This document shows positions 1 through 64,000 of a stretch of 64,000 bases of DNA, in pieces. The position numbers were made by a program, and so were the translations under genes. Below the pieces are notes generated by a model that searched no databases, was not told where the DNA came from, and saw only the letters and a list, made by a program, of their open reading frames with translations. The DNA comes from Monocercomonoides exilis PA203 (taxonomy: Eukaryota; Protista; Preaxostyla), in contig LSRY02000003.1 in the NCBI GenBank assembly GCA_001643675.2, positions 1,364,001 to 1,428,000 on the forward strand, read 5' to 3'. Positions within the stretch are counted from its first letter, which is position 1; the number at the start of each line of letters is the position of its first letter.

Positions 1-181
1 AACTCAAAAAGGTTTTAAAATGAAGAGATTTCCTAATTAAACGGCAAATAAAAAAAGGATTATAAAATGAAAATTTGACAATAAACTAACTTTCAGAAGC
101 TCTTGAGGTCGAGTTTTATTTGCCAATTAAACAAATTTATGATGGGCACAATCGGATAACACATATTATTTTTATTTAGAG

Positions 182-1777
182 ATGATGAACAATGTAATTT
201 TCGCTTTTATTTTCATGAGAATATATTCAAAAGTTAAGCTTTATAAATAAATTACATAAATTAAATAAGAACATCATGCATTTCCACTATTATTCGACAG
301 GTTTATTTTATGGAGACATTTGATAATGTTTCTATTGGAACGAAATGGATTATCTCTCAACAATCCAATTACACTGGAAATTGGTCAATCGAAAATAGAA
401 CAAATGATGTTATTGATGTGAATACAGAAGGTTTGATTATAAAAATTTCTAGTTTATTTTTTTTAACTTTTAACAATTTTTTATCACAAAGGCCTTGTAT
501 TAAAGACTGAAAGTTCAATGGACGCTATATCTGCAAAGACAAATTTCTCATTTAACTCTGATATTTTTATTATCCAATACGAGATTAAAGTGCAGAGACA
601 TCCTTTCATATGCGGAGGTGCATTCATCAAAGTATTCAATGAGGAATATGAGCAAAAAGCCCTTAGTACTGATACGAGGTATTCGGTTATGTTTGGACCC
701 GATAGATGCGGAAAAAAGGACAAGATTCAATTTGTTTTGCAAATTAAAAATAAAGAAGATGGAAAATGGAGAAAGCACATATTTACAGGAGATATTCCAG
801 GAATTTGGGATGACATGTCACATGTATACCGGCTGACTATTGTTAGAAGCGATTATTTTGTAATTTCAATTGATGGAAAAGCTAAAATTAATGAGACATT
901 TTCAAACAATCATTTTTCACCTCCTTTGAATTTTGAAACTCTAAAATCAAATGACGAACCAGCCATTGGAAATGCGAACGATGATCAGAAACATTTCCTT
1001 TCACACATTGGCCCTGTGAAGGGTGTTGGTTTTGTTCTCCATGCGATTAAAGCAAATCTTTTGTTTGACAACATTTTGATATGCGACAACGAGACAATGG
1101 CTAACATCTTTCTGTTGGGAACTTTTGTTCCAAGAAGACGGTTGGAACTAAAGAGGAAGCAAGAATTGTTAATAAAGCAGAAGGAAGGGCTTACGAGAAT
1201 GCTGAAAGAAGAATGGAAGAAGGCAAAAGAAGAGAGGAAAAAAAAGAGAGAAGAGAATCCAGAAAAATTCAGCCTTTTTGAGAAGTTTGTCAATTGGTCA
1301 GAAGATAAGCTGTTGCTTGCTTCGTCTGCTGTCTTCCTTGTTTTAGCATTTTTTGTGCTATTGGCGATGGGATGTTTTCAAGCATGCAAACTGTATTGTC
1401 GAACGCTGCCAGGAAAATCCATCGAGAATAAAAAGAGAAATTCACAATGCAAAACAAGAAAAATAGAATTTTCAAGAAATTCTCAACCGCAGCAAACGGA
1501 AGGATTTGAAAGGGGAAAACGGAATAAACAGAAGGAATTTAAAAGAAAACCATTTGATGTGCTGATTGATGAAGAGAAAGCGGAAGAAGAGCAACAATGT
1601 GGAGATGAAGATAGCAGTGTTTCCGATGAAAGCGAAAGTTTTTCAGAAAGTGATGCTTCAAGCTATGACTCTTCGACAGACAAAGATGATGAAACAGTAA
1701 TCAAAAAAGATGCATCAAACAGAAAAGAAGAAAAAAATTGTTGCAACAAATCCAACAAGAAAGTTAAAAAATTGTGA
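182..1777 (+). CDS. Calnexin/calreticulin-family type I ER membrane protein lacking the P-domain; exons 182-232, 301-430, 492-1777
   Basis: Splicing GT-AG introns 233-300 and 431-491 joins MMNNVIFAFIFMRIYSK-VYFMETFD...W...YTGNW...GLVLKT..AISAK. Family motifs CGGAFIK, YSVMFGPDRCG, HVYRLTI and LLFDNILI are present, followed by a TM helix (LLLASSAVFLVLAFFVLLAMGCF), an acidic tail and a C-terminal KxKxx (KVKKL). Confidence 0.85.
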
Positions 1778-3087
1778 AATATTTCTCTTTAACTGATGAA
1801 ATAAGTTCCGGATTATTACGTTTCAAAGCAGTTTATCTTTCTGTATTGTTTCTACAGGGCAAAAAGAAAAAATTAAGGAAATTATTTTTATTCTTGAATT
1901 CAAAGAATAAAACGTTTCAGATTTGATTCTATTTGAATAATTGTGCACAAATGAATTCATATTTCTAATGTTTTGCAATTTTTGTTCAAGATGTTAAGTG
2001 CCATCTTTGTTTTTGAAGATGCATTGTTAGATTTTCAAGTCAAATACATTTTGTTGAATTCTAATTTTTGACAAACAGTTTTTCAACTTGACTTTTGTTC
2101 GTTCTTCATTTGAATTGAACAATTTGACTTTAAACTTCTTTAAACAATTTTGAATATCCAAAAGTGGATAATTTCTTCTTCATCAGCAAAACCTCAATTT
2201 CTTTTTATAGCTGTATTTTAAGAAACATTATTGTGTCAAAAAAAAAAAAAAAATTCAAAATCAAACATTAAAGGCAGACTGTTATTTGAAACAAAAATGA
2301 ATGTGAAACATCAAAACATTTTAAAAATTGTACTTCTCTCTGTCTTTCGACTAAAACTTTTCAAACAATAACAAGAATTATAATGAAAACGTTATTAACA
2401 ATAAAGATGCAGCAATGCCAAGAGAAAATGAAAAGTTCTAAGATACATATGAAAAATGTCAGAAAGGAGATAAATCAAAAAAATTCTAAATATGTAGAAT
2501 ACAAGATTGAAAAGTTCGATAGCTTATAAGAAAGAATTGTATCTAAATAAATTGTAAATAAACAAAAACATAAAATTTGATTCAATAACTTGAATTTTTT
2601 TATAAAAAAACATTTCCCAACATAATGTGAGAAAACAATGAATCGAAATAAATCTTCGGATAAATAAAAAATTACATAGGGCAGGGTAAAAAAATTTAAA
2701 AAAAATATTTTGACCAAAACATAATTAGACTTATAAAAGAATCAATAATAAAGAATTGAGAAAGCAGAAAATAAATAATTGAGAAAGATTGAAAATTAAG
2801 AACAACTTGTACATAACACTGTATGAATAATAAAAATTTATTAAAAGACAATCAAAACTCCGTTTATCATCAAAAATAAAAACTTGAAAAAAATCAAAAA
2901 TGAAAGCAATAATATCGGCCAACAAGTAAAATCGTTTCAACAAAACATACAACTGTATTCTTTGATCCAAAATATAATTATACAATGTTTCACTTTTTAA
3001 TTTGTAAAACATATAAAAAAATATGTAATTAAGCACATAGTAAAACGACAAACACTTTTTAAAACCTCATATTTGATTTGAGCTTAT

Positions 3088-6000
3088 TTACTTCATTTCT
3101 TCTTCAAAATAATCATCAAAGTAACCGACGCTCAAGCGATCCTTTCCTCCTTCAAATACCTTCTCAGTTTCCTCAACTACCTGATTTTCTTTCTTCTTTC
3201 TCTTTCTCTTCTCCTTCTTCTCTTTCTTCGTTTTAACCTTTTTCTTCGAGGGTTGTTCTGTGTCAAGTACTGTTAAGTTCCCTACTTCTTCAAAGTCTTT
3301 TGATGCTTCCTTCTCTCTTTTCGCAAAAGCATCACCTAAAAACAAGTTCTGTTCATTATTAGCTCCTTTTTCTGATGCTGCTTTATTGAAAATCTCTTCT
3401 TCTTCACTGATAATGAACTCGTTGCTCATCAATCCCAAGCTTCTATCTGACCCTCTTTCTTCTCCTTCTTCTTCAACTCCGCCAAAAACCTCTTTGTCGA
3501 GTTGATTTTCTGTTGCTTTTTCAAGTTCGTCCAGTTCCCTAAGCTCCTCCTCTCCAAATTCCAGATCTCCATTCAAGAAGAATTCATCAATTATGTCTTG
3601 TAGCGCAACATCTTCCTCAGACTTTTGTTGTTTCTTTTTGTTGCTTGATTTCATCTTTTTATCTTTTTTATCTTTCTTTTCTTTCTTTTCTTTTTTATCT
3701 TTCTTGTCTTTCTTGTCTTTCTTTCTCTTCCTCTTCTTTTCTCCATCTTCTGAAATTGCCTGTGAATTCAATGCCATTCCCCTTAACAATTCATCTTCAT
3801 TATCTTCACCACTCTTTCCAAACACATTCATGTCACCAGAAGCGATATCTTGAGATTCACGATAAGATGTTGTCGCACCCTTGCCATTCATTGAAGTGAC
3901 AGTTGTTATCATCTTTTCATCCAGAAGTTCAGGCGTCTTTGGCGAAGCATTTGGATCACGTTGCGACAATTTTGAAGTAGAAGTCGTTGAATAAGCAGAT
4001 AAATCAGATGGAGATAAGATCGAATTAGAAACAGTAGTTGAATCAACGCTCTTTCCGAGAATCGTATCAAAGTCATCCAAATCAACGCAAAACATCTCTT
4101 TGCTCTGTTTGCTGTTGTCTTCCTCTCCTTCTATTTCATCCAGACCGGATGAATTTGAAGCAGAAGAAGAATTTGTCATTGATAAAGTATTCATCGATGC
4201 CATATTATTGTCAGCTGCTGAATTATGGAAAGCTTTTGAAAGTTTGTTTCCACGTTTTGTTTTCCTTCCTTTTGATTTCTGAGTTGATTTATATGAATCA
4301 GCAGCATTTGATTCTCTATCTTTATTTCCTGAAGTCTGTGAGGCTGTAAATGTCGAAGTAGATAAAATATCAGCAAAGAGATCCGAATGCATTGAATCTG
4401 AAGAGTGATTGAGCATATTTGACTGCTGTGTAATGTCGCTTCCTCTTTCTTGTTCTGTCAGATCATCAAACATGTCACTGCCACGACTTTCATTGAGCAA
4501 TGCAGGTGTTTGTACAAGTGTGAGTGTTTCATCTTCGTCAAATGATGGTTCAGAATTGGATGAAATTGATCTATTGAATGAGCGTCTGATATCTTCTCTT
4601 TCTTCGTCTGCATCTGGACTGTTCGCTAGAGGATTGATAGTGAAAGAACGCTTTCTAGAATTATTAATTGTACTATTGCTTTCAAAAAACTTGTTAGTTG
4701 ACTTCAACGAAGAGATCTTGCGAACACTGTATTCTTTTGATGCAGAAGGAGCATTCATCAACCCAGATGAAGGATTTAACGAGAGCAACGAAGCAGTCGA
4801 GGAAGTACAAGAGCTGTTTGGACTGCTCTTCTTCACTGGAAGCAGTTGGTCTGTGCTGCTAGTGAAATCATTTGAATCAATTCCATTCACAGACGATCCA
4901 TTAGTTACTTCGTCAACCACTTTGACTGGGAGTGTTTCTGAGGAAAGAGTCAAGTTGCAGCTTGCAGCTTTAAAGTCAGCATCGCTTTCATCCAAAGTCA
5001 TTTCTTTCTCCATTTCGTCCTCAGAAGAAATACTGTCAGGTGCTTCGTCTTGTTTGTGCTGCGAATTCTTTTTCTTCTTCTTCGATGTCACAATGACAAT
5101 TACCACAACAACAGAAACCACTCCAACCACAATCAATATGACCCACCAGGGGAATGCTCTTGACTGTGTCTTTTGCTCATTGACGTTGCGGTTTCCATCA
5201 TCAGGAGGCATCACAGGATCAGGTTCTGGCTCAGGTTCAATCACAGGCGGATCAGGAAGTGGAGGCGTGTTTCGTGTGTTCATATAAAAAGCAGTTGTTC
5301 GAAGAACGGTTCCAGAGGGATTCCAAAAACGAAGACATACATAAACATCTTCAACTTGCTTCACCTCTTCATCTTCTTCAACTCTATTATTGATTAAATG
5401 TCTCTTGTTCTTTGCGTGTTGTTTCTGCTTCTCTTTTTCCGCTTCCTCCTTTTCTTGCTCTTCTTTCTTTTTCTTTTCCTCTTCATCCTTCCTCTTCTTT
5501 TCTTCCTCTTCTTCCTCATCTCCCAACACGAGATCAGCATTCAGTACAACTTTAACAGTTGTCGGATCAACAAACTGCGCCACAGCCACATCTGTTGTTC
5601 TGTTCAAGCTTCCATCTTTCAAAATATAGCGCATTTCAGCAGTCACATTGCAAGGAAGAAGTGAAGTTCCTGTGAATGTTACAGTGATGGGCTCTCTTTC
5701 TTCAGTTGAGTCAGTATTCAAAATCTTTGATTTTTCAGTTGTTATCTGTTTTCTATGATTGCGACTTCTTTTGAAGTACGCAGATTTTTGTGCATCAGTC
5801 GAATCTCCTTCAATTTCTGTCGTTTGGTCCTCTTCTTCTTTAACTTCTTCTTCCTGCTCTTCTTCGATAGGCGTGTCTTCAGGTTTATCAGGCGCAATTT
5901 CTGGTTGGTCAGAACGTGTCATCTTTGAGACAGAAGGATGAAAGAGAAATCCTTTTGTGATCGAAGCATCATTATGCAGAGTACAAGAAGCAGAAAGAAT

Positions 6001-9000
6001 CCATAAATGTTCCATTTCCTTTACTTGCTCTTCTTCTTCTTCTTTGCTTTCTTCGCCCCCTTCTGTTGTTCCTTCTGCCTCTCCGCTAACTCGAGAAAGA
6101 ACAAACGGATAATTCTGATTATTAAAAGCAGATTGAGCTTCTGGAGGACTTGGCTTGATTGATGAAAGAATATCTAAATCAGCATTTCCATCGCAAATGA
6201 TATCTTTTCGTGCTTTTGGATACATTTTGCTTTCAATCCCATTTGACTCGAATACAACATCCTTTATAACAACATTTCCGCCTGTTACGCTAAATGCTCC
6301 GGACTCGCAATTACTTAACTGAGAGGCGGAAATATCGCATGAACTGTTAACAACACGAAGAATCGAGCCTTTCCAATCACAGAGAGCGTATATATCTTCT
6401 TCTGCCTCTAATTCAACACTTAATAATGCGTTCTTTGAAATAAGTCCTTTATTATATCCATCGATGAGTTGCTCATTCGATTCCATTGAATGCTTTTGAA
6501 TTGTTAATGCTTCATCCGAAGAAGTTGTTGCATTTCTGATTTCTCCATTGAACACACAATCACTCACTGCTAGAACAGCATTCTCAACATTAAGTGCACA
6601 TCCCAAAGATGATTCAGACACGCATTTTTCCACAATAATTCTCGTAAGTGACGCCTTTCCATGATTTACAGACAAAACACATGGACCGCTTCTTTCCTGG
6701 GTCAATCCCACAAAAATTGAATCTTCCAATTTCAGTGAAAAGTCTTCTTTTGGATGTGCATTCTTCATTGAAATAACTGCTCCATTTGAAAAAGAAATAC
6801 CCGACACATTCAGCTTTTTCAATGAAAAGAGTGCACCTTCTTCCAATGAAAATATAGGAGCATTGAATTCGAAGTTAGTTAGTTGCATGTCTTCAACATC
6901 TAATCGACCTCCAGAAATCAGAATAAGTGAGAAGGAGAACCGATATCTATGAAGATCATTACAGGTAAATGAAGATGAAGTCAATGTCGAATCAAACGGA
7001 TCAATGAATGAGTCTTCATGAAGTATTTCGCATTCAGAGACTTTAAGAGCATCCTTTGCCACATGCAGCAAAGAAGAATGTGAAGGGAAAGAAGAAGGAA
7101 TGCAGAAAATGCAATTATCGATTTCAACGCTCGATTGAACTGTAATCGGAGCTTTTCTGATTCCATTCGCTGGAGAATCAATGAATCGAATAATTCCTTT
7201 CTTTTCAGAAGAATGTTGAGAAGCTGTTGATGGAATTTCGCTGTCAACAGCTTTTCCGTCAATCAAAAACAATCGAGAAATAACGCTTTCACCTTTGAAA
7301 TAGCAGCTTTTGTCAATTGACACTTGCATTTTCGATGGATCCCTTTCAATTGCGTAGTTTAGTGAGTTGCAGGTATAATTCCAGAATCCGCAAGCAGACA
7401 CATCCAATCCTTCAGTTGACGTGTGGATCCAGTTGCTCAGCTCAAGCAAATAGTAACCAAGAGGAATCGCAATGGTGCTGTTGTGCTCGTCAAATCCTTC
7501 AAGTTCGTGTACATTCCATCCGTCAAACACTTTGAAGAAAGTGAGTGTGCTGTAAGTTATTTCCTTTGGTAAATAAAGTCCGTCCACAAACACATTCAAG
7601 CCCAGTTCAGCCGAGCTTGATGTGAAGTTCAAATCTCTCAAACAGAACGAAGCATCCAAATTCTGCGTGTATATTCCAATGCTTCCTCCTTTTCCCTTTG
7701 ATCCTGGCTCAGAAGGAGCGGAGCAGTCGTTAAAAGCACAATTGAATACTTCAATGACTGCAAGATAATTCATCTCAATAAACAAAGCTCCTCCACTCAA
7801 TCCTTCCTGATTGTTGTTTCTGTACCGGCTTTGATCTTTCTGATTGTTTTTGATCGTATTTGAAAGAGCATCATTTGATTTCTTCGAATTCGACGTTGAA
7901 GTTTTCGAAATATGGCAGTCAGTGAATGAGCAATTCTCAATTCTCGATATCAGCTGAGAGTCTGTCTCTCCTCTGTGTTCAATGCAGCTTCCATCTCCAT
8001 TTTGCTTGCTGATTGCTGTGAAAACGCATGAAGATATTGTTGCATTCTTCACGGAACTGAAGCAAATTACAGAAGAAGATGTTGAGCTGATCTGCTCAAA
8101 CTTTGAATTCTTGATGACTGTTGTAGTTTTACATCCAAATTGCATCAAAGGCGAAGAAGAAGTTGATGAAATAGAAGAAACAGCAAGATTTGTCATCGAA
8201 ACAACTGTTTCTTGACCCTGCGAAGAGATGAAACAAGAGTTTGTGAGAAGAATATTTTCGACATTTGCAGAACTCTGACCGATTGCCATAGGTTCCACTA
8301 TAAAATCAGTCACAGAGACTGTTCCGTAAGTAGCATCAAGGAAGCTGAAAGTGATTCTGTTGGAAGATGGAGGAATCAACGAAGATCGCTGGATTGTCAG
8401 TGTTCCTTTTCTGTTATTCATCAAAGTTGAATGACGATTAAGCACTTCAGGAACAACAAAATGAATATCGGTGATTGATGCTATGTTATGATTTTCGATT
8501 ATTCCTTTCATGTTTGAATTTGGCACTGTTTGAGTTATAAAGCATTTGCAGTTGCTTTCGTTTCCTTTCAGAATGAAAGAATCGAAAGAAACATTGAACT
8601 CATTCACCAGAGTGAATGATGAATTAACTGTAACATTCTTATCTTTAACCGACGTCTGTCTCCAAACAGCCCAATGCAGAGTTTTGCAATGATATTCATC
8701 AAATCCGCAAGCAGTTGTATCGACTCCATCGCTTGATACATAAACAGTTTTGTGCTGGTCGAGATTATAATAAACCAGAGGAATAACAGTCCAGTTGTTG
8801 TGTTCATTGTATCCAGAAAGAGAAGAATGATCGAAATAGTAGCAGTCCGGTGGAATTATAGGAATAAAAGGAAGCGAAGAACGAGTTATTGTTTCATTCA
8901 ATTTGTAAGAATCCACAAACATGTCTCTTCCAAATTCTGCTTTGTTTGCTGTTCGCTCATCAGACAGTGGGAAAGCAATCGGAGAAAACAGCCAATCCAA

Positions 9001-12000
9001 ATTGCTATCTATTGCATACACATAAACAGCGCCTCCCTTTCCGGAGCTTCCTTGTGTGTTTGGAACAGCACATGATTCAAATGAAGTGTTTTTCACTTCA
9101 AATCTTGTCTGTTTTCGCAGTCTCGCGTACATTGCGCCTCCAACAGAATTCGATTCGCTCAAAAAGCAGTTGTCAATTGCGTTATTTATTATTATAATTA
9201 GTCTATTATTTACAGAACTTTCAGCTTCTTCGGGTTCATCAAAACAGAATGCAGTACCATTTCCTCCTTTGATGTTGAGGCCACCGAAATGTGAGCAGCT
9301 AACATTTAGTTTATTTGTTCTCCTTGAATACAAAACAGAAGAAGAAGAAAACGAGATTGACATTACAGAAACATTATTCAAAGCCAGTAATTCTGCTTGA
9401 TCCGAAGTTAATATTGGTGTTGAACGAACATAGGAACTTGAAGTCAGCGAACGAATCGATGAAAGCACAGAATTTGTTGTACAAAGAGAAGCTCCATTTT
9501 GAATTTCAACAACTGATTTGTCTCCATCAATTGTTATTTGTTTCAGTGTTAATGAATCGAATGATGCAATAGTCGAAGAACCAGAGAGACTGAAAAGAGA
9601 AGTGAAATTCAGAATATTATCTGATAGATTGGAAAATGAATTTGACGAAGCAAATACAGTGGTTTCTGTTGCAATAAATGTGAACTTGCTAACTTCAACC
9701 TTCCCTGCTGTAACTTTCATAAATGCATTGTTAATTGTTCTGTCTTCAACAGCAACCAATGAGCATGAAGTCAAAGTGAATGAGTTACCAGAAACTGTGA
9801 AAATTGCTTCATGATTAGAAATAAGCTTCGGGACTTTTATCTTTAATTGCTTCAACGTTGTATTTGAATTGCTTTCAAACAATCCATTTTGATTGCTTTC
9901 TTCAACATTCATAATTATCATTTCTGCAATTGATGAATTAGGGGCAGTCAGAACAAACAATTCGTTTGGCACAGAAAATTCATGGCTCAATTCAAATGAC
10001 CCAATTACTGTTACATTACCCTTTTGAGGATTGTTCTGTCTATGAATCGCATAATTCAATGATTCACAATGATAATCGTCAAAGCCACAAGCAGTTGTGT
10101 TGAATCCTTCCGTAGAAATATAAATGGATGTTTCCAACGGAAGCAGATAGAAGCCAAGCGGAATTGATGTCCAGCTGTTGTGCTCATCGTATCCTTCCAT
10201 TGAAGAATGATCGAATCTTCTGTTTAATGGGAAAAATGGAAGACGGGAATGGATAATTGAGTGATTCAACGCTGGCGAAGTCACAAACAAGTCTCTTCCA
10301 AACTTTGCTTTATTCATAAATGAAGACGGATTTACTGGAAAAGTTGGAGTTTCAATTATCCAATCAGCTTCAGAATCTGTTAAGAATAGCAGAATCGCAC
10401 CACCACAACCATTTGCAGAAGCTGCATTTGAAGAAGAAGAAATAGTCGTTGATTCTTCATTCGGCACAGCGCATTCAGAAAATCTGCACCCCTTCAATTG
10501 GACAGATACAGTTCGTCCAAGTGAGGCAAAAATTGCACCTCCGCATGAGGAGTCAAAGATAGATGGAAGAGCGTCGTTGCTTTCCTCAACACTGTTTGTC
10601 TTTCGTGTATTTTTCAATGAAGACAATGCTTCTTCTCCAATCAATCTGCATCTTGTAAAAGAGCAATCACGTAAAGATATTGCTTCTCCTGAATTTGAGC
10701 TAAACTGAGAATCTTCTCCACACTCAATCCAAATCGCCGAGCCTCCTGTTTTTGTTCGTGTTGTGTCTGCAAATGTGCTGTTCGTAAGGTTAAGGAGAAT
10801 GGAATGAATGCTTCGAAGAATGGAAGCGTCTTTAAAGTGTGTTGTGTTAACAACAATAGATTCGATTTCAACAGAACTGCAAGAAGAAGAAGAAATCAAA
10901 GGCGAATAATCATTCGACAATTCAGTCAAAGTGGATTTTTTGAAAAAGAGCTTTGATCTATTTGATACATCAATTGTTGCGTTATTTCCTTTAGAGACAA
11001 CTGAAGTTAAGGAAAAGTTATCGAGAACGGCAGATGCTGTCATTCCGTTGATGGTTAACAGTGAAGTTGAAGATAGAATAGTTTGTTGAGCAGCATCATT
11101 TGTTTGGGCTGCAGATGCTAACATTGATGAAGATGAATTTGTCTTAATCCAATTGGGTGTATTTTGTACAAAGACGCAAGGAGCAATATCAAATGCCTCA
11201 ACATTCAGCTGTCCTCCTTCCACGTAAAACATAGGGTATTTCAGCGTGTGTGAAATCTCAGTTGGAATAAGAGAACAACAAGCAACATTAACAGTTCCGC
11301 TAATCTGTCGCAAAAATGATGAGTGCCTTTCAATTGTTTCAGGCAAGCAGAAATCAATTTTATTAAATAAAGTATTTGTATTGCTGTTCTCAAACACGCC
11401 AGTGAAATCTTCGTTGTTTTGTAAATCACGAACAACAAACTGAGCGTGTCTTTCTTCTTTGCTGGAAATAATCGAAAGATTATAAAATAAATTAGTTCCA
11501 GTCCACAAATCACCAACTCTAAACTGATTCATCAAATACATCGTATCATTTATTGTTACGTGTTTTATGTCGCTCCGCTGTCTCCAAACGGTCCAGGGCA
11601 AAGAATAGCAGTGATATTCATCATATCCGCATGCAGTTGTATCATTTCCGTATGTTGACACATATTGAGTCTGGTGTTGATTGAGCAAATAATATGTTAG
11701 CGGAATATTATATGTTGCATTATGTTCATTGAACCCTTCCATCTCTGAATGATCAAAGTAATAGCTCTGAGGATATACTGGACTTACAAAAGGAAGAGAA
11801 GCATTTGTAATCGTTTGGTTCAAAAACGGAGATGACACAAAAATATTTCGCCCAAGTGTGGCTTGATTTGCGTTTGCTTCAGATTTTGCTGGGAAAGAAG
11901 GTGTCGAAATCATCCAAGAAGCAAGCTGATGATGGAAATGAAGCGAAATAGCACCTCCAAGACCAATTTTTGCATTTGAAGAAACTGGATACGTTTGAGA

Positions 12001-15000
12001 AAAAGGAGCAGAGCACGACACAAATGAGCAGTTTGAGCATTCCCAACGCGATCCTTTTTTAAACTCAGCATAAATTGCTCCTCCTTTTGTATTTGTCTCA
12101 GTGACACTGCATTTGTCAAATGAAACATTGCCGATTTTGATTGTTTTCCCATTGTTTTCTTCGTCTGTTCCCTCATAAAATCGCATTGCTGCTCCACATC
12201 CGCTTTCCGATGTAATGTTTCTGACTTCTGAATCTCTAAATGTCAACGAAGCTGAATTATTTGATTTCATCAGAGAGGCTGAATTCAAAGTTATATCCTC
12301 CATTTTCACTTCATTCACTTCTGAACGAGCAGATTCTGCGGAATACAAAATTGACGCTTTATTAAGAGACAATTTATTGAATGTCGAATTCTTCAGTGTT
12401 AAGTTTGCTGAGTTTCTTGAACTTATCAATGGAATTTGTCCGTTGATGTTTCCATTGCTGAACATGATTTTGGATAAATCAACAATGGAAGTTTGTCCCT
12501 CAACAATTAGCAAAGAGGTGTTCTCAAAGGTTATGTTGTGAAGGTCATTTGCTTCATTAGAGTGTGCATTCATTTGTAGATTATAATTATAAGTTGATGC
12601 CAACGACTGAAGTTGCGGAGCAAACATTGTTGGATTCATTTGGAAATCTGACACATTCATTTTCCCTCCAGTTACAACCATTATTGGATATGTGACAGTT
12701 CCCGATATGTCCATTGGGACAAGAGAACAATGTTCTATCGAAATATTCCCATTTGTTTGATAAACAAGTGATTTATAATCTTCCAATGTGCTTGGAACGC
12801 AAAAGTCAATCAAAGCATAATTCAATATCTTTGCATTTTGAATAAAACCTTGATTAGTCCGTCTTGTTCCTTTAACAACAACAAACTGCGCATTCACCGA
12901 AGTGTCGTTTGCTGTAATCAAAAGAGAATTTGTGGAAACTGAAAACTCTTCCGTCAGCTCCATTGTATAGTTCACTGTCACAAATGCCTCCGTCTTCTGT
13001 TGTCTGTTCAGTGCATACGGAAGCGAATGGCAATGATACATCGTGAACCCACAAGCAGTGGTGTCGTATCCAACAGATGATACGTAAATCGAAGCATGCT
13101 GCCGAAGGAGATAAAATCCAATTGGAATGGATGTCCAGTCATCGTGCTCGTCGTATCCTCTAAGCGAGCTCTGATCAAAGTAATAGCATTCATCATAGTT
13201 GACGTTGTCAAAGAATGGCAAACAAGATGCCTGAACTGAGTGAGTCAAATTAGCAGAAGATATGAAAAAGTCCCGGCCAATCTGCGCATTGTTCATATTA
13301 GCTTCTCCAATTGAGCTCCAAGTGGGGTTGTTAATTCGCCAATTGGCTGATGCATCAACCAAATAAAAATAAATGGCTCCTCCACGCGTTGGAGCATTTG
13401 TGTTCTCAGGTGATGTTGAAGAAATAGATGCTTCTCCAAAAAGCGAACTTCCTGCAACGCAATTTGAGAACGAACAGCTATCAATATCAACATCCATCAT
13501 ATTTGTTGGAGTAATCATGATGGCTCCTCCGGTGCAAGAACTTTCACAAACAGCACATTCGCTGAAATAGCACGATGCGATGTGCACAGCTTCGAGATTC
13601 GTATTGGAATTCCTCTTGAAAGAAGAAGGATCCATTGAAGATGCATTGGCTTTATTTGAAACTCTCTTTGAATGAGTAGAAGTACCGTCCTTAACATGAA
13701 TGGTGCTTCCTCCAATTGTATCCAATTTGATGCTGCTGAACGAACAGTTCTCGACCGTCAAGGCATCATTAGTAGAAACAGAAATTGTAGATCCCGATTT
13801 CATGCCAAGAGATGATATGTTTGTATCGCTTATCGACAGGCTTTTAATATTATCTGCTTCTACAATACAATTCTCGTCGAGTGTTAGATGAGAAAAATCC
13901 GAGTTTGTAATTGAAAGTGTTGCTCCATTGTCAATCCCAAGAACGCTCGTTCTCCCTTTGCATTTGACTTGCGTAAAAGAAAATCGATCGATTGTTCCTT
14001 CGGTCGAGCTTCCTTCAACAAATAAAAATGATCCGACTCCATTATCTGAATTTGAAGCAGAAAATGAGTGTGCTGATGAAGAAGATACAAGAATTAAATT
14101 ACTTGCAAATGAAATAGATTTGATAATAACTTTTCCACTTGTGGCGCTTATGAATCGACAAGATAACTCCAACAAAGGATCAGAAGGAGTAATTATGCTT
14201 CTGTTGAGTAGAAACTCGCCACTTGTAACTTTTACAACAGAAGAATGTGATTGAATAGCTTTTGGCACAATAAACTCAATGGAATCAAACAAGGCTTTTT
14301 TCGTGCTTTCAATTATTCCATCCAGCTCATTTCTTTCTCCGTTAAGCACAACAATTTGTGCATTCAGTGTTTGTGCAGATGGATCGATAAGTTTGTTCGA
14401 AATGACTTCAAGTTCTTTTCCTGTCAGTTTTATCTCTTCCTCCAGAAGCACTCTTTCCATTATTGCCACTTCCTCTTTCGTTGTTGGTTTGTTCTGGCGA
14501 TACAAAGCATAATGCAAACTTTCGCACTGATAATCAGTAAATCCACATGCAGTTGAGTTGACACCTGTCTCCTTAATGCATATATGTTGGTGAAGAGGGA
14601 GGATATAAAATGGTAGCGGAATTGCTTTCCAGCTGTTAAATTCGTTGTATCCTTGATAGAGCGAGTGATCAAATGTATATTCAGAAGCAGAAATAAATGG
14701 AAGTCTTGTAGCTGTTATTGACTCATTCAGTTTGTACGATGAAACAAATAGATTCAAGCCGAGTGTCGCTTTATTAGTTTCAAATTCTGGTGTACTGATG
14801 CACCAATCAATAAGAGGATCATCGAGATATAAAAAGATGGCACCTCCCTTCCCGTTTTCAGATTGTAACGTTGGGCAAGTACAATCAATGAAGCTGCAGC
14901 CACTAATCAACAATTGTTGGGAACTTGAAGTCTGTGGATTCGGCTTTAAAATCATCTGAAGCGCTCCTCCATCAGAAGAAGCAGCTGTTGAAGCACAAGC

Positions 15001-18000
15001 ATCAAAAGTGCAGTTTCTAAAGGAAAAAATGGCTTCAACAGTATTTCTTGTTGGAGTGTGGCGATACAACTGTTGATGTGGTGTATATGATTCAATTGTC
15101 TTTACAATGCTATCATCTCCAATTTTCACGCAACTTCCTCCTTTCTGCTGCGTTGTAATTGAGTGGAAGATTGTATCCACAACGGTTACGTTATTAGCAT
15201 CGTTTCCTCGAATAAGAGAAGACTTGACCATTTGAGACGATTCAAATTCATCTCTGTTCAAAGTGAGTGATGCTCCGCCAATGACTTCGACCAGAGAACT
15301 GCTGTCGCCGTGCTCTGTGTTGTGGACTTGCATATTTCTCAATTCTGCTTGGGCAGAAGTTCCACTAACTTTGATAAATGACCCGTTATTAAAGAGGTAC
15401 TTCGGCGTAATTTCATTGAATTTGCGCAAAGAGGAGAACGAAGTGCTTGAATGAACAGGAGTACCAATAAAGCAGTCATCCAAAATCAGTGAACCTCTTG
15501 TTTCTGCGATGAAAATGAAACTCAATCCTTCGCCTGGAGTTTGATAAGTTAGACCGCATCTGACAAATACATGAATCTGGTCATCAAGGTGAATGATGGA
15601 ACTTTTGGCACTGAGTAATGAAGGAACGTGAAATTCAATATCAAAATATTCACTTGGAATACTCGAAACAATAATCGCATCTTGAACAGCATTTGCAAAA
15701 AGAGAAGAAGATGTTGACGATGATGAAGGGCTCACTACAATTCTTGAAGAAACGGGAACAGAATCATCGCTTCGGTTGCTTCTTAAGCGCATTGTTCCCT
15801 CAGAAAGAACAACTTCTTCAGCTAAAGTGACTGACTCGTTGACTGTTACGTTCTTTCTCGTTGTAGATAAATAGACATTATTTTTTGTTTGCCTCCAAAT
15901 TGCATAGTTGAAGGTCTTGCAGTGATAATCATAGAAGCCACAAGCCGTCACATCTTTTCCTTCATCTGAAAGGAAAATCTGCTCTTGTTGATCCATCAGA
16001 TAATAACCCAGCGGTATTACTTCAGCAGAATTATGATTATCATATCCCATAAAGTCGTTTCTATCCCATACCCACTTCTTTGCCCAGTCTCCTTGTGTAT
16101 AAAGCTCGTCATAGCATTTGAAGAATTGATATCTTGAACGTGTGATTGAAGCAGTGAGATTTTGCGAAGAAATGAAGATGTTCTTTCCAAAATTAGCTGC
16201 ATTTCTTTCAAATTTCAAATCTGCTCCAAAAGTTACAGGAGCATCGACTGATTCCAAACACAAAAAGATTGCACCACCGCAAGTGCTTCGCTCGCTCTGA
16301 GTGGAAGAAACAGAACATTCAGCAAACGAAAGATTGCTGAATTGAAGTGTCAACGAAGAATCAACTGTTGCAAGGATTGCACCTCCTCCGTATGAAAACT
16401 GAGAATTTGGAGCAGCGACAGAGCAATTGGAAAATGAAGAATTTGCAAGAGAAACAGATCCAGTATTTCCAGGAATTGGAGGAATGCTGCTCAAATGCAG
16501 CACCGACCCATTGCAATCAGACGAATAAACAGATGTTATCTGAGAGTCGCTTATCGTCAAACGTCGAGGTGATGAAATCGAAAGGAATGAAGAATCGTGT
16601 GAAAGAATATTGTTCCAGCTGCAATTACGAATTTCAATGGAAGCATTTTCATTTGCATTGACAAAAGAACTTAATCCAGAAAACTTCACTGCTTCCATCA
16701 CTGAATTAGTAATTGAAATTTGGCTTTGACTTGATGCGATTATAAACGATGCTGAATCAATCAACGTTTTTCCTTCATTATTTCCTTCTCCAAATTTCAA
16801 CATAAACTTATCAAAAATGACTTTCCCATTTCGAACTGTAACAAAAGGCTTCAACATTGGTGATGAATCGTTTGTCGCAGCAGAACAATTTTCGAAGGTT
16901 ACATTTGAATCAGAATGATCGATGATAAACTGTGATTGTAATGTTGTTCCATCAGACGGTACGATAAAAAGAAGCTGATGCAAATCTGAAGTGATTGAGC
17001 TGTTGTAAAAGCTTGTAACTGAATTCGCAACTGATGGGTCAAATGTAACTGAGTGTATTATCGAATCGTTTTTCCCTTTCACAGAAAGAGTTCCGGATGA
17101 AAGTGAAATAGCTTCCCTTACAATCACATCTGTATCAACTTGAAGCTTTCTTCTATCAACTCCTTGTCTTCGAAAAGCCAATGGCATGCTTTTGCACTGA
17201 TACATAATAAATCCACATGAAGATACATTAATTCCCTTATCGGAAACAAAAATGAATTCTGGAAGCGTTTTCAAATAGTAAATCAATGGAACATGTGTCC
17301 AGTCGTCATGGTTGTCATAGCCAGACATCATTTGTATTTCTTCATCTGGATAAACTTGATCAGATAATATATCATTGTGGGGAACAATACATTGCTGCTT
17401 CATCGTAACAAGAAGATCTGGGCTTGAAATGAAAATATCTCGTCCAAAATCTGCCTTGTTTGTTTCGTTTTTCATGTCATTGATACTAAAGCTCACATCA
17501 GCATCAATCATATGCAGATAAATGCCTCCTCCTCTGCCAAATTCTGTGTAGCCTTTTGAGATATCAGACCCGCGTTCTGACTGGTTGTATGTTTTTGCGC
17601 TTGTAACTGGTGTTTCGCAGAAGCTAAATGTGCATTTGTTAACAGTCAGACAATCAGATGACTTTAATTTAATGAAAAGCGCTCCTCCACTTTGATGCTT
17701 TGTTGAAGAAGCATGACAATTTTTGAATGAGCAGTTTTCATATTTCAAATTGTTAATCACATTGCTTGTAGTTACATGGGAGGCTATCGTACCATTTCCC
17801 TTTGAAAGAGTCATCGAATCGAAAACCGTACTGTTAAGAACGATATCACGTGAATTGATGCTCTGAATAAACGAAGCATCTTCAGATAAGTGATGTTCGA
17901 TCGTGCAAGAAACAATTTCAGCACTACCCCTGTCCTGAACAGATACGATGCAAGATTTTGTTTCAATTTGTTCTGATATTGTTGATTGGCTCAATCGCAA

Positions 18001-21000
18001 CTTCGATTGCTCTCCAATAATTGATATTAGAGGACGTTTATATGAAAGAACATTTGAATTGGATTGGGATCCAGCCAGTGATTCAGATGAAAACCCAGCA
18101 TTTGACAGGGAATAAGAGAAATCATTCAAATAAGCGCTGCCGCTGCTTACAATCATGAACGACCAGTCTTGTTCTCCAACGTTCGGCTCAAAAACTATTC
18201 GATTGAACGTGATATCTGAATTGTCCTTGACTTCAATCATAGCATTCATTGAAGGCAAAGTTGAATCCACGCAAAGTCGGAGACTGTTGAATGTCATGCT
18301 TATTAGAACCTCAATCAAGCTTGTATGAGAAGACGTCATTCTCATAATTAACTTTTCTTGTGGAGTGTTTCCAGAAATATTTGCTGTGCCGTATGTTAGT
18401 GATATCGTTTCGTTCACGTCTAAGTTCTCAATCACAGTGACATTCCGATTGCTTAATCCTTGGCGACGTAGAGCATGATTCAAGCTGCGGCAGCGATAGT
18501 TCAAGAATCCGCAAGCGCTCACATCAACACCTTTGATTGATGCAAACACAATTCCATACAAATTCCTCAGATAATACTCGATTGGTATGTGAGTCCAGTT
18601 GTCGTGCTCATCAAATCCAGCAAACAAAGGCTTGTCTCTTGCAATGTCTTCTTCTGAGTCTGTAAAATTGGGCAGATTAACGCGCTTCACAGAGATTGGT
18701 AGCGAAGCACTATCGACAAACAGGTTACGTCCATAATCAGCATCATTGCCCGTCATTGCTTCTCTCCTCATTTGCACAACCCAGTCTGCTTCTGTGTGAT
18801 CGAGATAGAGATAGATGCCTCCTCCTTTGCCTTGAGCAGTGTAATAATCCCATGCTGGTGGATTTCGCAAAGGCGTGTCCAAATAATCCTTGAAATCTTC
18901 GTAATTCGTTTTTGGCGCTTTGCATCCAGTTATCTTTGAATCGACTATTTTCCATTGGCATTCCTGTTTCATCTGCACAAACATAGCTCCTCCGTGTGTC
19001 CTTGAATGCTTCACAGAGCAATCTGTAAAAGTGGATGAGTTGACAAATACTGAATTTATAACAGATTCAGAGTCTACAGGAGTATCTGTTCCCATCAGAT
19101 GCCACAAGCATGACCCGTTCCCGCTCTCGCTGCTGATGCTTGAAAAATTCACATTCGAAACTTTGATTGAGCATCCAGCAATGCTTTTCACCAAAGATCC
19201 ATCTGTAAATGAGGCTGAAGTGAGAACGCTTGACGAAAGATTGAGATTTCCGTTATTTACAACATTAATAAGATTAACAGATCCAAATTTCATTGGAGCA
19301 TTTGAGTTTGCATCAATTGACGATGATGAAGAAGTCGGAGCTCCGATGTGTAAATTACTAACATCAGCTGTTCCTTTAATCACCGAAAGAAGTGAAACGA
19401 ATATGCATTCAGTTTGAGTAGAAGATTGTGGCACAACATAACAATCACTGAGACTGACATAATTTTCGCTTTGTTTAATTATTGATTCTAATTTAGAATT
19501 ACTTAATGATGGAGAATTGGCTGCTTTTGAAGAAGATGAAGTGATTGAAGGAAGAACAAAAGTAATAGAGTAAACTTCAAGCTCAATCTCATTCAAAATT
19601 ACACAATCAACATCTGTTGTAACATCTGGTGTGAGCGATGAAGGAGTGTTTTCATTTTCTCTCAATAAACATATTCTGGAGCAATCCTCTGGCAATTGAA
19701 TTGTCGATCGTTCAATAACATTCTTGTTGATCCGAATTGTAAGTGATTCATTATTTGGCAGCCTGTTTGAAGCATATGTAATATCTTTGCATGCGAAGTC
19801 CCAAAAACCGCATGCAGTCACGTCAAACCCGTTTGCATCAACATGAATAACATCTTTTATATCCAGCAAATAATATCCCAGTGGAATTGAGACAGCTGGA
19901 TCGTGATTGTCAAATCCTTCCATCAAATAGCGATTCCAATTTCCTGTAGGAGAATCGGGTATCCAATCAGCAAGTCTCCCTTTGTGCTGCCTCAAAGAAA
20001 CGATCAAGTCTTTGCCTGAAATAAATAAATTCTTCCCCAAATCTGCTTCATTCGACGTGAAAGTCAAGTCAGATAGAGAAAAATCAACATCTTCCTGTGG
20101 AATTAAAAGAAATATGGCTCCTCCTTTCCCCATAAATGTGCGTATGTGTGTTGCATTCCATGGCTGCTGAATGATGCTTGCATTGACTGGAGCATAGCAA
20201 GAAGTGAATGAAGAGTTCTTCAGTTCCCAGTTAAATACAGGATTCAAATTCACAAAGAGCGCACCACCATCGTTTCCTGTTCCTTTAACCGAACATCCTT
20301 CGAAAGAGCAATTATTTATGGTAAATTTGTCATTAATTGTATCTCTTAATGCTTCATGCGACAGCATCGCCACAGATCCGTTTCCGTTATTTCGACTGAT
20401 GTTGAGAAACTTTGTATTCAGAAATTCAGCCACATGAGCATGAACCACTTCCACGAATGGCAAAGAAGAGAAAGACATGTGAGACACGGTTGATGAATCT
20501 ATTGAAAGTGAAGATCCATCAGTGGCGTATATTTGATGGTACTGCAAGGATTCAGACAAGGAAATTGTATTAATGGCAACTTGATTCAGAAGTAAACTTC
20601 CTCCGCTCGTTGCAAAAAGAAGTCCATTTTGATTTTTAGCAATAACGCCATCCAATTTCACAGATGATAACTTCATAACAGAGTTAGCTCCGGTTGTTTG
20701 AAGCATTGGCATTGAACTCCAGCACAAAGAAGTAAAATTGTTCACATCAAGTTCAAATGAACCTCCATTGCGGCTCATTCCAAGAGAAAATGGAATTACC
20801 GAAGGATTTGAAAACTTGAGCAAAACATCTTCAAGTTTGAATATATTGCTTTCAGCTCTAACGAAAGTGGAAAATAAATTCATTTGTGTTGGGAACTGTA
20901 TAACAATCTGATGCATCAATGTTTCGTTACGTACTACCAGAAGTGCGAAATTAGAGCTGCCAACTGAAGAAGCAGCATCTCTCGTAGCTGTTTGTGTTAC

Positions 21001-24000
21001 ATCTATTGTATAGAAAGCAGAGCCACCACTTCCAGTGGCAGGCGCAATCACCTCGAAATGGCGATCTTCCAAAAGGATGTATCTATCAAATTTAAAATAC
21101 AAATTGTCCAGTTGTATTATTCTTTTCTCAAATGTTGTTTGATGGGTGATTGCACCAGCAACTGTTGCACAGGGAAAATCCTCATATCCACAATTTGTGA
21201 AATCATGCCCTCCATCAAATACGCCAATGTTCTCAATGAAATTATAATCACTTCTGGATCCATTAACATGAACTGTAGGTACTCTTGTACGCAAGAATAT
21301 TTCTAATTCGAGTGGAACAGTTTCATTTCGGAGCTCAAAGCAAATTAATTGATCTTTAGTCTCAAAAGCATTTATCGGAGTGTTTTCTCTGCTTGCTTTG
21401 TATTTAATTGATTGAAATGAACTTTTTTCAGCAATAGACGACATGTTGAACGTATCTATAAACAGAGAATGGCCGAGCCAAGCTTGACAATTTGTAAAGT
21501 CAATATTTTGTAAATCAAATTGTATCGTGTTGGAATATGAATAAATCATCACTCCTCCCCCTCTGCCTCCAAGGTTGTTGGATCTCTTTTTGAGAGATTT
21601 TCCGTTTTGATGTGTATTGTATTTACTTCGATTTGACTCTGAAATTTCATCTTTGTTTGGACTTGCACTTCTAATATTCGGTACAGAACACTCGATAAAA
21701 TTGGTGTTGCTTAGAGCAAAAATGTTGTTAGAAGTGAGCTCGGCATATATTGCACCTCCACAGCTTGCATCCTTTGAAGTTGTACATTGAACGAATGAGC
21801 AGTTATCTATTGAAAGCTGACTTTCCGAATTTTTCTGTTTCTGTTCATTCGACTTCGCCAAGCTTGATGGATTGCAGCCAGCGTTCACAACAGTCCCGTT
21901 TCCGTCTGTTTTCGAGATGTTTTTGAACGATGTCCCGTTCAGTCGAATCAAAGCTGACGCGTTTACAGAATGAATGATTGAAGCCTTTGTGAAATCCAGC
22001 TGTTCAAAATTGGAGTCTTCAAGAAAGACCGTTCCCGCATTTTTGGCATAAATTAAATCTTGAGTAGAATAAGCTGTATTGTTGCACAAAGTTGATGAAA
22101 GTCCAAAGCTTCCCCCATTTTCAGCCAGAAACAGCTTCTCAATATTTGTAAAAATACTGTTGAAATAGCAATCCTTAAAAATAACAGTCGCTCCACTTCC
22201 AACTGAATGGCCAAATGGAAATCCTTTGAATCTCCGATTGCGCCAAGAAAGATCGAATATGGATGCAGTTCCTCCAGTCGCTCTCACAAGCGAATACTCA
22301 AAATTCCACTGTTCATTTGTTTGATGCCCTTCAGAATTTGAACTGGTGTATACTTCACATTCCATTAATGTGTTGTTCACCTTTAATTCTCCGCTTTGGC
22401 ATTCAAAAAATGCAGTGATTCCCTGACCAATGTTCACAGGGAGCTTAAGTGTCATGTTATGAATCAGTGACGTAACATTGTTGATAATATATGCATTCCT
22501 TAAAGTTGGAAGGTTGTTTCCCTCCAATGCAGTCACATTAATAACAGGGTTATCTGGATGCGCTGAAATGTCGTACCGAAAGACGTTCAAATCGGCTATT
22601 TGATAAAACTTAAAGTCTGGCTTCAATATCATAGCAGACGTAACAGTCCTTGGAAACCTCCAGAAAGTACTGCCGTTGATCGTCAAGCAAGGATACGCAA
22701 TGTCTCCACAACCAGAAAAATCTGCACCGTTGTCTTCGCCCACGTAGACAGGCGATTTCAAGTTTCGGAAGAAAATCTCAAGTGGAATCCAGAAGCTGTA
22801 ATTGTGGCTTTCATACCCTGTCATGATGGTTGTGTACAAGGGCTGAAATTCAAACAAAAAGTTTTGGTCGTTCACAAAACGCGATAGATTGTATGCATCA
22901 ACATGAAAATATCGCATGAATTTGTCTGTTGTCGCTTTCAAAGGCGTAAAGGCAAGATCTTTGAATAAAAGATATTTCATTTTGTCGCTTTCATCGTTGA
23001 TGTAGAATGCTCCACTCCCAAGTTCGTTTGAATTCTCAGTTAAAGTTGAGCAGTTATCAAAATTTACCCCGCTCAAGCGCAATCCGTTTGTAGCGCTAAA
23101 ATAAAATGATACTGCAGAGCCGCATCGACACATGTTATCTGAGGTGCAATTAGTGAATGATGAGTTGTCGATCTTTATGTTGTAATATGCAGTTGAAGAA
23201 GATATCCCCTGTTGATTTGCAATGTGAAGTACAGAGCTGCTTTTGAAATTTCGTGTAATGTTTACAAATGATGAAGAATTCACAGAAACGCCAGTACCAC
23301 CAGAAGAAAATAGCAATGCATTGTTATCAAAATTCATGTTCAAAAACGTGGAGTTGTTGATGTTCAATGCACCGTTGCGTGCTTGAAAAGGAGCTGATTC
23401 TGCAGAAGAACTTGTAGTTGGTGTTATGAAATTGAATATGCTAAGGTTGTTGAGTGTGATTGATGATGAAGATGACAAGTCTGAATATGCAAAATGTGCA
23501 TTCACGTTTTTCATCTTCAGCGCAGCGCTGTATACAAAGTTATTCAAAACAAGAGATCCGCCAAATGCTCCAAATAAAGTGTAGCTAACTTCATCGTTGC
23601 TATCAATATTTATTGTGATGCTGTTGAGTGTCAGTTCTCCTTGGTGAGAAGAGAATAAATTTTGCACATTTTTCATTGTACTTTTCACGTCAAAATTAAT
23701 TTCTTGAAGCGTAACATCCTTTTTCGTGTATATATAGCCATCGTATTGGCTTCTAATCGAATTACTGTCGCTGACAATCTCGAAGTGATCTTGACTTTTA
23801 TTCTGCATCACAAAATATTTGCTCACATCCATCACTTCTGTCCCGTCGAACTTGAAGGAAGTCATCAGATGTGCATTGCAGCCAGCTTGCCTGAAGCGAT
23901 AATAGGCAGCGCCGTAAATCGTCCTGCAGGGATAGTCCTCAAACCCGCACATTGTGAAATCATGCGCGTTCTCCCATCCAACAAGCGCAAAATCCCATCG

Positions 24001-27000
24001 GTCGCGCAGATAAAGCATAAGAGGAATCGGGAAAGACGTATTGCCCCGCTCATAGCCCAAGTAGCTCGTAAGGTCTCTAATGTCTGGATTAAACGCAAAA
24101 GACTGCCTGGAAACTAAAAGATACAAATCATTGCTGCTAATAAAAATTTTTGGCCCTCGAAAGGCTGCGCAATCAGCAAAAGAAATGTCGCTAAGCAAGA
24201 AATTTGAAGCATAATTATCGTAAAAGTACAATCCTCCTCCCAGTCCAGAAACCATGTTAACCTTACATGATTTGAATGATGTATTATACACCTTCAAATA
24301 TGACCCACTAGTCATCTGTGAGCAAATTCCTCCTCCGTTTCCATTTGCTCTCAAACATGAGTCAAAAGAACAGCTGGAAACGTTCATGGACGATCCTATC
24401 AAAACAACAGGAGAACTGTTAATTTCTTCCGAAGACGAAAAATTTGAATTTCCGATCTCAACAATACCACCAACCCCTTGAACAATACCAACATCAAGCG
24501 TCATGCATCGATAATCTGTGAATGAGAAGTTATTAATGATAAGCTTCCCCAGTGAGTCGCAAACGAAAGCGGAAGAATTGCTGAATGTCATTCCTTGAAT
24601 CTTGCAGCCAGAAGTGCATTGAAGCGTTCCGTTGGTGATTCTGAAAAGGGTAAACGATGTTGGACTTCCGTCTAAAATGACATCCGTTAATGTTAAAGTG
24701 GCATTTCCTTTGTGGAGCACAATTGCAGATGGAAAATTCATTGAAGATGGGAAACCAAGTTTTGCTTTGGAAATAGAAGTATTGACCGTTATGTTCACCA
24801 ACCCTTGCTCCATTGCTTCGCTGGCGTTCAAGCCAGGAGTTGGAGTTGCAGCCGTGTTGAATGTAACAGAATAGCTGGTGTTTTTTGCAGAAAGTGCGTA
24901 TTTATAATTATCCAAAGTGATTGGATCAAACACAAATAAATCAAGCATTACAATGTTTTTCACAGCGCTGTTCTGAAAGTTTTCAGTGATTGCTCGTTCG
25001 ATCGTATAGCAAGGCGCAACCTCAAAACCACAGCGAATATAATTCGCAGAAATGTCAGAATGTGAGACGTATGCCGGATTTTGCTTGCCAAAGAAATAGA
25101 TTATGAGCGGAATTGCAAGATTTCCTGTGTATGAATTAGTCCCATGCATATAAGTCAATTGCATGTTAATATCATTCTGGAAGTCATACGAAAAAGTGGA
25201 TGTGCTTATCACATCGTACAGCTCAGGCGCTTGTACTGAAACATTCAGCGCTCGAAATGCATTGCACTGGCTGAATGACATGTTTGAAAGAGAGAAAATC
25301 GAATTGCTGGATGTTAATTTAATACCTAATCCTCCTCCCCAGTTTGAGCCAGATACTGAAGCAACAGATTTATTGAACTTTACCTGTCCTCCGCTTCCAA
25401 CAGTGAATTTCCCTCCATCTGGCACGTACACATACACCGATCCTCCCCATCCGCTCAATGCTGAGCAGTTGGTAAAATTAGTGTTCATAATGTTGAGTGA
25501 CTTGCCGCTTGAAATATTACCAAGAATAACTCCTCCATTACATCCTGTTCCGTTTATATTTGTAAAAGAAGAGCTTGAAATATTACAGATTGATCCCTGC
25601 TTCACTTGTATTGTTGGGTTTGTCTTTGTCACAAGTGATGTAAAAGAACAAGATGTTATTGTTGTTGAGCCTCCGGTCAATACTACTCCGCCGTTGCTGT
25701 GCTGAGATGCATCATCCGTTACAGCACAATTGTCAATGATGCTTGTTCCACTTGTAACTTTCATGATCACATCTTGCCCTCTCCACATAATGTTGAACTG
25801 CGAAAGGTTCAACTTTCCTGAACTGCTAACAGTTATCATCGTTCCGTCTGTTTTGAGTGTTGTCATTTTTCCGTGGCCGTTTAGGATAATGTTCTTATCA
25901 CCATTAATATTGATATTACTTTCTATGTATTCGTCATCATCCTGTTGAATGTTGCATCTGCGAGGGGCTCCCCATCTGTCAACAGCATATTTTATTGTTC
26001 TACACTTCCAAGAAACGTTGTAACCGCAATTGCTCCAATCGGCTCCGTTTCCCCCGACTAAAAGTTTATCCGGAGGAAACGGAACATACGAATCATCAAC
26101 ATAGCCACCTGGCCAATTTCCAACTCTAAAAAATACATGAGGAGAATCACTGATTGAAAAGCAACTTTCCCATCTTGTTTTATCGCTCATATGATCTTGC
26201 CACACTTTGTCTACAACAACGTCGTTTGCATGAAAGACCTTCGCAGAATGGCTCAACACATTATTCACAAACCATAGATAACTTAATCTGATATCTGCAG
26301 GATGACTTGGAGATCCAATATAAAATGCTCCAATTTCGTCCTGAGCAGTGCCGTGGATTGCCTCACAGTTGGAAACAGTGATATATCCCGTTGCACTCTG
26401 AAGAGAAAATGCAGAAGCAAATCCCGTTACGGAGCCATTTCGCACACTATTAGCTGAAAAAATTGAATTCGAGCTGGCACCGATAGATTGATAGGAAGAA
26501 TAATAGCCAGCATCATTACGCACGAAAGTACAATTCTGAATTAAATGTACAGAGTTATTGTGGAAAGCAACTCCAGCACCTGCATAATCAGCATGGTTCT
26601 GTGTAAAATTACTGTTCAGACATTTTTTATAACCACCTTCGCGCGCATACAGCCCTCCTCCATGACCTTTCGGTTCATCTCCATACACTGCGCAAGCATT
26701 AAACACGCAATGATCAACTAATATATTAGTATTTTTACACCAAATAGCTCCCCCTCCATTATCTCCACTTGTAGTGCATGATACAAATGCATCGTTTGAA
26801 TATGTTGCACTTCCGCTAGTATGCCTCAAGTGGGTAGAATATGTAGTCTTTGCATTTATGAATGAGGAATTATGAGCCACAAATTCAATAACAGATTCTC
26901 CGCACCCCAAAATTCCTCCAGTAACTGGATTCTGCGCATCCAAAAATTGGATATTCATTAACGTTATATACCTTACGGAATATGGGCAAATACATTCATC

Positions 27001-27711
27001 GACTTCCGAACAAAAACACTGGTTTATAATTGGAGCTTGCTTTTGAATGAGTGGTTGAGTATCAATCGTTGAAGAAGTAATATTAATGAATGAATTATCA
27101 TTTGCCCCCATTTTGTAAAAATCACCTCTTGCAATAAATGGGCCATTTTTAAGATAAAGAATGGAATCAAAGCATGAAGAGCTTATTCCAACAGTTCCAT
27201 TATTTTGAAATTCCACCAAACTTGAACTAATTCTCTCTGCCCGATTATCAAATTTAAGAGAAATATTATTCATCTGAATCGTTCCGTTTGCTGTGATGAA
27301 AGGCGCGAAATTATTCGTGTGAATTGAATATATAACAGAACATAATGAAAATGAAGATAGATCATTCACAAATGCATATGAATTGTTCTCTCCAATTTCT
27401 AATAATAAAGATGAAAGCTCAATAGTTGTATTATGCAAGCGAAATACTTCTTCGCCATTGCTTGATGAAGAATGAATGACTGTCAGTCCTGTTCCTTGAA
27501 TACGAACTTTTTCGTCTTGAAACTTAACAGTTGACGTATGATAAACAAATGAGTCCAGTATGTAACACGTCGAATTTGACTCATTACTATTTATTGAACT
27601 TGAATTCGTTCTTCTAAGTAAATGATGAAGATCCGCTTGAGATTGGGTAAGACTATTGTTTAATACAATAGAACTCACAGCCACAGCAAGGAAAAATATG
27701 TGATATAACAT
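3088..27711 (-). CDS. Giant (8207 aa) single-exon type I surface protein with 15 tandem predicted right-handed beta-helix (pectin-lyase-like/Pmp-like) modules
   Basis: Uninterrupted 24.6-kb ORF. N-terminal signal peptide (MLYHIFFLAVAVSS); recurring GGA(I/L/M) and FxxC motifs; 15 copies of a Cys-pair motif approximating GxDx3CGx5-6Cx(T/S)(I/L)xxA; Pro-rich stalk; TM helix PWWVILIVVGVVSVVVVIVIVT (about 5086-5150) followed by KKKKK; cytoplasmic tail of about 665 aa. Confidence 0.9.
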   Translation of the reverse strand: MLYHIFFLAVAVSSIVLNNSLTQSQADLHHLLRRTNSSSINSNESNSTCYILDSFVYHTSTVKFQDEKVRIQGTGLTVIHSSSSNGEEVFRLHNTTIELSSLLLEIGENNSYAFVNDLSSFSLCSVIYSIHTNNFAPFITANGTIQMNNISLKFDNRAERISSSLVEFQNNGTVGISSSCFDSILYLKNGPFIARGDFYKMGANDNSFINITSSTIDTQPLIQKQAPIINQCFCSEVDECICPYSVRYITLMNIQFLDAQNPVTGGILGCGESVIEFVAHNSSFINAKTTYSTHLRHTSGSATYSNDAFVSCTTSGDNGGGAIWCKNTNILVDHCVFNACAVYGDEPKGHGGGLYAREGGYKKCLNSNFTQNHADYAGAGVAFHNNSVHLIQNCTFVRNDAGYYSSYQSIGASSNSIFSANSVRNGSVTGFASAFSLQSATGYITVSNCEAIHGTAQDEIGAFYIGSPSHPADIRLSYLWFVNNVLSHSAKVFHANDVVVDKVWQDHMSDKTRWESCFSISDSPHVFFRVGNWPGGYVDDSYVPFPPDKLLVGGNGADWSNCGYNVSWKCRTIKYAVDRWGAPRRCNIQQDDDEYIESNININGDKNIILNGHGKMTTLKTDGTMITVSSSGKLNLSQFNIMWRGQDVIMKVTSGTSIIDNCAVTDDASQHSNGGVVLTGGSTTITSCSFTSLVTKTNPTIQVKQGSICNISSSSFTNINGTGCNGGVILGNISSGKSLNIMNTNFTNCSALSGWGGSVYVYVPDGGKFTVGSGGQVKFNKSVASVSGSNWGGGLGIKLTSSNSIFSLSNMSFSQCNAFRALNVSVQAPELYDVISTSTFSYDFQNDINMQLTYMHGTNSYTGNLAIPLIIYFFGKQNPAYVSHSDISANYIRCGFEVAPCYTIERAITENFQNSAVKNIVMLDLFVFDPITLDNYKYALSAKNTSYSVTFNTAATPTPGLNASEAMEQGLVNITVNTSISKAKLGFPSSMNFPSAIVLHKGNATLTLTDVILDGSPTSFTLFRITNGTLQCTSGCKIQGMTFSNSSAFVCDSLGKLIINNFSFTDYRCMTLDVGIVQGVGGIVEIGNSNFSSSEEINSSPVVLIGSSMNVSSCSFDSCLRANGNGGGICSQMTSGSYLKVYNTSFKSCKVNMVSGLGGGLYFYDNYASNFLLSDISFADCAAFRGPKIFISSNDLYLLVSRQSFAFNPDIRDLTSYLGYERGNTSFPIPLMLYLRDRWDFALVGWENAHDFTMCGFEDYPCRTIYGAAYYRFRQAGCNAHLMTSFKFDGTEVMDVSKYFVMQNKSQDHFEIVSDSNSIRSQYDGYIYTKKDVTLQEINFDVKSTMKNVQNLFSSHQGELTLNSITINIDSNDEVSYTLFGAFGGSLVLNNFVYSAALKMKNVNAHFAYSDLSSSSSITLNNLSIFNFITPTTSSSAESAPFQARNGALNINNSTFLNMNFDNNALLFSSGGTGVSVNSSSFVNITRNFKSSSVLHIANQQGISSSTAYYNIKIDNSSFTNCTSDNMCRCGSAVSFYFSATNGLRLSGVNFDNCSTLTENSNELGSGAFYINDESDKMKYLLFKDLAFTPLKATTDKFMRYFHVDAYNLSRFVNDQNFLFEFQPLYTTIMTGYESHNYSFWIPLEIFFRNLKSPVYVGEDNGADFSGCGDIAYPCLTINGSTFWRFPRTVTSAMILKPDFKFYQIADLNVFRYDISAHPDNPVINVTALEGNNLPTLRNAYIINNVTSLIHNMTLKLPVNIGQGITAFFECQSGELKVNNTLMECEVYTSSNSEGHQTNEQWNFEYSLVRATGGTASIFDLSWRNRRFKGFPFGHSVGSGATVIFKDCYFNSIFTNIEKLFLAENGGSFGLSSTLCNNTAYSTQDLIYAKNAGTVFLEDSNFEQLDFTKASIIHSVNASALIRLNGTSFKNISKTDGNGTVVNAGCNPSSLAKSNEQKQKNSESQLSIDNCSFVQCTTSKDASCGGAIYAELTSNNIFALSNTNFIECSVPNIRSASPNKDEISESNRSKYNTHQNGKSLKKRSNNLGGRGGGVMIYSYSNTIQFDLQNIDFTNCQAWLGHSLFIDTFNMSSIAEKSSFQSIKYKASRENTPINAFETKDQLICFELRNETVPLELEIFLRTRVPTVHVNGSRSDYNFIENIGVFDGGHDFTNCGYEDFPCATVAGAITHQTTFEKRIIQLDNLYFKFDRYILLEDRHFEVIAPATGSGGSAFYTIDVTQTATRDAASSVGSSNFALLVVRNETLMHQIVIQFPTQMNLFSTFVRAESNIFKLEDVLLKFSNPSVIPFSLGMSRNGGSFELDVNNFTSLCWSSMPMLQTTGANSVMKLSSVKLDGVIAKNQNGLLFATSGGSLLLNQVAINTISLSESLQYHQIYATDGSSLSIDSSTVSHMSFSSLPFVEVVHAHVAEFLNTKFLNISRNNGNGSVAMLSHEALRDTINDKFTINNCSFEGCSVKGTGNDGGALFVNLNPVFNWELKNSSFTSCYAPVNASIIQQPWNATHIRTFMGKGGAIFLLIPQEDVDFSLSDLTFTSNEADLGKNLFISGKDLIVSLRQHKGRLADWIPDSPTGNWNRYLMEGFDNHDPAVSIPLGYYLLDIKDVIHVDANGFDVTACGFWDFACKDITYASNRLPNNESLTIRINKNVIERSTIQLPEDCSRICLLRENENTPSSLTPDVTTDVDCVILNEIELEVYSITFVLPSITSSSSKAANSPSLSNSKLESIIKQSENYVSLSDCYVVPQSSTQTECIFVSLLSVIKGTADVSNLHIGAPTSSSSSIDANSNAPMKFGSVNLINVVNNGNLNLSSSVLTSASFTDGSLVKSIAGCSIKVSNVNFSSISSESGNGSCLWHLMGTDTPVDSESVINSVFVNSSTFTDCSVKHSRTHGGAMFVQMKQECQWKIVDSKITGCKAPKTNYEDFKDYLDTPLRNPPAWDYYTAQGKGGGIYLYLDHTEADWVVQMRREAMTGNDADYGRNLFVDSASLPISVKRVNLPNFTDSEEDIARDKPLFAGFDEHDNWTHIPIEYYLRNLYGIVFASIKGVDVSACGFLNYRCRSLNHALRRQGLSNRNVTVIENLDVNETISLTYGTANISGNTPQEKLIMRMTSSHTSLIEVLISMTFNSLRLCVDSTLPSMNAMIEVKDNSDITFNRIVFEPNVGEQDWSFMIVSSGSAYLNDFSYSLSNAGFSSESLAGSQSNSNVLSYKRPLISIIGEQSKLRLSQSTISEQIETKSCIVSVQDRGSAEIVSCTIEHHLSEDASFIQSINSRDIVLNSTVFDSMTLSKGNGTIASHVTTSNVINNLKYENCSFKNCHASSTKHQSGGALFIKLKSSDCLTVNKCTFSFCETPVTSAKTYNQSERGSDISKGYTEFGRGGGIYLHMIDADVSFSINDMKNETNKADFGRDIFISSPDLLVTMKQQCIVPHNDILSDQVYPDEEIQMMSGYDNHDDWTHVPLIYYLKTLPEFIFVSDKGINVSSCGFIMYQCKSMPLAFRRQGVDRRKLQVDTDVIVREAISLSSGTLSVKGKNDSIIHSVTFDPSVANSVTSFYNSSITSDLHQLLFIVPSDGTTLQSQFIIDHSDSNVTFENCSAATNDSSPMLKPFVTVRNGKVIFDKFMLKFGEGNNEGKTLIDSASFIIASSQSQISITNSVMEAVKFSGLSSFVNANENASIEIRNCSWNNILSHDSSFLSISSPRRLTISDSQITSVYSSDCNGSVLHLSSIPPIPGNTGSVSLANSSFSNCSVAAPNSQFSYGGGAILATVDSSLTLQFSNLSFAECSVSSTQSERSTCGGAIFLCLESVDAPVTFGADLKFERNAANFGKNIFISSQNLTASITRSRYQFFKCYDELYTQGDWAKKWVWDRNDFMGYDNHNSAEVIPLGYYLMDQQEQIFLSDEGKDVTACGFYDYHCKTFNYAIWRQTKNNVYLSTTRKNVTVNESVTLAEEVVLSEGTMRLRSNRSDDSVPVSSRIVVSPSSSSTSSSLFANAVQDAIIVSSIPSEYFDIEFHVPSLLSAKSSIIHLDDQIHVFVRCGLTYQTPGEGLSFIFIAETRGSLILDDCFIGTPVHSSTSFSSLRKFNEITPKYLFNNGSFIKVSGTSAQAELRNMQVHNTEHGDSSSLVEVIGGASLTLNRDEFESSQMVKSSLIRGNDANNVTVVDTIFHSITTQQKGGSCVKIGDDSIVKTIESYTPHQQLYRHTPTRNTVEAIFSFRNCTFDACASTAASSDGGALQMILKPNPQTSSSQQLLISGCSFIDCTCPTLQSENGKGGAIFLYLDDPLIDWCISTPEFETNKATLGLNLFVSSYKLNESITATRLPFISASEYTFDHSLYQGYNEFNSWKAIPLPFYILPLHQHICIKETGVNSTACGFTDYQCESLHYALYRQNKPTTKEEVAIMERVLLEEEIKLTGKELEVISNKLIDPSAQTLNAQIVVLNGERNELDGIIESTKKALFDSIEFIVPKAIQSHSSVVKVTSGEFLLNRSIITPSDPLLELSCRFISATSGKVIIKSISFASNLILVSSSSAHSFSASNSDNGVGSFLFVEGSSTEGTIDRFSFTQVKCKGRTSVLGIDNGATLSITNSDFSHLTLDENCIVEADNIKSLSISDTNISSLGMKSGSTISVSTNDALTVENCSFSSIKLDTIGGSTIHVKDGTSTHSKRVSNKANASSMDPSSFKRNSNTNLEAVHIASCYFSECAVCESSCTGGAIMITPTNMMDVDIDSCSFSNCVAGSSLFGEASISSTSPENTNAPTRGGAIYFYLVDASANWRINNPTWSSIGEANMNNAQIGRDFFISSANLTHSVQASCLPFFDNVNYDECYYFDQSSLRGYDEHDDWTSIPIGFYLLRQHASIYVSSVGYDTTACGFTMYHCHSLPYALNRQQKTEAFVTVNYTMELTEEFSVSTNSLLITANDTSVNAQFVVVKGTRRTNQGFIQNAKILNYALIDFCVPSTLEDYKSLVYQTNGNISIEHCSLVPMDISGTVTYPIMVVTGGKMNVSDFQMNPTMFAPQLQSLASTYNYNLQMNAHSNEANDLHNITFENTSLLIVEGQTSIVDLSKIMFSNGNINGQIPLISSRNSANLTLKNSTFNKLSLNKASILYSAESARSEVNEVKMEDITLNSASLMKSNNSASLTFRDSEVRNITSESGCGAAMRFYEGTDEENNGKTIKIGNVSFDKCSVTETNTKGGAIYAEFKKGSRWECSNCSFVSCSAPFSQTYPVSSNAKIGLGGAISLHFHHQLASWMISTPSFPAKSEANANQATLGRNIFVSSPFLNQTITNASLPFVSPVYPQSYYFDHSEMEGFNEHNATYNIPLTYYLLNQHQTQYVSTYGNDTTACGYDEYHCYSLPWTVWRQRSDIKHVTINDTMYLMNQFRVGDLWTGTNLFYNLSIISSKEERHAQFVVRDLQNNEDFTGVFENSNTNTLFNKIDFCLPETIERHSSFLRQISGTVNVACCSLIPTEISHTLKYPMFYVEGGQLNVEAFDIAPCVFVQNTPNWIKTNSSSSMLASAAQTNDAAQQTILSSTSLLTINGMTASAVLDNFSLTSVVSKGNNATIDVSNRSKLFFKKSTLTELSNDYSPLISSSSCSSVEIESIVVNTTHFKDASILRSIHSILLNLTNSTFADTTRTKTGGSAIWIECGEDSQFSSNSGEAISLRDCSFTRCRLIGEEALSSLKNTRKTNSVEESNDALPSIFDSSCGGAIFASLGRTVSVQLKGCRFSECAVPNEESTTISSSSNAASANGCGGAILLFLTDSEADWIIETPTFPVNPSSFMNKAKFGRDLFVTSPALNHSIIHSRLPFFPLNRRFDHSSMEGYDEHNSWTSIPLGFYLLPLETSIYISTEGFNTTACGFDDYHCESLNYAIHRQNNPQKGNVTVIGSFELSHEFSVPNELFVLTAPNSSIAEMIIMNVEESNQNGLFESNSNTTLKQLKIKVPKLISNHEAIFTVSGNSFTLTSCSLVAVEDRTINNAFMKVTAGKVEVSKFTFIATETTVFASSNSFSNLSDNILNFTSLFSLSGSSTIASFDSLTLKQITIDGDKSVVEIQNGASLCTTNSVLSSIRSLTSSSYVRSTPILTSDQAELLALNNVSVMSISFSSSSVLYSRRTNKLNVSCSHFGGLNIKGGNGTAFCFDEPEEAESSVNNRLIIIINNAIDNCFLSESNSVGGAMYARLRKQTRFEVKNTSFESCAVPNTQGSSGKGGAVYVYAIDSNLDWLFSPIAFPLSDERTANKAEFGRDMFVDSYKLNETITRSSLPFIPIIPPDCYYFDHSSLSGYNEHNNWTVIPLVYYNLDQHKTVYVSSDGVDTTACGFDEYHCKTLHWAVWRQTSVKDKNVTVNSSFTLVNEFNVSFDSFILKGNESNCKCFITQTVPNSNMKGIIENHNIASITDIHFVVPEVLNRHSTLMNNRKGTLTIQRSSLIPPSSNRITFSFLDATYGTVSVTDFIVEPMAIGQSSANVENILLTNSCFISSQGQETVVSMTNLAVSSISSTSSSPLMQFGCKTTTVIKNSKFEQISSTSSSVICFSSVKNATISSCVFTAISKQNGDGSCIEHRGETDSQLISRIENCSFTDCHISKTSTSNSKKSNDALSNTIKNNQKDQSRYRNNNQEGLSGGALFIEMNYLAVIEVFNCAFNDCSAPSEPGSKGKGGSIGIYTQNLDASFCLRDLNFTSSSAELGLNVFVDGLYLPKEITYSTLTFFKVFDGWNVHELEGFDEHNSTIAIPLGYYLLELSNWIHTSTEGLDVSACGFWNYTCNSLNYAIERDPSKMQVSIDKSCYFKGESVISRLFLIDGKAVDSEIPSTASQHSSEKKGIIRFIDSPANGIRKAPITVQSSVEIDNCIFCIPSSFPSHSSLLHVAKDALKVSECEILHEDSFIDPFDSTLTSSSFTCNDLHRYRFSFSLILISGGRLDVEDMQLTNFEFNAPIFSLEEGALFSLKKLNVSGISFSNGAVISMKNAHPKEDFSLKLEDSIFVGLTQERSGPCVLSVNHGKASLTRIIVEKCVSESSLGCALNVENAVLAVSDCVFNGEIRNATTSSDEALTIQKHSMESNEQLIDGYNKGLISKNALLSVELEAEEDIYALCDWKGSILRVVNSSCDISASQLSNCESGAFSVTGGNVVIKDVVFESNGIESKMYPKARKDIICDGNADLDILSSIKPSPPEAQSAFNNQNYPFVLSRVSGEAEGTTEGGEESKEEEEEQVKEMEHLWILSASCTLHNDASITKGFLFHPSVSKMTRSDQPEIAPDKPEDTPIEEEQEEEVKEEEDQTTEIEGDSTDAQKSAYFKRSRNHRKQITTEKSKILNTDSTEEREPITVTFTGTSLLPCNVTAEMRYILKDGSLNRTTDVAVAQFVDPTTVKVVLNADLVLGDEEEEEEKKRKDEEEKKKKEEQEKEEAEKEKQKQHAKNKRHLINNRVEEDEEVKQVEDVYVCLRFWNPSGTVLRTTAFYMNTRNTPPLPDPPVIEPEPEPDPVMPPDDGNRNVNEQKTQSRAFPWWVILIVVGVVSVVVVIVIVTSKKKKKNSQHKQDEAPDSISSEDEMEKEMTLDESDADFKAASCNLTLSSETLPVKVVDEVTNGSSVNGIDSNDFTSSTDQLLPVKKSSPNSSCTSSTASLLSLNPSSGLMNAPSASKEYSVRKISSLKSTNKFFESNSTINNSRKRSFTINPLANSPDADEEREDIRRSFNRSISSNSEPSFDEDETLTLVQTPALLNESRGSDMFDDLTEQERGSDITQQSNMLNHSSDSMHSDLFADILSTSTFTASQTSGNKDRESNAADSYKSTQKSKGRKTKRGNKLSKAFHNSAADNNMASMNTLSMTNSSSASNSSGLDEIEGEEDNSKQSKEMFCVDLDDFDTILGKSVDSTTVSNSILSPSDLSAYSTTSTSKLSQRDPNASPKTPELLDEKMITTVTSMNGKGATTSYRESQDIASGDMNVFGKSGEDNEDELLRGMALNSQAISEDGEKKRKRKKDKKDKKDKKEKKEKKDKKDKKMKSSNKKKQQKSEEDVALQDIIDEFFLNGDLEFGEEELRELDELEKATENQLDKEVFGGVEEEGEERGSDRSLGLMSNEFIISEEEEIFNKAASEKGANNEQNLFLGDAFAKREKEASKDFEEVGNLTVLDTEQPSKKKVKTKKEKKEKRKRKKKENQVVEETEKVFEGGKDRLSVGYFDDYFEEEMK
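7360..26060 (-). repeat. 15 diverged protein-level tandem modules (about 330-515 aa each) inside the giant ORF
   Basis: CG motifs at about 26027, 25028, 23945, 22706, 21188, 19808, 18509, 17213, 15938, 14543, 13048, 11627, 10085, 8705 and 7388. Most are preceded by NxAxxGxx(I/L)F(I/V)xS and G(F/Y)(D/N)xH(N/D)x4-5IPLxYYL. Confidence 0.85.
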
Positions 27712-27725
27712 CCAATCGTGGCGCT

Positions 27726-27780
27726 AATTCGTAAGATACGAATTTGAAAGATAACCAAATTATTGAATAAATTCGCAAAA
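27726..27780. promoter_or_regulatory. Candidate cis-element cluster upstream of the giant gene
   Basis: Perfect 8-bp inverted repeat AATTCGTA-aga-TACGAATT (27726-27744) plus AATTCGCAAAA (27770-27780), all within 70 nt of the ATG. A similar motif clusters upstream of the peroxiredoxin gene. Confidence 0.3.
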
Positions 27781-28201
27781 ATAAATAATAATAAAATGGT
27801 TATTTTGATCAATATAAGAATATTTTTTTTAAAAAACAGCCAACTTTTTTCTGTCGAAATATTTAAGTTTGTTAATGATTATGGAATTATTTGATTTTAA
27901 ATTTGGGTTATTTGATTTCAAAACAGTTATTTCAAGATTAAATTGGTTTTATAAAATGATAAATTTATAATTTTTTTAAAACATCTTCATGGATTTTTAT
28001 TAGATTTTTTCATTCATTATGAAAAAAACAAAAACACACATTATCAAAAATCATGTCAAATCCCATTAAATAAAAAGATTCAGAAAGATTTTTTATAAAA
28101 TATTCATAACTGTGTGCATTTCGGTGATAGTGAGGATACATTACATTTGGCATGTTTGAATTTTCTTTTTCTTGAGAATGCATTGAGCTTAAAATTTTTA
28201 T

Positions 28202-31200
28202 ATGTCAGAAATTGTTGCAAATTTTCATATAGAAGAGAATTTTCAATACTTTTTAAAAGAAGATAATGAATCAACAGCAAAAGTTTAAATTTTATTTTCT
28301 GAAATTTTTTTAAAGTTCTGATCGTATTTTTTTTTTTTGTTGCTCTTCTTTTTTTGAATGTTTTCTAATTTTTAAGAATTTTTGGAATTAAGGAAATTTC
28401 TGAATCAACCCCTTTATATCATCCTGAAGACGAAATTGATGATACCTCTTTAACTGATCAAGTGAATCAAACCGCAGGCCAGATGCAATTTCAAGATGAG
28501 ATTAAAAGAAACGATAATTTATTTTCAGAAAATATTATCGAATTGGAACAAACAACCAGAACTTTTTCTTCAAAGCAAAATGATTTTTCTTCTGAATTTG
28601 ATGATTCATATAATCATCCAATGAATTTTTCTCATTCTCAGCAAATCAAAGATGAATCTGATCACTCTCTATCACTTACTAAAAGTGACGTAGAAATTAG
28701 CCCTGAGGTTTCAACAACAACTGGATTTTCGTTATCTTCTTTGTCTACTTCACTAATTTCTCCACAAGCATTTATTGCACCTTCGTATATTCCAAGTGTT
28801 AATGAAGGACGCTTTTCTAAAACTGAACCGCCATCTTCATCATATTCATCAAATCAGCTTCCAATAGACTTGTCAGCAACCGCTCCTTTTCCGTCTTTTT
28901 CATCAAACAGTCGCTCTCCATCTGCTGGTTTTCAATATCCTTCCTTTAAGAACACCGCTTATTCGCCTCTTTCGTCATCATTGACTTCTCTTTCTGATGC
29001 ATCTTCATATTCCCGCCAGCTGCCTCCTCTTTCCTCTCCCATCCCTTCCCCTTCTCTGTCTCAAAGCCTTCTGCACGTCCAATCACATCCCTCTCCTCTG
29101 CCCGTGTCCCCTCGAACTGCCACACACCGCTCCTCTTACTCAAAACCAGACTCTGTCAGAAATAGTATCGGGGGAGACACACAGAGCTTGGACAATACTG
29201 CCCGCTCTCACATGGTATGAAGGAATGATGTTGTTATATACTGAGCTTGGATGTTGAAGATTATTAATGTAATTTTTCTTTTTTTCTTTAATCATTTTTC
29301 ATAGCATTTTCAAGATTATTATCATTATTTTATTTCAATTTAATTTTTTATTTCTTCTTATCAACATTCAATACATTTATATTTCATTACATCTATTTCT
29401 CCTTTTCTCTTCAATATTGCTCATTCTCAGTCTGCCTCTTCCAATTCCTCTCTTTATTCCCGTCTGTCTGCTGAAGCAGCAGCTGTTGAGTCACAGCTGG
29501 GCTCACTGACATTGTTGATGGAGCAGAGGAAAGAAGAAGAGGAAGAATCGGAATGGAAGAAAGAGAGAGAGAAGGAGATGGCGACAGAAATCGCAAGGGA
29601 AAAGGAAAGATTGAAAGAACTGGAGAGGAGAAAAGGAATACTTTTGAAGCTGACAGAGGAGAAGAAGAAGCAGACGAGTGATGAAAAGGAGGAAATAGAG
29701 GCGATGGGGAAGAAGATGAAGGAGCTAGGAGCAGAAGCAGAGGAGAGGAAAGTGAAGTTGCGGGTGAAGGAAAAAGAGATGGAGATGATGAGGCAGAGGG
29801 AGAAGGAGTGGGAAGAAATGAAGGAGAAAGTGGAGGAGACGATGAAGCAGACGAAGGTGATGAAGGAGCTGATGGTGCAGGTGCTGAGGAAGATGGAGAA
29901 GGAAGAGGAAATGGAGATGAAGAAGATGGAGGAGGAGGAAGAAGAAGAAGGAGAGGAGAAGGAGGAGAAAGAGGAGGAGAAAGAGGAGGAAGGAGAAGAA
30001 GGGGAAGAAGAGAAAGAGGAAGAAAAGGAAGAAAAAGAAGAGGAGAAGGAAGAAGAAGGTGAAAATGGTGTTGATGAAGAAGAATCAAGCGAAGGAAAGA
30101 AAAAGGAATTAGAGGAAGAAAGAGAAGATAATGAAAATAATGATGCTAATAACGATGATGATGATGTTAAAACAGAAAAAGTTGAAGACGAAGAGGAAAG
30201 AGAAGAAGAAGAAGGAGAAGGAGAAAGAGAAAGGGAAGGAGAGAAAGGGAACGAAAAAGAAGAAAATGCAGATAATATTCATAAAATGAAACCAAAAGAA
30301 AATGATGAAACAAAAACAAACGAAAAAGCAAATGAAAACAAAAATGCTTTGTCAAAAAACAAACAATCTTCTTCTTCCTCTTCTTCCTCTTCTTCCTCTT
30401 CTTCCTCTTCTTCCTCTTCTTCCTCTTCCTCCTCTTCCTCCTCCTCCATCTCCTCTCTTGTGGAGTCAATGGTGGTGCATCTGAAGACCATCACACAGCA
30501 GATGGACAAACTGAAACTGAAAGAAGAAAGACACAAAAAGGAATTAAGAGAAAAGATGAAGAAAAGAGTTGAAGCGAATTCAAAACAAAAAATTGAAATG
30601 GAAAAGAAAGAGAAAGAAAGAAGTTTTGTTGCTTCTTCAGACAACCCAGTTTCAACGCCACATCATTCAGAACATATTCAAAAACCTATCAATCAATATG
30701 AAAATGAGGGAAATGGAAAGGATAATGTTATGTTTCGGCTTAATCAAGCTTCAAAATCAAGTTTTTCTTCTTCTTCTCCATCTTCTTCTTCTTCTTCTTC
30801 TTCTTCTTCTCCTTCTCCTTCTCCTTCTCCTTCTCCTCTTTCTCCTTCACTTCTCACTCCTTCTCTTGTTCACACCATTTCCTCACCAGCCAAGCTTTCA
30901 CCACCTTCTCTTGTCTCTCCTTCCAACATCAGCTCTTTCAACACTCAGAACACAAATGCTTCTCTTTCTCATCGTTTTTCTTCTTCTTCTTCTTCTTCTT
31001 CTTCTTCTCTTTCTCTTTCTCCTCATCCTCCTTTAACTTCTTCTTCTGATGCTCATCCTTCTTCTGTTTCAGATGAAAATCCTTCTTCTTCTTCATCTTC
31101 TTCATCTTCTTCCTCATCATCATCTTCTTCTTCTTCTTCTTCTCCCTTTTTCCCTTCATTGTTTTCTTCCACAGAAATAATCGAAACTAAAACATCCAAG

Positions 31201-31500
31201 CAAAAACCATTTGATATATCATCTTCTTCATTTCAGCGTCCTGTTTCTATTGCTATTGTGCCAAATTCATCTTATTCTTCTCATTCTTCTTCTTCTTCCT
31301 CTTCCTCTTCTTTCTCCTCTTCTCCTCCTTTTCCTTCTCTTTCATTGAATTCAACAGACTCTCAATCCATCTCGTCTGACGAGCAATCACAAACAACACT
31401 TGCGTTTCCTTCTTCTCCTTCAACACATTCATTTCAATCATTCATGTCTTCTTCTTCTTCTTCTTCCTCATCCTCTTCCTCTTCCTCCTCCTCCTCCTCC

Positions 31501-31532
<32 letters not shown>

Positions 31533-32778
31533 CTCTTCCTCTTCCTCTTCCTCTTCCTCTTCCTCTTCTGAAACATCTCAACTTCTTCAAACAGCTAAAC
31601 AGCTCCTCCACACAATCAGAGAACAAAGCAGCAAAAGAAAGAAAGAGAAAAACGAGAGAATGAAACAGAGAATGCGAAATAGCGTTTATATTTTTGGTTC
31701 TTCTTCTTCTTCTTCTTCTTCCTCCTCCTCCTCCTCTCCTTCTCCTTCTCCTTCTCCTTCCTTTTTCTCTTCCAAAAAGCGTCCTTTCTCAATAGCAGTT
31801 GTGCCATCAGCGTCTTCTATGAGAAAGATGAATGACAAACAAAATCTGAATGAAAATGAAAATCAAAAGGAATATCAAAAGAGCAATCCACGTTTTCCTC
31901 TTGTTCCTCCATTGAAGATACAAACAGAGGCAAAGGAGGAGAATTCGATTGAACAACAGCTGCTTCCAGACTCATTTCTATCAAATGCTTCTTCTTCTTC
32001 TTCTTCTTCTTCTTCTGGTTTTTCTTCTTCTTCTTCTCTTTCTCTTTCTCTTTCTCAGTCAAGTTCATCAGATGCAAATGTGTTCATTTGTTCAGATAAC
32101 ATTGAAAAGACACCAAAGAAACAACAATTTTATCCTCCTGCTACTTCTCTCTCAGCAATTGAAGCATCTCTTCTGACTGCTACACTTCCTATTTCTTCTT
32201 CTTCTTCTTCTTCTTCTTCTTCTTCTTCTTCTTCTTCTTCTTCTTCTTCCACACAAAATTATCACAATTCTAAATTTGATAAAAGTCCAATAGCAGACAA
32301 ACAACCAATGCTTGTATCATCAGCCACTCAAACACCAAGAAGAAGAAGAAAACAACCACCAAAACATTCTTCTTCTTCTTCTTCAACTCCTCGACGAATA
32401 ACTTTAGGTTCTTCTTCTTCTTCTTCCTCTTCCTCCTCCTCCTCCTCTTCCTCCTCCTCCTCCTCCTCCTCTTCCATTTCATCAGAAGCATCTCTTTCAT
32501 CTTCTCTCTTAAGTGAGTCAACCAATCCAGCATATTCCTTTCTGCTGAATGAGATCGAGAGAATCGACGTTCGAATGCGAAGAGTACAGCAATTAGAGGA
32601 AGAAAGGATAGCAAAAGAGAAAGAAGAACAAGAGAGGGAAATGAAAGAGGTTAGAAAGACGATGGTGGAGAAGAAAAAGAAAAGAAAAAGGAAATTCGCA
32701 AAGAATTGTGTGATTGCTGCTGTTGTGGTTGCGATTTGTGTAGTTATGTTTGTGTTTGTTATTTTGAATTTATTTTAA
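28202..32778 (+). CDS. Large (about 1400 aa) low-complexity coiled-coil tail-anchored protein; exons about 28202-28282, 28393-29214, 29431-32778
   Basis: ORFs 28462-29220 and 29512-32778 join in phase 0 through intron 29215 (GTATGA) to 29430 (CTCAG). Contains a K/E/M-rich coiled coil, poly-Glu and poly-Ser tracts, and ends in a basic stretch plus hydrophobic helix (CVIAAVVVAICVVMFVFVILNLF*). The first exon and its acceptor are less certain. Confidence 0.7.
30367..32475 (+). repeat. Cluster of coding (TCT/TCC)n and (TCTTCC)n microsatellites encoding poly-Ser
   Basis: Long pyrimidine tracts at about 30367-30447, 30766-30840, 31447-31569, 32194-32250 and 32410-32475. Confidence 0.95.
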
Positions 32779-34151
32779 ACCTTAAGAAAAAATTATCGTT
32801 ATGAATAAAAAATGTTTATGGGATAATTAATTTGTATTCAAGTGTTTTGTGAAAATTAGATTTGCTTCAGAAATAATTTTAGTTATGGAATGGAAGGTTG
32901 TGTTATTTTTGTGTTAATTAGAGAAGTTGAAAAAACTATTTTGTCAATTAGAATTATTAAACAGATGTTTCAAAAGTTTATACACAGTTTATAAATCGAA
33001 AATGACACTATTTTTAAAACCTGGCGAAATATTTTCTATAGGAAAATGTTTCATCATAATCTTAAAGGCAATAATCATATTGCTTCAATAATAATTTTTA
33101 CAAAATAATTACAAAAATTCTATTTTCTAACTTTTATTCACCTTTTTGGAAAAGTAAATCAAATATTCAATTTATTTTTTATAAAAGAAAATTATGTCAT
33201 TTTTTATTTTTTAGGTGGTTGAATTTATAATATTTAATTATTTAATTTTCTTTTTTTTTCTTTTCTTTTTTTTTTTTTAACTCGAATTCAAAATTTTTCG
33301 AAATTCATTTTTGCATAGAAATGCTTTTCTTTTTATTTTTAACGGAAACGGAAAAAGATTGGAACAAATCACAGTTTTTTTCCAAAAAGAAAAAATATAT
33401 CCCCATTTGATATTTATATTTTTTTCTATGAAAAATTTAACAAGAATCAAAAAGCTAAAAACAATATTTATTTGTGAAGAATGCGTAATTTTCAGAAAAT
33501 AAAATAAAACAAAATAAAACAAAATAAAAAACAAATGATAAAAAAAACATATTATTCACAATTTCCGAAACATTTATAGCATCGATTATAACTCGAAATG
33601 TAAATTGATAATGAACAAGAATTTGATAAAATTACTTTAAAAAATGAAAAAAAATTTGAATAATGTCAAATCTCATTCAACGGATAGTCTCAATAAATGA
33701 TCCTTCAAAAAATATCAAAAATGAGTAAAGTGCTTTCGAACGATAGGCATAGCATTTCAAAAATTAAATATATCTATCCAGCTCATTGATGAAATAAAGT
33801 GCAATTTCAACATCCAAAAACAGATGAAAAAGACACAAGAAGTTTTTTAACGAATGAATAATAATTTTGAACAAAAAGACATGAATGTTTGAGTAAACAA
33901 ACACATAATCAGAAACTATTCTGTACAAAACTCACAAAATTCCATTCGTTAGGAGGATAATAAACAACAACAACAATCACTTCAAAATAAGAATGCGACA
34001 CAATACATCATAAAAAGATTAAAAGGGCTCAATTTATGTGAAAGAACGATTGTGAAATGATTTAAGAGAAAAACATTAGCCGAAAATTGAAACATTTGAA
34101 AGTCGGCAACTTTCAGTGAAATGATCGCCACCAGTTGAATTATTCAAAATA

Positions 34152-35433
34152 TCACGTTAAAAAGCCAAATTATCAATCCTATCAGTATTATAAGCAATAT
34201 TATGATCAAGCAGCATTTTCCAGAATCTAATTTAAAAAAATCATTGCAATCATTATTTTATAAAACATTTCCAGTTGCGTTAAAAACACGATAACATAGA
34301 CAAATAGAAAGAGAAAATAAAATTCATAAAAATTTCGTCAAGAATAACAGAAACAAATTATTAATTTTCAGTTTTCAATTTGATTTGAAACATTAAGAAA
34401 TAAAGAATTGTAAAATTTAACACACTTTTTGAGTTAAGCATTTTCGTGATGGCTTTGTTTAAGATTCCTATTTTCTTTTCATTTTGTTCGATATCATTGG
34501 AAGCCTTTTCAATTTCACTATTTCAAATGAAGTTATGAAAAAAGAATATATTATCCAATAAAACAATTCAAATAAAAGGAAAAAATCGAAAAGCGAAAAA
34601 AATTGCATGCTTTACAGAATCATCAATTGCATTGCCCATTTCAACTGACATCTCAGTCAATTTTGTTGTTGCCTCATGAAGTATGTCAAGTTTTTCATCC
34701 TGTTGTCTTTCTATCATCTGCCATTCAATTTTGAATTTTCAAATAACAGCGCAAACATGTATTTAAAAATAATAATTATAACAAATCAATACTAGAATTA
34801 TTAACCTGTTGATCCTGCATTTGTTCATTGATGCTGCGTTGGTTATATTCAATTAACTCAGAATCTAGTTTGCTCATTTTGGATGCCTTTTGATCTTTTA
34901 TTAATCTCTAATTTTCATTGAAAATAATATCTAATACAAAACAATGCGAACTTCCTTTATCATTTTCTGACTTTTTTCTTGAGCCTTCGGAGAATTTATT
35001 GTTTCCTCCATATTTTGAAGTTTTATCCTTGTTGAACGTACAAATTCCCTCCGAGATTCAATTTCTTTTTCATCAATCCTAAATCTTGAAAGCTGACCAG
35101 CAGTTACATCTAAAAATATAAATCATTTTCACATTTAATCAAGCACTTTTAGGAAATTTTGTAAACCTATTGATTCAGAAAGCAATTGAAGATCGCCTCT
35201 CAGAGATTCAATATTTCCCGCTAAGTCCGATTTCAATTGATCGAACTGTTCGAGCTCTCCTCTTTCAAAAGCTCTTTTCCATCCTATAAAATCTTCGTCC
35301 AAAGCCTTTAAACTATTTTCAATTTCACTTAATAAATAAATAATTGAAAAATATTGAAAGTATTTTTTATTAAAATATAATATAACTATTTAATGATATA
35401 AAACGGATCATCAGTTGTTCCTCTATCCAGCAT
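34152..35433 (-). CDS. STX6: Syntaxin-6/Tlg1/Syp61-type Qc-SNARE; exons 35433-35387, 35327-35167, 35109-34952, 34907-34806, 34717-34611, 34517-34426, 34226-34152
   Basis: Spliced product MLDRGTTDDPFYIIK...W...GDLQLLSESI...FRIDEKEIESRREFV matches the Syntaxin-6_N pattern. SNARE motif QQDEKLDILHEATTKLTEMSVEMGNAIDDSVNEIEKASNDIEQNEKKIGILNKAITKML; C-terminal TM CCLIIILLIILIGLIIWLLT*. All intron phases are consistent. Absent from the ORF track. Confidence 0.85.
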
Positions 35434-36524
35434 AAAACAACAATTTATGATCAAGTTTACGCAATAATGGTTAAAAGAATTCTTAAAGATAATATGAAAG
35501 CAAAAATAAAATTAATGAAATTTTTATATCGTTATTTTTTTGTTTGTGAAAAATGAGGTTCGGATAAAAATTATCATTGCATATAAGATCAGCATTAATG
35601 GAAATAACTTGATAATTTTTTTTGAAAGATATTATTTTAATGGTATGTAACGAGACGAATGCACTCATTTTTTTGAAGCTTGTGATATGCAAAATTATGA
35701 TGATATTTGGATTCATCCTTGCTCATATTTGAATTTAAAAATCCAAATCATATGGAAAACAGATTGATACATTTGGTTAATTTATTTGGGATTTATTTCA
35801 TCTCTTTAAAGTGCAAAAGCTTTAATGGTTAGGTGGAACTTCCCGAATGAGTTGCAAATACCAAATAGTTGATAAATGTTTTTTATATTTTTTGAATTGA
35901 TAATTCAAATTTGATGAAAGCATTATCCTTATTTCTGAAATCTCCTTTTTTATCCTGATTGCTTTCTTTTCCAATTTCAAAGATGCTAATATTTAATGTT
36001 ATTAAGTTTTCCTGTTGTTTTCATTAAATTTTCTCATATTATTTTACAATCTAGAAGGCTAAATTTTTGGAAAGTTGCAAAATAAAAGAATTTTCAATCT
36101 GTAGTATTGCAGCATTGAGTTGTACATTCTATTTACTTGTTTACAGTGGAGTGATACATTTATTATAGAAAATAATAATTTTTTCCTTTTACAATATTAT
36201 TAAAAATTGTTAGCGATTTTGAGGTCATTTTATTAACATTTTAGAAAGTCGAGAAACACTGCAAATGATCATTGTCTTTTAGATGTTTTTAGAAAATTTC
36301 TTATTTTTTATTTTCGTGATTAAGTGTTTTTATTCCTGAGAAATAAATTCCGTTTGTTTTTTACTCATTTGTTTTTATATGCCAAAATTCCACATTCATT
36401 TAAACATCTATAATTATTAATATTTGCAAAAACTTAAAATTTTAAATTTTCATTGCTGAATCAAAAGAAAACTAAAGAAAATCAAATCAATAGAAATAAA
36501 TAATTTTCTGAAGCCCAACGAATT

Positions 36525-39287
36525 CTAATTTTGATAAATTCGAGAGCTTGATTTTATGACTCTTTTCGAAAAAAGTTTTGAATTCAGTACAATTCTATTT
36601 TCAGTTGATTGTGCTCTTCTTTTCTGTTGTTTTTCATTTTCAGTATGAGTTTTGTTATCTGTATTGCTTTGAAGGCTTGATCCTTGTGAAACAAAATCAC
36701 CAGAAGGAAAAGGAAGGGCATGAAAATGAGAAAGATGCTTATGAAGCGATGGAGTTTTTGTTGGAGATGAAAGCAAAGGAGCTGAATATGTTGTTGGTGG
36801 CTTTACTGTTAGCGGACTAAAAAGATGAAATGATGATGAAAATCTCGAAGCTGTTGGAGTTGAGGTTGTTGAATAATCGCTTTTTCCTTTTGACCTCATT
36901 TCTAATTTTGCTGTTTCTCGTGATCCATCATATTTACTCGGGAACTTCTTTATTTTTTCTTCATCTGTTCCGATTTTCTGTTTGTGAACATAATCTTCGT
37001 GCTTTTCCATAAGGCTGCACAGTCCCAAATGATATCGTGACGATGCTCCGCAACTGTAACATGCCCAATTCAAAAGAGCAGAGCTCAGCAGGCGTCGTTG
37101 ATGAAACGCCAAAGCCAAACATTCAGATTCGTTTTCCAGTGTGGATGCTAATTGAAATCGAACGTGCGTGCCTGAAGGCGATTCTGCAAGTGATCTTTCT
37201 CTTTCTCTTTCTCTTTCTGAAAAACTGCTTTTTATCGCTGCTCTTTCAAATGTTCCACGAGTTTTCCATCCAAAAAGTATCCACCTTGTGTTCAGCTTCT
37301 TTCTCATCTCTTTTCTGACTCGTGTTCTTTGTCTCCATTTCGTGAATATTCGGCTAATCAGCAAATTTTCTTGAAAATCTGATAAAATCTTTGATCCTTT
37401 CGCTTCGTTAATCCTCTTTCTTTTCCTTCTTTCTTCTGATTCAAGTTGCTCTTTTAGTTCAATTTCTCTTCTAATTTTGTTTGCTTCTTTTGCTCGTTCG
37501 CTCATAATCATTTTTTGGTCTTCAAACTGCCTGGCAAATGCTATCCATTTCCGTTTTTTCTCTTTTTCTTTTCTTTTTCGCTCTCTTTCTTCTTCCTCTG
37601 CTTTCATCAGAATCTCTTCTCTTTCCCAGAGTTTCCTTCTTTCTTCAACTTTTTTCAAAAACTCTTCTTTTCTCGAAATCTTTCTATCTTTGCCATCTAC
37701 TTTAAATTCCCTTTTCCCATTTCTCGATTGTATTTCATTAGAGCTTTCGCTTTCATTTGAATATTCTTCGCTTTGAAGTTGTTTCCTTCTTTTGTCTTCT
37801 TGCCATTTTAGTAACCTTTCCCTTTTTGCTTTCATCATTTCTAAATATCTTCTCTTCTCCTCTTCTTCTTCATCTTCATATTCTTCTTCCTTATTGAACA
37901 CTTTTTGTTTCATTTCTCTTTCAATGCTTCCACCTTCTTCATTCTCCGCCAATAGACCTCTTTCTTCTTGGACAGGCAATTCTAAGTCCAATTTCCTGTC
38001 ACTTTCAAAATTTATCGTTTGTTGAGCTGTTTCCATCAAATTCAATGCAAACGGCGAGAAATCTGAATTCGATCGCTTCTCATCTTTCTTTTCTCGAGGA
38101 ACGATATCCACCGTCGCAAAAAGTTGGGGCGCACACAAAAATTTGTGGGAAAAGTTGTAATTGTTTTGAAATTTTGGATGCTTTGAAGACTTTTTTTTTA
38201 TTGTTGAATGAAGTTGACTTGAAAATTGCTTTCTTAAAGGTTCAACACCACTTGCTCGCTTTGCACTTTGCGTTTTTCGAAGAGGAGTTGATGACACTAC
38301 CAATTTGCGACATTGAGTTTGCGTTCCTGTTGATTTTGATCGCTTTTTTGGAAGTGAAGAAACCAATGCCACGTTGCGTTGTGCTTTTTCAGCACTTTTG
38401 GATCTCAATTTCGACTTTGAAGTTGCCATCTTATTTCTCGTTGTATTCAGTTTAACAGGCTCTGTTTGTATCGCAATGCTTGCTTTCTGAGATATGTTTG
38501 TCATTTTCTTTTCTTTTTTCTTTTGAAGATTCCTCTGTTCATCTTTATTTTCATCATCCTTGAGATTTTTCTCCTGAATCCATCGAAGTTTTCCTTCAGT
38601 TGTATCCAAACGAAAAACGTTTGCTTTTGTTGATGACAAGCTGAGATCGCATGAATCATCTTCTTCAAGAGCGCTTGAATTACGATTATCTGGAATTTGG
38701 ATCTCAACTGAAGCATCAACGTTATCTTTTTCTTGAATAGATTTCGGCAAATGATTTGATTTAAGTTCCTGATCGGATTCCTCTTTTCTTGATAAGGAAA
38801 AATGAACATCAACAGGAGATGTTTCTTTATTTCTGCTTTCAGTTTTTCGAAGACTTTTTTGAATAATTTGTGGGGAGTTTTCATTTATTGGAAATATATC
38901 ACGCTCATTATCTGGCTGAAACTGCTTTGTAATATCATCTAATTCTTTGTGAAACTGAGAAAAAATACCAGTTATTGCGGGGCGTGATGAAGGCCTGGAA
39001 AAATGTTGTTTCTTATCTTGCTGACATGCATCGGATAATTGAGGTTTAGAAGTAGTTTCATACAATTCAGTTTCATCTAGTGAAATAGAAGAATCTGGCT
39101 TGAGAAAATCAGGCGGTTTATGATGAGCAATACTGGGAAAAATGCGTTCATATCCTTCAATACCCTTTTTTCTAAGATGCTTCATTGGTGTCTTCGAAAC
39201 ATCAACACTCTGTATGGGATTTCTAATTTCTTTACTATTTATTGATAGAAATTTTCTGGATTGCTGCTTGGATGTAAATTTTGACAT
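36525..39287 (-). CDS. 920-aa charged coiled-coil protein with Sfi1-type (centrin-binding) motifs
   Basis: Long ORF with an E/K/R-rich helix. ALAFHQRRLLSSALLNW fits the Ax7LLx3(F/L)xxW consensus; weaker copies are LISRIFTKWR and RWILFGWK. Confidence 0.7.
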   Translation of the reverse strand: MSKFTSKQQSRKFLSINSKEIRNPIQSVDVSKTPMKHLRKKGIEGYERIFPSIAHHKPPDFLKPDSSISLDETELYETTSKPQLSDACQQDKKQHFSRPSSRPAITGIFSQFHKELDDITKQFQPDNERDIFPINENSPQIIQKSLRKTESRNKETSPVDVHFSLSRKEESDQELKSNHLPKSIQEKDNVDASVEIQIPDNRNSSALEEDDSCDLSLSSTKANVFRLDTTEGKLRWIQEKNLKDDENKDEQRNLQKKKEKKMTNISQKASIAIQTEPVKLNTTRNKMATSKSKLRSKSAEKAQRNVALVSSLPKKRSKSTGTQTQCRKLVVSSTPLRKTQSAKRASGVEPLRKQFSSQLHSTIKKKSSKHPKFQNNYNFSHKFLCAPQLFATVDIVPREKKDEKRSNSDFSPFALNLMETAQQTINFESDRKLDLELPVQEERGLLAENEEGGSIEREMKQKVFNKEEEYEDEEEEEKRRYLEMMKAKRERLLKWQEDKRRKQLQSEEYSNESESSNEIQSRNGKREFKVDGKDRKISRKEEFLKKVEERRKLWEREEILMKAEEEERERKRKEKEKKRKWIAFARQFEDQKMIMSERAKEANKIRREIELKEQLESEERRKRKRINEAKGSKILSDFQENLLISRIFTKWRQRTRVRKEMRKKLNTRWILFGWKTRGTFERAAIKSSFSERERERERSLAESPSGTHVRFQLASTLENESECLALAFHQRRLLSSALLNWACYSCGASSRYHLGLCSLMEKHEDYVHKQKIGTDEEKIKKFPSKYDGSRETAKLEMRSKGKSDYSTTSTPTASRFSSSFHLFSPLTVKPPTTYSAPLLSSPTKTPSLHKHLSHFHALPFPSGDFVSQGSSLQSNTDNKTHTENEKQQKRRAQSTENRIVLNSKLFSKRVIKSSSRIYQN

Positions 39288-39672
39288 TCAAAAATTGATA
39301 AAAAATGTGATGGTTCAAAAATGAAATTTCGAAAAAATATTGAGGCCTATCAACTGTTCTAATATCATCAACATTTTAAATTTTTAAAAGTGAAAATATT
39401 TTGGACAAGTTTATCTATCGTTCATGTTGTGCATTTCCACTTCTTTTTTTCATTTCAATAATTTTGAATAAAAAGATGAAAAATAATAAAACATAATGAA
39501 AAAATATTCAATTTTCTATGCGTAGTCATAACAAGAAAATCTACCCCATCGTTGAGTCCAGAGCGAAGAATTCTTATATTTATTGCTGCATTGTCATTGC
39601 ACAATTTTGGGCTTGATATCATCTTATCTCTGGCTATTGAAGAATTGACACACAATGGAATTAAGAAAGAAT

Positions 39673-41942
39673 TCAAGAATGAAATGAAGAAGTTGTTGGT
39701 GAAGTGACTGAAGGAAGTGGCATGATTCTTCCGAATGAACTGAGTTGTTGAAGGCGAGTTGTATCTGAAGAAAGTTGTTTGTAGCGGAAGCGAAGTGTTT
39801 CCAGATCTGCATCAAGATCTGCAATTCTCTGAAGATAAAATACAATTAAAAAAATAAATTCATTATTTTTTCAAAAATTAGAGATAACACAAAAACAGTC
39901 AAATATAAACAACAAATTAAATATTTGCATTTAGAATTGACTTTTCAAAAAGAAGAAGAAAAATCCAACTTTCTCATATTCAGTCTGCATCCGAGTCTTT
40001 GCAATAGCTTCTTTCTGCTTTGTTTTCTCAAGCTCTTCATTAAGGATTGCGACTTCATGTCGCGAATGGTCCAAAGCTGAATTAAACGAATGAGACACAA
40101 TATTTTATGATATGATAACCAAATAATAAAAACCAGAAAAATAATCGATAAACCTTCTTTCAATTGCTGAATGGTTGCAGTCAGTTGTTTGTGCTCAATT
40201 CTTCGTTTTCTTTCATTTTCATTGACCACTTCTTTCACTTGCAGTGCTTCGGCTAATTCCCTGAAGTGTTGCGGCAATGGTATGAATAGAAAATGATGAT
40301 TATTTGAAATATTCCCAAAAGAAAACACATTGTTCAGAAATAATTCACATCAAAGAATCAAAAGTATTTGGAAAAAAAAAATTGCTTCAAACTTTCTTGT
40401 TTCTGCCAATTCTTTTGCAGATGAATGTTGCTGATCTAAAATTGCTGTAATTGCTCGATCTTTCTCCAATAATGTTCTACAATTCGAAAAAACAAAATTG
40501 AAGAAAAAACAAAAAAATCCATTTTTTTACATTCGTTAATGAATATAAATTGAAAATATTTACGTGCTATTTAGAATGTCAAGCCTTTGCATTTGTTCGA
40601 TTTTCTCTCTCTTCTCATTGATGTCTGCTTCCATTCCTTCAACTTTCCCTGTTAGTTCAGCCATTTCATTTCTTGTTGCCACCAAAATTCCGTCAAGCCC
40701 TCCACTTCTATCTCTCTCTCTCTCCAATATTCCCTTCGATGCCTTCTCAGCCGCTTCTGCCTCTTCCAGCCTCTCCTTCAATATCTCATTCTCACCCATC
40801 AGCCTTCCGATCTCAGCCTCTGCTTGCCTTTGCCTCTCCGTCAGCTGCTCCACAACCAAAGTCAGTGCATCAATTTCTCTATGAGATTCTTCTGTTCTTT
40901 TCTCCTCTTCGTTCAGAACGCTTTGCGCTGTTTCTATTTCACGAGACTGTTGTTGAAAGTGCGTGTGGAACTGTTGCAGCGCAACCCCAAGAGTCGCATT
41001 TGCATCTTCTGTTTCTTTTAATTTCTGACTTAATTGTTCAATTGTCGATTCTTGCGAATTGATTGTTGTTCTAAATAAAAATATCATAATTGTTATTTAT
41101 TATTCAGAAAAAACTTTTTTTAAATATTAAAATGATTATTGTTCTCTCCAACCTTAATTCAATGCAAGTCTTTTCTGAGTCTGCAAGAGTAGTTCTTGTT
41201 GTTGCTAGATCATTTGCAATAGTTTTATAGTTTTCAATAACATCTTTGTAGTGCTTTTCCCTTTCTTCCATTTCCTGTAATTCACAAAAATCAAGGGAAA
41301 ATAATGTAAAAATAGAAAATATATGGAGTATAAAAGATTAAAGTCATTATTTTTTTTCAATATTGTTTTCAAATTTCTCACACCAACGAAGCTCTGTGAA
41401 TTAGATCATTCTTTGCTTCAATATCAAGCATCAAACCACGATTCGTTTCTTCTAATTCACTTTTTCGATGACGGAGAGCATCAACATTTTTAAAAAGAAC
41501 AGATATATTTTCAGTAGATTCTTTTCCAATTTCCTCTTTCGCATTAATCTAATTAGTGCAAAAGAAAATGAGACATAAACAAGAAAACATTATTAAATAA
41601 AGGAATTCGGACCTCTGCTCTTAGTGTTTGATTTGTTTTGTCCAATTCGTCAATCTGTTTTTATTAGAGTCAAACAAGTTATAATTTGAAAAAGAAATAA
41701 ATCGAAAGTACCCGCATTCTGAGTGAAGCTAACTCTACTTCTTGTGCAGTTTTATTCTGAGTGAAAAGTTTGATTTGTCCTCGCAATATCATAATTTCTT
41801 TATTTTTGTTCTCTATTTGTTTGATGTAAAGAGAATTTTGCCTCCTTGTTTCATCTGATTCTTGAGAAAGAATTTCAACTTTCTTTGTAAGCGTTTCATT
41901 TTCTCTTTCCAATTCTATTATGCGAGTCTCATACAAATTCAT
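39673..41942 (-). CDS. 9-exon all-coiled-coil protein (about 510 aa), function unknown
   Basis: Phase-consistent GT-AG introns link MNLYETRIIELERENE, IDELDKTNQTLRAE, INAKEE, EMEEREKHYK, TTINSQES, TLLEKDRAI, ELAEALQ, LDHSRHEV and RIADLDADLE...SFHS*. Heptad pattern throughout. Confidence 0.75.
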
Positions 41943-42117
41943 ATGATAAACACAACAAAAATTTTAAATAGAATATCGAAATATTTGTTGTGGGTAATTT
42001 TCCCCATAATTAAAATTTTTATCAAAAGAACTATTTTTATCAAAAGTGTTAGAAAGTTATTCCTCAAATTTTTTGCGTTAATAAATTTGCACATAAATCT
42101 ACTAACAATACAGCTCC

Positions 42118-44697
42118 ATGCAATTGTCATTCAAAGAATCTAATGAAGCAGTATTTCAACATTATGCAAAGCAAGACATGTCTTATTTGTCAAGTTATTC
42201 ACAAAACACTCCAGATTATCATGCTGCCTCAACAGATTCATCTTCACTTTTCGTTGTGGAATCCCAACCTTTTCACAGGGAGAACAATACCTATCGAAAT
42301 CCACAACAAGATTATAGTTTGAGATTTTCAACAATGGAGAACGATAAAACACAACTTCATATCTGCTCAGGCATTAAATCATCATCGTCTTCGTCCTTTG
42401 GTATTTTCCCTACGCCTTCACATTGTAATTCAGTTGTTGATTCTTCAAAGCACATTGTGCACAATCCCAGTCTTAAAGATAATTTTGAAACTTGCTCGTC
42501 TCAAATGAAAATCGAAAAGCAGAATGCCATAGATCATGAGCAGAGAAAGCAGTACCAATCAAATATGATTACTTCGCCATATTGGAATGTCAATGATCCA
42601 AACGCGTTGATAACGAATCCTCATGCAACAGTTCAACCATTTGTTGTTTATTCTCGGCAACAGTTTATTGCAGATCTTGGAAAAGAAATGAAAAGATTAA
42701 ATGAAGAGAGAAAAATTGAAGGCAATGATGTTGCGTCAATATCCGGACAAGCAACAGACATTGAAAATGTTGAACCATATTGCAGCATTGATGGAAGCGA
42801 AAATGAGAGAAATCATTTTGAAAATACAAGTGAAGAAGAAATCAGAGATCCTGATATACCAATTGATGCAGATAAACTTTCTGACTTATCAGATTTTTCT
42901 GAAGCCATGTTAATTGAAGAAATCATAACGAAATGGAAGCCATTTTCATCGCATCAAAGCGAGCAATTTTCTGATCTTGATGTAGAAGTTGACGGGAAAA
43001 TGACATCTTCCACGGCAAAAGCCCAAAGGGAAAAGATGCTTCACCGATGGCTTATTAGCGATGCAAAAGTGGCAGTTGATACGAATTGTATGGCTGAGAT
43101 GGACGAGGAAACAAGTTCATCATCAGTTTTACTGCCCGACAAACACAGAGACAGCGAGATAGTCAAGCCTGTCTACGAAGAAAAAGGAATAGAAAAAGAA
43201 AGCGAATGCATTTTTGATTGTGCACAGAAACAAAGGAAAAGAAGGTTAGATCTTATTAAACAACAAATTCAAGAAGCCAAAAGGCACAAGAAACTATTTG
43301 GTGAATGGGTCAGAAAACCTTGGATCATCGAAAACGACGAAAAAGAATTATGGGACTCTGCAGAAAAGAAGGTGTCATCAAAAGAATGCATTGACAATGA
43401 ATCGAAAGCGATAATTTTAAAGGATTTTTGTGCGAAAGGTGAAGATTGCGTAACGAATGAGACTGATGATAAAGAAGCAATCGAAAAACTAGATTATCTG
43501 ACAATACCAACAAAGATCTCATCTTTTTCCTCTGCACTTTCAAGTCAGATACTTGAGGATTTGACATTGGAAGAATTAAAAACGTTACATAGAGAATTGA
43601 ATGAAGAATGCCAAAGCAATAAAAGGAAGATAGTGGAATTACTTATTTCGAAAAAGGAGCGAAAAATAGCAAAGAAGCAGAATGAAGATGATATGTCTGA
43701 CTTTCAGAGGTTTTGGGTCTATTGTATAAAAGAGATGAAAAAAGGAAGAAAAAGGAAATTGGCTTCAAAAAATATAAGATCTGATTCTCAAAAGGCTGAT
43801 TCACAGACGCTGTTCGAAGATGAGGTTCCACAACAATTTATCTTTTCTGACAACTTTCAAAATTACAATCACCAAATTTCTTGTTCACAGAAAGACTTGC
43901 CCGCAAGATCGTTGTCGTTTTCTTCAGTTACGTTGTCCGAAGACCTACATTTTCAAACGCAGCAAGCTGATTTTACGACTAATCGATCAAATTTGTGCTC
44001 ATTTTCACCTCCGTCTGAATCCACTTTATCATCTTTCCCATTTTTGGATAAACCTGAATCTTCATATTATAAGTCATCACAAAAAATGGAGTTTGCTTCT
44101 TCTTCGGTTTATCAAAAACGAATTAATTTTCATTCCAACATATGTGATGAAATCCAACTTTCTTCGTTATTTCCCTTGAAGCTAACTCCATTTTCTCCTG
44201 TTTCTCCTGTTTCAAGAGCTGTCCGAAGCATCAATTCAGGATTGCGATATACTCTTCCACAAAAATCACCAGCTTCAACTTCTTCTTCCTCATCAAAAAG
44301 TGAACATGTGTCAAGTTCTGTTCCAACAAAATTTATGAAATCTGAGACTAATCTAGTTGCTTCGAGTGCTCTGGTTGAAGCGGTATCTGAATTAGAAATT
44401 TTGGATCAATGTTCGATAGCTGTGCCATTAACAAATACTTTATTAGATCCTCAAGTACCAATTAACAAGCAGCATGTTGTTCTAGATCCTGAAGAATGGA
44501 AGAGCAGATTCAAAGACCCTATTCTAAACTCAAAAATGAAGAGAAGAATGTTGCTTAGAGGAAAAGATCTTGATGCTTACCTTGCTTCGTATAAAGAAAT
44601 TTTTCTTCAAGTGAAAAAGGATCCGCCAATAATTTTGTCTCATCTTACGTTTTATTCATCACAAGGAATAGTTTACAAGTTTGGACAAAGATCATGA
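42118..44697 (+). CDS. 859-aa hypothetical protein, mostly disordered with a central coiled coil
   Basis: Long single ORF with coding-like composition. The start may instead be the second ATG at 42178. Confidence 0.7.
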   Translation: MQLSFKESNEAVFQHYAKQDMSYLSSYSQNTPDYHAASTDSSSLFVVESQPFHRENNTYRNPQQDYSLRFSTMENDKTQLHICSGIKSSSSSSFGIFPTPSHCNSVVDSSKHIVHNPSLKDNFETCSSQMKIEKQNAIDHEQRKQYQSNMITSPYWNVNDPNALITNPHATVQPFVVYSRQQFIADLGKEMKRLNEERKIEGNDVASISGQATDIENVEPYCSIDGSENERNHFENTSEEEIRDPDIPIDADKLSDLSDFSEAMLIEEIITKWKPFSSHQSEQFSDLDVEVDGKMTSSTAKAQREKMLHRWLISDAKVAVDTNCMAEMDEETSSSSVLLPDKHRDSEIVKPVYEEKGIEKESECIFDCAQKQRKRRLDLIKQQIQEAKRHKKLFGEWVRKPWIIENDEKELWDSAEKKVSSKECIDNESKAIILKDFCAKGEDCVTNETDDKEAIEKLDYLTIPTKISSFSSALSSQILEDLTLEELKTLHRELNEECQSNKRKIVELLISKKERKIAKKQNEDDMSDFQRFWVYCIKEMKKGRKRKLASKNIRSDSQKADSQTLFEDEVPQQFIFSDNFQNYNHQISCSQKDLPARSLSFSSVTLSEDLHFQTQQADFTTNRSNLCSFSPPSESTLSSFPFLDKPESSYYKSSQKMEFASSSVYQKRINFHSNICDEIQLSSLFPLKLTPFSPVSPVSRAVRSINSGLRYTLPQKSPASTSSSSSKSEHVSSSVPTKFMKSETNLVASSALVEAVSELEILDQCSIAVPLTNTLLDPQVPINKQHVVLDPEEWKSRFKDPILNSKMKRRMLLRGKDLDAYLASYKEIFLQVKKDPPIILSHLTFYSSQGIVYKFGQRS

Positions 44698-44972
44698 AAA
44701 TCAACTTACTGCAAAAATATAACGTGTAATCAAATTTTGTTTATTTATTTCGATCGTCCAATAATCTGGGAATTGTTTGAAATTTTTTTGTTAAATATTT
44801 TCGTTCAAACATATTTCGATTTGTTGTGTACTATTTCATTACATTTTGTTTAACGCGCTCAAAGAAAAACATATGATATTTATTGAATATGGGATGAAAT
44901 ATTTTGCTTTAGGAATTTTGTTCCACACATTGCTTTCAAAGATTTTTCTCAACTTTTGACTATTTCAATATT

Positions 44973-45213
44973 TGTCTTAATTTTTTAGAAAAGTTCCTTT
45001 TGTTTAGTTTTCAAATAAATAAAAATTTCATATTTCTCTCAAATTTCTGTTCCCACAAACGAAACTTCATTAAAATAGCAATAATTACACAGTCAATATT
45101 TTATCTTCATGATAGCGAAATTTGGTGAGTGGGAACTGATATTTAATCGAAATATGAAATTTTTATTTTATTTGAAAATTAAACAAAAGGAATTTTTCAA
45201 AAAAATCTCGACA
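44973..45213. mobile_element. Degenerate MITE-like hairpin element (about 240 bp), related to 46251-46490
   Basis: Left arm ttttttagaaaagttccttttgtttagttttcaaataaataaaaatttcatatttc...gttcccac pairs with right arm gtgggaac...gaaatatgaaatttttattttatttgaaaattaaacaaaaggaatttttcaaaaaaa. Confidence 0.65.
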
Positions 45214-46250
45214 TTTTATAAATAGTTTTCAATTGAAGAAAAAAATAACTTTTTTGTCTTTGTGAATATTATCTGAATTGTTAGTGTCGTTTTCTGCAAA
45301 TTCTGAAAATTTCGAACCAAAATTTACTCAAAAACAAACTCGAAACAAAACTATAAACATTTGTTTCTTTTAATAAGAAATGAGTATTTTGTTTTTTATA
45401 AACACGAAATAAAAGAGTAAAAACTGTATTCTTCATTCTTCACAAAATTGATTGAAAAAACTTATTTTTTCTTTGGTGAATTTTCTGCGAAGAAGTGTGC
45501 TTTCAATTGTAATGAAAAAGAAACAAATCACAAATTTTCTCATGTTTTTTTGATTTGCAATTACACAATGGGAAGCACAAAGATGTGTCGGAAAAGAGAT
45601 GAAAAATCATTAAAATTACAAATATCATTGATATTTCAAATGTCATAATGTTTTTTTGACTTTTATTGATTTTTGTCAACTTTTTGAAATTTTGTTATTT
45701 TACGAACTTTCGACTTTGCTTGAAAGTTCTTCGACTTTGAATAATTTAGGTGTATCGTTCAGGAAAAGAATTGAGAAATAAGTAAAGGACTTAACAATAA
45801 AAAGTTCTTTTTTTTTTTGAATAGGAATATAATCATGAAACAGTTCTCGGTATACTGTAACGAAAAGCACATCAGTTAATTTTCACTATTTTATCATTCC
45901 AAGAAAAAATTGAAGTTGATAAAGTTATTAATAATCCCTTTGTTATGAAAGCATAAAAATTTTTCAAATAAAAATAGAATTGATTTTGAAAATTTAAAAA
46001 ACAAAAAATATTGATCCAATGATCACTTTGATCTGAAATTTTCAAATTGTAAAATCTCTGAAAAAAAGACTTTTCTGAATAAAAAAAGAGAATTTTTTCA
46101 AAGATATCTAACATATGCATGCATGTATTACGAAAAAGAGACAAAATTTGAGGATAAAAAATAAAGAATGTTTTTTACTCTCTTAGTTTTGGCTATTTTT
46201 TCACTTTTAAAAAACTTTATTGTCAATTTATCCATTTATTTCATACATAT

Positions 46251-46490
46251 GGGTGATTCTTTTTGAAAAGTCACAAATGTTTAATTTTCAAATATATCAA
46301 AAATTTTATATATTGCTCAAAGTTTTGTTTTCACAAACCACACTTCACTAAAATGGAATCTATTTCTTGACAATGCTATTTCAAACATTTTTGAGGAGAT
46401 TTGTGAGCAGAAACAAAAATTTGAGCAAAATATGAAATCTTTGATTTATTTGAAAATTAAACATTTGTGACTTTTCAAAAAGAATCACCC
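46251..46490. mobile_element. MITE (240 bp) with 80-bp terminal inverted repeats
   Basis: First 44 bp (GGGTGATTCTTTTTGAAAAGTCACAAATGTTTAATTTTCAAATA) are a perfect inverted repeat; 75/80 match overall. Flanked by AT on both sides. Confidence 0.85.
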
Positions 46491-46951
46491 ATTATTAACT
46501 AACCTCAATTCAAAAATAACTTAAAGAACAGAATAATAAAAATTAATGTTAATTATTAGGTTTCATTGATGTTCTTCAAGTTTCATTATGCCCAGTTCTC
46601 TTTTCATTTTATTCAGTTTAATTGAAAAAAAAAGGAACGATAAAAATTTATACTTATAAAATAAAATGGGGCAAAATTTATTCAATAAAGGAAAAAACTG
46701 AGATTTGATCCAAACTTTTTCTGCAATTATATCATTATAAGTCTTTCATTCCCATGTTAAAAAATACAGAAAAATTCAAAAATTGAGAAAAATTTTAGAA
46801 AAATTTGAATGGAACAAAATTCATGAAGCAAAAAATTTTTTCCCATATGTCTGAAAATTGTTTTTTAATAACTAATCAAAGCGTTGATTGAGCCTCTTCT
46901 TTCTAAAATTTCTGCTTTTTCTCCAATAAAAAATACATGAAATGAATTTTT

Positions 46952-48685
46952 TTATTTGGGACGACGAAAAACCAAGAAATGAGATGTATAGCGGGTACTC
47001 ATCAAAGAGTTATGATCAGCACAATAAGTTGATGAATGCGTGCTATGGGACAACATCTCAAAGCCAAAGTATTTTGCCACTTTTAAAACTTCACCCAGTG
47101 GCAATTCAACAGAAAGCTCTCCATCAATATCTGTATAATGATATAGCAGTGGACCTTTAACGAAAAAAAAAGTTCAAAAAAAAGAAAAGAAAAAATCAGA
47201 AATTAAAACCATAATTGATCCAATATCCTCCTTTTTTTAAAGTGGAATATATGCATCTTATATATTCTGTAATATTATTTGCAGTGTCAATAAAAAAATG
47301 CGTAACAATTCCGTCAAAAGACTCTATGAATGAATTTAATTGTTAAAATCATATAACCAGCAACATTAATGAATAGAGCATTTCCATCATTTTTTTATAA
47401 ATTCGAATTTATTGAATCAATATAATTTTTATATTGTTCAAAAAATATTGAATAAACAAATTATTATTGATTCAAACCTGGTTGAGGTAAATACACCTGT
47501 AAAAATTCTCCTGCAATCATCGATAACGACCAATTATCTGGAAATTTCGTACAATGAACATCTGGTATTGCAACAGTTCTTAGAAAATAAATAAATAAAT
47601 AAATACAAAAACAGATTTGAATTTGAATAAAAAACATTTTAAAATCAAAGAAAATCATCTTCTCAAATACCAAAGTGAACAATAAAAAATACCGAAGCAT
47701 ATTTTCCCAACTGACTTGATTTGCAGCATTGTGGATAAACGGGTAAATAGTCCAATTCTTCCACCCAACTTGATCCTCAGAAATTCCAGCATCCTGTTTC
47801 TTTTCATAATCTGTTGCATCTTCAGAAAAAGCACAAATCATTCTGTTAAGAACTGCGTTTGATCCAATTAGCATGAAATATGAGAACTCGTTTCCTTCCA
47901 CTGAGTAACCTCGCATGGCCAAATCAAAGCACAATCTTCCAAGACCTGCCCCTGGAACAAGTATCTTTGGGCGATATGTTCCCTCATCTTGTTTTGAAGA
48001 ATCAGTCAAAGAAGATGAAGAATGAATGTCATTTACTGTGTCTTGCAATGATAAAGGAAGATATTCATCAATAGCTTTAAAAATCAAAGGAAATGATTGA
48101 TTTCTTTCACTTTCCCCCTTTTATCGAAGAGCATTCAATAAAAATAAAGTAAATGCACTTTTATATTAAAAGGACGTACCTCTTTGCTCCACTCTCTCAT
48201 AAACTGTAGAAGTGTGCTTCTAACTTTTCCTCCATTCCATTCAGTTGGAATAACTCTTTCAGGTTCCGATGTGCTTTTAGGCAAATGAGGATAAATTAAA
48301 AAATCTAGAAATTGCTGATTCATTCCCGTTGCAAATTTCAATTTTTGAATATGGTCATCCAGTGATGTGCCAAGAACATTTAGAATGTCAGGAGCGATGT
48401 GTGTATAACTCTCTTCCCATTTTGCAACTTGACGCAATTGCATCAATCCATATCCTTGAAAAGATTTTAGAACCTAAAGCTTTTATGAAGATTTAAACAT
48501 TGTCCAACTAAAACCAAACATTTAATAAATGTGCTTTTTCTATTTCATCATCATCATCTTCTTCTTCTTCGCAATCATAATCATTCTTGTTTCTAATAAC
48601 ACGTCATCAATATAACAATAATTAATTAAAAAAATAATGCAATGAAAGTTTAGTTGCAGTACTCAATAACATCATCATTTTTCAT
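46952..48685 (-). CDS. CARNMT1: Carnosine N-methyltransferase / protein-histidine N1-methyltransferase (N2227 family), 7 coding exons
   Basis: Motifs [78 protein letters not shown] and [17 protein letters not shown], joined by GT-AG introns. TAA stop at 46952-46954. Confidence 0.92.
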
Positions 48686-48965
48686 TTTTCTTTAATTAAA
48701 AATAAATTTGAAGCTGTGAAGAAATCTGCTGCTCTAATCTTGCATATTCAGTAACGTTAATCAAACATCTGTAACATCTCTAAAATGCATACACTTTTCA
48801 GAAGAAGTGAATCAATTTTTTCTCTCCCACAAAAATTATTTTCTCAAATAAATATTTTTTTTCTTTCATCATCAAAGCAATGAAGCCAAATAATATTTTG
48901 TTCATTATTTTATTATTTGACTTCATCACTTTGATCTTACCATCAAAAAATAATAAATAGAAAAA

Positions 48966-49736
48966 ATGAGCTTCGCTCTTTTCTCGAGTAAGGCAACTAT
49001 GATAAAAAAGAAAAATGTTTCAGCAGACGATACACACAAGCAAGACTTGCTGAAGCATATTGAGACGACACTTGGAAGCGGTAATCTTCGAGAGGCTGTT
49101 GCTTTGCCTGAAGGTGAGGATCTGAATGAATGGCTTGCTGTGAACACTTTTGATTTTTTCAATCAGATAAACATGCTGTATGGAACGATCACGGAGTTTT
49201 GTACAAACGAGACTTGCCCAGTTATGAGCGCAGGTCCAACGCATGAATATCGTTGGGCAGATGGTGTCAAAATCAAGAAGCCTGTTAAATTGTCAGCTCC
49301 TGAATACGTTGATGCTCTAATGACATGGGTTCAATCGCAGCTTGATGATGAAACACTGTTCCCATCGAAAATAGGTTTGCATGCAATAAAAATATTATAT
49401 TTAACATTATTTATTCATCGAATGCGTACGCAGGAGTTCCGTTTCCGAGAAATTTCCAAGATGTTGTGAAAAACATATTTAAGAGATTGTTCCGCGTTTA
49501 CGCTCACATTTATCATTGCCATTTCGAGAAAGTAATTTCACTTGGCGAAGAGGCACATTTGAACACATGCTTCAAACATTTCCTTTTCTTCATCACTGAG
49601 TTTAAACTGGTTCAGAAAGAAGAATTGGCTCCACTCGATGATCTTATTAAAAAAGTTCTTGGTTTGTATTGTTATTAAAGATTTTTTTTGTTGCATAATT
49701 TTTTCATAACTAACAATTTCACTCTTAGCTGAATAA
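48966..49736 (+). CDS. MOB1: MOB kinase activator 1; exons 48966-49374, 49434-49661, 49729-49736
   Basis: TLGSGNLREAVALPEGEDLNEWLAVNTFDFFNQINMLYGTITEFCT, CPVMSAGP, LFPSKIGVPFP, IFKRLFRVYAHIYHCHF and EEAHLNTCFKHF. Confidence 0.97.
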
Positions 49737-50123
49737 ATCCATCGATTCGTATTTCGAAAGCTTGTTCGAAACATAATATGTTTTTGTGTGTTAGTGGCAT
49801 TCTCTCGATTTTCCATATTTGTCTTTGAAACTTCTTTTTAATAAAAAATTAATTTTTTTCTCCTGTTATAATCTAGTGCTAGGGTTCTGTGAATTTTTTT
49901 CATTTCACTTTTTTTTAAATAATAATTAACAGTTTGTGATTAAAGCAATTGCACATTCCACTTAATCTGTTTGTTGTTCAATTTATTTTCGAAATCTATT
50001 CCGAATCTTTGAATAATTGCAACAAAGACATATATCATTTTTTAAAATTAAAATGAAAATAGATTTATTCGAAATGAAAAGTTAGAGAGAAGAAAACAAA
50101 TAAATCAGACATAGAGCTTTGAA

Positions 50124-50846
50124 TTACACTTGTTCAAGAGATGAAAGCATTTCAATAAAGGCAGATCCGTCAGTTGCACTAACTTGAAAATCGTCATTTA
50201 TTTGATCAAGCAACGGAGGGTACAACTCTTGTTCCTCTTCATCAAGTGAAATGCTATCTTCATCTTCATCATTCATCAGAAGATCCAACTCTTCTTGTTC
50301 TTTTTTTGAATAAATATGTCTTTCAATTTTCGAAGATAGAAGATTCACCGAGCTCATATTTAACTTTTTCACAATTTTGTAAGCAAACTTTGCGTGAGCC
50401 GTTGGAGAAAGATCATTTTTATAGAAAGATATCAGTTTTCCACTTGAATCAAAAACGTAGGTTATTCTGGACTGAAACGAAAGTTTATTTTTTGAAACTT
50501 CCCACAACCTTTGGAGTAATTTTTTTGAATCAGAAAGAAGGGAATATTTTAACTTTAGCGACTTGACTGTTGAAGAGTGCATCGTAACAGAATCTGTGCT
50601 AACACCAAAAACACTTGCTTTTTTTGAAGCAAACCGTTTCATGTAAGAATTGAAAGAACTTAACTCTTTTTGACATGCTTTTGAAGTATCTTTTGAATAA
50701 AAAAATATTACAATCGGGCCAGATCCAAGAAGAGTTGAAAATTTTATATTTCTGCCTCGTTCATCTTTAAGAGTAAAATCTGGAGGTACCTCTCCAATGT
50801 TTATTGCAGTCACAGTGAATGAACACAAAATAAATGTTAATATCAT
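50124..50846 (-). CDS. BCP/PrxQ-type peroxiredoxin (AhpC/TSA) with a predicted signal peptide and acidic C-terminal extension
   Basis: IGEVPPDFTLKDERG, VIFFYSKDTSKACQKE, VFGVSTDS, YSLLSD and RITYVFD. Hydrophobic N-terminus MILTFILCSFTVTA. Confidence 0.85.
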   Translation of the reverse strand: MILTFILCSFTVTAINIGEVPPDFTLKDERGRNIKFSTLLGSGPIVIFFYSKDTSKACQKELSSFNSYMKRFASKKASVFGVSTDSVTMHSSTVKSLKLKYSLLSDSKKLLQRLWEVSKNKLSFQSRITYVFDSSGKLISFYKNDLSPTAHAKFAYKIVKKLNMSSVNLLSSKIERHIYSKKEQEELDLLMNDEDEDSISLDEEEQELYPPLLDQINDDFQVSATDGSAFIEMLSSLEQV

Positions 50847-50882
50847 TCTTTGAAATTTCGAAATGCAAAGGGTCGCTGCGGA

Positions 50883-50926
50883 TGCGAAATTGACAGTTTT
50901 GCGAATTGTTGGAATTTGCGAATTCC
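50883..50926. promoter_or_regulatory. Triplicated TGCGAA(A/T)T motif upstream of the peroxiredoxin gene
   Basis: TGCGAAAT at 50883, TGCGAATT at 50900 and TGCGAATT at 50917 (17-nt spacing). The last lies within the inverted repeat GGAATT-tgcg-AATTCC. Confidence 0.35.
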
Positions 50927-51152
50927 ATCCTTAATTAAACACTGAGAAACATTTATCTCAATTATTTGTGTGCAGGAATAAACGTTTGAATATTTCAGCA
51001 TAAATTTTATTTTTCAAAAAATTTCATGAATTGAATTAAAATATTATGGCTGAAGATCAAACAATTTTTTCAGCAATTCAAACAAAACAACAATTTTCAA
51101 AAGTTGACAATAATTTGTATAAAAGGCATAACGTAAAATAAATAATTTTCAA

Positions 51153-54100
51153 CTATCTTCGAGAATGCATATTGTCCTTCCAATTTCTCTGATCATCATG
51201 GCTGTGCTGGTATCTGAACTGCTGCTGGCGCTGTGTCCTCTGCTGATCAGAATAACTTTTGTATTGTGAGTGTGTTTGTGTCTGGTATTGTTGTTGTTGT
51301 TGTTGCTGCTGCTGTTGCTGCTGCTGTGATTGAGAGTAAGGCTGAGGGGAGTAGCTGGAGGAGGATGAAGTGGCTGAGCGAGGTGAAACAGTGGAGAGCA
51401 TTCGATGTTGCATTTGGGGTGCCTCTTGACGAGGAGGTTGGACACGCACAGAAGAAGAGGGATAGACAGATGGAGAAGAAGAAGAAGAAGAAGAGAGAGA
51501 AGAAGAAGATGATGATGAGGAAGAAGCAGGAGAAGATGAGGAGGGAGAAAGAGAGGGAGATAAAGAAGAAGTGGATGATGAAATAGAAGGAGTGGAAGAG
51601 GAGGAAGAGGAAGAGGAAGAGGAGGAAGAAGAAGCCATAGAATTCTTCTGCTGAGCAGGCGAAGCAGCTTGTGGAGAACGTTGCATTTGCGTTTGTCGGT
51701 TAATTGTTGTTGCAGCAGCAGAAGGAGAAGGAGAAGAAGGAGAAGAAGAGGAAACAACAGAGGTTGATGTTTGAATGGGAGGTTGAAGACGAGAAGAAGA
51801 AGAAGAAGAAGAAAGAGAGGAAGAAGGAGAAGAAGAGACAGATTGAGGAGGATAATGTTGAGTCATTTGTGTCTGTGCTGGTGGATGTAATGAAGATGGC
51901 TGCTGAGATGGCAATGGAAGAGGAGTTTGGATTGGAACATTTGCATTCACATTGACATTCATATTCAAAGGAACAGGAACAGAAAGAGAGGAAGAAGAAG
52001 AGGAGGAAGAAGAAGATAGTGAAGAAGATGGAGAAGAAGAAGAAGAAGAATGTGAAAGAGAAGAGGGATGATACGAAGCAGCAGGCTTTGCTGAAGCAGT
52101 ATTTGATTGAAGAGTCTGTTGAGAAGACAAGACAGAAGGAGAAGGAGAAGATGGAGAAGGAGAAGAAGAATAAGAAGGCTGTGTCAATTGAGAAGATTGC
52201 ATTGTTTGTTGAGGATGTTGATATACATTTGTTGATGCTCCTCTGTATTGTGGAGGAGCATTGGAAGCATTCTTCATTGGCTTCTGAGAATATTGCTGCG
52301 TCTGGCTTGGTATTTGCATTTGTGCCTGCATTTGTGTCTGTGTCTGTGATTGCATTGGAGATTGACGCTGTTGCTGTTGTTGAAGCTGATATTGTTGTTG
52401 TGGTTGTTGTTGTGGTTGTTGTTGAGACTGGGGCTGTGGTGGTTGTGAATGATAAGTCGGTCGAGCTGTTGGAACAGATGTTGGAATAGAAGAAGGAGAA
52501 AGAGAAGGAGAAGGAGATGATGATGAAGAAGATGGCATAGCTGAAGAGCGATTTACAGGCATTGAAGAATGAATCTGTTGGTGAAATGAGTTTTGAGGAG
52601 GAAGAGAAGAAGAAGGAGAAGAAGGAGAAGATGATAAAGGTGAAGAAGAAGAAGAAGAACCTTGCAGACTACGAATGGAAGGTCCAGAATAAGCAGATGA
52701 ATCTGATGTTGGAGCAGATTGGTTAATTCTTTGTGTCTTGTTGGAGTTGTATGAAGAAGAGGAAGAGGAAGAAGAGGAAGGAGGAGGAGAAGAGGAAGAA
52801 GATGTTTGAGAAAGAGGGATAGATTGACGAGAAGAGGAAGAGGAAGAAGATAGGGGTGCTGTTTGTGGTATTTGATTGCGATTGGAAGTATCTTTCTGAT
52901 CGCTTTTTGTGGATTGGAGAGAAGAATGAGAAGAGGAAGGAGAGGAAGAAGGAGAAGAAGAAAATGAGGAGGAAGAAGAGGATGAGGAAGATATTGATAA
53001 AGAAGAAGAAGAAGGAGAAGGAGGAACAGAGACAGAAGAAGAACGAGAGGGAGAAGAAGAAGAAGGAACACTTGAGTGTCTGTGTGAATGATGATGAGAA
53101 TCAGAAGAAGAAGGAAGGGAAGAAGAAGAAGAAGATGAGGAAGAAGAGGAAGAAGGACGAGGAATGGAAGAAGAAGAAGATGATGATGAAGATTGATAAG
53201 AAGCTGAAGAGCTTCGTTGATGAGAACGATTGTCAGATGGCTGTTGGAATTGAGAAGAAGAAGAAGAAGAAGAAGAGGAGGAGGAGGAGGAAGAAGAAGG
53301 ATATGAAGAAGAGTTTGAAGAGTTTGAAGAGGAAGAGGAAGAATTTGGTGATTTTGCAGGAGGACTTCTTGTTCTTGAGTGTGAATGCCTTCCTCGTGCA
53401 TCATGTCTTTCTTTCTCTTTCTCTTTCTCTTTCTCCTTTTCCTTTTCCTTCTCCTTCTCTTTCTCCTTCTCTCTGAATGTTCTTCCTCTTTCTCTGCTTT
53501 TTGATCGCCTTTTTTCGCTTTCCTTTGAATTCGAAAGATGCTCCCTCTCTTTCTCATCACTTCGCATTCTGACTTCTTTTTCATTGTCTTTTCCTTTCTC
53601 TCTTTCTCTTTCTCTCTCTCTTTCCTTCTCTTTCTCTCTCTCTCGATCTCTTTCTTTGTCTTTGTCTTTGTCTTTGTCTTTGTCTTTGTCTTTATCCTTT
53701 TCTCTTTCTCTCTCCTTCTTTTTCTCTTTCTCTCTATCTCTGTCTCTGTCTCTTTCTCTCTCTTTCTCTCTTTCTCTTTCCTTTTCCTTCTCTCTCTCTT
53801 TCTCCCTATCCTTCTCTTTCTCTTTTTCTTTCTCTTTCTCCTTTTCTTTACTTTTCTCCTTCATCTTCTGCTTATTCATCTCCTCTTTCTCTCTCTCCTT
53901 CTCCTTTTCCTTTTCCTTCTCTTTCTCCTTCTCTTTCTCTTTCATCTCCTTCATCTCCTTCTCCCTCTGCATCTTCATCTCCTTCTCCCTCTCCTGTTCT
54001 GCTTTCCTCTGCATCCCAATCTTCGTCTTTATTTTGAGTGTCGTGTTCTTCTTCAGCAGCTCTGTATATCTCTCAGCCAGCGGAACAAGCTCTGTTTTCT

Positions 54101-57100
54101 TCATCGCAATGATTCTTTCAGTCAGTCCTTGAAACTCCTCAATGGAATGGTCAAAAATCGGAAAATCTTCAGCCACTTCCACCAGAAACAGCAGCACACG
54201 CTTCATCATCACAGAATCCCCTAGCTTCACTGCCTCGTCTGCTGTCTCCATCATCTTCTCCCCCAACATCAAGTGGAGCGCATACCCCATCACCCGCAGC
54301 TCCTCCAGCGTCGTCTTGCCCCAGTCGCTCACACGGAACAAGGTAGCATCAATCAACGGATTCGTCACAATTCTCATAATCCTCGCCACAAACAAGCCAT
54401 ATCGCCTCGTCTCTGCTTCTGTCAAAAAGGCAACTGCCGAAAGAGTGCTGCGGACGGCCTGGTAGAAGAGGTAGTGCAAGGGAAGCTCTTTGCACACTTT
54501 CCTACCCAACATCCGGAGAAACTCCGCGGAGAAATACGCATCGCGGGCAGAGAGCAGAGAACGGGGGAAGAGACAGTAGCGGGAGAAGCGGCGGATGAAG
54601 GGGAGATATGAAGAGTAGGAAGAAGAAATAGAAGAAGAGGAAGAAGAGGAAGAAGAGGATGATGTTGTAGAAGTTGCTAAGGGAGAAGAAGGATTAATCG
54701 TAGTGGAAGACGTAGAAGGCGATGTGATTGCAGAAGAAGGCACAGAAAGAGCCAAAGGAGTGTTCGAAGGAGTCGCAATTTGTGTGTCAGTCTCAACAGA
54801 ATCCATTGCCTGTTTGTTTGTGCTGCTGGATGAAGACAATGGAGAAGGCTGTGATGAATTTGATGATGAAGCAGAAGTTGCAGAAAGTGCAGATGTTGGT
54901 AAATGGATTGGAATTGGAGAAGAAGATGATAGCTGTTTTGAATTAGAAGAAGAAGAAGGAAGGGGAGAAGAAGAAACAAGAGAAACAGAGCTATTTTGAG
55001 GAGATGAAGCAGGGGACGAAATGGTCGATGGAATCAACACAGAATTTGGAGTAGATGGAATCTGCTGAGAGGAAGAGGAAGAGGAAGAGGAAGAAGAAGA
55101 AGATGAAGCCGATGCCAAAGACGGATACAGAAGCCCCTTCGCCTTCCTCATCTGATCCACCAGATGGAGTATTTGAGGGCTCTTTGAGTTCTGTTCTGCC
55201 TTCATCTCCTTCAGCAGCATCTCGTTCTGTGCACACAGCTGTTTAATTGTCCTTTTTGTGTTTTCGAGTGATGTTGTTGGCAGTTTCTTCTGCAGTTCAG
55301 ATATTCTTGTGGTGACTGTGTTGTTGTATGTGCGGTATTCCTTGTATGGATCGAAGACATTGGAGAGAGAAAGCGACCAGAAGACGAAGAAGAGACGAGG
55401 AGTGATGGAGCGCCAGGCATCGAAGGGAACAACACGGACGATGCGGCGCAGCCACAGGGATGAGTTCTGGGGGAGAGATGAAAGGAGATTGGGGATGGAG
55501 GAAGAGGAAGAAGAGGAAGAAGATAATGATGAAGATGATGAGTCAGTTAATTGAGCCAAACATTGTTCCATGTCAGATGGAGAAGGCAGAGGAAGAGTCT
55601 TCCATCTGTCTAATTCTGCTGCAAAATCATTCATCATAAATGGCCTGCTCCACAAAAGCGCATAACTCAAGGGCACTTTGTATTCAATGACAAGCATGTC
55701 TAATGGAGTGACATGTGGATAATACTTCTCTTCCAGCAGTGAAATCGGTGGAATGCTGTCATTCTTTGATTGGTCGGTTGATAATTGAATGGATAAAGAA
55801 GAAGAAGAAGAAGAAGACCCAGAAACATTCCCCTCCACCTCTCCAAAAGTGACTCCTTCATTGATCGCATCAGCTGCCAGCTCCGCATGCTGCATGAGGA
55901 TGCTGTGAATCTTGTCAATCAGCTCCGACACCAGCATCACATACTCACTCTGTGTGTTCTCTTCCACATTCCGCACTGCCCTCGCCAGCCCCACAAAAAC
56001 TGGCTCCCACAGAGCAGTGTGTGTGAGGGGCTTGCGCATTCGGTCCATGTCTGGCGGAGGAGGGCGACGCTGCATAGAGAGGAAAGCATTCAACGCATCA
56101 GCAGCGGAGGCGGTGGAGGCGAATGTGAGGGAGGAAGAAGGGGTGAAGGAAGAAGAAGAAGATAGAGAAGTAGCAGCAGCAGCAGTTGATAAAAGAGATG
56201 ATGGAATGGAAGATCCCAGTGGAGACAGAGCAGAATGAGCTGCTGCTGACAAAGCTGTGTATTGTGAGTGCATCTGCACAGCAGACAGAGAAAGGTTAGT
56301 TTCTCTTGTGAGGAAAGGAGAGGCATGCACAGCTGTTGGATACACATCATCTGGCGAGCGTGTCCGTGTGATGTTTGTGACCAGCCGCTGATAAATCACC
56401 ATTTCCAGCGCATTCCCCCGCAAGCACTGTGACTGGAGGAATGTGAGCAATGCAGAGATGTCAATCTGGCTGTGCTGGAAGCAGGCAGCAGCAACGAACT
56501 GGGCGGTGTTCAGGAGCCATTGGGAAACAGAGGTGCCGTCTGCTTTGAGAAGCGGCTTGCGATTGTTGCAGAGCCGGCGGATGAGCACAAAAGGCAGAAC
56601 ATCCCAAGCGATCGGAGGACAATGTGCAAGAATCTCCACAAACCTGTCAACAAAGTTGTCGTATGCCTCGATGGTGGCCAAGATGTCGTTGAACACAGGG
56701 AGTGGATTGCTCATAGCGAGGCGTGTGAGGATGCGCCCCATCACACCCAGATTTTCCTTCGACAGGCGTCTGGTACATTTCTTTGTTTCTCTCACTGTGC
56801 GGAGGCGGGCGAAGGCGCAGAGCGGGTGGCGTGTGTGGACGGTGCTGAGGGTCTCATAGAGCATGTTGCGCTGGACGAGGGAGAAACAGCGGAGAACACG
56901 CCAACACTCACAGGAGAGAGGGTAGTTGGACTGAGTGAGCATGAGAGAAGGGAGGAGGGTGCTGCAGAGGAGGGAGAAGACGATTTCTTGCTCGAGTTGG
57001 GGGAGGTATGAGGAAGATGGACGGGATTGGAGGTTGTTTGGGGTGTTGTTTGAAGAAGTTGTTGGCTCAGATTCCATTTGAATGCTTTTATCTGAATTTT

Positions 57101-60100
57101 CTGTGTTTTCTTCTTTCTCTTTCTCTTCCTTTTCGACAGTCTCCATGTAACAGACAAGAAAGCGGCAGACTCTGGAGAAGAGAGGGATGTTGTGGAAGAG
57201 ATGGGGTCCAATGAGCATAAGAGGATGATGCATGCGATGGAGAAGAGAGGAGAGAGAGGAAGATTTGGATTGAGGAGTGGCTGAATGAAGAAAGAAGAAG
57301 AAGAAGAAGAAGAAGAAAAGAAGAAAGATTATGATTAAATGAATCGTGAATAAATGAATAGAAAAATGAGAAAAATGTTAAATTGCAATACAAATGATAG
57401 AGAGATATAACAATATAATAACAAAATTAAATAAAAAATTCAAAAATAAAATAAAATAAAAAACAAAACAAATATTATACCTTTCTCTCTCGTCAACAGA
57501 GAATTCAATGCAAACTCTCTTGACTCTGGTGCCTTCACCATCGACTTCTTCTGCATGTCTGTCACTTCCTCATCCATTTCACTTGTCTCTTTTTTACCTT
57601 CTTTTTCTTCTTTTTCTTCCTCTTCCTCTTTCATCTGCTTTGCCCTCAGCACAAATGCAGAGGAGACAGTTTGCTGATAACATTTCAGCGCTTCTTTGAC
57701 CGTTTTCCCATTGAGCTGCGTCTGGTTTGTTTGGGCTGTCACTTCTGACAGCATCTTCTTCCTCCTCTCAAAAATTGACATCTCCCCACCCTCTTGCAAT
57801 TCTTCTCTTGTGCTTCTTCCATTTTCTCCTATGGAAGAAGAAGAAGAAGAAGAAGAAGAACCAACCTCTTCCACATCCATTTGTCCGCTTCTCCCCATCT
57901 TCTTCTTCTTCGCTGCCATTGCTGCTGCACTAATCTCTTGCACATCTCCATCATCACCTTTTTTCCCTCCTTCTTCATTCTCTTCATTCTCATTCCCGTC
58001 TTCAATCGCTCCTTCTTCCCTTTCTTCTCCTTCTCCTTCTCTTTCCTCCAACATCCTCGCTTCTTCCTCTTCCTCTTCTTCCTCTTCTTCTCTCTCCTTC
58101 TCCCCCGAATTCTTCCTCTGCCTCCTCAAAATAGCCTTCTTCGCAGCAGTCAGCCCTAGCTTTTCACACACACTTTCAGATGCCATTAAACAATCTGCTT
58201 CATCCAGCAGAAGTTCAATGTGTCTGAACAGACTCGCTCTCATCCCGTCTTCGGCTGCCACATCGACAAGTGCTGTGTAGTTGCCCACTTTCTTTGCATC
58301 ATACAGACTGCGGGGGCGTTTGTGTGTGAGAGAAGAAGAAGAAGAAAGAGGAGAAGGAGAAGAGGAAGAAGAAGAAGAAGGTGATGATGATGATGATGAT
58401 AATTGTTCAATTGCAGATTCTGCTTCGTCTGTTGAGAGATAAAGCAGATCAGAAAAGTCTTCATCCATTTCGCCTTCTTCCATCTCTCCTTCAGATGACA
58501 TGCTATTCGATGGAGAAGAAGAAGAAGAAGATGCTGATGAAGAATGATTTGATGCACTATTAACAGATGCAGCTGAAGAAGACGCTGAAGCACTTGTTGT
58601 CGAACCAGTTGAATTTTTAGTTCCCATCTTTGTCACCTTCTCTCCATTTACCCCTTTCCCTCCACTAACACCACCACCACCATTCTTCTCATTCCCCTCT
58701 TTCTCCTCCTCCTTCTTCTCCCCATCCTTCTCATCCTCATCCTCCTCATCATCAGCTGCTCTGAATGTCGGGTGTATCACTCTCAGCGCCTCCTTCGGTG
58801 CGGCATCTGCAACAGACGGAGTCACCAGCACTCCACCTGCATTGATGATCGGCTGCAGGATCAGCTTTTCAGCCACATCAAATGCACCACACTCAATCAA
58901 CGCAGACGCCAAGCGGAACGGCTGCCATTCAGCCACAAAGCCAGTTGGCTCGTATTGCTCGCTTAAATCACCTGATTCTTTCTCTTTCTCTTTCTCTCTC
59001 TCTTTCTCTCTCTGCATTGCAGAAGAAGAAGAAGACATTGTTGGCACATTCATATTCATCTTCCCCTTCTCTCCCTCTTTCTCTCTCTCTCCTCCTTTCC
59101 CATGCTGTGTCTGTCTCACAAGCCCATCCGGAATGAAGAAGGCTGGCGGTGCTGCTGCCTCTGGATCCACATTGCCCATCGTCTTTCTCGGATTCTGCGG
59201 CGTCTCCTTCGCTCTGAAGAACGCATTTTCATTGAGACTCAGCAAAGTCGGGTGTGTTTCGACGTTTTGGAACACTTGTACTGGAAGATGGGCATAGGAG
59301 GAGCCATCTGAAACTGACTGGACAACAACAGAGATCGAATCAGCAGCTTCGGAGGCAGATGTCGATGATAAAGTGAGAGGTGGGATGTATTTGCCATCGG
59401 AAAAAGCAGAAGGATGATGTGAAGAAGAAGAAGAAGAGGAGGAGGAAGAAGAAGAAGATGGTGAAAGAGAAGACAAAGATGACATGTGAGAAGATGAACC
59501 GCCTAATCTGGAAGGTGTTTGTGAGGCAGAAGGGATAGGAGAGCGTGAAGGTGTTGGAGACTGCGATGGATTCGGAAGCAAACCAGGTCTTTCTCCACCT
59601 TCCCTTTCTCTTTCTCTTTCCCTCTCCCTCTCCCTTTCTCTCTCTCTCCTCTCTCTCTCTCTCTCTTCTCTGCTGGTGTTGGCAGATTCCACAGAGTCCA
59701 TCATTCGTGCAGCTGCAGCACTTTCGTCCATTGCATCGCGGATGGCACGTGCAGAAGGCATCGACTCATACTGTCTTCTGTTGGCTTCTATTGAAGAGAG
59801 ACAGGATGAGCTTACAGGGCGAATGTATAAAGTGGATGGGTAAGAAGAAGAAGAAGAGGAGGAGAAAGAGAAAGAAGAGGAAGATGATGAACTCACAACA
59901 GCTTCTGCGATGTTCTCCTGTTCTCTCACAGCAGCTGCCCCAAATGGAGAGTAGATGAACGACGAAGAAGCAGGGAGTGCCAGTTCACTTGGCAGCGCAG
60001 ACTCAAACGTAGCTTCTAGCATCCTGTTCTGCATCAGCACACTCGCCACAGCTGATCTCCCTTGAAGAGAAAGAGGAGGGGCTGGATAAGAAGGGGGAGG

Positions 60101-61772
60101 AGACAGGAGGGATTGACAAGTGTAGATGTGCTGTGCGTATCTGAGGAAAGTAGGTTCGTATTCGTCGATGGCTGGGCGGAGGAGAGAGACGAGCGAGGCG
60201 CCGTCGACAATGCCATTCAGAATGAGAAAAGCAGAAAGACGATAGAGAGAATGAGGGGCAGGCATTCCGTAGTAGGCGATGGTGGGAGCAGAGGAGGAGG
60301 AGATGGAAGAGGAGGAGGAGGCAGAGGAGGTTAAGATGGATGTGAGAAGAGATGATTTGTTATTTGAAGAAGAAGAAGAAGAAGATGATGATGAAGGTAT
60401 AATAGCTGTTTGGTTGTATGGCTGTATTGTCTGGCTGTTCCTTTGAGAGTATGAAGAAGGATAACCTGAAGACGACACATATGCGCCCTGTACAGAAGAT
60501 GGATATCTTTGAGACTGCATCGACATTTCATTCCCTCTTGCATATGCAGAAGAAGAAGAAGAAGAAGATGATGATGATAAAGAAGAATTCATTCCTTGTG
60601 ATGAAAGTGATTGTATCGAACGAGGCGGAGGTTCCATCACGAGCTGCTGTGGCGACCCAGCAGGCCACAAGAACTGTCCTTCGAAATAAGAACGGAACTT
60701 GAAGCTCAAAATGCTGAGGATGTGGAACGAAGGGAATGTGGACAAGAGAGAAAGAAGAGAAAGAAGAGCTGCTATGTGTGGGTGTGACGACAGAAGAGCA
60801 GCTTCGTCTTCAGAAGTCGAAGTGAAGGCCAGGCGAGCTGAGGCGTCGATGCGGTTGGCGTAGTTGTGGCGCCGCTTGGAGTTGAAGAGCTGGGCAGCTG
60901 ATGAATGATCGATTGAGCCTAAGATGAGCTCCAGAAGAGATTCCATTGACTCGAGAATGATGTCGACAACTCTGTTTGGATCGAGTCGAAAGTGACCTTT
61001 TAAAAAAATATTCAAAAGAAAGTCAAAAATTTAAAAAGATATTTATATAATAATTTTTATTTGAACATATTATTTAATAATCAAAAAATAGAAAACCAAT
61101 CAGAGTTCTTATTTCTTCTTGCAGATGAAAAGGAGATTGAAGCAAAACAGGATGACTGAGTGCAACTAATAATTTAGAAAACCCTTCTTCCTCCTCATGA
61201 AGAAGATTATACTTTCTCTGAGTAAATCTACGTGTTTATTAATAATAATCTCAGAATAATAATTATAATTTTCATACAGAAGAGCAGTTCTTTTTCGTGG
61301 TATTGAAAGTTTTGAACCATCAACAAAACCCATGCAATAAAGTCGTTCAATGTCTAAAATTCTCATCAAATCCTCCTTTGAAATCAGTTCTTGTTTCTAA
61401 AAAAAATACAAATTTTCACAAATATTTCTTTAAAAAACAAAATGAAAACATGAAACGAGCCTGAAATTCCATTAATAACAGCGTAGCATTTTTCGACTCG
61501 AATGAAAGAGATTGCATTCCTTTCGTATCTTTTGGAGCAGGATAACGACAATCTAATAAAAAACGCAGTGATCCTTGAGCAAACAAAAATATACAAACAC
61601 AACACAAACCTAATTGCTCGGAAACAAAAATAAATGATGCTTTACGATATTCAGATTTTTCATCTAATAATTTTTGTAAGAATTCTCCAGGAGACACTTT
61701 TCCTTCAGTCTTATCTTTAATGTATTGATTCAAATCGGTCAAAAACCTTTGCTCCAATATTTCATCGAACAT
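51153..61772 (-). CDS. THOC2: THO complex subunit 2, about 3400 aa; exons about 61772-61610, 61573-61461, 61396-61278, 61227-61097, 60996-57481, 57280-51153
   Basis: Spliced motifs FTQRKYNLLHEEEEGFSKL, IRTLIGHFRLDPNRVVDIILE, LLPSLML...W..L..FSL..R..LY, KKCTRRLSKEN, LAMSNP, IEAYDNF, WDVLPF, LKADGTSVSQWL, ITPRLFFVFWSLSL and CLFPRSLLSARDAYFSAEF. K/E/R-rich C-terminal region as in THOC2. Confidence 0.92.
53405..54000 (-). repeat. Coding KE/RE/KD dipeptide repeats, including (TCTTTG)n at about 53654-53692
   Basis: Near-pure pyrimidine tracts on the + strand encode EKEKEK, RERERE and DKDKDK in THO2. Confidence 0.95.
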
Positions 61773-62213
61773 TTAATCAAAAATTCAAATTATTTGAAAA
61801 CTTTAAATTTGTATCGACAAAAAAAATGGAGAAAATATTTGTAATGATCTCTTCCACTTTATTTTATTTTGAATCATTTCAAAATTTGATTTTGCAAATT
61901 GAAAGCAATTGATTGTAACTAAATCATAATTTATTAATTGAAAATAATTTTGTTCAATTCTTTTGGTGTTTGAAAAATTCTCTTCAATTCTCTATCAATA
62001 TTTTTTTCTCATTTCATAATGATGAAGCTTTTATACAAATACAAAATAGAATAATTATTTTTGATGAAAATTATATATATATGTTTGTATTTAATTATAA
62101 AAATAGTTTTTCATTGAAAGTGTTGTTATCAGTTCATCAGACATTATTTCGAAAATATACATTATTAGGTTTAGATCAGAATAAAAATTTATATTTCGCG
62201 TAACTGCGTAAAT

Positions 62214-64000
62214 ATGGCTGATCTGAAATGCATACAATTTTTAGCCAGCTCACAAGATTATTGCGTTGATCCTATTTTTACTGAGGATTCTCAATTTATT
62301 TTATCAGCGCAGGGAAATCAAATCGCAGTAATTTCGGTTTCAACTGGTGAAATAGTTTCCTTTCTGCGTGGCCATACCGAATTAGTTACAGGAGTGCATA
62401 TCTCGCCGTTTAATTCTGAAGAAATTATTTCATCTTCACTTGATGGTACTTTACGGTTTTGGAATGTAAAAACATCAAAAATGGTTTCTATGTTTCGTGT
62501 TGGAATGCCTATACGCTCTTTTGTTCCTTCACAGGCAACTAAAAAGATATTTGTTGTTCTTCAACGAGCATGGAATCAGCAGATTTTTTCAAGCTTTGAC
62601 TTAAAATTCAGTTCCATTTCATTTTTGCTCCTTGGGTCCAGCTTTTCACCTTTATCAAGCAACAGTTCAGGGACCATTGTCGGAGTAGCAACTACAAAAA
62701 TTATATTTTTATATCATGCATTGGAACGTTTTTATAGTGTCATCGCACAAATTTCGAAAGCATTTCCTTTCACTGCATTTGCAATTGACGACGATGGTAA
62801 TGTGGTGGCCGTTGGTAACTCAATTGGGAAAATGAGCATTTATCCCCGTAATACATGGAAGCGTCTTTTCTTTCTCGGGCACAGCGAACAAGTCCTTGAT
62901 GTTAATAATATTAGTATTGCAAACTCAATTCCTTCACATGTTGCACAAGCTAAAGTTTTGGGAATTTCTATCCCGCAAAGTACTGTTCATTGGCATGATA
63001 ATGCCATTCGATCCATGTCGTTTATGAGAGGAGGAGACATTTTGGCTTCAGTGGCAAATGGGTCTTCTCTTGCTTTATGGACGGTGGCTGGAATGCAACG
63101 ATCTGTCATCCCTCGTCTTCCTCATCGACTTGTTGGTGTGGCAGTGTCTCCTGATGGAAGAAGGATTGCAGTGAAAAGTCGCGGGGGTGAAGACGGGCCA
63201 GGCTCACTGTCTGTTGTTGATGTCATGCTCGGCGTTGTTGGTGTGAGAGTGGATGGGCTTTCATGGCAAAAGAGAGAAAGTCAAGGAGCATTGTGCGATG
63301 TTGAAAAGATCATCGAAAGCACAGAAGAATCTGCTTCTGGTGCGAATCAAACTTCAAAATCAACAAAAGAAAATATAGAAAGTCGTCCAATGAAGTTTTA
63401 TCCGTGGAAGTTTCCTGTCAACACTGAATCAGCCTTCTCAACTCTTTCATCTGTTTTTCCTCCTCCAATATTTGTGAAGCATCCTCCTCTTATCCCTGCT
63501 GAGGCATCGAATCAAATATCCCTATCATCATCATCATCATCATCATCATCTTCTTCTTCTTCTTCTATTTCTTCAGTTCTTCAACACTATTCATCCCATC
63601 TTCCTTCCACACACATCCTTCTCTGTGCCAACAGAAGCCGTCTGATCTCCTTCGATCTCCTTGCCCTCACACCCACAAACGCAGCTATGTCTATTCTTCC
63701 TGACGCTGTTGAAGTGAGAGAAGGCAAAGAAAGCACCATCGAAGCAGCATGTGTGCTGAGTGACGGGCAGACGCTGGTTGTGGCAGAGCGAAAGAAGAAG
63801 CTGTGGGAAATGAAGCCAACGAACACCGTGCGCTACGAAACGAAGAAAGGAGAATATTTGACCGGTCTGACAAGAGAGTATTTTGAGAAAGAACTGAAAA
63901 AGACAGCGGAGACACTGTTTTTACCAGGAAACAGGGCAGAAAAGAGAACAATGCTTCAAGCATTGGCATCATCCTCGTCTTCCTCCTCCTCCTCCTCCTC
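62214..64000 (+). CDS. WDR75: WD40 protein WDR75/Utp17/Nan1 (SSU processome t-UTP), 3'-truncated by the window end
   Basis: MADLKCIQFLASSQDYCVDPIFTEDSQFILSAQGNQIAVISVSTGEIVSFLRGHTELVTGVHISPFNSEEIISSSLDGTLRFWN and STVHWHDNAIRSMSF...LALW...VIPRL match characteristic WDR75 motifs. No stop seen before the window end, which explains its absence from the ORF track. Confidence 0.85.
   Translation, partial: MADLKCIQFLASSQDYCVDPIFTEDSQFILSAQGNQIAVISVSTGEIVSFLRGHTELVTGVHISPFNSEEIISSSLDGTLRFWNVKTSKMVSMFRVGMPIRSFVPSQATKKIFVVLQRAWNQQIFSSFDLKFSSISFLLLGSSFSPLSSNSSGTIVGVATTKIIFLYHALERFYSVIAQISKAFPFTAFAIDDDGNVVAVGNSIGKMSIYPRNTWKRLFFLGHSEQVLDVNNISIANSIPSHVAQAKVLGISIPQSTVHWHDNAIRSMSFMRGGDILASVANGSSLALWTVAGMQRSVIPRLPHRLVGVAVSPDGRRIAVKSRGGEDGPGSLSVVDVMLGVVGVRVDGLSWQKRESQGALCDVEKIIESTEESASGANQTSKSTKENIESRPMKFYPWKFPVNTESAFSTLSSVFPPPIFVKHPPLIPAEASNQISLSSSSSSSSSSSSSSISSVLQHYSSHLPSTHILLCANRSRLISFDLLALTPTNAAMSILPDAVEVREGKESTIEAACVLSDGQTLVVAERKKKLWEMKPTNTVRYETKKGEYLTGLTREYFEKELKKTAETLFLPGNRAEKRTMLQALASSSSSSSSSS

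Follow-up and report, generated by a model that had tools for sequence, protein, structure and literature searches.

Adhesins of bacteria, tailspikes of phages and enzymes acting on glycans have until now been the main known examples of the beta-helix fold. Among the described systems that lie closest to the locus considered here, PfbA (4mr0) and the DUF1565/Beta_helix adhesin-like proteins of methanogens are prokaryotic and combine one beta-helix with Ig-like domains, and the chlamydial Pmps have an adhesin role (PMC2997323). Trichomonads possess Pmp-type transmembrane (TM) proteins, overexpression of which raises adhesion (PMC6701047). Oxymonads, finally, have a family of beta-helix proteins; in print it figures as the largest family of 'tyrosine kinases' in Monocercomonoides exilis (PMC6759080), with members that overlap 'unclassified repeats' (PMC8767320).

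The DNA analysed is a window of 64,000 nucleotides from the genome of M. exilis PA203 (contig LSRY02000003.1). This organism serves as the model for eukaryotes that lack mitochondria, and it grows only in the presence of bacteria. It is a bacterivorous gut commensal of unknown prey selectivity (PMC12308965). The gene of interest within the window, MONOS_5407, is on its sequence a kinase-less, extra-long member of the oxymonad beta-helix receptor family. The outer part of that family appears to be undescribed in print, where its members figure only as 'uncharacterized proteins' or 'tyrosine kinases'; the literature search found no paper naming MONOS_5407, MONOS_3825 or MONOS_955, nor one on an oxymonad adhesin or beta-helix ectodomain.

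The gene and its transcript

MONOS_5407 is a 24.6-kb gene of 8,207 codons on the minus strand, with no internal stop and with an in-frame stop 5 codons upstream of the ATG (Table 1). An open reading frame of this length is not a product of chance, given that the G+C content of the sequence is only about 38%. Apart from two differences in annotation, its translation is identical (100%) to the NCBI protein. The first concerns the start, which the NCBI model of 7,986 residues places 146 residues too late, such that the signal-peptide-like N-terminus is missing. The second is a 225-nt interval that the model treats as an intron; this stretch carries the conserved GNGT, NCSF..C, GGAL and C.F..C rungs of the module in which it lies, and its G+C content of 36.9% is similar to that of the coding sequence, set against 27.6% for the mean intron (PMC8767320). 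Judged from these features the annotated intron is probably false and the interval really coding. The public model is thus corrected, with the lost signal peptide restored and the probable false intron flagged.

Support from RNA comes as contigs from one study that cover the 5' 5 kb of the gene. These run unbroken from position 22800 to 27772-27791, with 0 mismatches and 0 joints, ending there in 4 runs of that study, and depth is zero at 27922-28700, so that the intergenic DNA is silent. The start of the long reading frame is therefore included in the mRNA, since the contigs extend 60-80 nt beyond the ATG. Comparison with the paralogue MONOS_3825 gives a dN/dS of 0.30 overall and of 0.04-0.38 across the 150-codon windows with estimable dS, values which place MONOS_5407 under purifying selection. 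Taken together, this makes MONOS_5407 a genuine gene that is transcribed in its 5' part at least and is probably free of introns.

Table 1 Features of the MONOS_5407 locus (positions within the window)
Feature	Residues (aa)	Positions	Strand	Basis or remark
5' UTR		27712..27791	(-)	RNA-seq contigs stop 60-80 nt upstream of ATG
Complete CDS, single uninterrupted ORF		3088..27711	(-)	8207 aa + stop, ATG start
Signal-peptide-like N-terminus	1-20	27652..27711	(-)	Hydrophobicity; paralogue alignment
Head domain	21-544	26080..27651	(-)	GGAI + FxxN motifs; weak module-profile match
Module 1	545-862	25126..26079	(-)	Module profile; short; cap seen
Module 2	867-1228	24028..25113	(-)	Module profile
Module 3	1229-1641	22789..24027	(-)	Module profile; pairs with equal-rank MONOS_955 module
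Module 4	1642-2124	21340..22788	(-)	Module profile
Module 5	2134-2608	19888..21312	(-)	Module profile and module tree
Module 6	2609-3041	18589..19887	(-)	Module profile
Module 7	3042-3473	17293..18588	(-)	Module profile; holds stretch spliced out by NCBI model
In-frame 225-nt GT..AG interval, annotated as intron in NCBI model		17607..17831	(-)	Inside module 7
Module 8	3474-3898	16018..17292	(-)	Module profile and module tree
Module 9	3899-4363	14623..16017	(-)	Module profile and module tree
Module 10	4364-4861	13129..14622	(-)	Module profile and module tree
Module 11	4862-5335	11707..13128	(-)	Sole C-terminal module without MONOS_3825 counterpart
Module 12	5336-5849	10165..11706	(-)	Module profile and module tree
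Module 13	5850-6309	8785..10164	(-)	First half of two-module model
Module 14	6310-6748	7468..8784	(-)	Modelled singly; query of fold searches
Module 15	6749-7227	6031..7467	(-)	Module profile, E 1e-74
Membrane-proximal region	7228-7480	5272..6030	(-)	Short beta-rich stretches set in acidic, EK-rich low-complexity sequence
Pro/Glu-rich stalk	7481-7505	5197..5271	(-)	
Single TM helix	7522-7544	5080..5148	(-)	Kyte-Doolittle 3.48; KKKKK directly after
Cytoplasmic tail	7545-8207 (663 aa)	3091..5079	(-)	Rich in S, K, E, D

Layout and topology of the protein

The whole 8,207-residue protein contains only two hydrophobic segments, aa 1-19 and aa 7522-7544, and the KKKKK sequence that follows the second fits a type I topology. 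The signal peptide, ectodomain, single TM helix and tail that the initial annotation had read from the sequence are in this way borne out, and its N-terminal GGAI/FxxN domain, Pro stalk and long tail were all found. MONOS_5407 is accordingly predicted to be a type I plasma-membrane protein with an ectodomain of about 7,500 residues and a disordered tail of 663. From its first residue onward, the N-terminus aligns with the reading frame of the paralogue on contig C1, which is extended to the same degree.

The head of about 520 residues has BLAST matches to the heads at the N-termini of about 20 members of the family (E 3e-15 to 9e-4) and has no Pfam match; a language model places it next to Chlam_PMP/Beta_helix clusters (score 0.95), and it is predicted to be a diverged Pmp-like beta-helix that does not have the canonical cap. 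At the other end of the ectodomain, a membrane-proximal Cys-containing domain had been claimed. A region does exist at this place, but it holds just 3 Cys and yields only a weak, unproven TIG/Ig-like lead (score 0.84) to its fold; it is kept mainly in MONOS_3825, with weak partial matches in two other members (E 2e-4 and 9e-4). The tail has an FxDxF motif at its extreme C-terminus together with six DxF motifs, while no domain was found in it with Pfam, and both the NPx[YF] and the Yxx-phi motifs of the trichomonad Pmps are absent.

The module and its predicted fold

Between the head and the membrane-proximal region lie 15 back-to-back modules of 318-514 residues (aa 545-7227), which the module profile matches contiguously and without linkers, in agreement with the chain that had been described. 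Thirteen of the 15 match the profile over its full length, with domain E values of 1e-74 to 1e-143, and the cap motif CG[FY]..[YFW].C is present in every one of the 15. The cap had been given as (Y/F)VSxxGxD; in its strict form, [YF]VS..G.D, this occurs only 3 times, and it is a looser version that is found in every module. The modules are just 20-45% identical to one another when compared as 400-aa fragments (a self-BLAST of the whole protein gave the identity match only). Motif counts over the protein are 17 for GGA[ILV], 38 for F..N and 40 for F..C, the rung position being mostly F..C. Across 108 modules the residues conserved inside the helix are G, C, F, A, L, P and N only; no D, E, K, R or H is conserved there at 60% or more, the cap D22 and the C-terminal D432 being the only such conserved residues. 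The modules share no conserved surface residues that would mark a binding site.

Structure prediction suggests that each module is a complete, separately capped right-handed parallel beta-helix, which agrees, for module 14 alone and for modules 13 and 14 together, with what had been proposed. The two-module model has a pLDDT of 89.7 and a pTM of 0.79, and with junction blocks at 80-94 the boundary between modules is confidently modelled. Foldseek comparison of module 14 with the PDB gives a marginal E (3e-4) and TM scores of 0.2-0.46, as is usual for solenoids; with an exhaustive aligner the top structural matches are PL6 lyases, GH28, GH87, GH110 and phage depolymerases, at identities of 7-12%. 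The cap resembles DUF1565 by structure only, through Atlas DUF1565 clusters with TM scores of 0.55-0.65. The geometry of the rod and a disulfide between the invariant Cys pair of the cap are inferred. A length near 100 nm, the reach already suggested, would be a fair upper bound for the chain, if each of the 16 domains is taken to stack about 12-13 rungs, at 0.48 nm per rung.

A further proposal, that FxxC forms a disulfide ladder, is not supported by the patterns of co-occurrence and substitution. The FxxC cysteines sit at the FxxN place in the next rung, one cysteine is present without its partner in 26 of 108 modules, S, T, V, G or A can stand in their place, and many modules have an odd number of Cys.

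How, then, does the module relate to the Pmp and DUF1565 domains with which an affinity had been claimed? Pfam searches, run at E <= 0.01 for the protein in full and at E <= 5 for ten separate pieces of it, return only chance low-complexity matches below threshold. For PF02415 (Chlam_PMP) the best E is 0.25, on one module, at 12.2 bits against a cut-off of 20.6, and the head gives nothing; PF07602 (DUF1565) has no match on any module at E <= 5. No match to the autotransporter barrel PF03797 was found in MONOS_5407, in which the anchor is the single TM helix with its tail, and none to any CAZy-type Pfam family. The module profiles themselves reach bacterial and archaeal Chlam_PMP or Beta_helix (PF02415/PF13229) proteins at E 1e-21 to 1e-9, one of these prokaryotic proteins having an autotransporter barrel, which suggests that the kinship with Pmps and pectin lyases is real, though remote; an hhalign comparison of the module profile with a metagenome protein of PF02415 was uninformative, at no more than 31 aligned columns. 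Thus the claimed affinity stands as a distant relationship and not as membership of either Pfam family, and the profile now supplied is one that Pfam lacks.

An oxymonad family of predicted surface proteins

A module HMM search, proposed in the initial annotation, retrieves a large family: the profile built from MONOS_5407 modules has 2,481 matches, with 297 proteins at E <= 1e-30. The composition of these matches rests on the best 150 of the 2,481, and all 20 of the top matches checked for source are oxymonads or metagenomes. The genome of M. exilis itself contains at least 112 module matches. On sequence evidence, the module would define a very large oxymonad surface-protein family. Membership of an oxymonad family had not been mentioned in the initial annotation.

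MONOS_5407 carries the signature of this family, namely a tandem capped module of about 400 residues with an invariant C..G......C cap and GG rungs, the shared N-terminal head and a single TM helix, the last being present in most members. Family members with kinase-like tails match the module profile down to E 1e-243. In these relatives the TM helix is placed about 440 residues from the C-terminus and is followed by a kinase C-lobe match to PF07714 (E 1e-9 to 1e-14), a tail found in seven other members. The Pfam match covers the C-lobe only and a motif search finds GxGxxG, VAIK, HRD and DFG to be absent from these tails, so even these relatives cannot phosphorylate. Neither PF07714 nor PF00069 is found on the tails of MONOS_5407, MONOS_3825, MONOS_955 and BLNAU_15988, which together constitute a small subgroup of kinase-less giants.

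A FastTree analysis of 73 modules, for which the support is SH-like only and several long-branch joins are flagged, indicates that modules hold their positional identity across paralogues, which suggests that their order has been fixed since before the split of MONOS_955. A BLAST identity of 53-57% to MONOS_3825 is a register artefact of an alignment one module off; global alignment gives mostly 80-98%.

Proposed function and its alternatives

What is a chain of this kind for? On balance it is somewhat probable that MONOS_5407 is a long-reach adhesin or capture receptor with 16 beta-helix domains on one TM helix. A semi-rigid chain, consisting of the Pmp-like head and 15 abutting capped helices, would project binding surfaces up to about 100 nm, and these surfaces may bind polymeric ligands, most plausibly glycans of bacterial prey or of gut mucus. 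By binding such glycans far from the cell the protein would act as an adhesin or capture receptor, and the tail may couple the chain to uptake. The trichomonad Pmp-type proteins, with their effect on adhesion, offer a precedent (PMC6701047). Surface location, rod length, ligand and adhesion are all inferred here.

The alternative that survives best, although it is considered rather unlikely, is that MONOS_5407 acts as a sensor or co-receptor that signals through its disordered tail or through pseudokinase-tailed partners, or else serves as a decoy for them. The head and modules are held in common with the relatives bearing the PF07714 C-lobe, and conservation of a pseudokinase tail in many of these points to signalling over pure adhesion; the published label of the family is 'tyrosine kinase' (PMC6759080), and the tail of MONOS_5407 is long and Ser-rich. 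Against this, none of the four giants has a kinase-like domain, the tails of the relatives lack the four kinase motifs, and the tail of MONOS_5407 is fast-evolving, with 27-39% identity to that of MONOS_3825 as against mostly 80-98% for the ectodomain.

A passive role, as a glycosylated, protease-resistant rod that coats or spaces a naked gut cell and shields it with no specific ligand, is distinctly unlikely. Beta-helices are generally rigid and protease-resistant, the ectodomain has 164 NxS/T sequons where about 121 are expected, the modules are mostly acidic, and the lack of a conserved binding site would also be compatible with such a coat. The position-specific identity of modules under purifying selection nevertheless fits distinct module functions better than filler, and RNA depth gives no sign of coat-level expression, although contigs cannot rank expression. 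The structural resemblance of the module to PL6, GH28, GH87 and GH110 enzymes and to phage depolymerases could mean that polysaccharide lyases or hydrolases are strung along the anchored chain and break down glycans of bacteria or the host at the cell surface, a reading regarded as very unlikely with identities at 7-12%, no charged residue conserved inside the helix in 108 modules and no CAZy-type Pfam match, and with non-enzymatic adhesins having the same fold. It is of negligible likelihood that the gene is an artefact of assembly or annotation, or a pseudogene in the form of a repeat array in decay, for while giant repetitive genes misassemble easily and the family overlaps 'unclassified repeats' (PMC8767320), this is contradicted by the open frame of 8,207 codons, the RNA contigs with 0 mismatches and a dN/dS of 0.30, and modules that are only 20-45% identical cannot collapse or expand in assembly.

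A broader and decidedly speculative proposal, itself rather unlikely, is that oxymonads have built a whole surface-recognition repertoire on the capped beta-helix module, with MONOS_5407 as its long-range arm of about 100 nm. Sixteen non-equivalent binding domains would then be displayed on a semi-rigid 'fishing rod', in an order older than the paralogue split. The chain might pick out bacteria as prey, or in relatives such as Streblomastix as ectosymbionts, and could hand cargo to the uptake machinery via the AP-2-type FxDxF/DxF motifs of the tail, while gene conversion among paralogues would renew specificities. Were this true, eukaryotes would have a new class of receptor for phagocytosis or adhesion that has no relation to the lectin, Ig and LRR systems. 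MONOS_5407 and its family are obvious candidates for the prey or host recognition interface of M. exilis.

Comparison with known systems

The closest of the described systems is made up of the members of the oxymonad family with dead kinase tails (PMC6759080, PMC8767320), with which MONOS_5407 has the module, the head and the single TM helix in common. It differs in having no kinase remnant, the place of which is taken by the low-complexity tail of 663 residues, and in modules that are both longer (mostly 413-514 against about 390-400 residues) and more numerous (15). With the trichomonad Pmps (PMC6701047) it shares a metamonad origin and a plan in which a single TM helix joins a Pmp-type beta-helix ectodomain to a cytoplasmic tail. 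The two trichomonad proteins tested are, however, of about 67-68 kDa, whereas MONOS_5407, with 16 domains, is of about 900 kDa as estimated from its length; and where the trichomonad family is detected by its Pmp domain and often has an NPx[YF] tail, MONOS_5407 escapes Pfam and is without that motif.

The chlamydial Pmps (PF02415) likewise have GGA[ILV] and FxxN-type rungs on a beta-helix, a likeness that holds for MONOS_5407 only in part, since FxxC mostly stands there in place of FxxN. MONOS_5407 also lacks a beta-barrel and, as a predicted type I protein of a eukaryote, has a series of complete domains, each with its cap, in place of a single passenger helix. PfbA and the methanogen proteins are set apart by their one-helix, Ig-containing architecture and by the lack of a PF07602 match in MONOS_5407.

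A further analogue is DGF-1 of Trypanosoma cruzi (preprint 10.64898/2026.07.27.741050), compared here by its published architecture. Common to the two are a signal peptide, right-handed beta-helix modules in tandem, a membrane anchor and a large lineage-specific expansion, and the 'ribs' of DGF-1, of about 390 residues, likewise hold positional identity across paralogues. DGF-1 has 7 ribs, low-confidence linkers, an Ig-like 'hat' and 7-9 TM helices, in contrast to the 15 linkerless modules, head and one TM helix of MONOS_5407, and the two organisms belong to different supergroups. Together, the two proteins suggest that tandem beta-helix rods are a recurrent protist route to very long surface molecules.

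Gene model and transcription

MONOS_5407 is encoded by a single open reading frame, by far the longest in the window, in whose translation no internal stop is found, and an in-frame stop lies five codons upstream of the ATG at 27711. Outside two annotation differences its product is 100% identical to the 'uncharacterized protein MONOS_5407' of M. exilis. The window belongs to contig C25 of the 82-Mb assembly, and the neighbours of the gene, a calreticulin-family ORF and THOC2, are eukaryotic.

Where does the protein begin, and is its coding region interrupted? The NCBI model starts at Met147, with loss of the signal peptide, and splices out an in-frame GT..AG segment of 225 nt. This segment encodes rungs of module 7, including the conserved GNGT, NCSF..C, GGAL and C.F..C, and its G+C content is 36.9%, close to the 38.7% of the CDS, as against a mean of 27.6% given for introns in the M. 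exilis genome paper (PMC8767320); from its conserved rungs and CDS-like composition it is probably a false intron. With regard to the start, RNA contigs from four metatranscriptome runs of one study, evidently of an M. exilis culture, were examined over 22800-28700 (5,901 letters), of which 82-83% of sampled words were present in the runs. The contigs cover 22800 to 27772-27791 without mismatches, gaps or joints, and depth over 27922-28700 is zero. The silence of this intergenic DNA argues against DNA carry-over, and the contig ends place the start of the mRNA 60-80 nt upstream of the ATG. The ORF of the paralogue MONOS_3825 (contig C1, 1109847-1124954) extends to 5,035 aa, against 4,784 annotated, and in this form it includes a hydrophobic N-terminus and aligns with MONOS_5407 from residue 1. 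The long start is thus supported twice, and the public annotation of MONOS_5407 is only a truncated hypothetical protein.

Protein architecture

The initial annotation had claimed a chain made of a signal peptide, a head, 15 modules, a membrane-proximal domain, a stalk, one TM helix and a tail, and this architecture is borne out in the 8,207-aa ORF. Fragment-against-self BLAST gives a repeat period of ~430-510 aa over roughly aa 650-6900, at only 20-45% identity, and in profile mapping the end of each module directly abuts the start of the next. The repeat alignment has an N-terminal cap, IPL.YYL...V...G.D...CG[FY]..Y.C..L..A, then a long middle stretch of weakly conserved rungs, and a C-terminal block of GNG., NCSF..C, GGA., N.SF..C, G.GGAI and F..N.A..G...F. 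The cap had been described as (Y/F)VSxxGxD; the strict form, [YF]VS..G.D, occurs only three times, and a looser form is found in all 15 modules. The head carries GGAI and FxxN motifs, matches the module profile weakly and is common to the N-termini of about 20 family members, kinase-tailed ones included.

Features of the window (nucleotide positions with strand) and of MONOS_5407 (aa)
Feature	Position	Description
ORF	518-1777 (+)	partial match to the calreticulin family model (positions 68-200 of the 369 in the profile)
MONOS_5407 ORF	3088-27711 (-)	8,207 aa, ATG start
NCBI intron	17607-17831	225 nt
Other hydrophobic stretch	aa 1-19	the only one besides aa 7522-7544
Head		524 aa, ahead of the modules
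Modules	aa 545-862, 867-1228, 1229-1641 ... up to 6749-7227	15, contiguous by profile
Module 14	aa 6310-6748	modelled
Membrane-proximal region	aa 7228-7480	acidic, EK-rich
Pro/Glu stalk		between membrane-proximal region and hydrophobic segment
Sole strongly hydrophobic segment	aa 7522-7544	Kyte-Doolittle 3.48, then KKKKK
Tail		663 aa; S-, K-, E-, D-rich
Tail C-terminus	3091-3130, aa 8195-8207	FDDYF, an FxDxF motif
Four ORFs	29512-32778 (+), 36525-39287 (-), 42118-44697 (+), 57440-61015 (-)	859-1,191 aa, no significant Pfam family
THOC2 homologue	51153-57233 (-)	Tho2, Thoc2 and THOC2_N domains
G+C-rich stretch	54000-60000	G+C 0.47-0.48 vs 0.27-0.41 in rest of window

Own-genome module matches within the window all fall at 6037-25113, so the four ORFs listed together do not match the beta-helix module.

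Predicted fold and cysteines

Modelling was based on an alignment of 108 full-length modules, 13 from MONOS_5407 and 95 from relatives. The AlphaFold2 model of module 14 (mean pLDDT 91.2, pTM 0.90) has nearly all of its secondary structure in short strands, together with a disordered S/N/K-rich loop at residues 300-330, and its structural matches are the PL6 lyase 7o79 (score 24.9; 311 residues, rmsd 3.2 A), the AlgE4 A-module (24.6), the pneumococcal adhesin PfbA (23.7), and polygalacturonases, phage tailspikes and pertactin-type passengers (20-24). At the level of prediction, model and matches support the claim that the modules are beta-helices. When modules 13 and 14 are modelled together (899 aa, 58-row alignment; pLDDT 89.7, pTM 0.79), the blocks at the junction score 80-94, which suggests a defined rather than floppy connection. 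A chain length of ~100 nm would be an upper bound, reached if each of the 16 domains contributes ~12-13 rungs spaced 0.48 nm apart.

All 108 modules have C26 and C33 in the cap, where this pair probably forms a disulfide; C354 is found in 92%, C290 in 78% and C134 in 70%. C290 and C354 belong to two successive F..C rungs, the following rung having F..N, such that these cysteines occupy the position of an Asn ladder. The replacement of FxxN by FxxC had been read as a disulfide ladder. An obligate ladder does not fit the aligned sequences: 21 modules have C354 but lack C290 and five show the reverse, S, T, V, G or A stands in place of the missing cysteine, and the number of cysteines per module is often odd.

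An oxymonad family with dead-kinase tails

Pfam searches with the whole protein and with ten pieces gave nothing above threshold, the best match to Chlam_PMP having an E-value of 0.25 and DUF1565 and Beta_helix giving no match. The module profiles reach metagenome proteins with PF13229, PF02415 or both (E 1e-21 to 1e-9), one of which also has an autotransporter barrel, and the language-model neighbours of the head are Chlam_PMP/Beta_helix clusters (score 0.95); the modules are thus remote relatives of Pmp-type beta-helices. Assignment of MONOS_5407 itself as a Pmp was rejected, as the barrel and Pfam repeats are absent from this eukaryotic type I protein.

Exhaustive searching with the module profile gave 2,481 proteins at E <= 1e-3, of which 297 reach E <= 1e-30; the 20 hits whose source was looked up came from M. 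exilis, Blattamonas nauphoetae and Streblomastix strix, plus two metagenome proteins. The organism's own genome holds at least 112 scored module matches (7,796 first-look candidates) and giant module-bearing open frames of 16,665 aa (contig C36, ~152087-189001), 10,375 aa (C22) and 8,137 aa (C14). The first of these carries many module matches, so that MONOS_5407 is surpassed in size within its own family.

In many members a TM helix lies ~440 aa before the C-terminus, and in seven of ten tested (P0006, P0009, P0019, P0024, P0027, P0039, P0079) the tail matches the C-lobe only of PF07714. Given that GxGxxG, VAIK, HRD and DFG are absent from those seven tails and that RW[KQ]APE is kept, these relatives are receptor pseudokinases; NCBI lists at least one of them as 'putative protein tyrosine and serine/threonine kinase'. 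The largest gene family reported for M. exilis is that of 'protein tyrosine kinases', with 332 genes, 320 of them TKL (PMC6759080), and genes so named overlap 'unclassified repeats' (PMC8767320). The module family appears to be these published 'protein tyrosine kinases'. Pfam finds no kinase remnant in MONOS_5407, MONOS_3825, the further paralogue MONOS_955 or the B. nauphoetae relative BLNAU_15988, and it is unlikely that MONOS_5407 is a sensor or co-receptor. No description of an oxymonad beta-helix ectodomain was found in the literature searched; the family, undescribed there, is a variant of beta-helix surface proteins rather than a new kind.

Evolution of the array

In global alignment MONOS_3825, which has no counterpart of module 11, is mostly 80-98% identical to aa 3870-7370 of MONOS_5407, with patches of 52-66%. 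Over 4,967 aligned codons (Nei-Gojobori) dN is 0.19, dS 0.64 and dN/dS 0.30, with ratios of 0.04-0.38 in those 150-codon windows that allowed an estimate of dS, and this codon comparison indicates that both genes are under purifying selection across the whole ectodomain. The values of dS form a mosaic, 0.14-0.4 in some stretches as against 0.9-1.9 in others, which suggests tracts of gene conversion or recombination between the two genes, which lie on different contigs.

In a FastTree phylogeny of 73 modules, modules 8, 9, 10, 12, 13, 14 and 15 each pair with the same-rank module of MONOS_3825 (support 100), and modules 3 and 5 with those of the distant MONOS_955. This same-rank pairing across paralogues means that the array is old and that its positions are not interchangeable. 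BLNAU_15988 (6570 aa) contains identical or near-identical module pairs repeated four times, indicating that they were amplified in tandem recently, in contrast to the old array of M. exilis, whose modules have diverged.

Proposed function

MONOS_5407 is predicted to enter the secretory pathway as a type I protein, its 16 beta-helix domains facing outwards and its disordered tail lying within the cell. It would stand as a long, fairly stiff rod on the plasma membrane, where it could bind polymeric ligands. Since M. exilis lives as a bacterivorous commensal in the chinchilla gut, dependent on phagocytosed prey and of unknown prey selectivity (PMC12308965), the most economical reading is that the protein captures or recognises bacteria or attaches to mucus, and the putative adhesin role suggested initially is plausible. 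That the protein is a passive coat is improbable, and that it is an enzyme array very much more so, because the 108-module alignment shows no conserved D, E, K, R or H within the helix and so speaks against a conserved active site; an artefact is scarcely credible.

In addition to the terminal FxDxF motif, the tail has six DxF and neither NPx[YF] nor Yxx-phi. These FxDxF and DxF motifs resemble those that bind the AP-2 appendage, a likeness that could arise by chance in so acidic a tail, and any link to AP-2-type uptake is tentative.

Comparison with known systems

The nearest functional precedent within the Metamonada is provided by the trichomonad Pmp-like TM proteins, whose overexpression raises adhesion (PMC6701047). 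The nearest architectural analogue, compared by described architecture alone, is DGF-1 of T. cruzi, which has a signal peptide and seven ~390-aa beta-helix 'ribs' that keep their positional identity, together with an Ig-like hat and 7-9 TM helices (preprint 10.64898/2026.07.27.741050).
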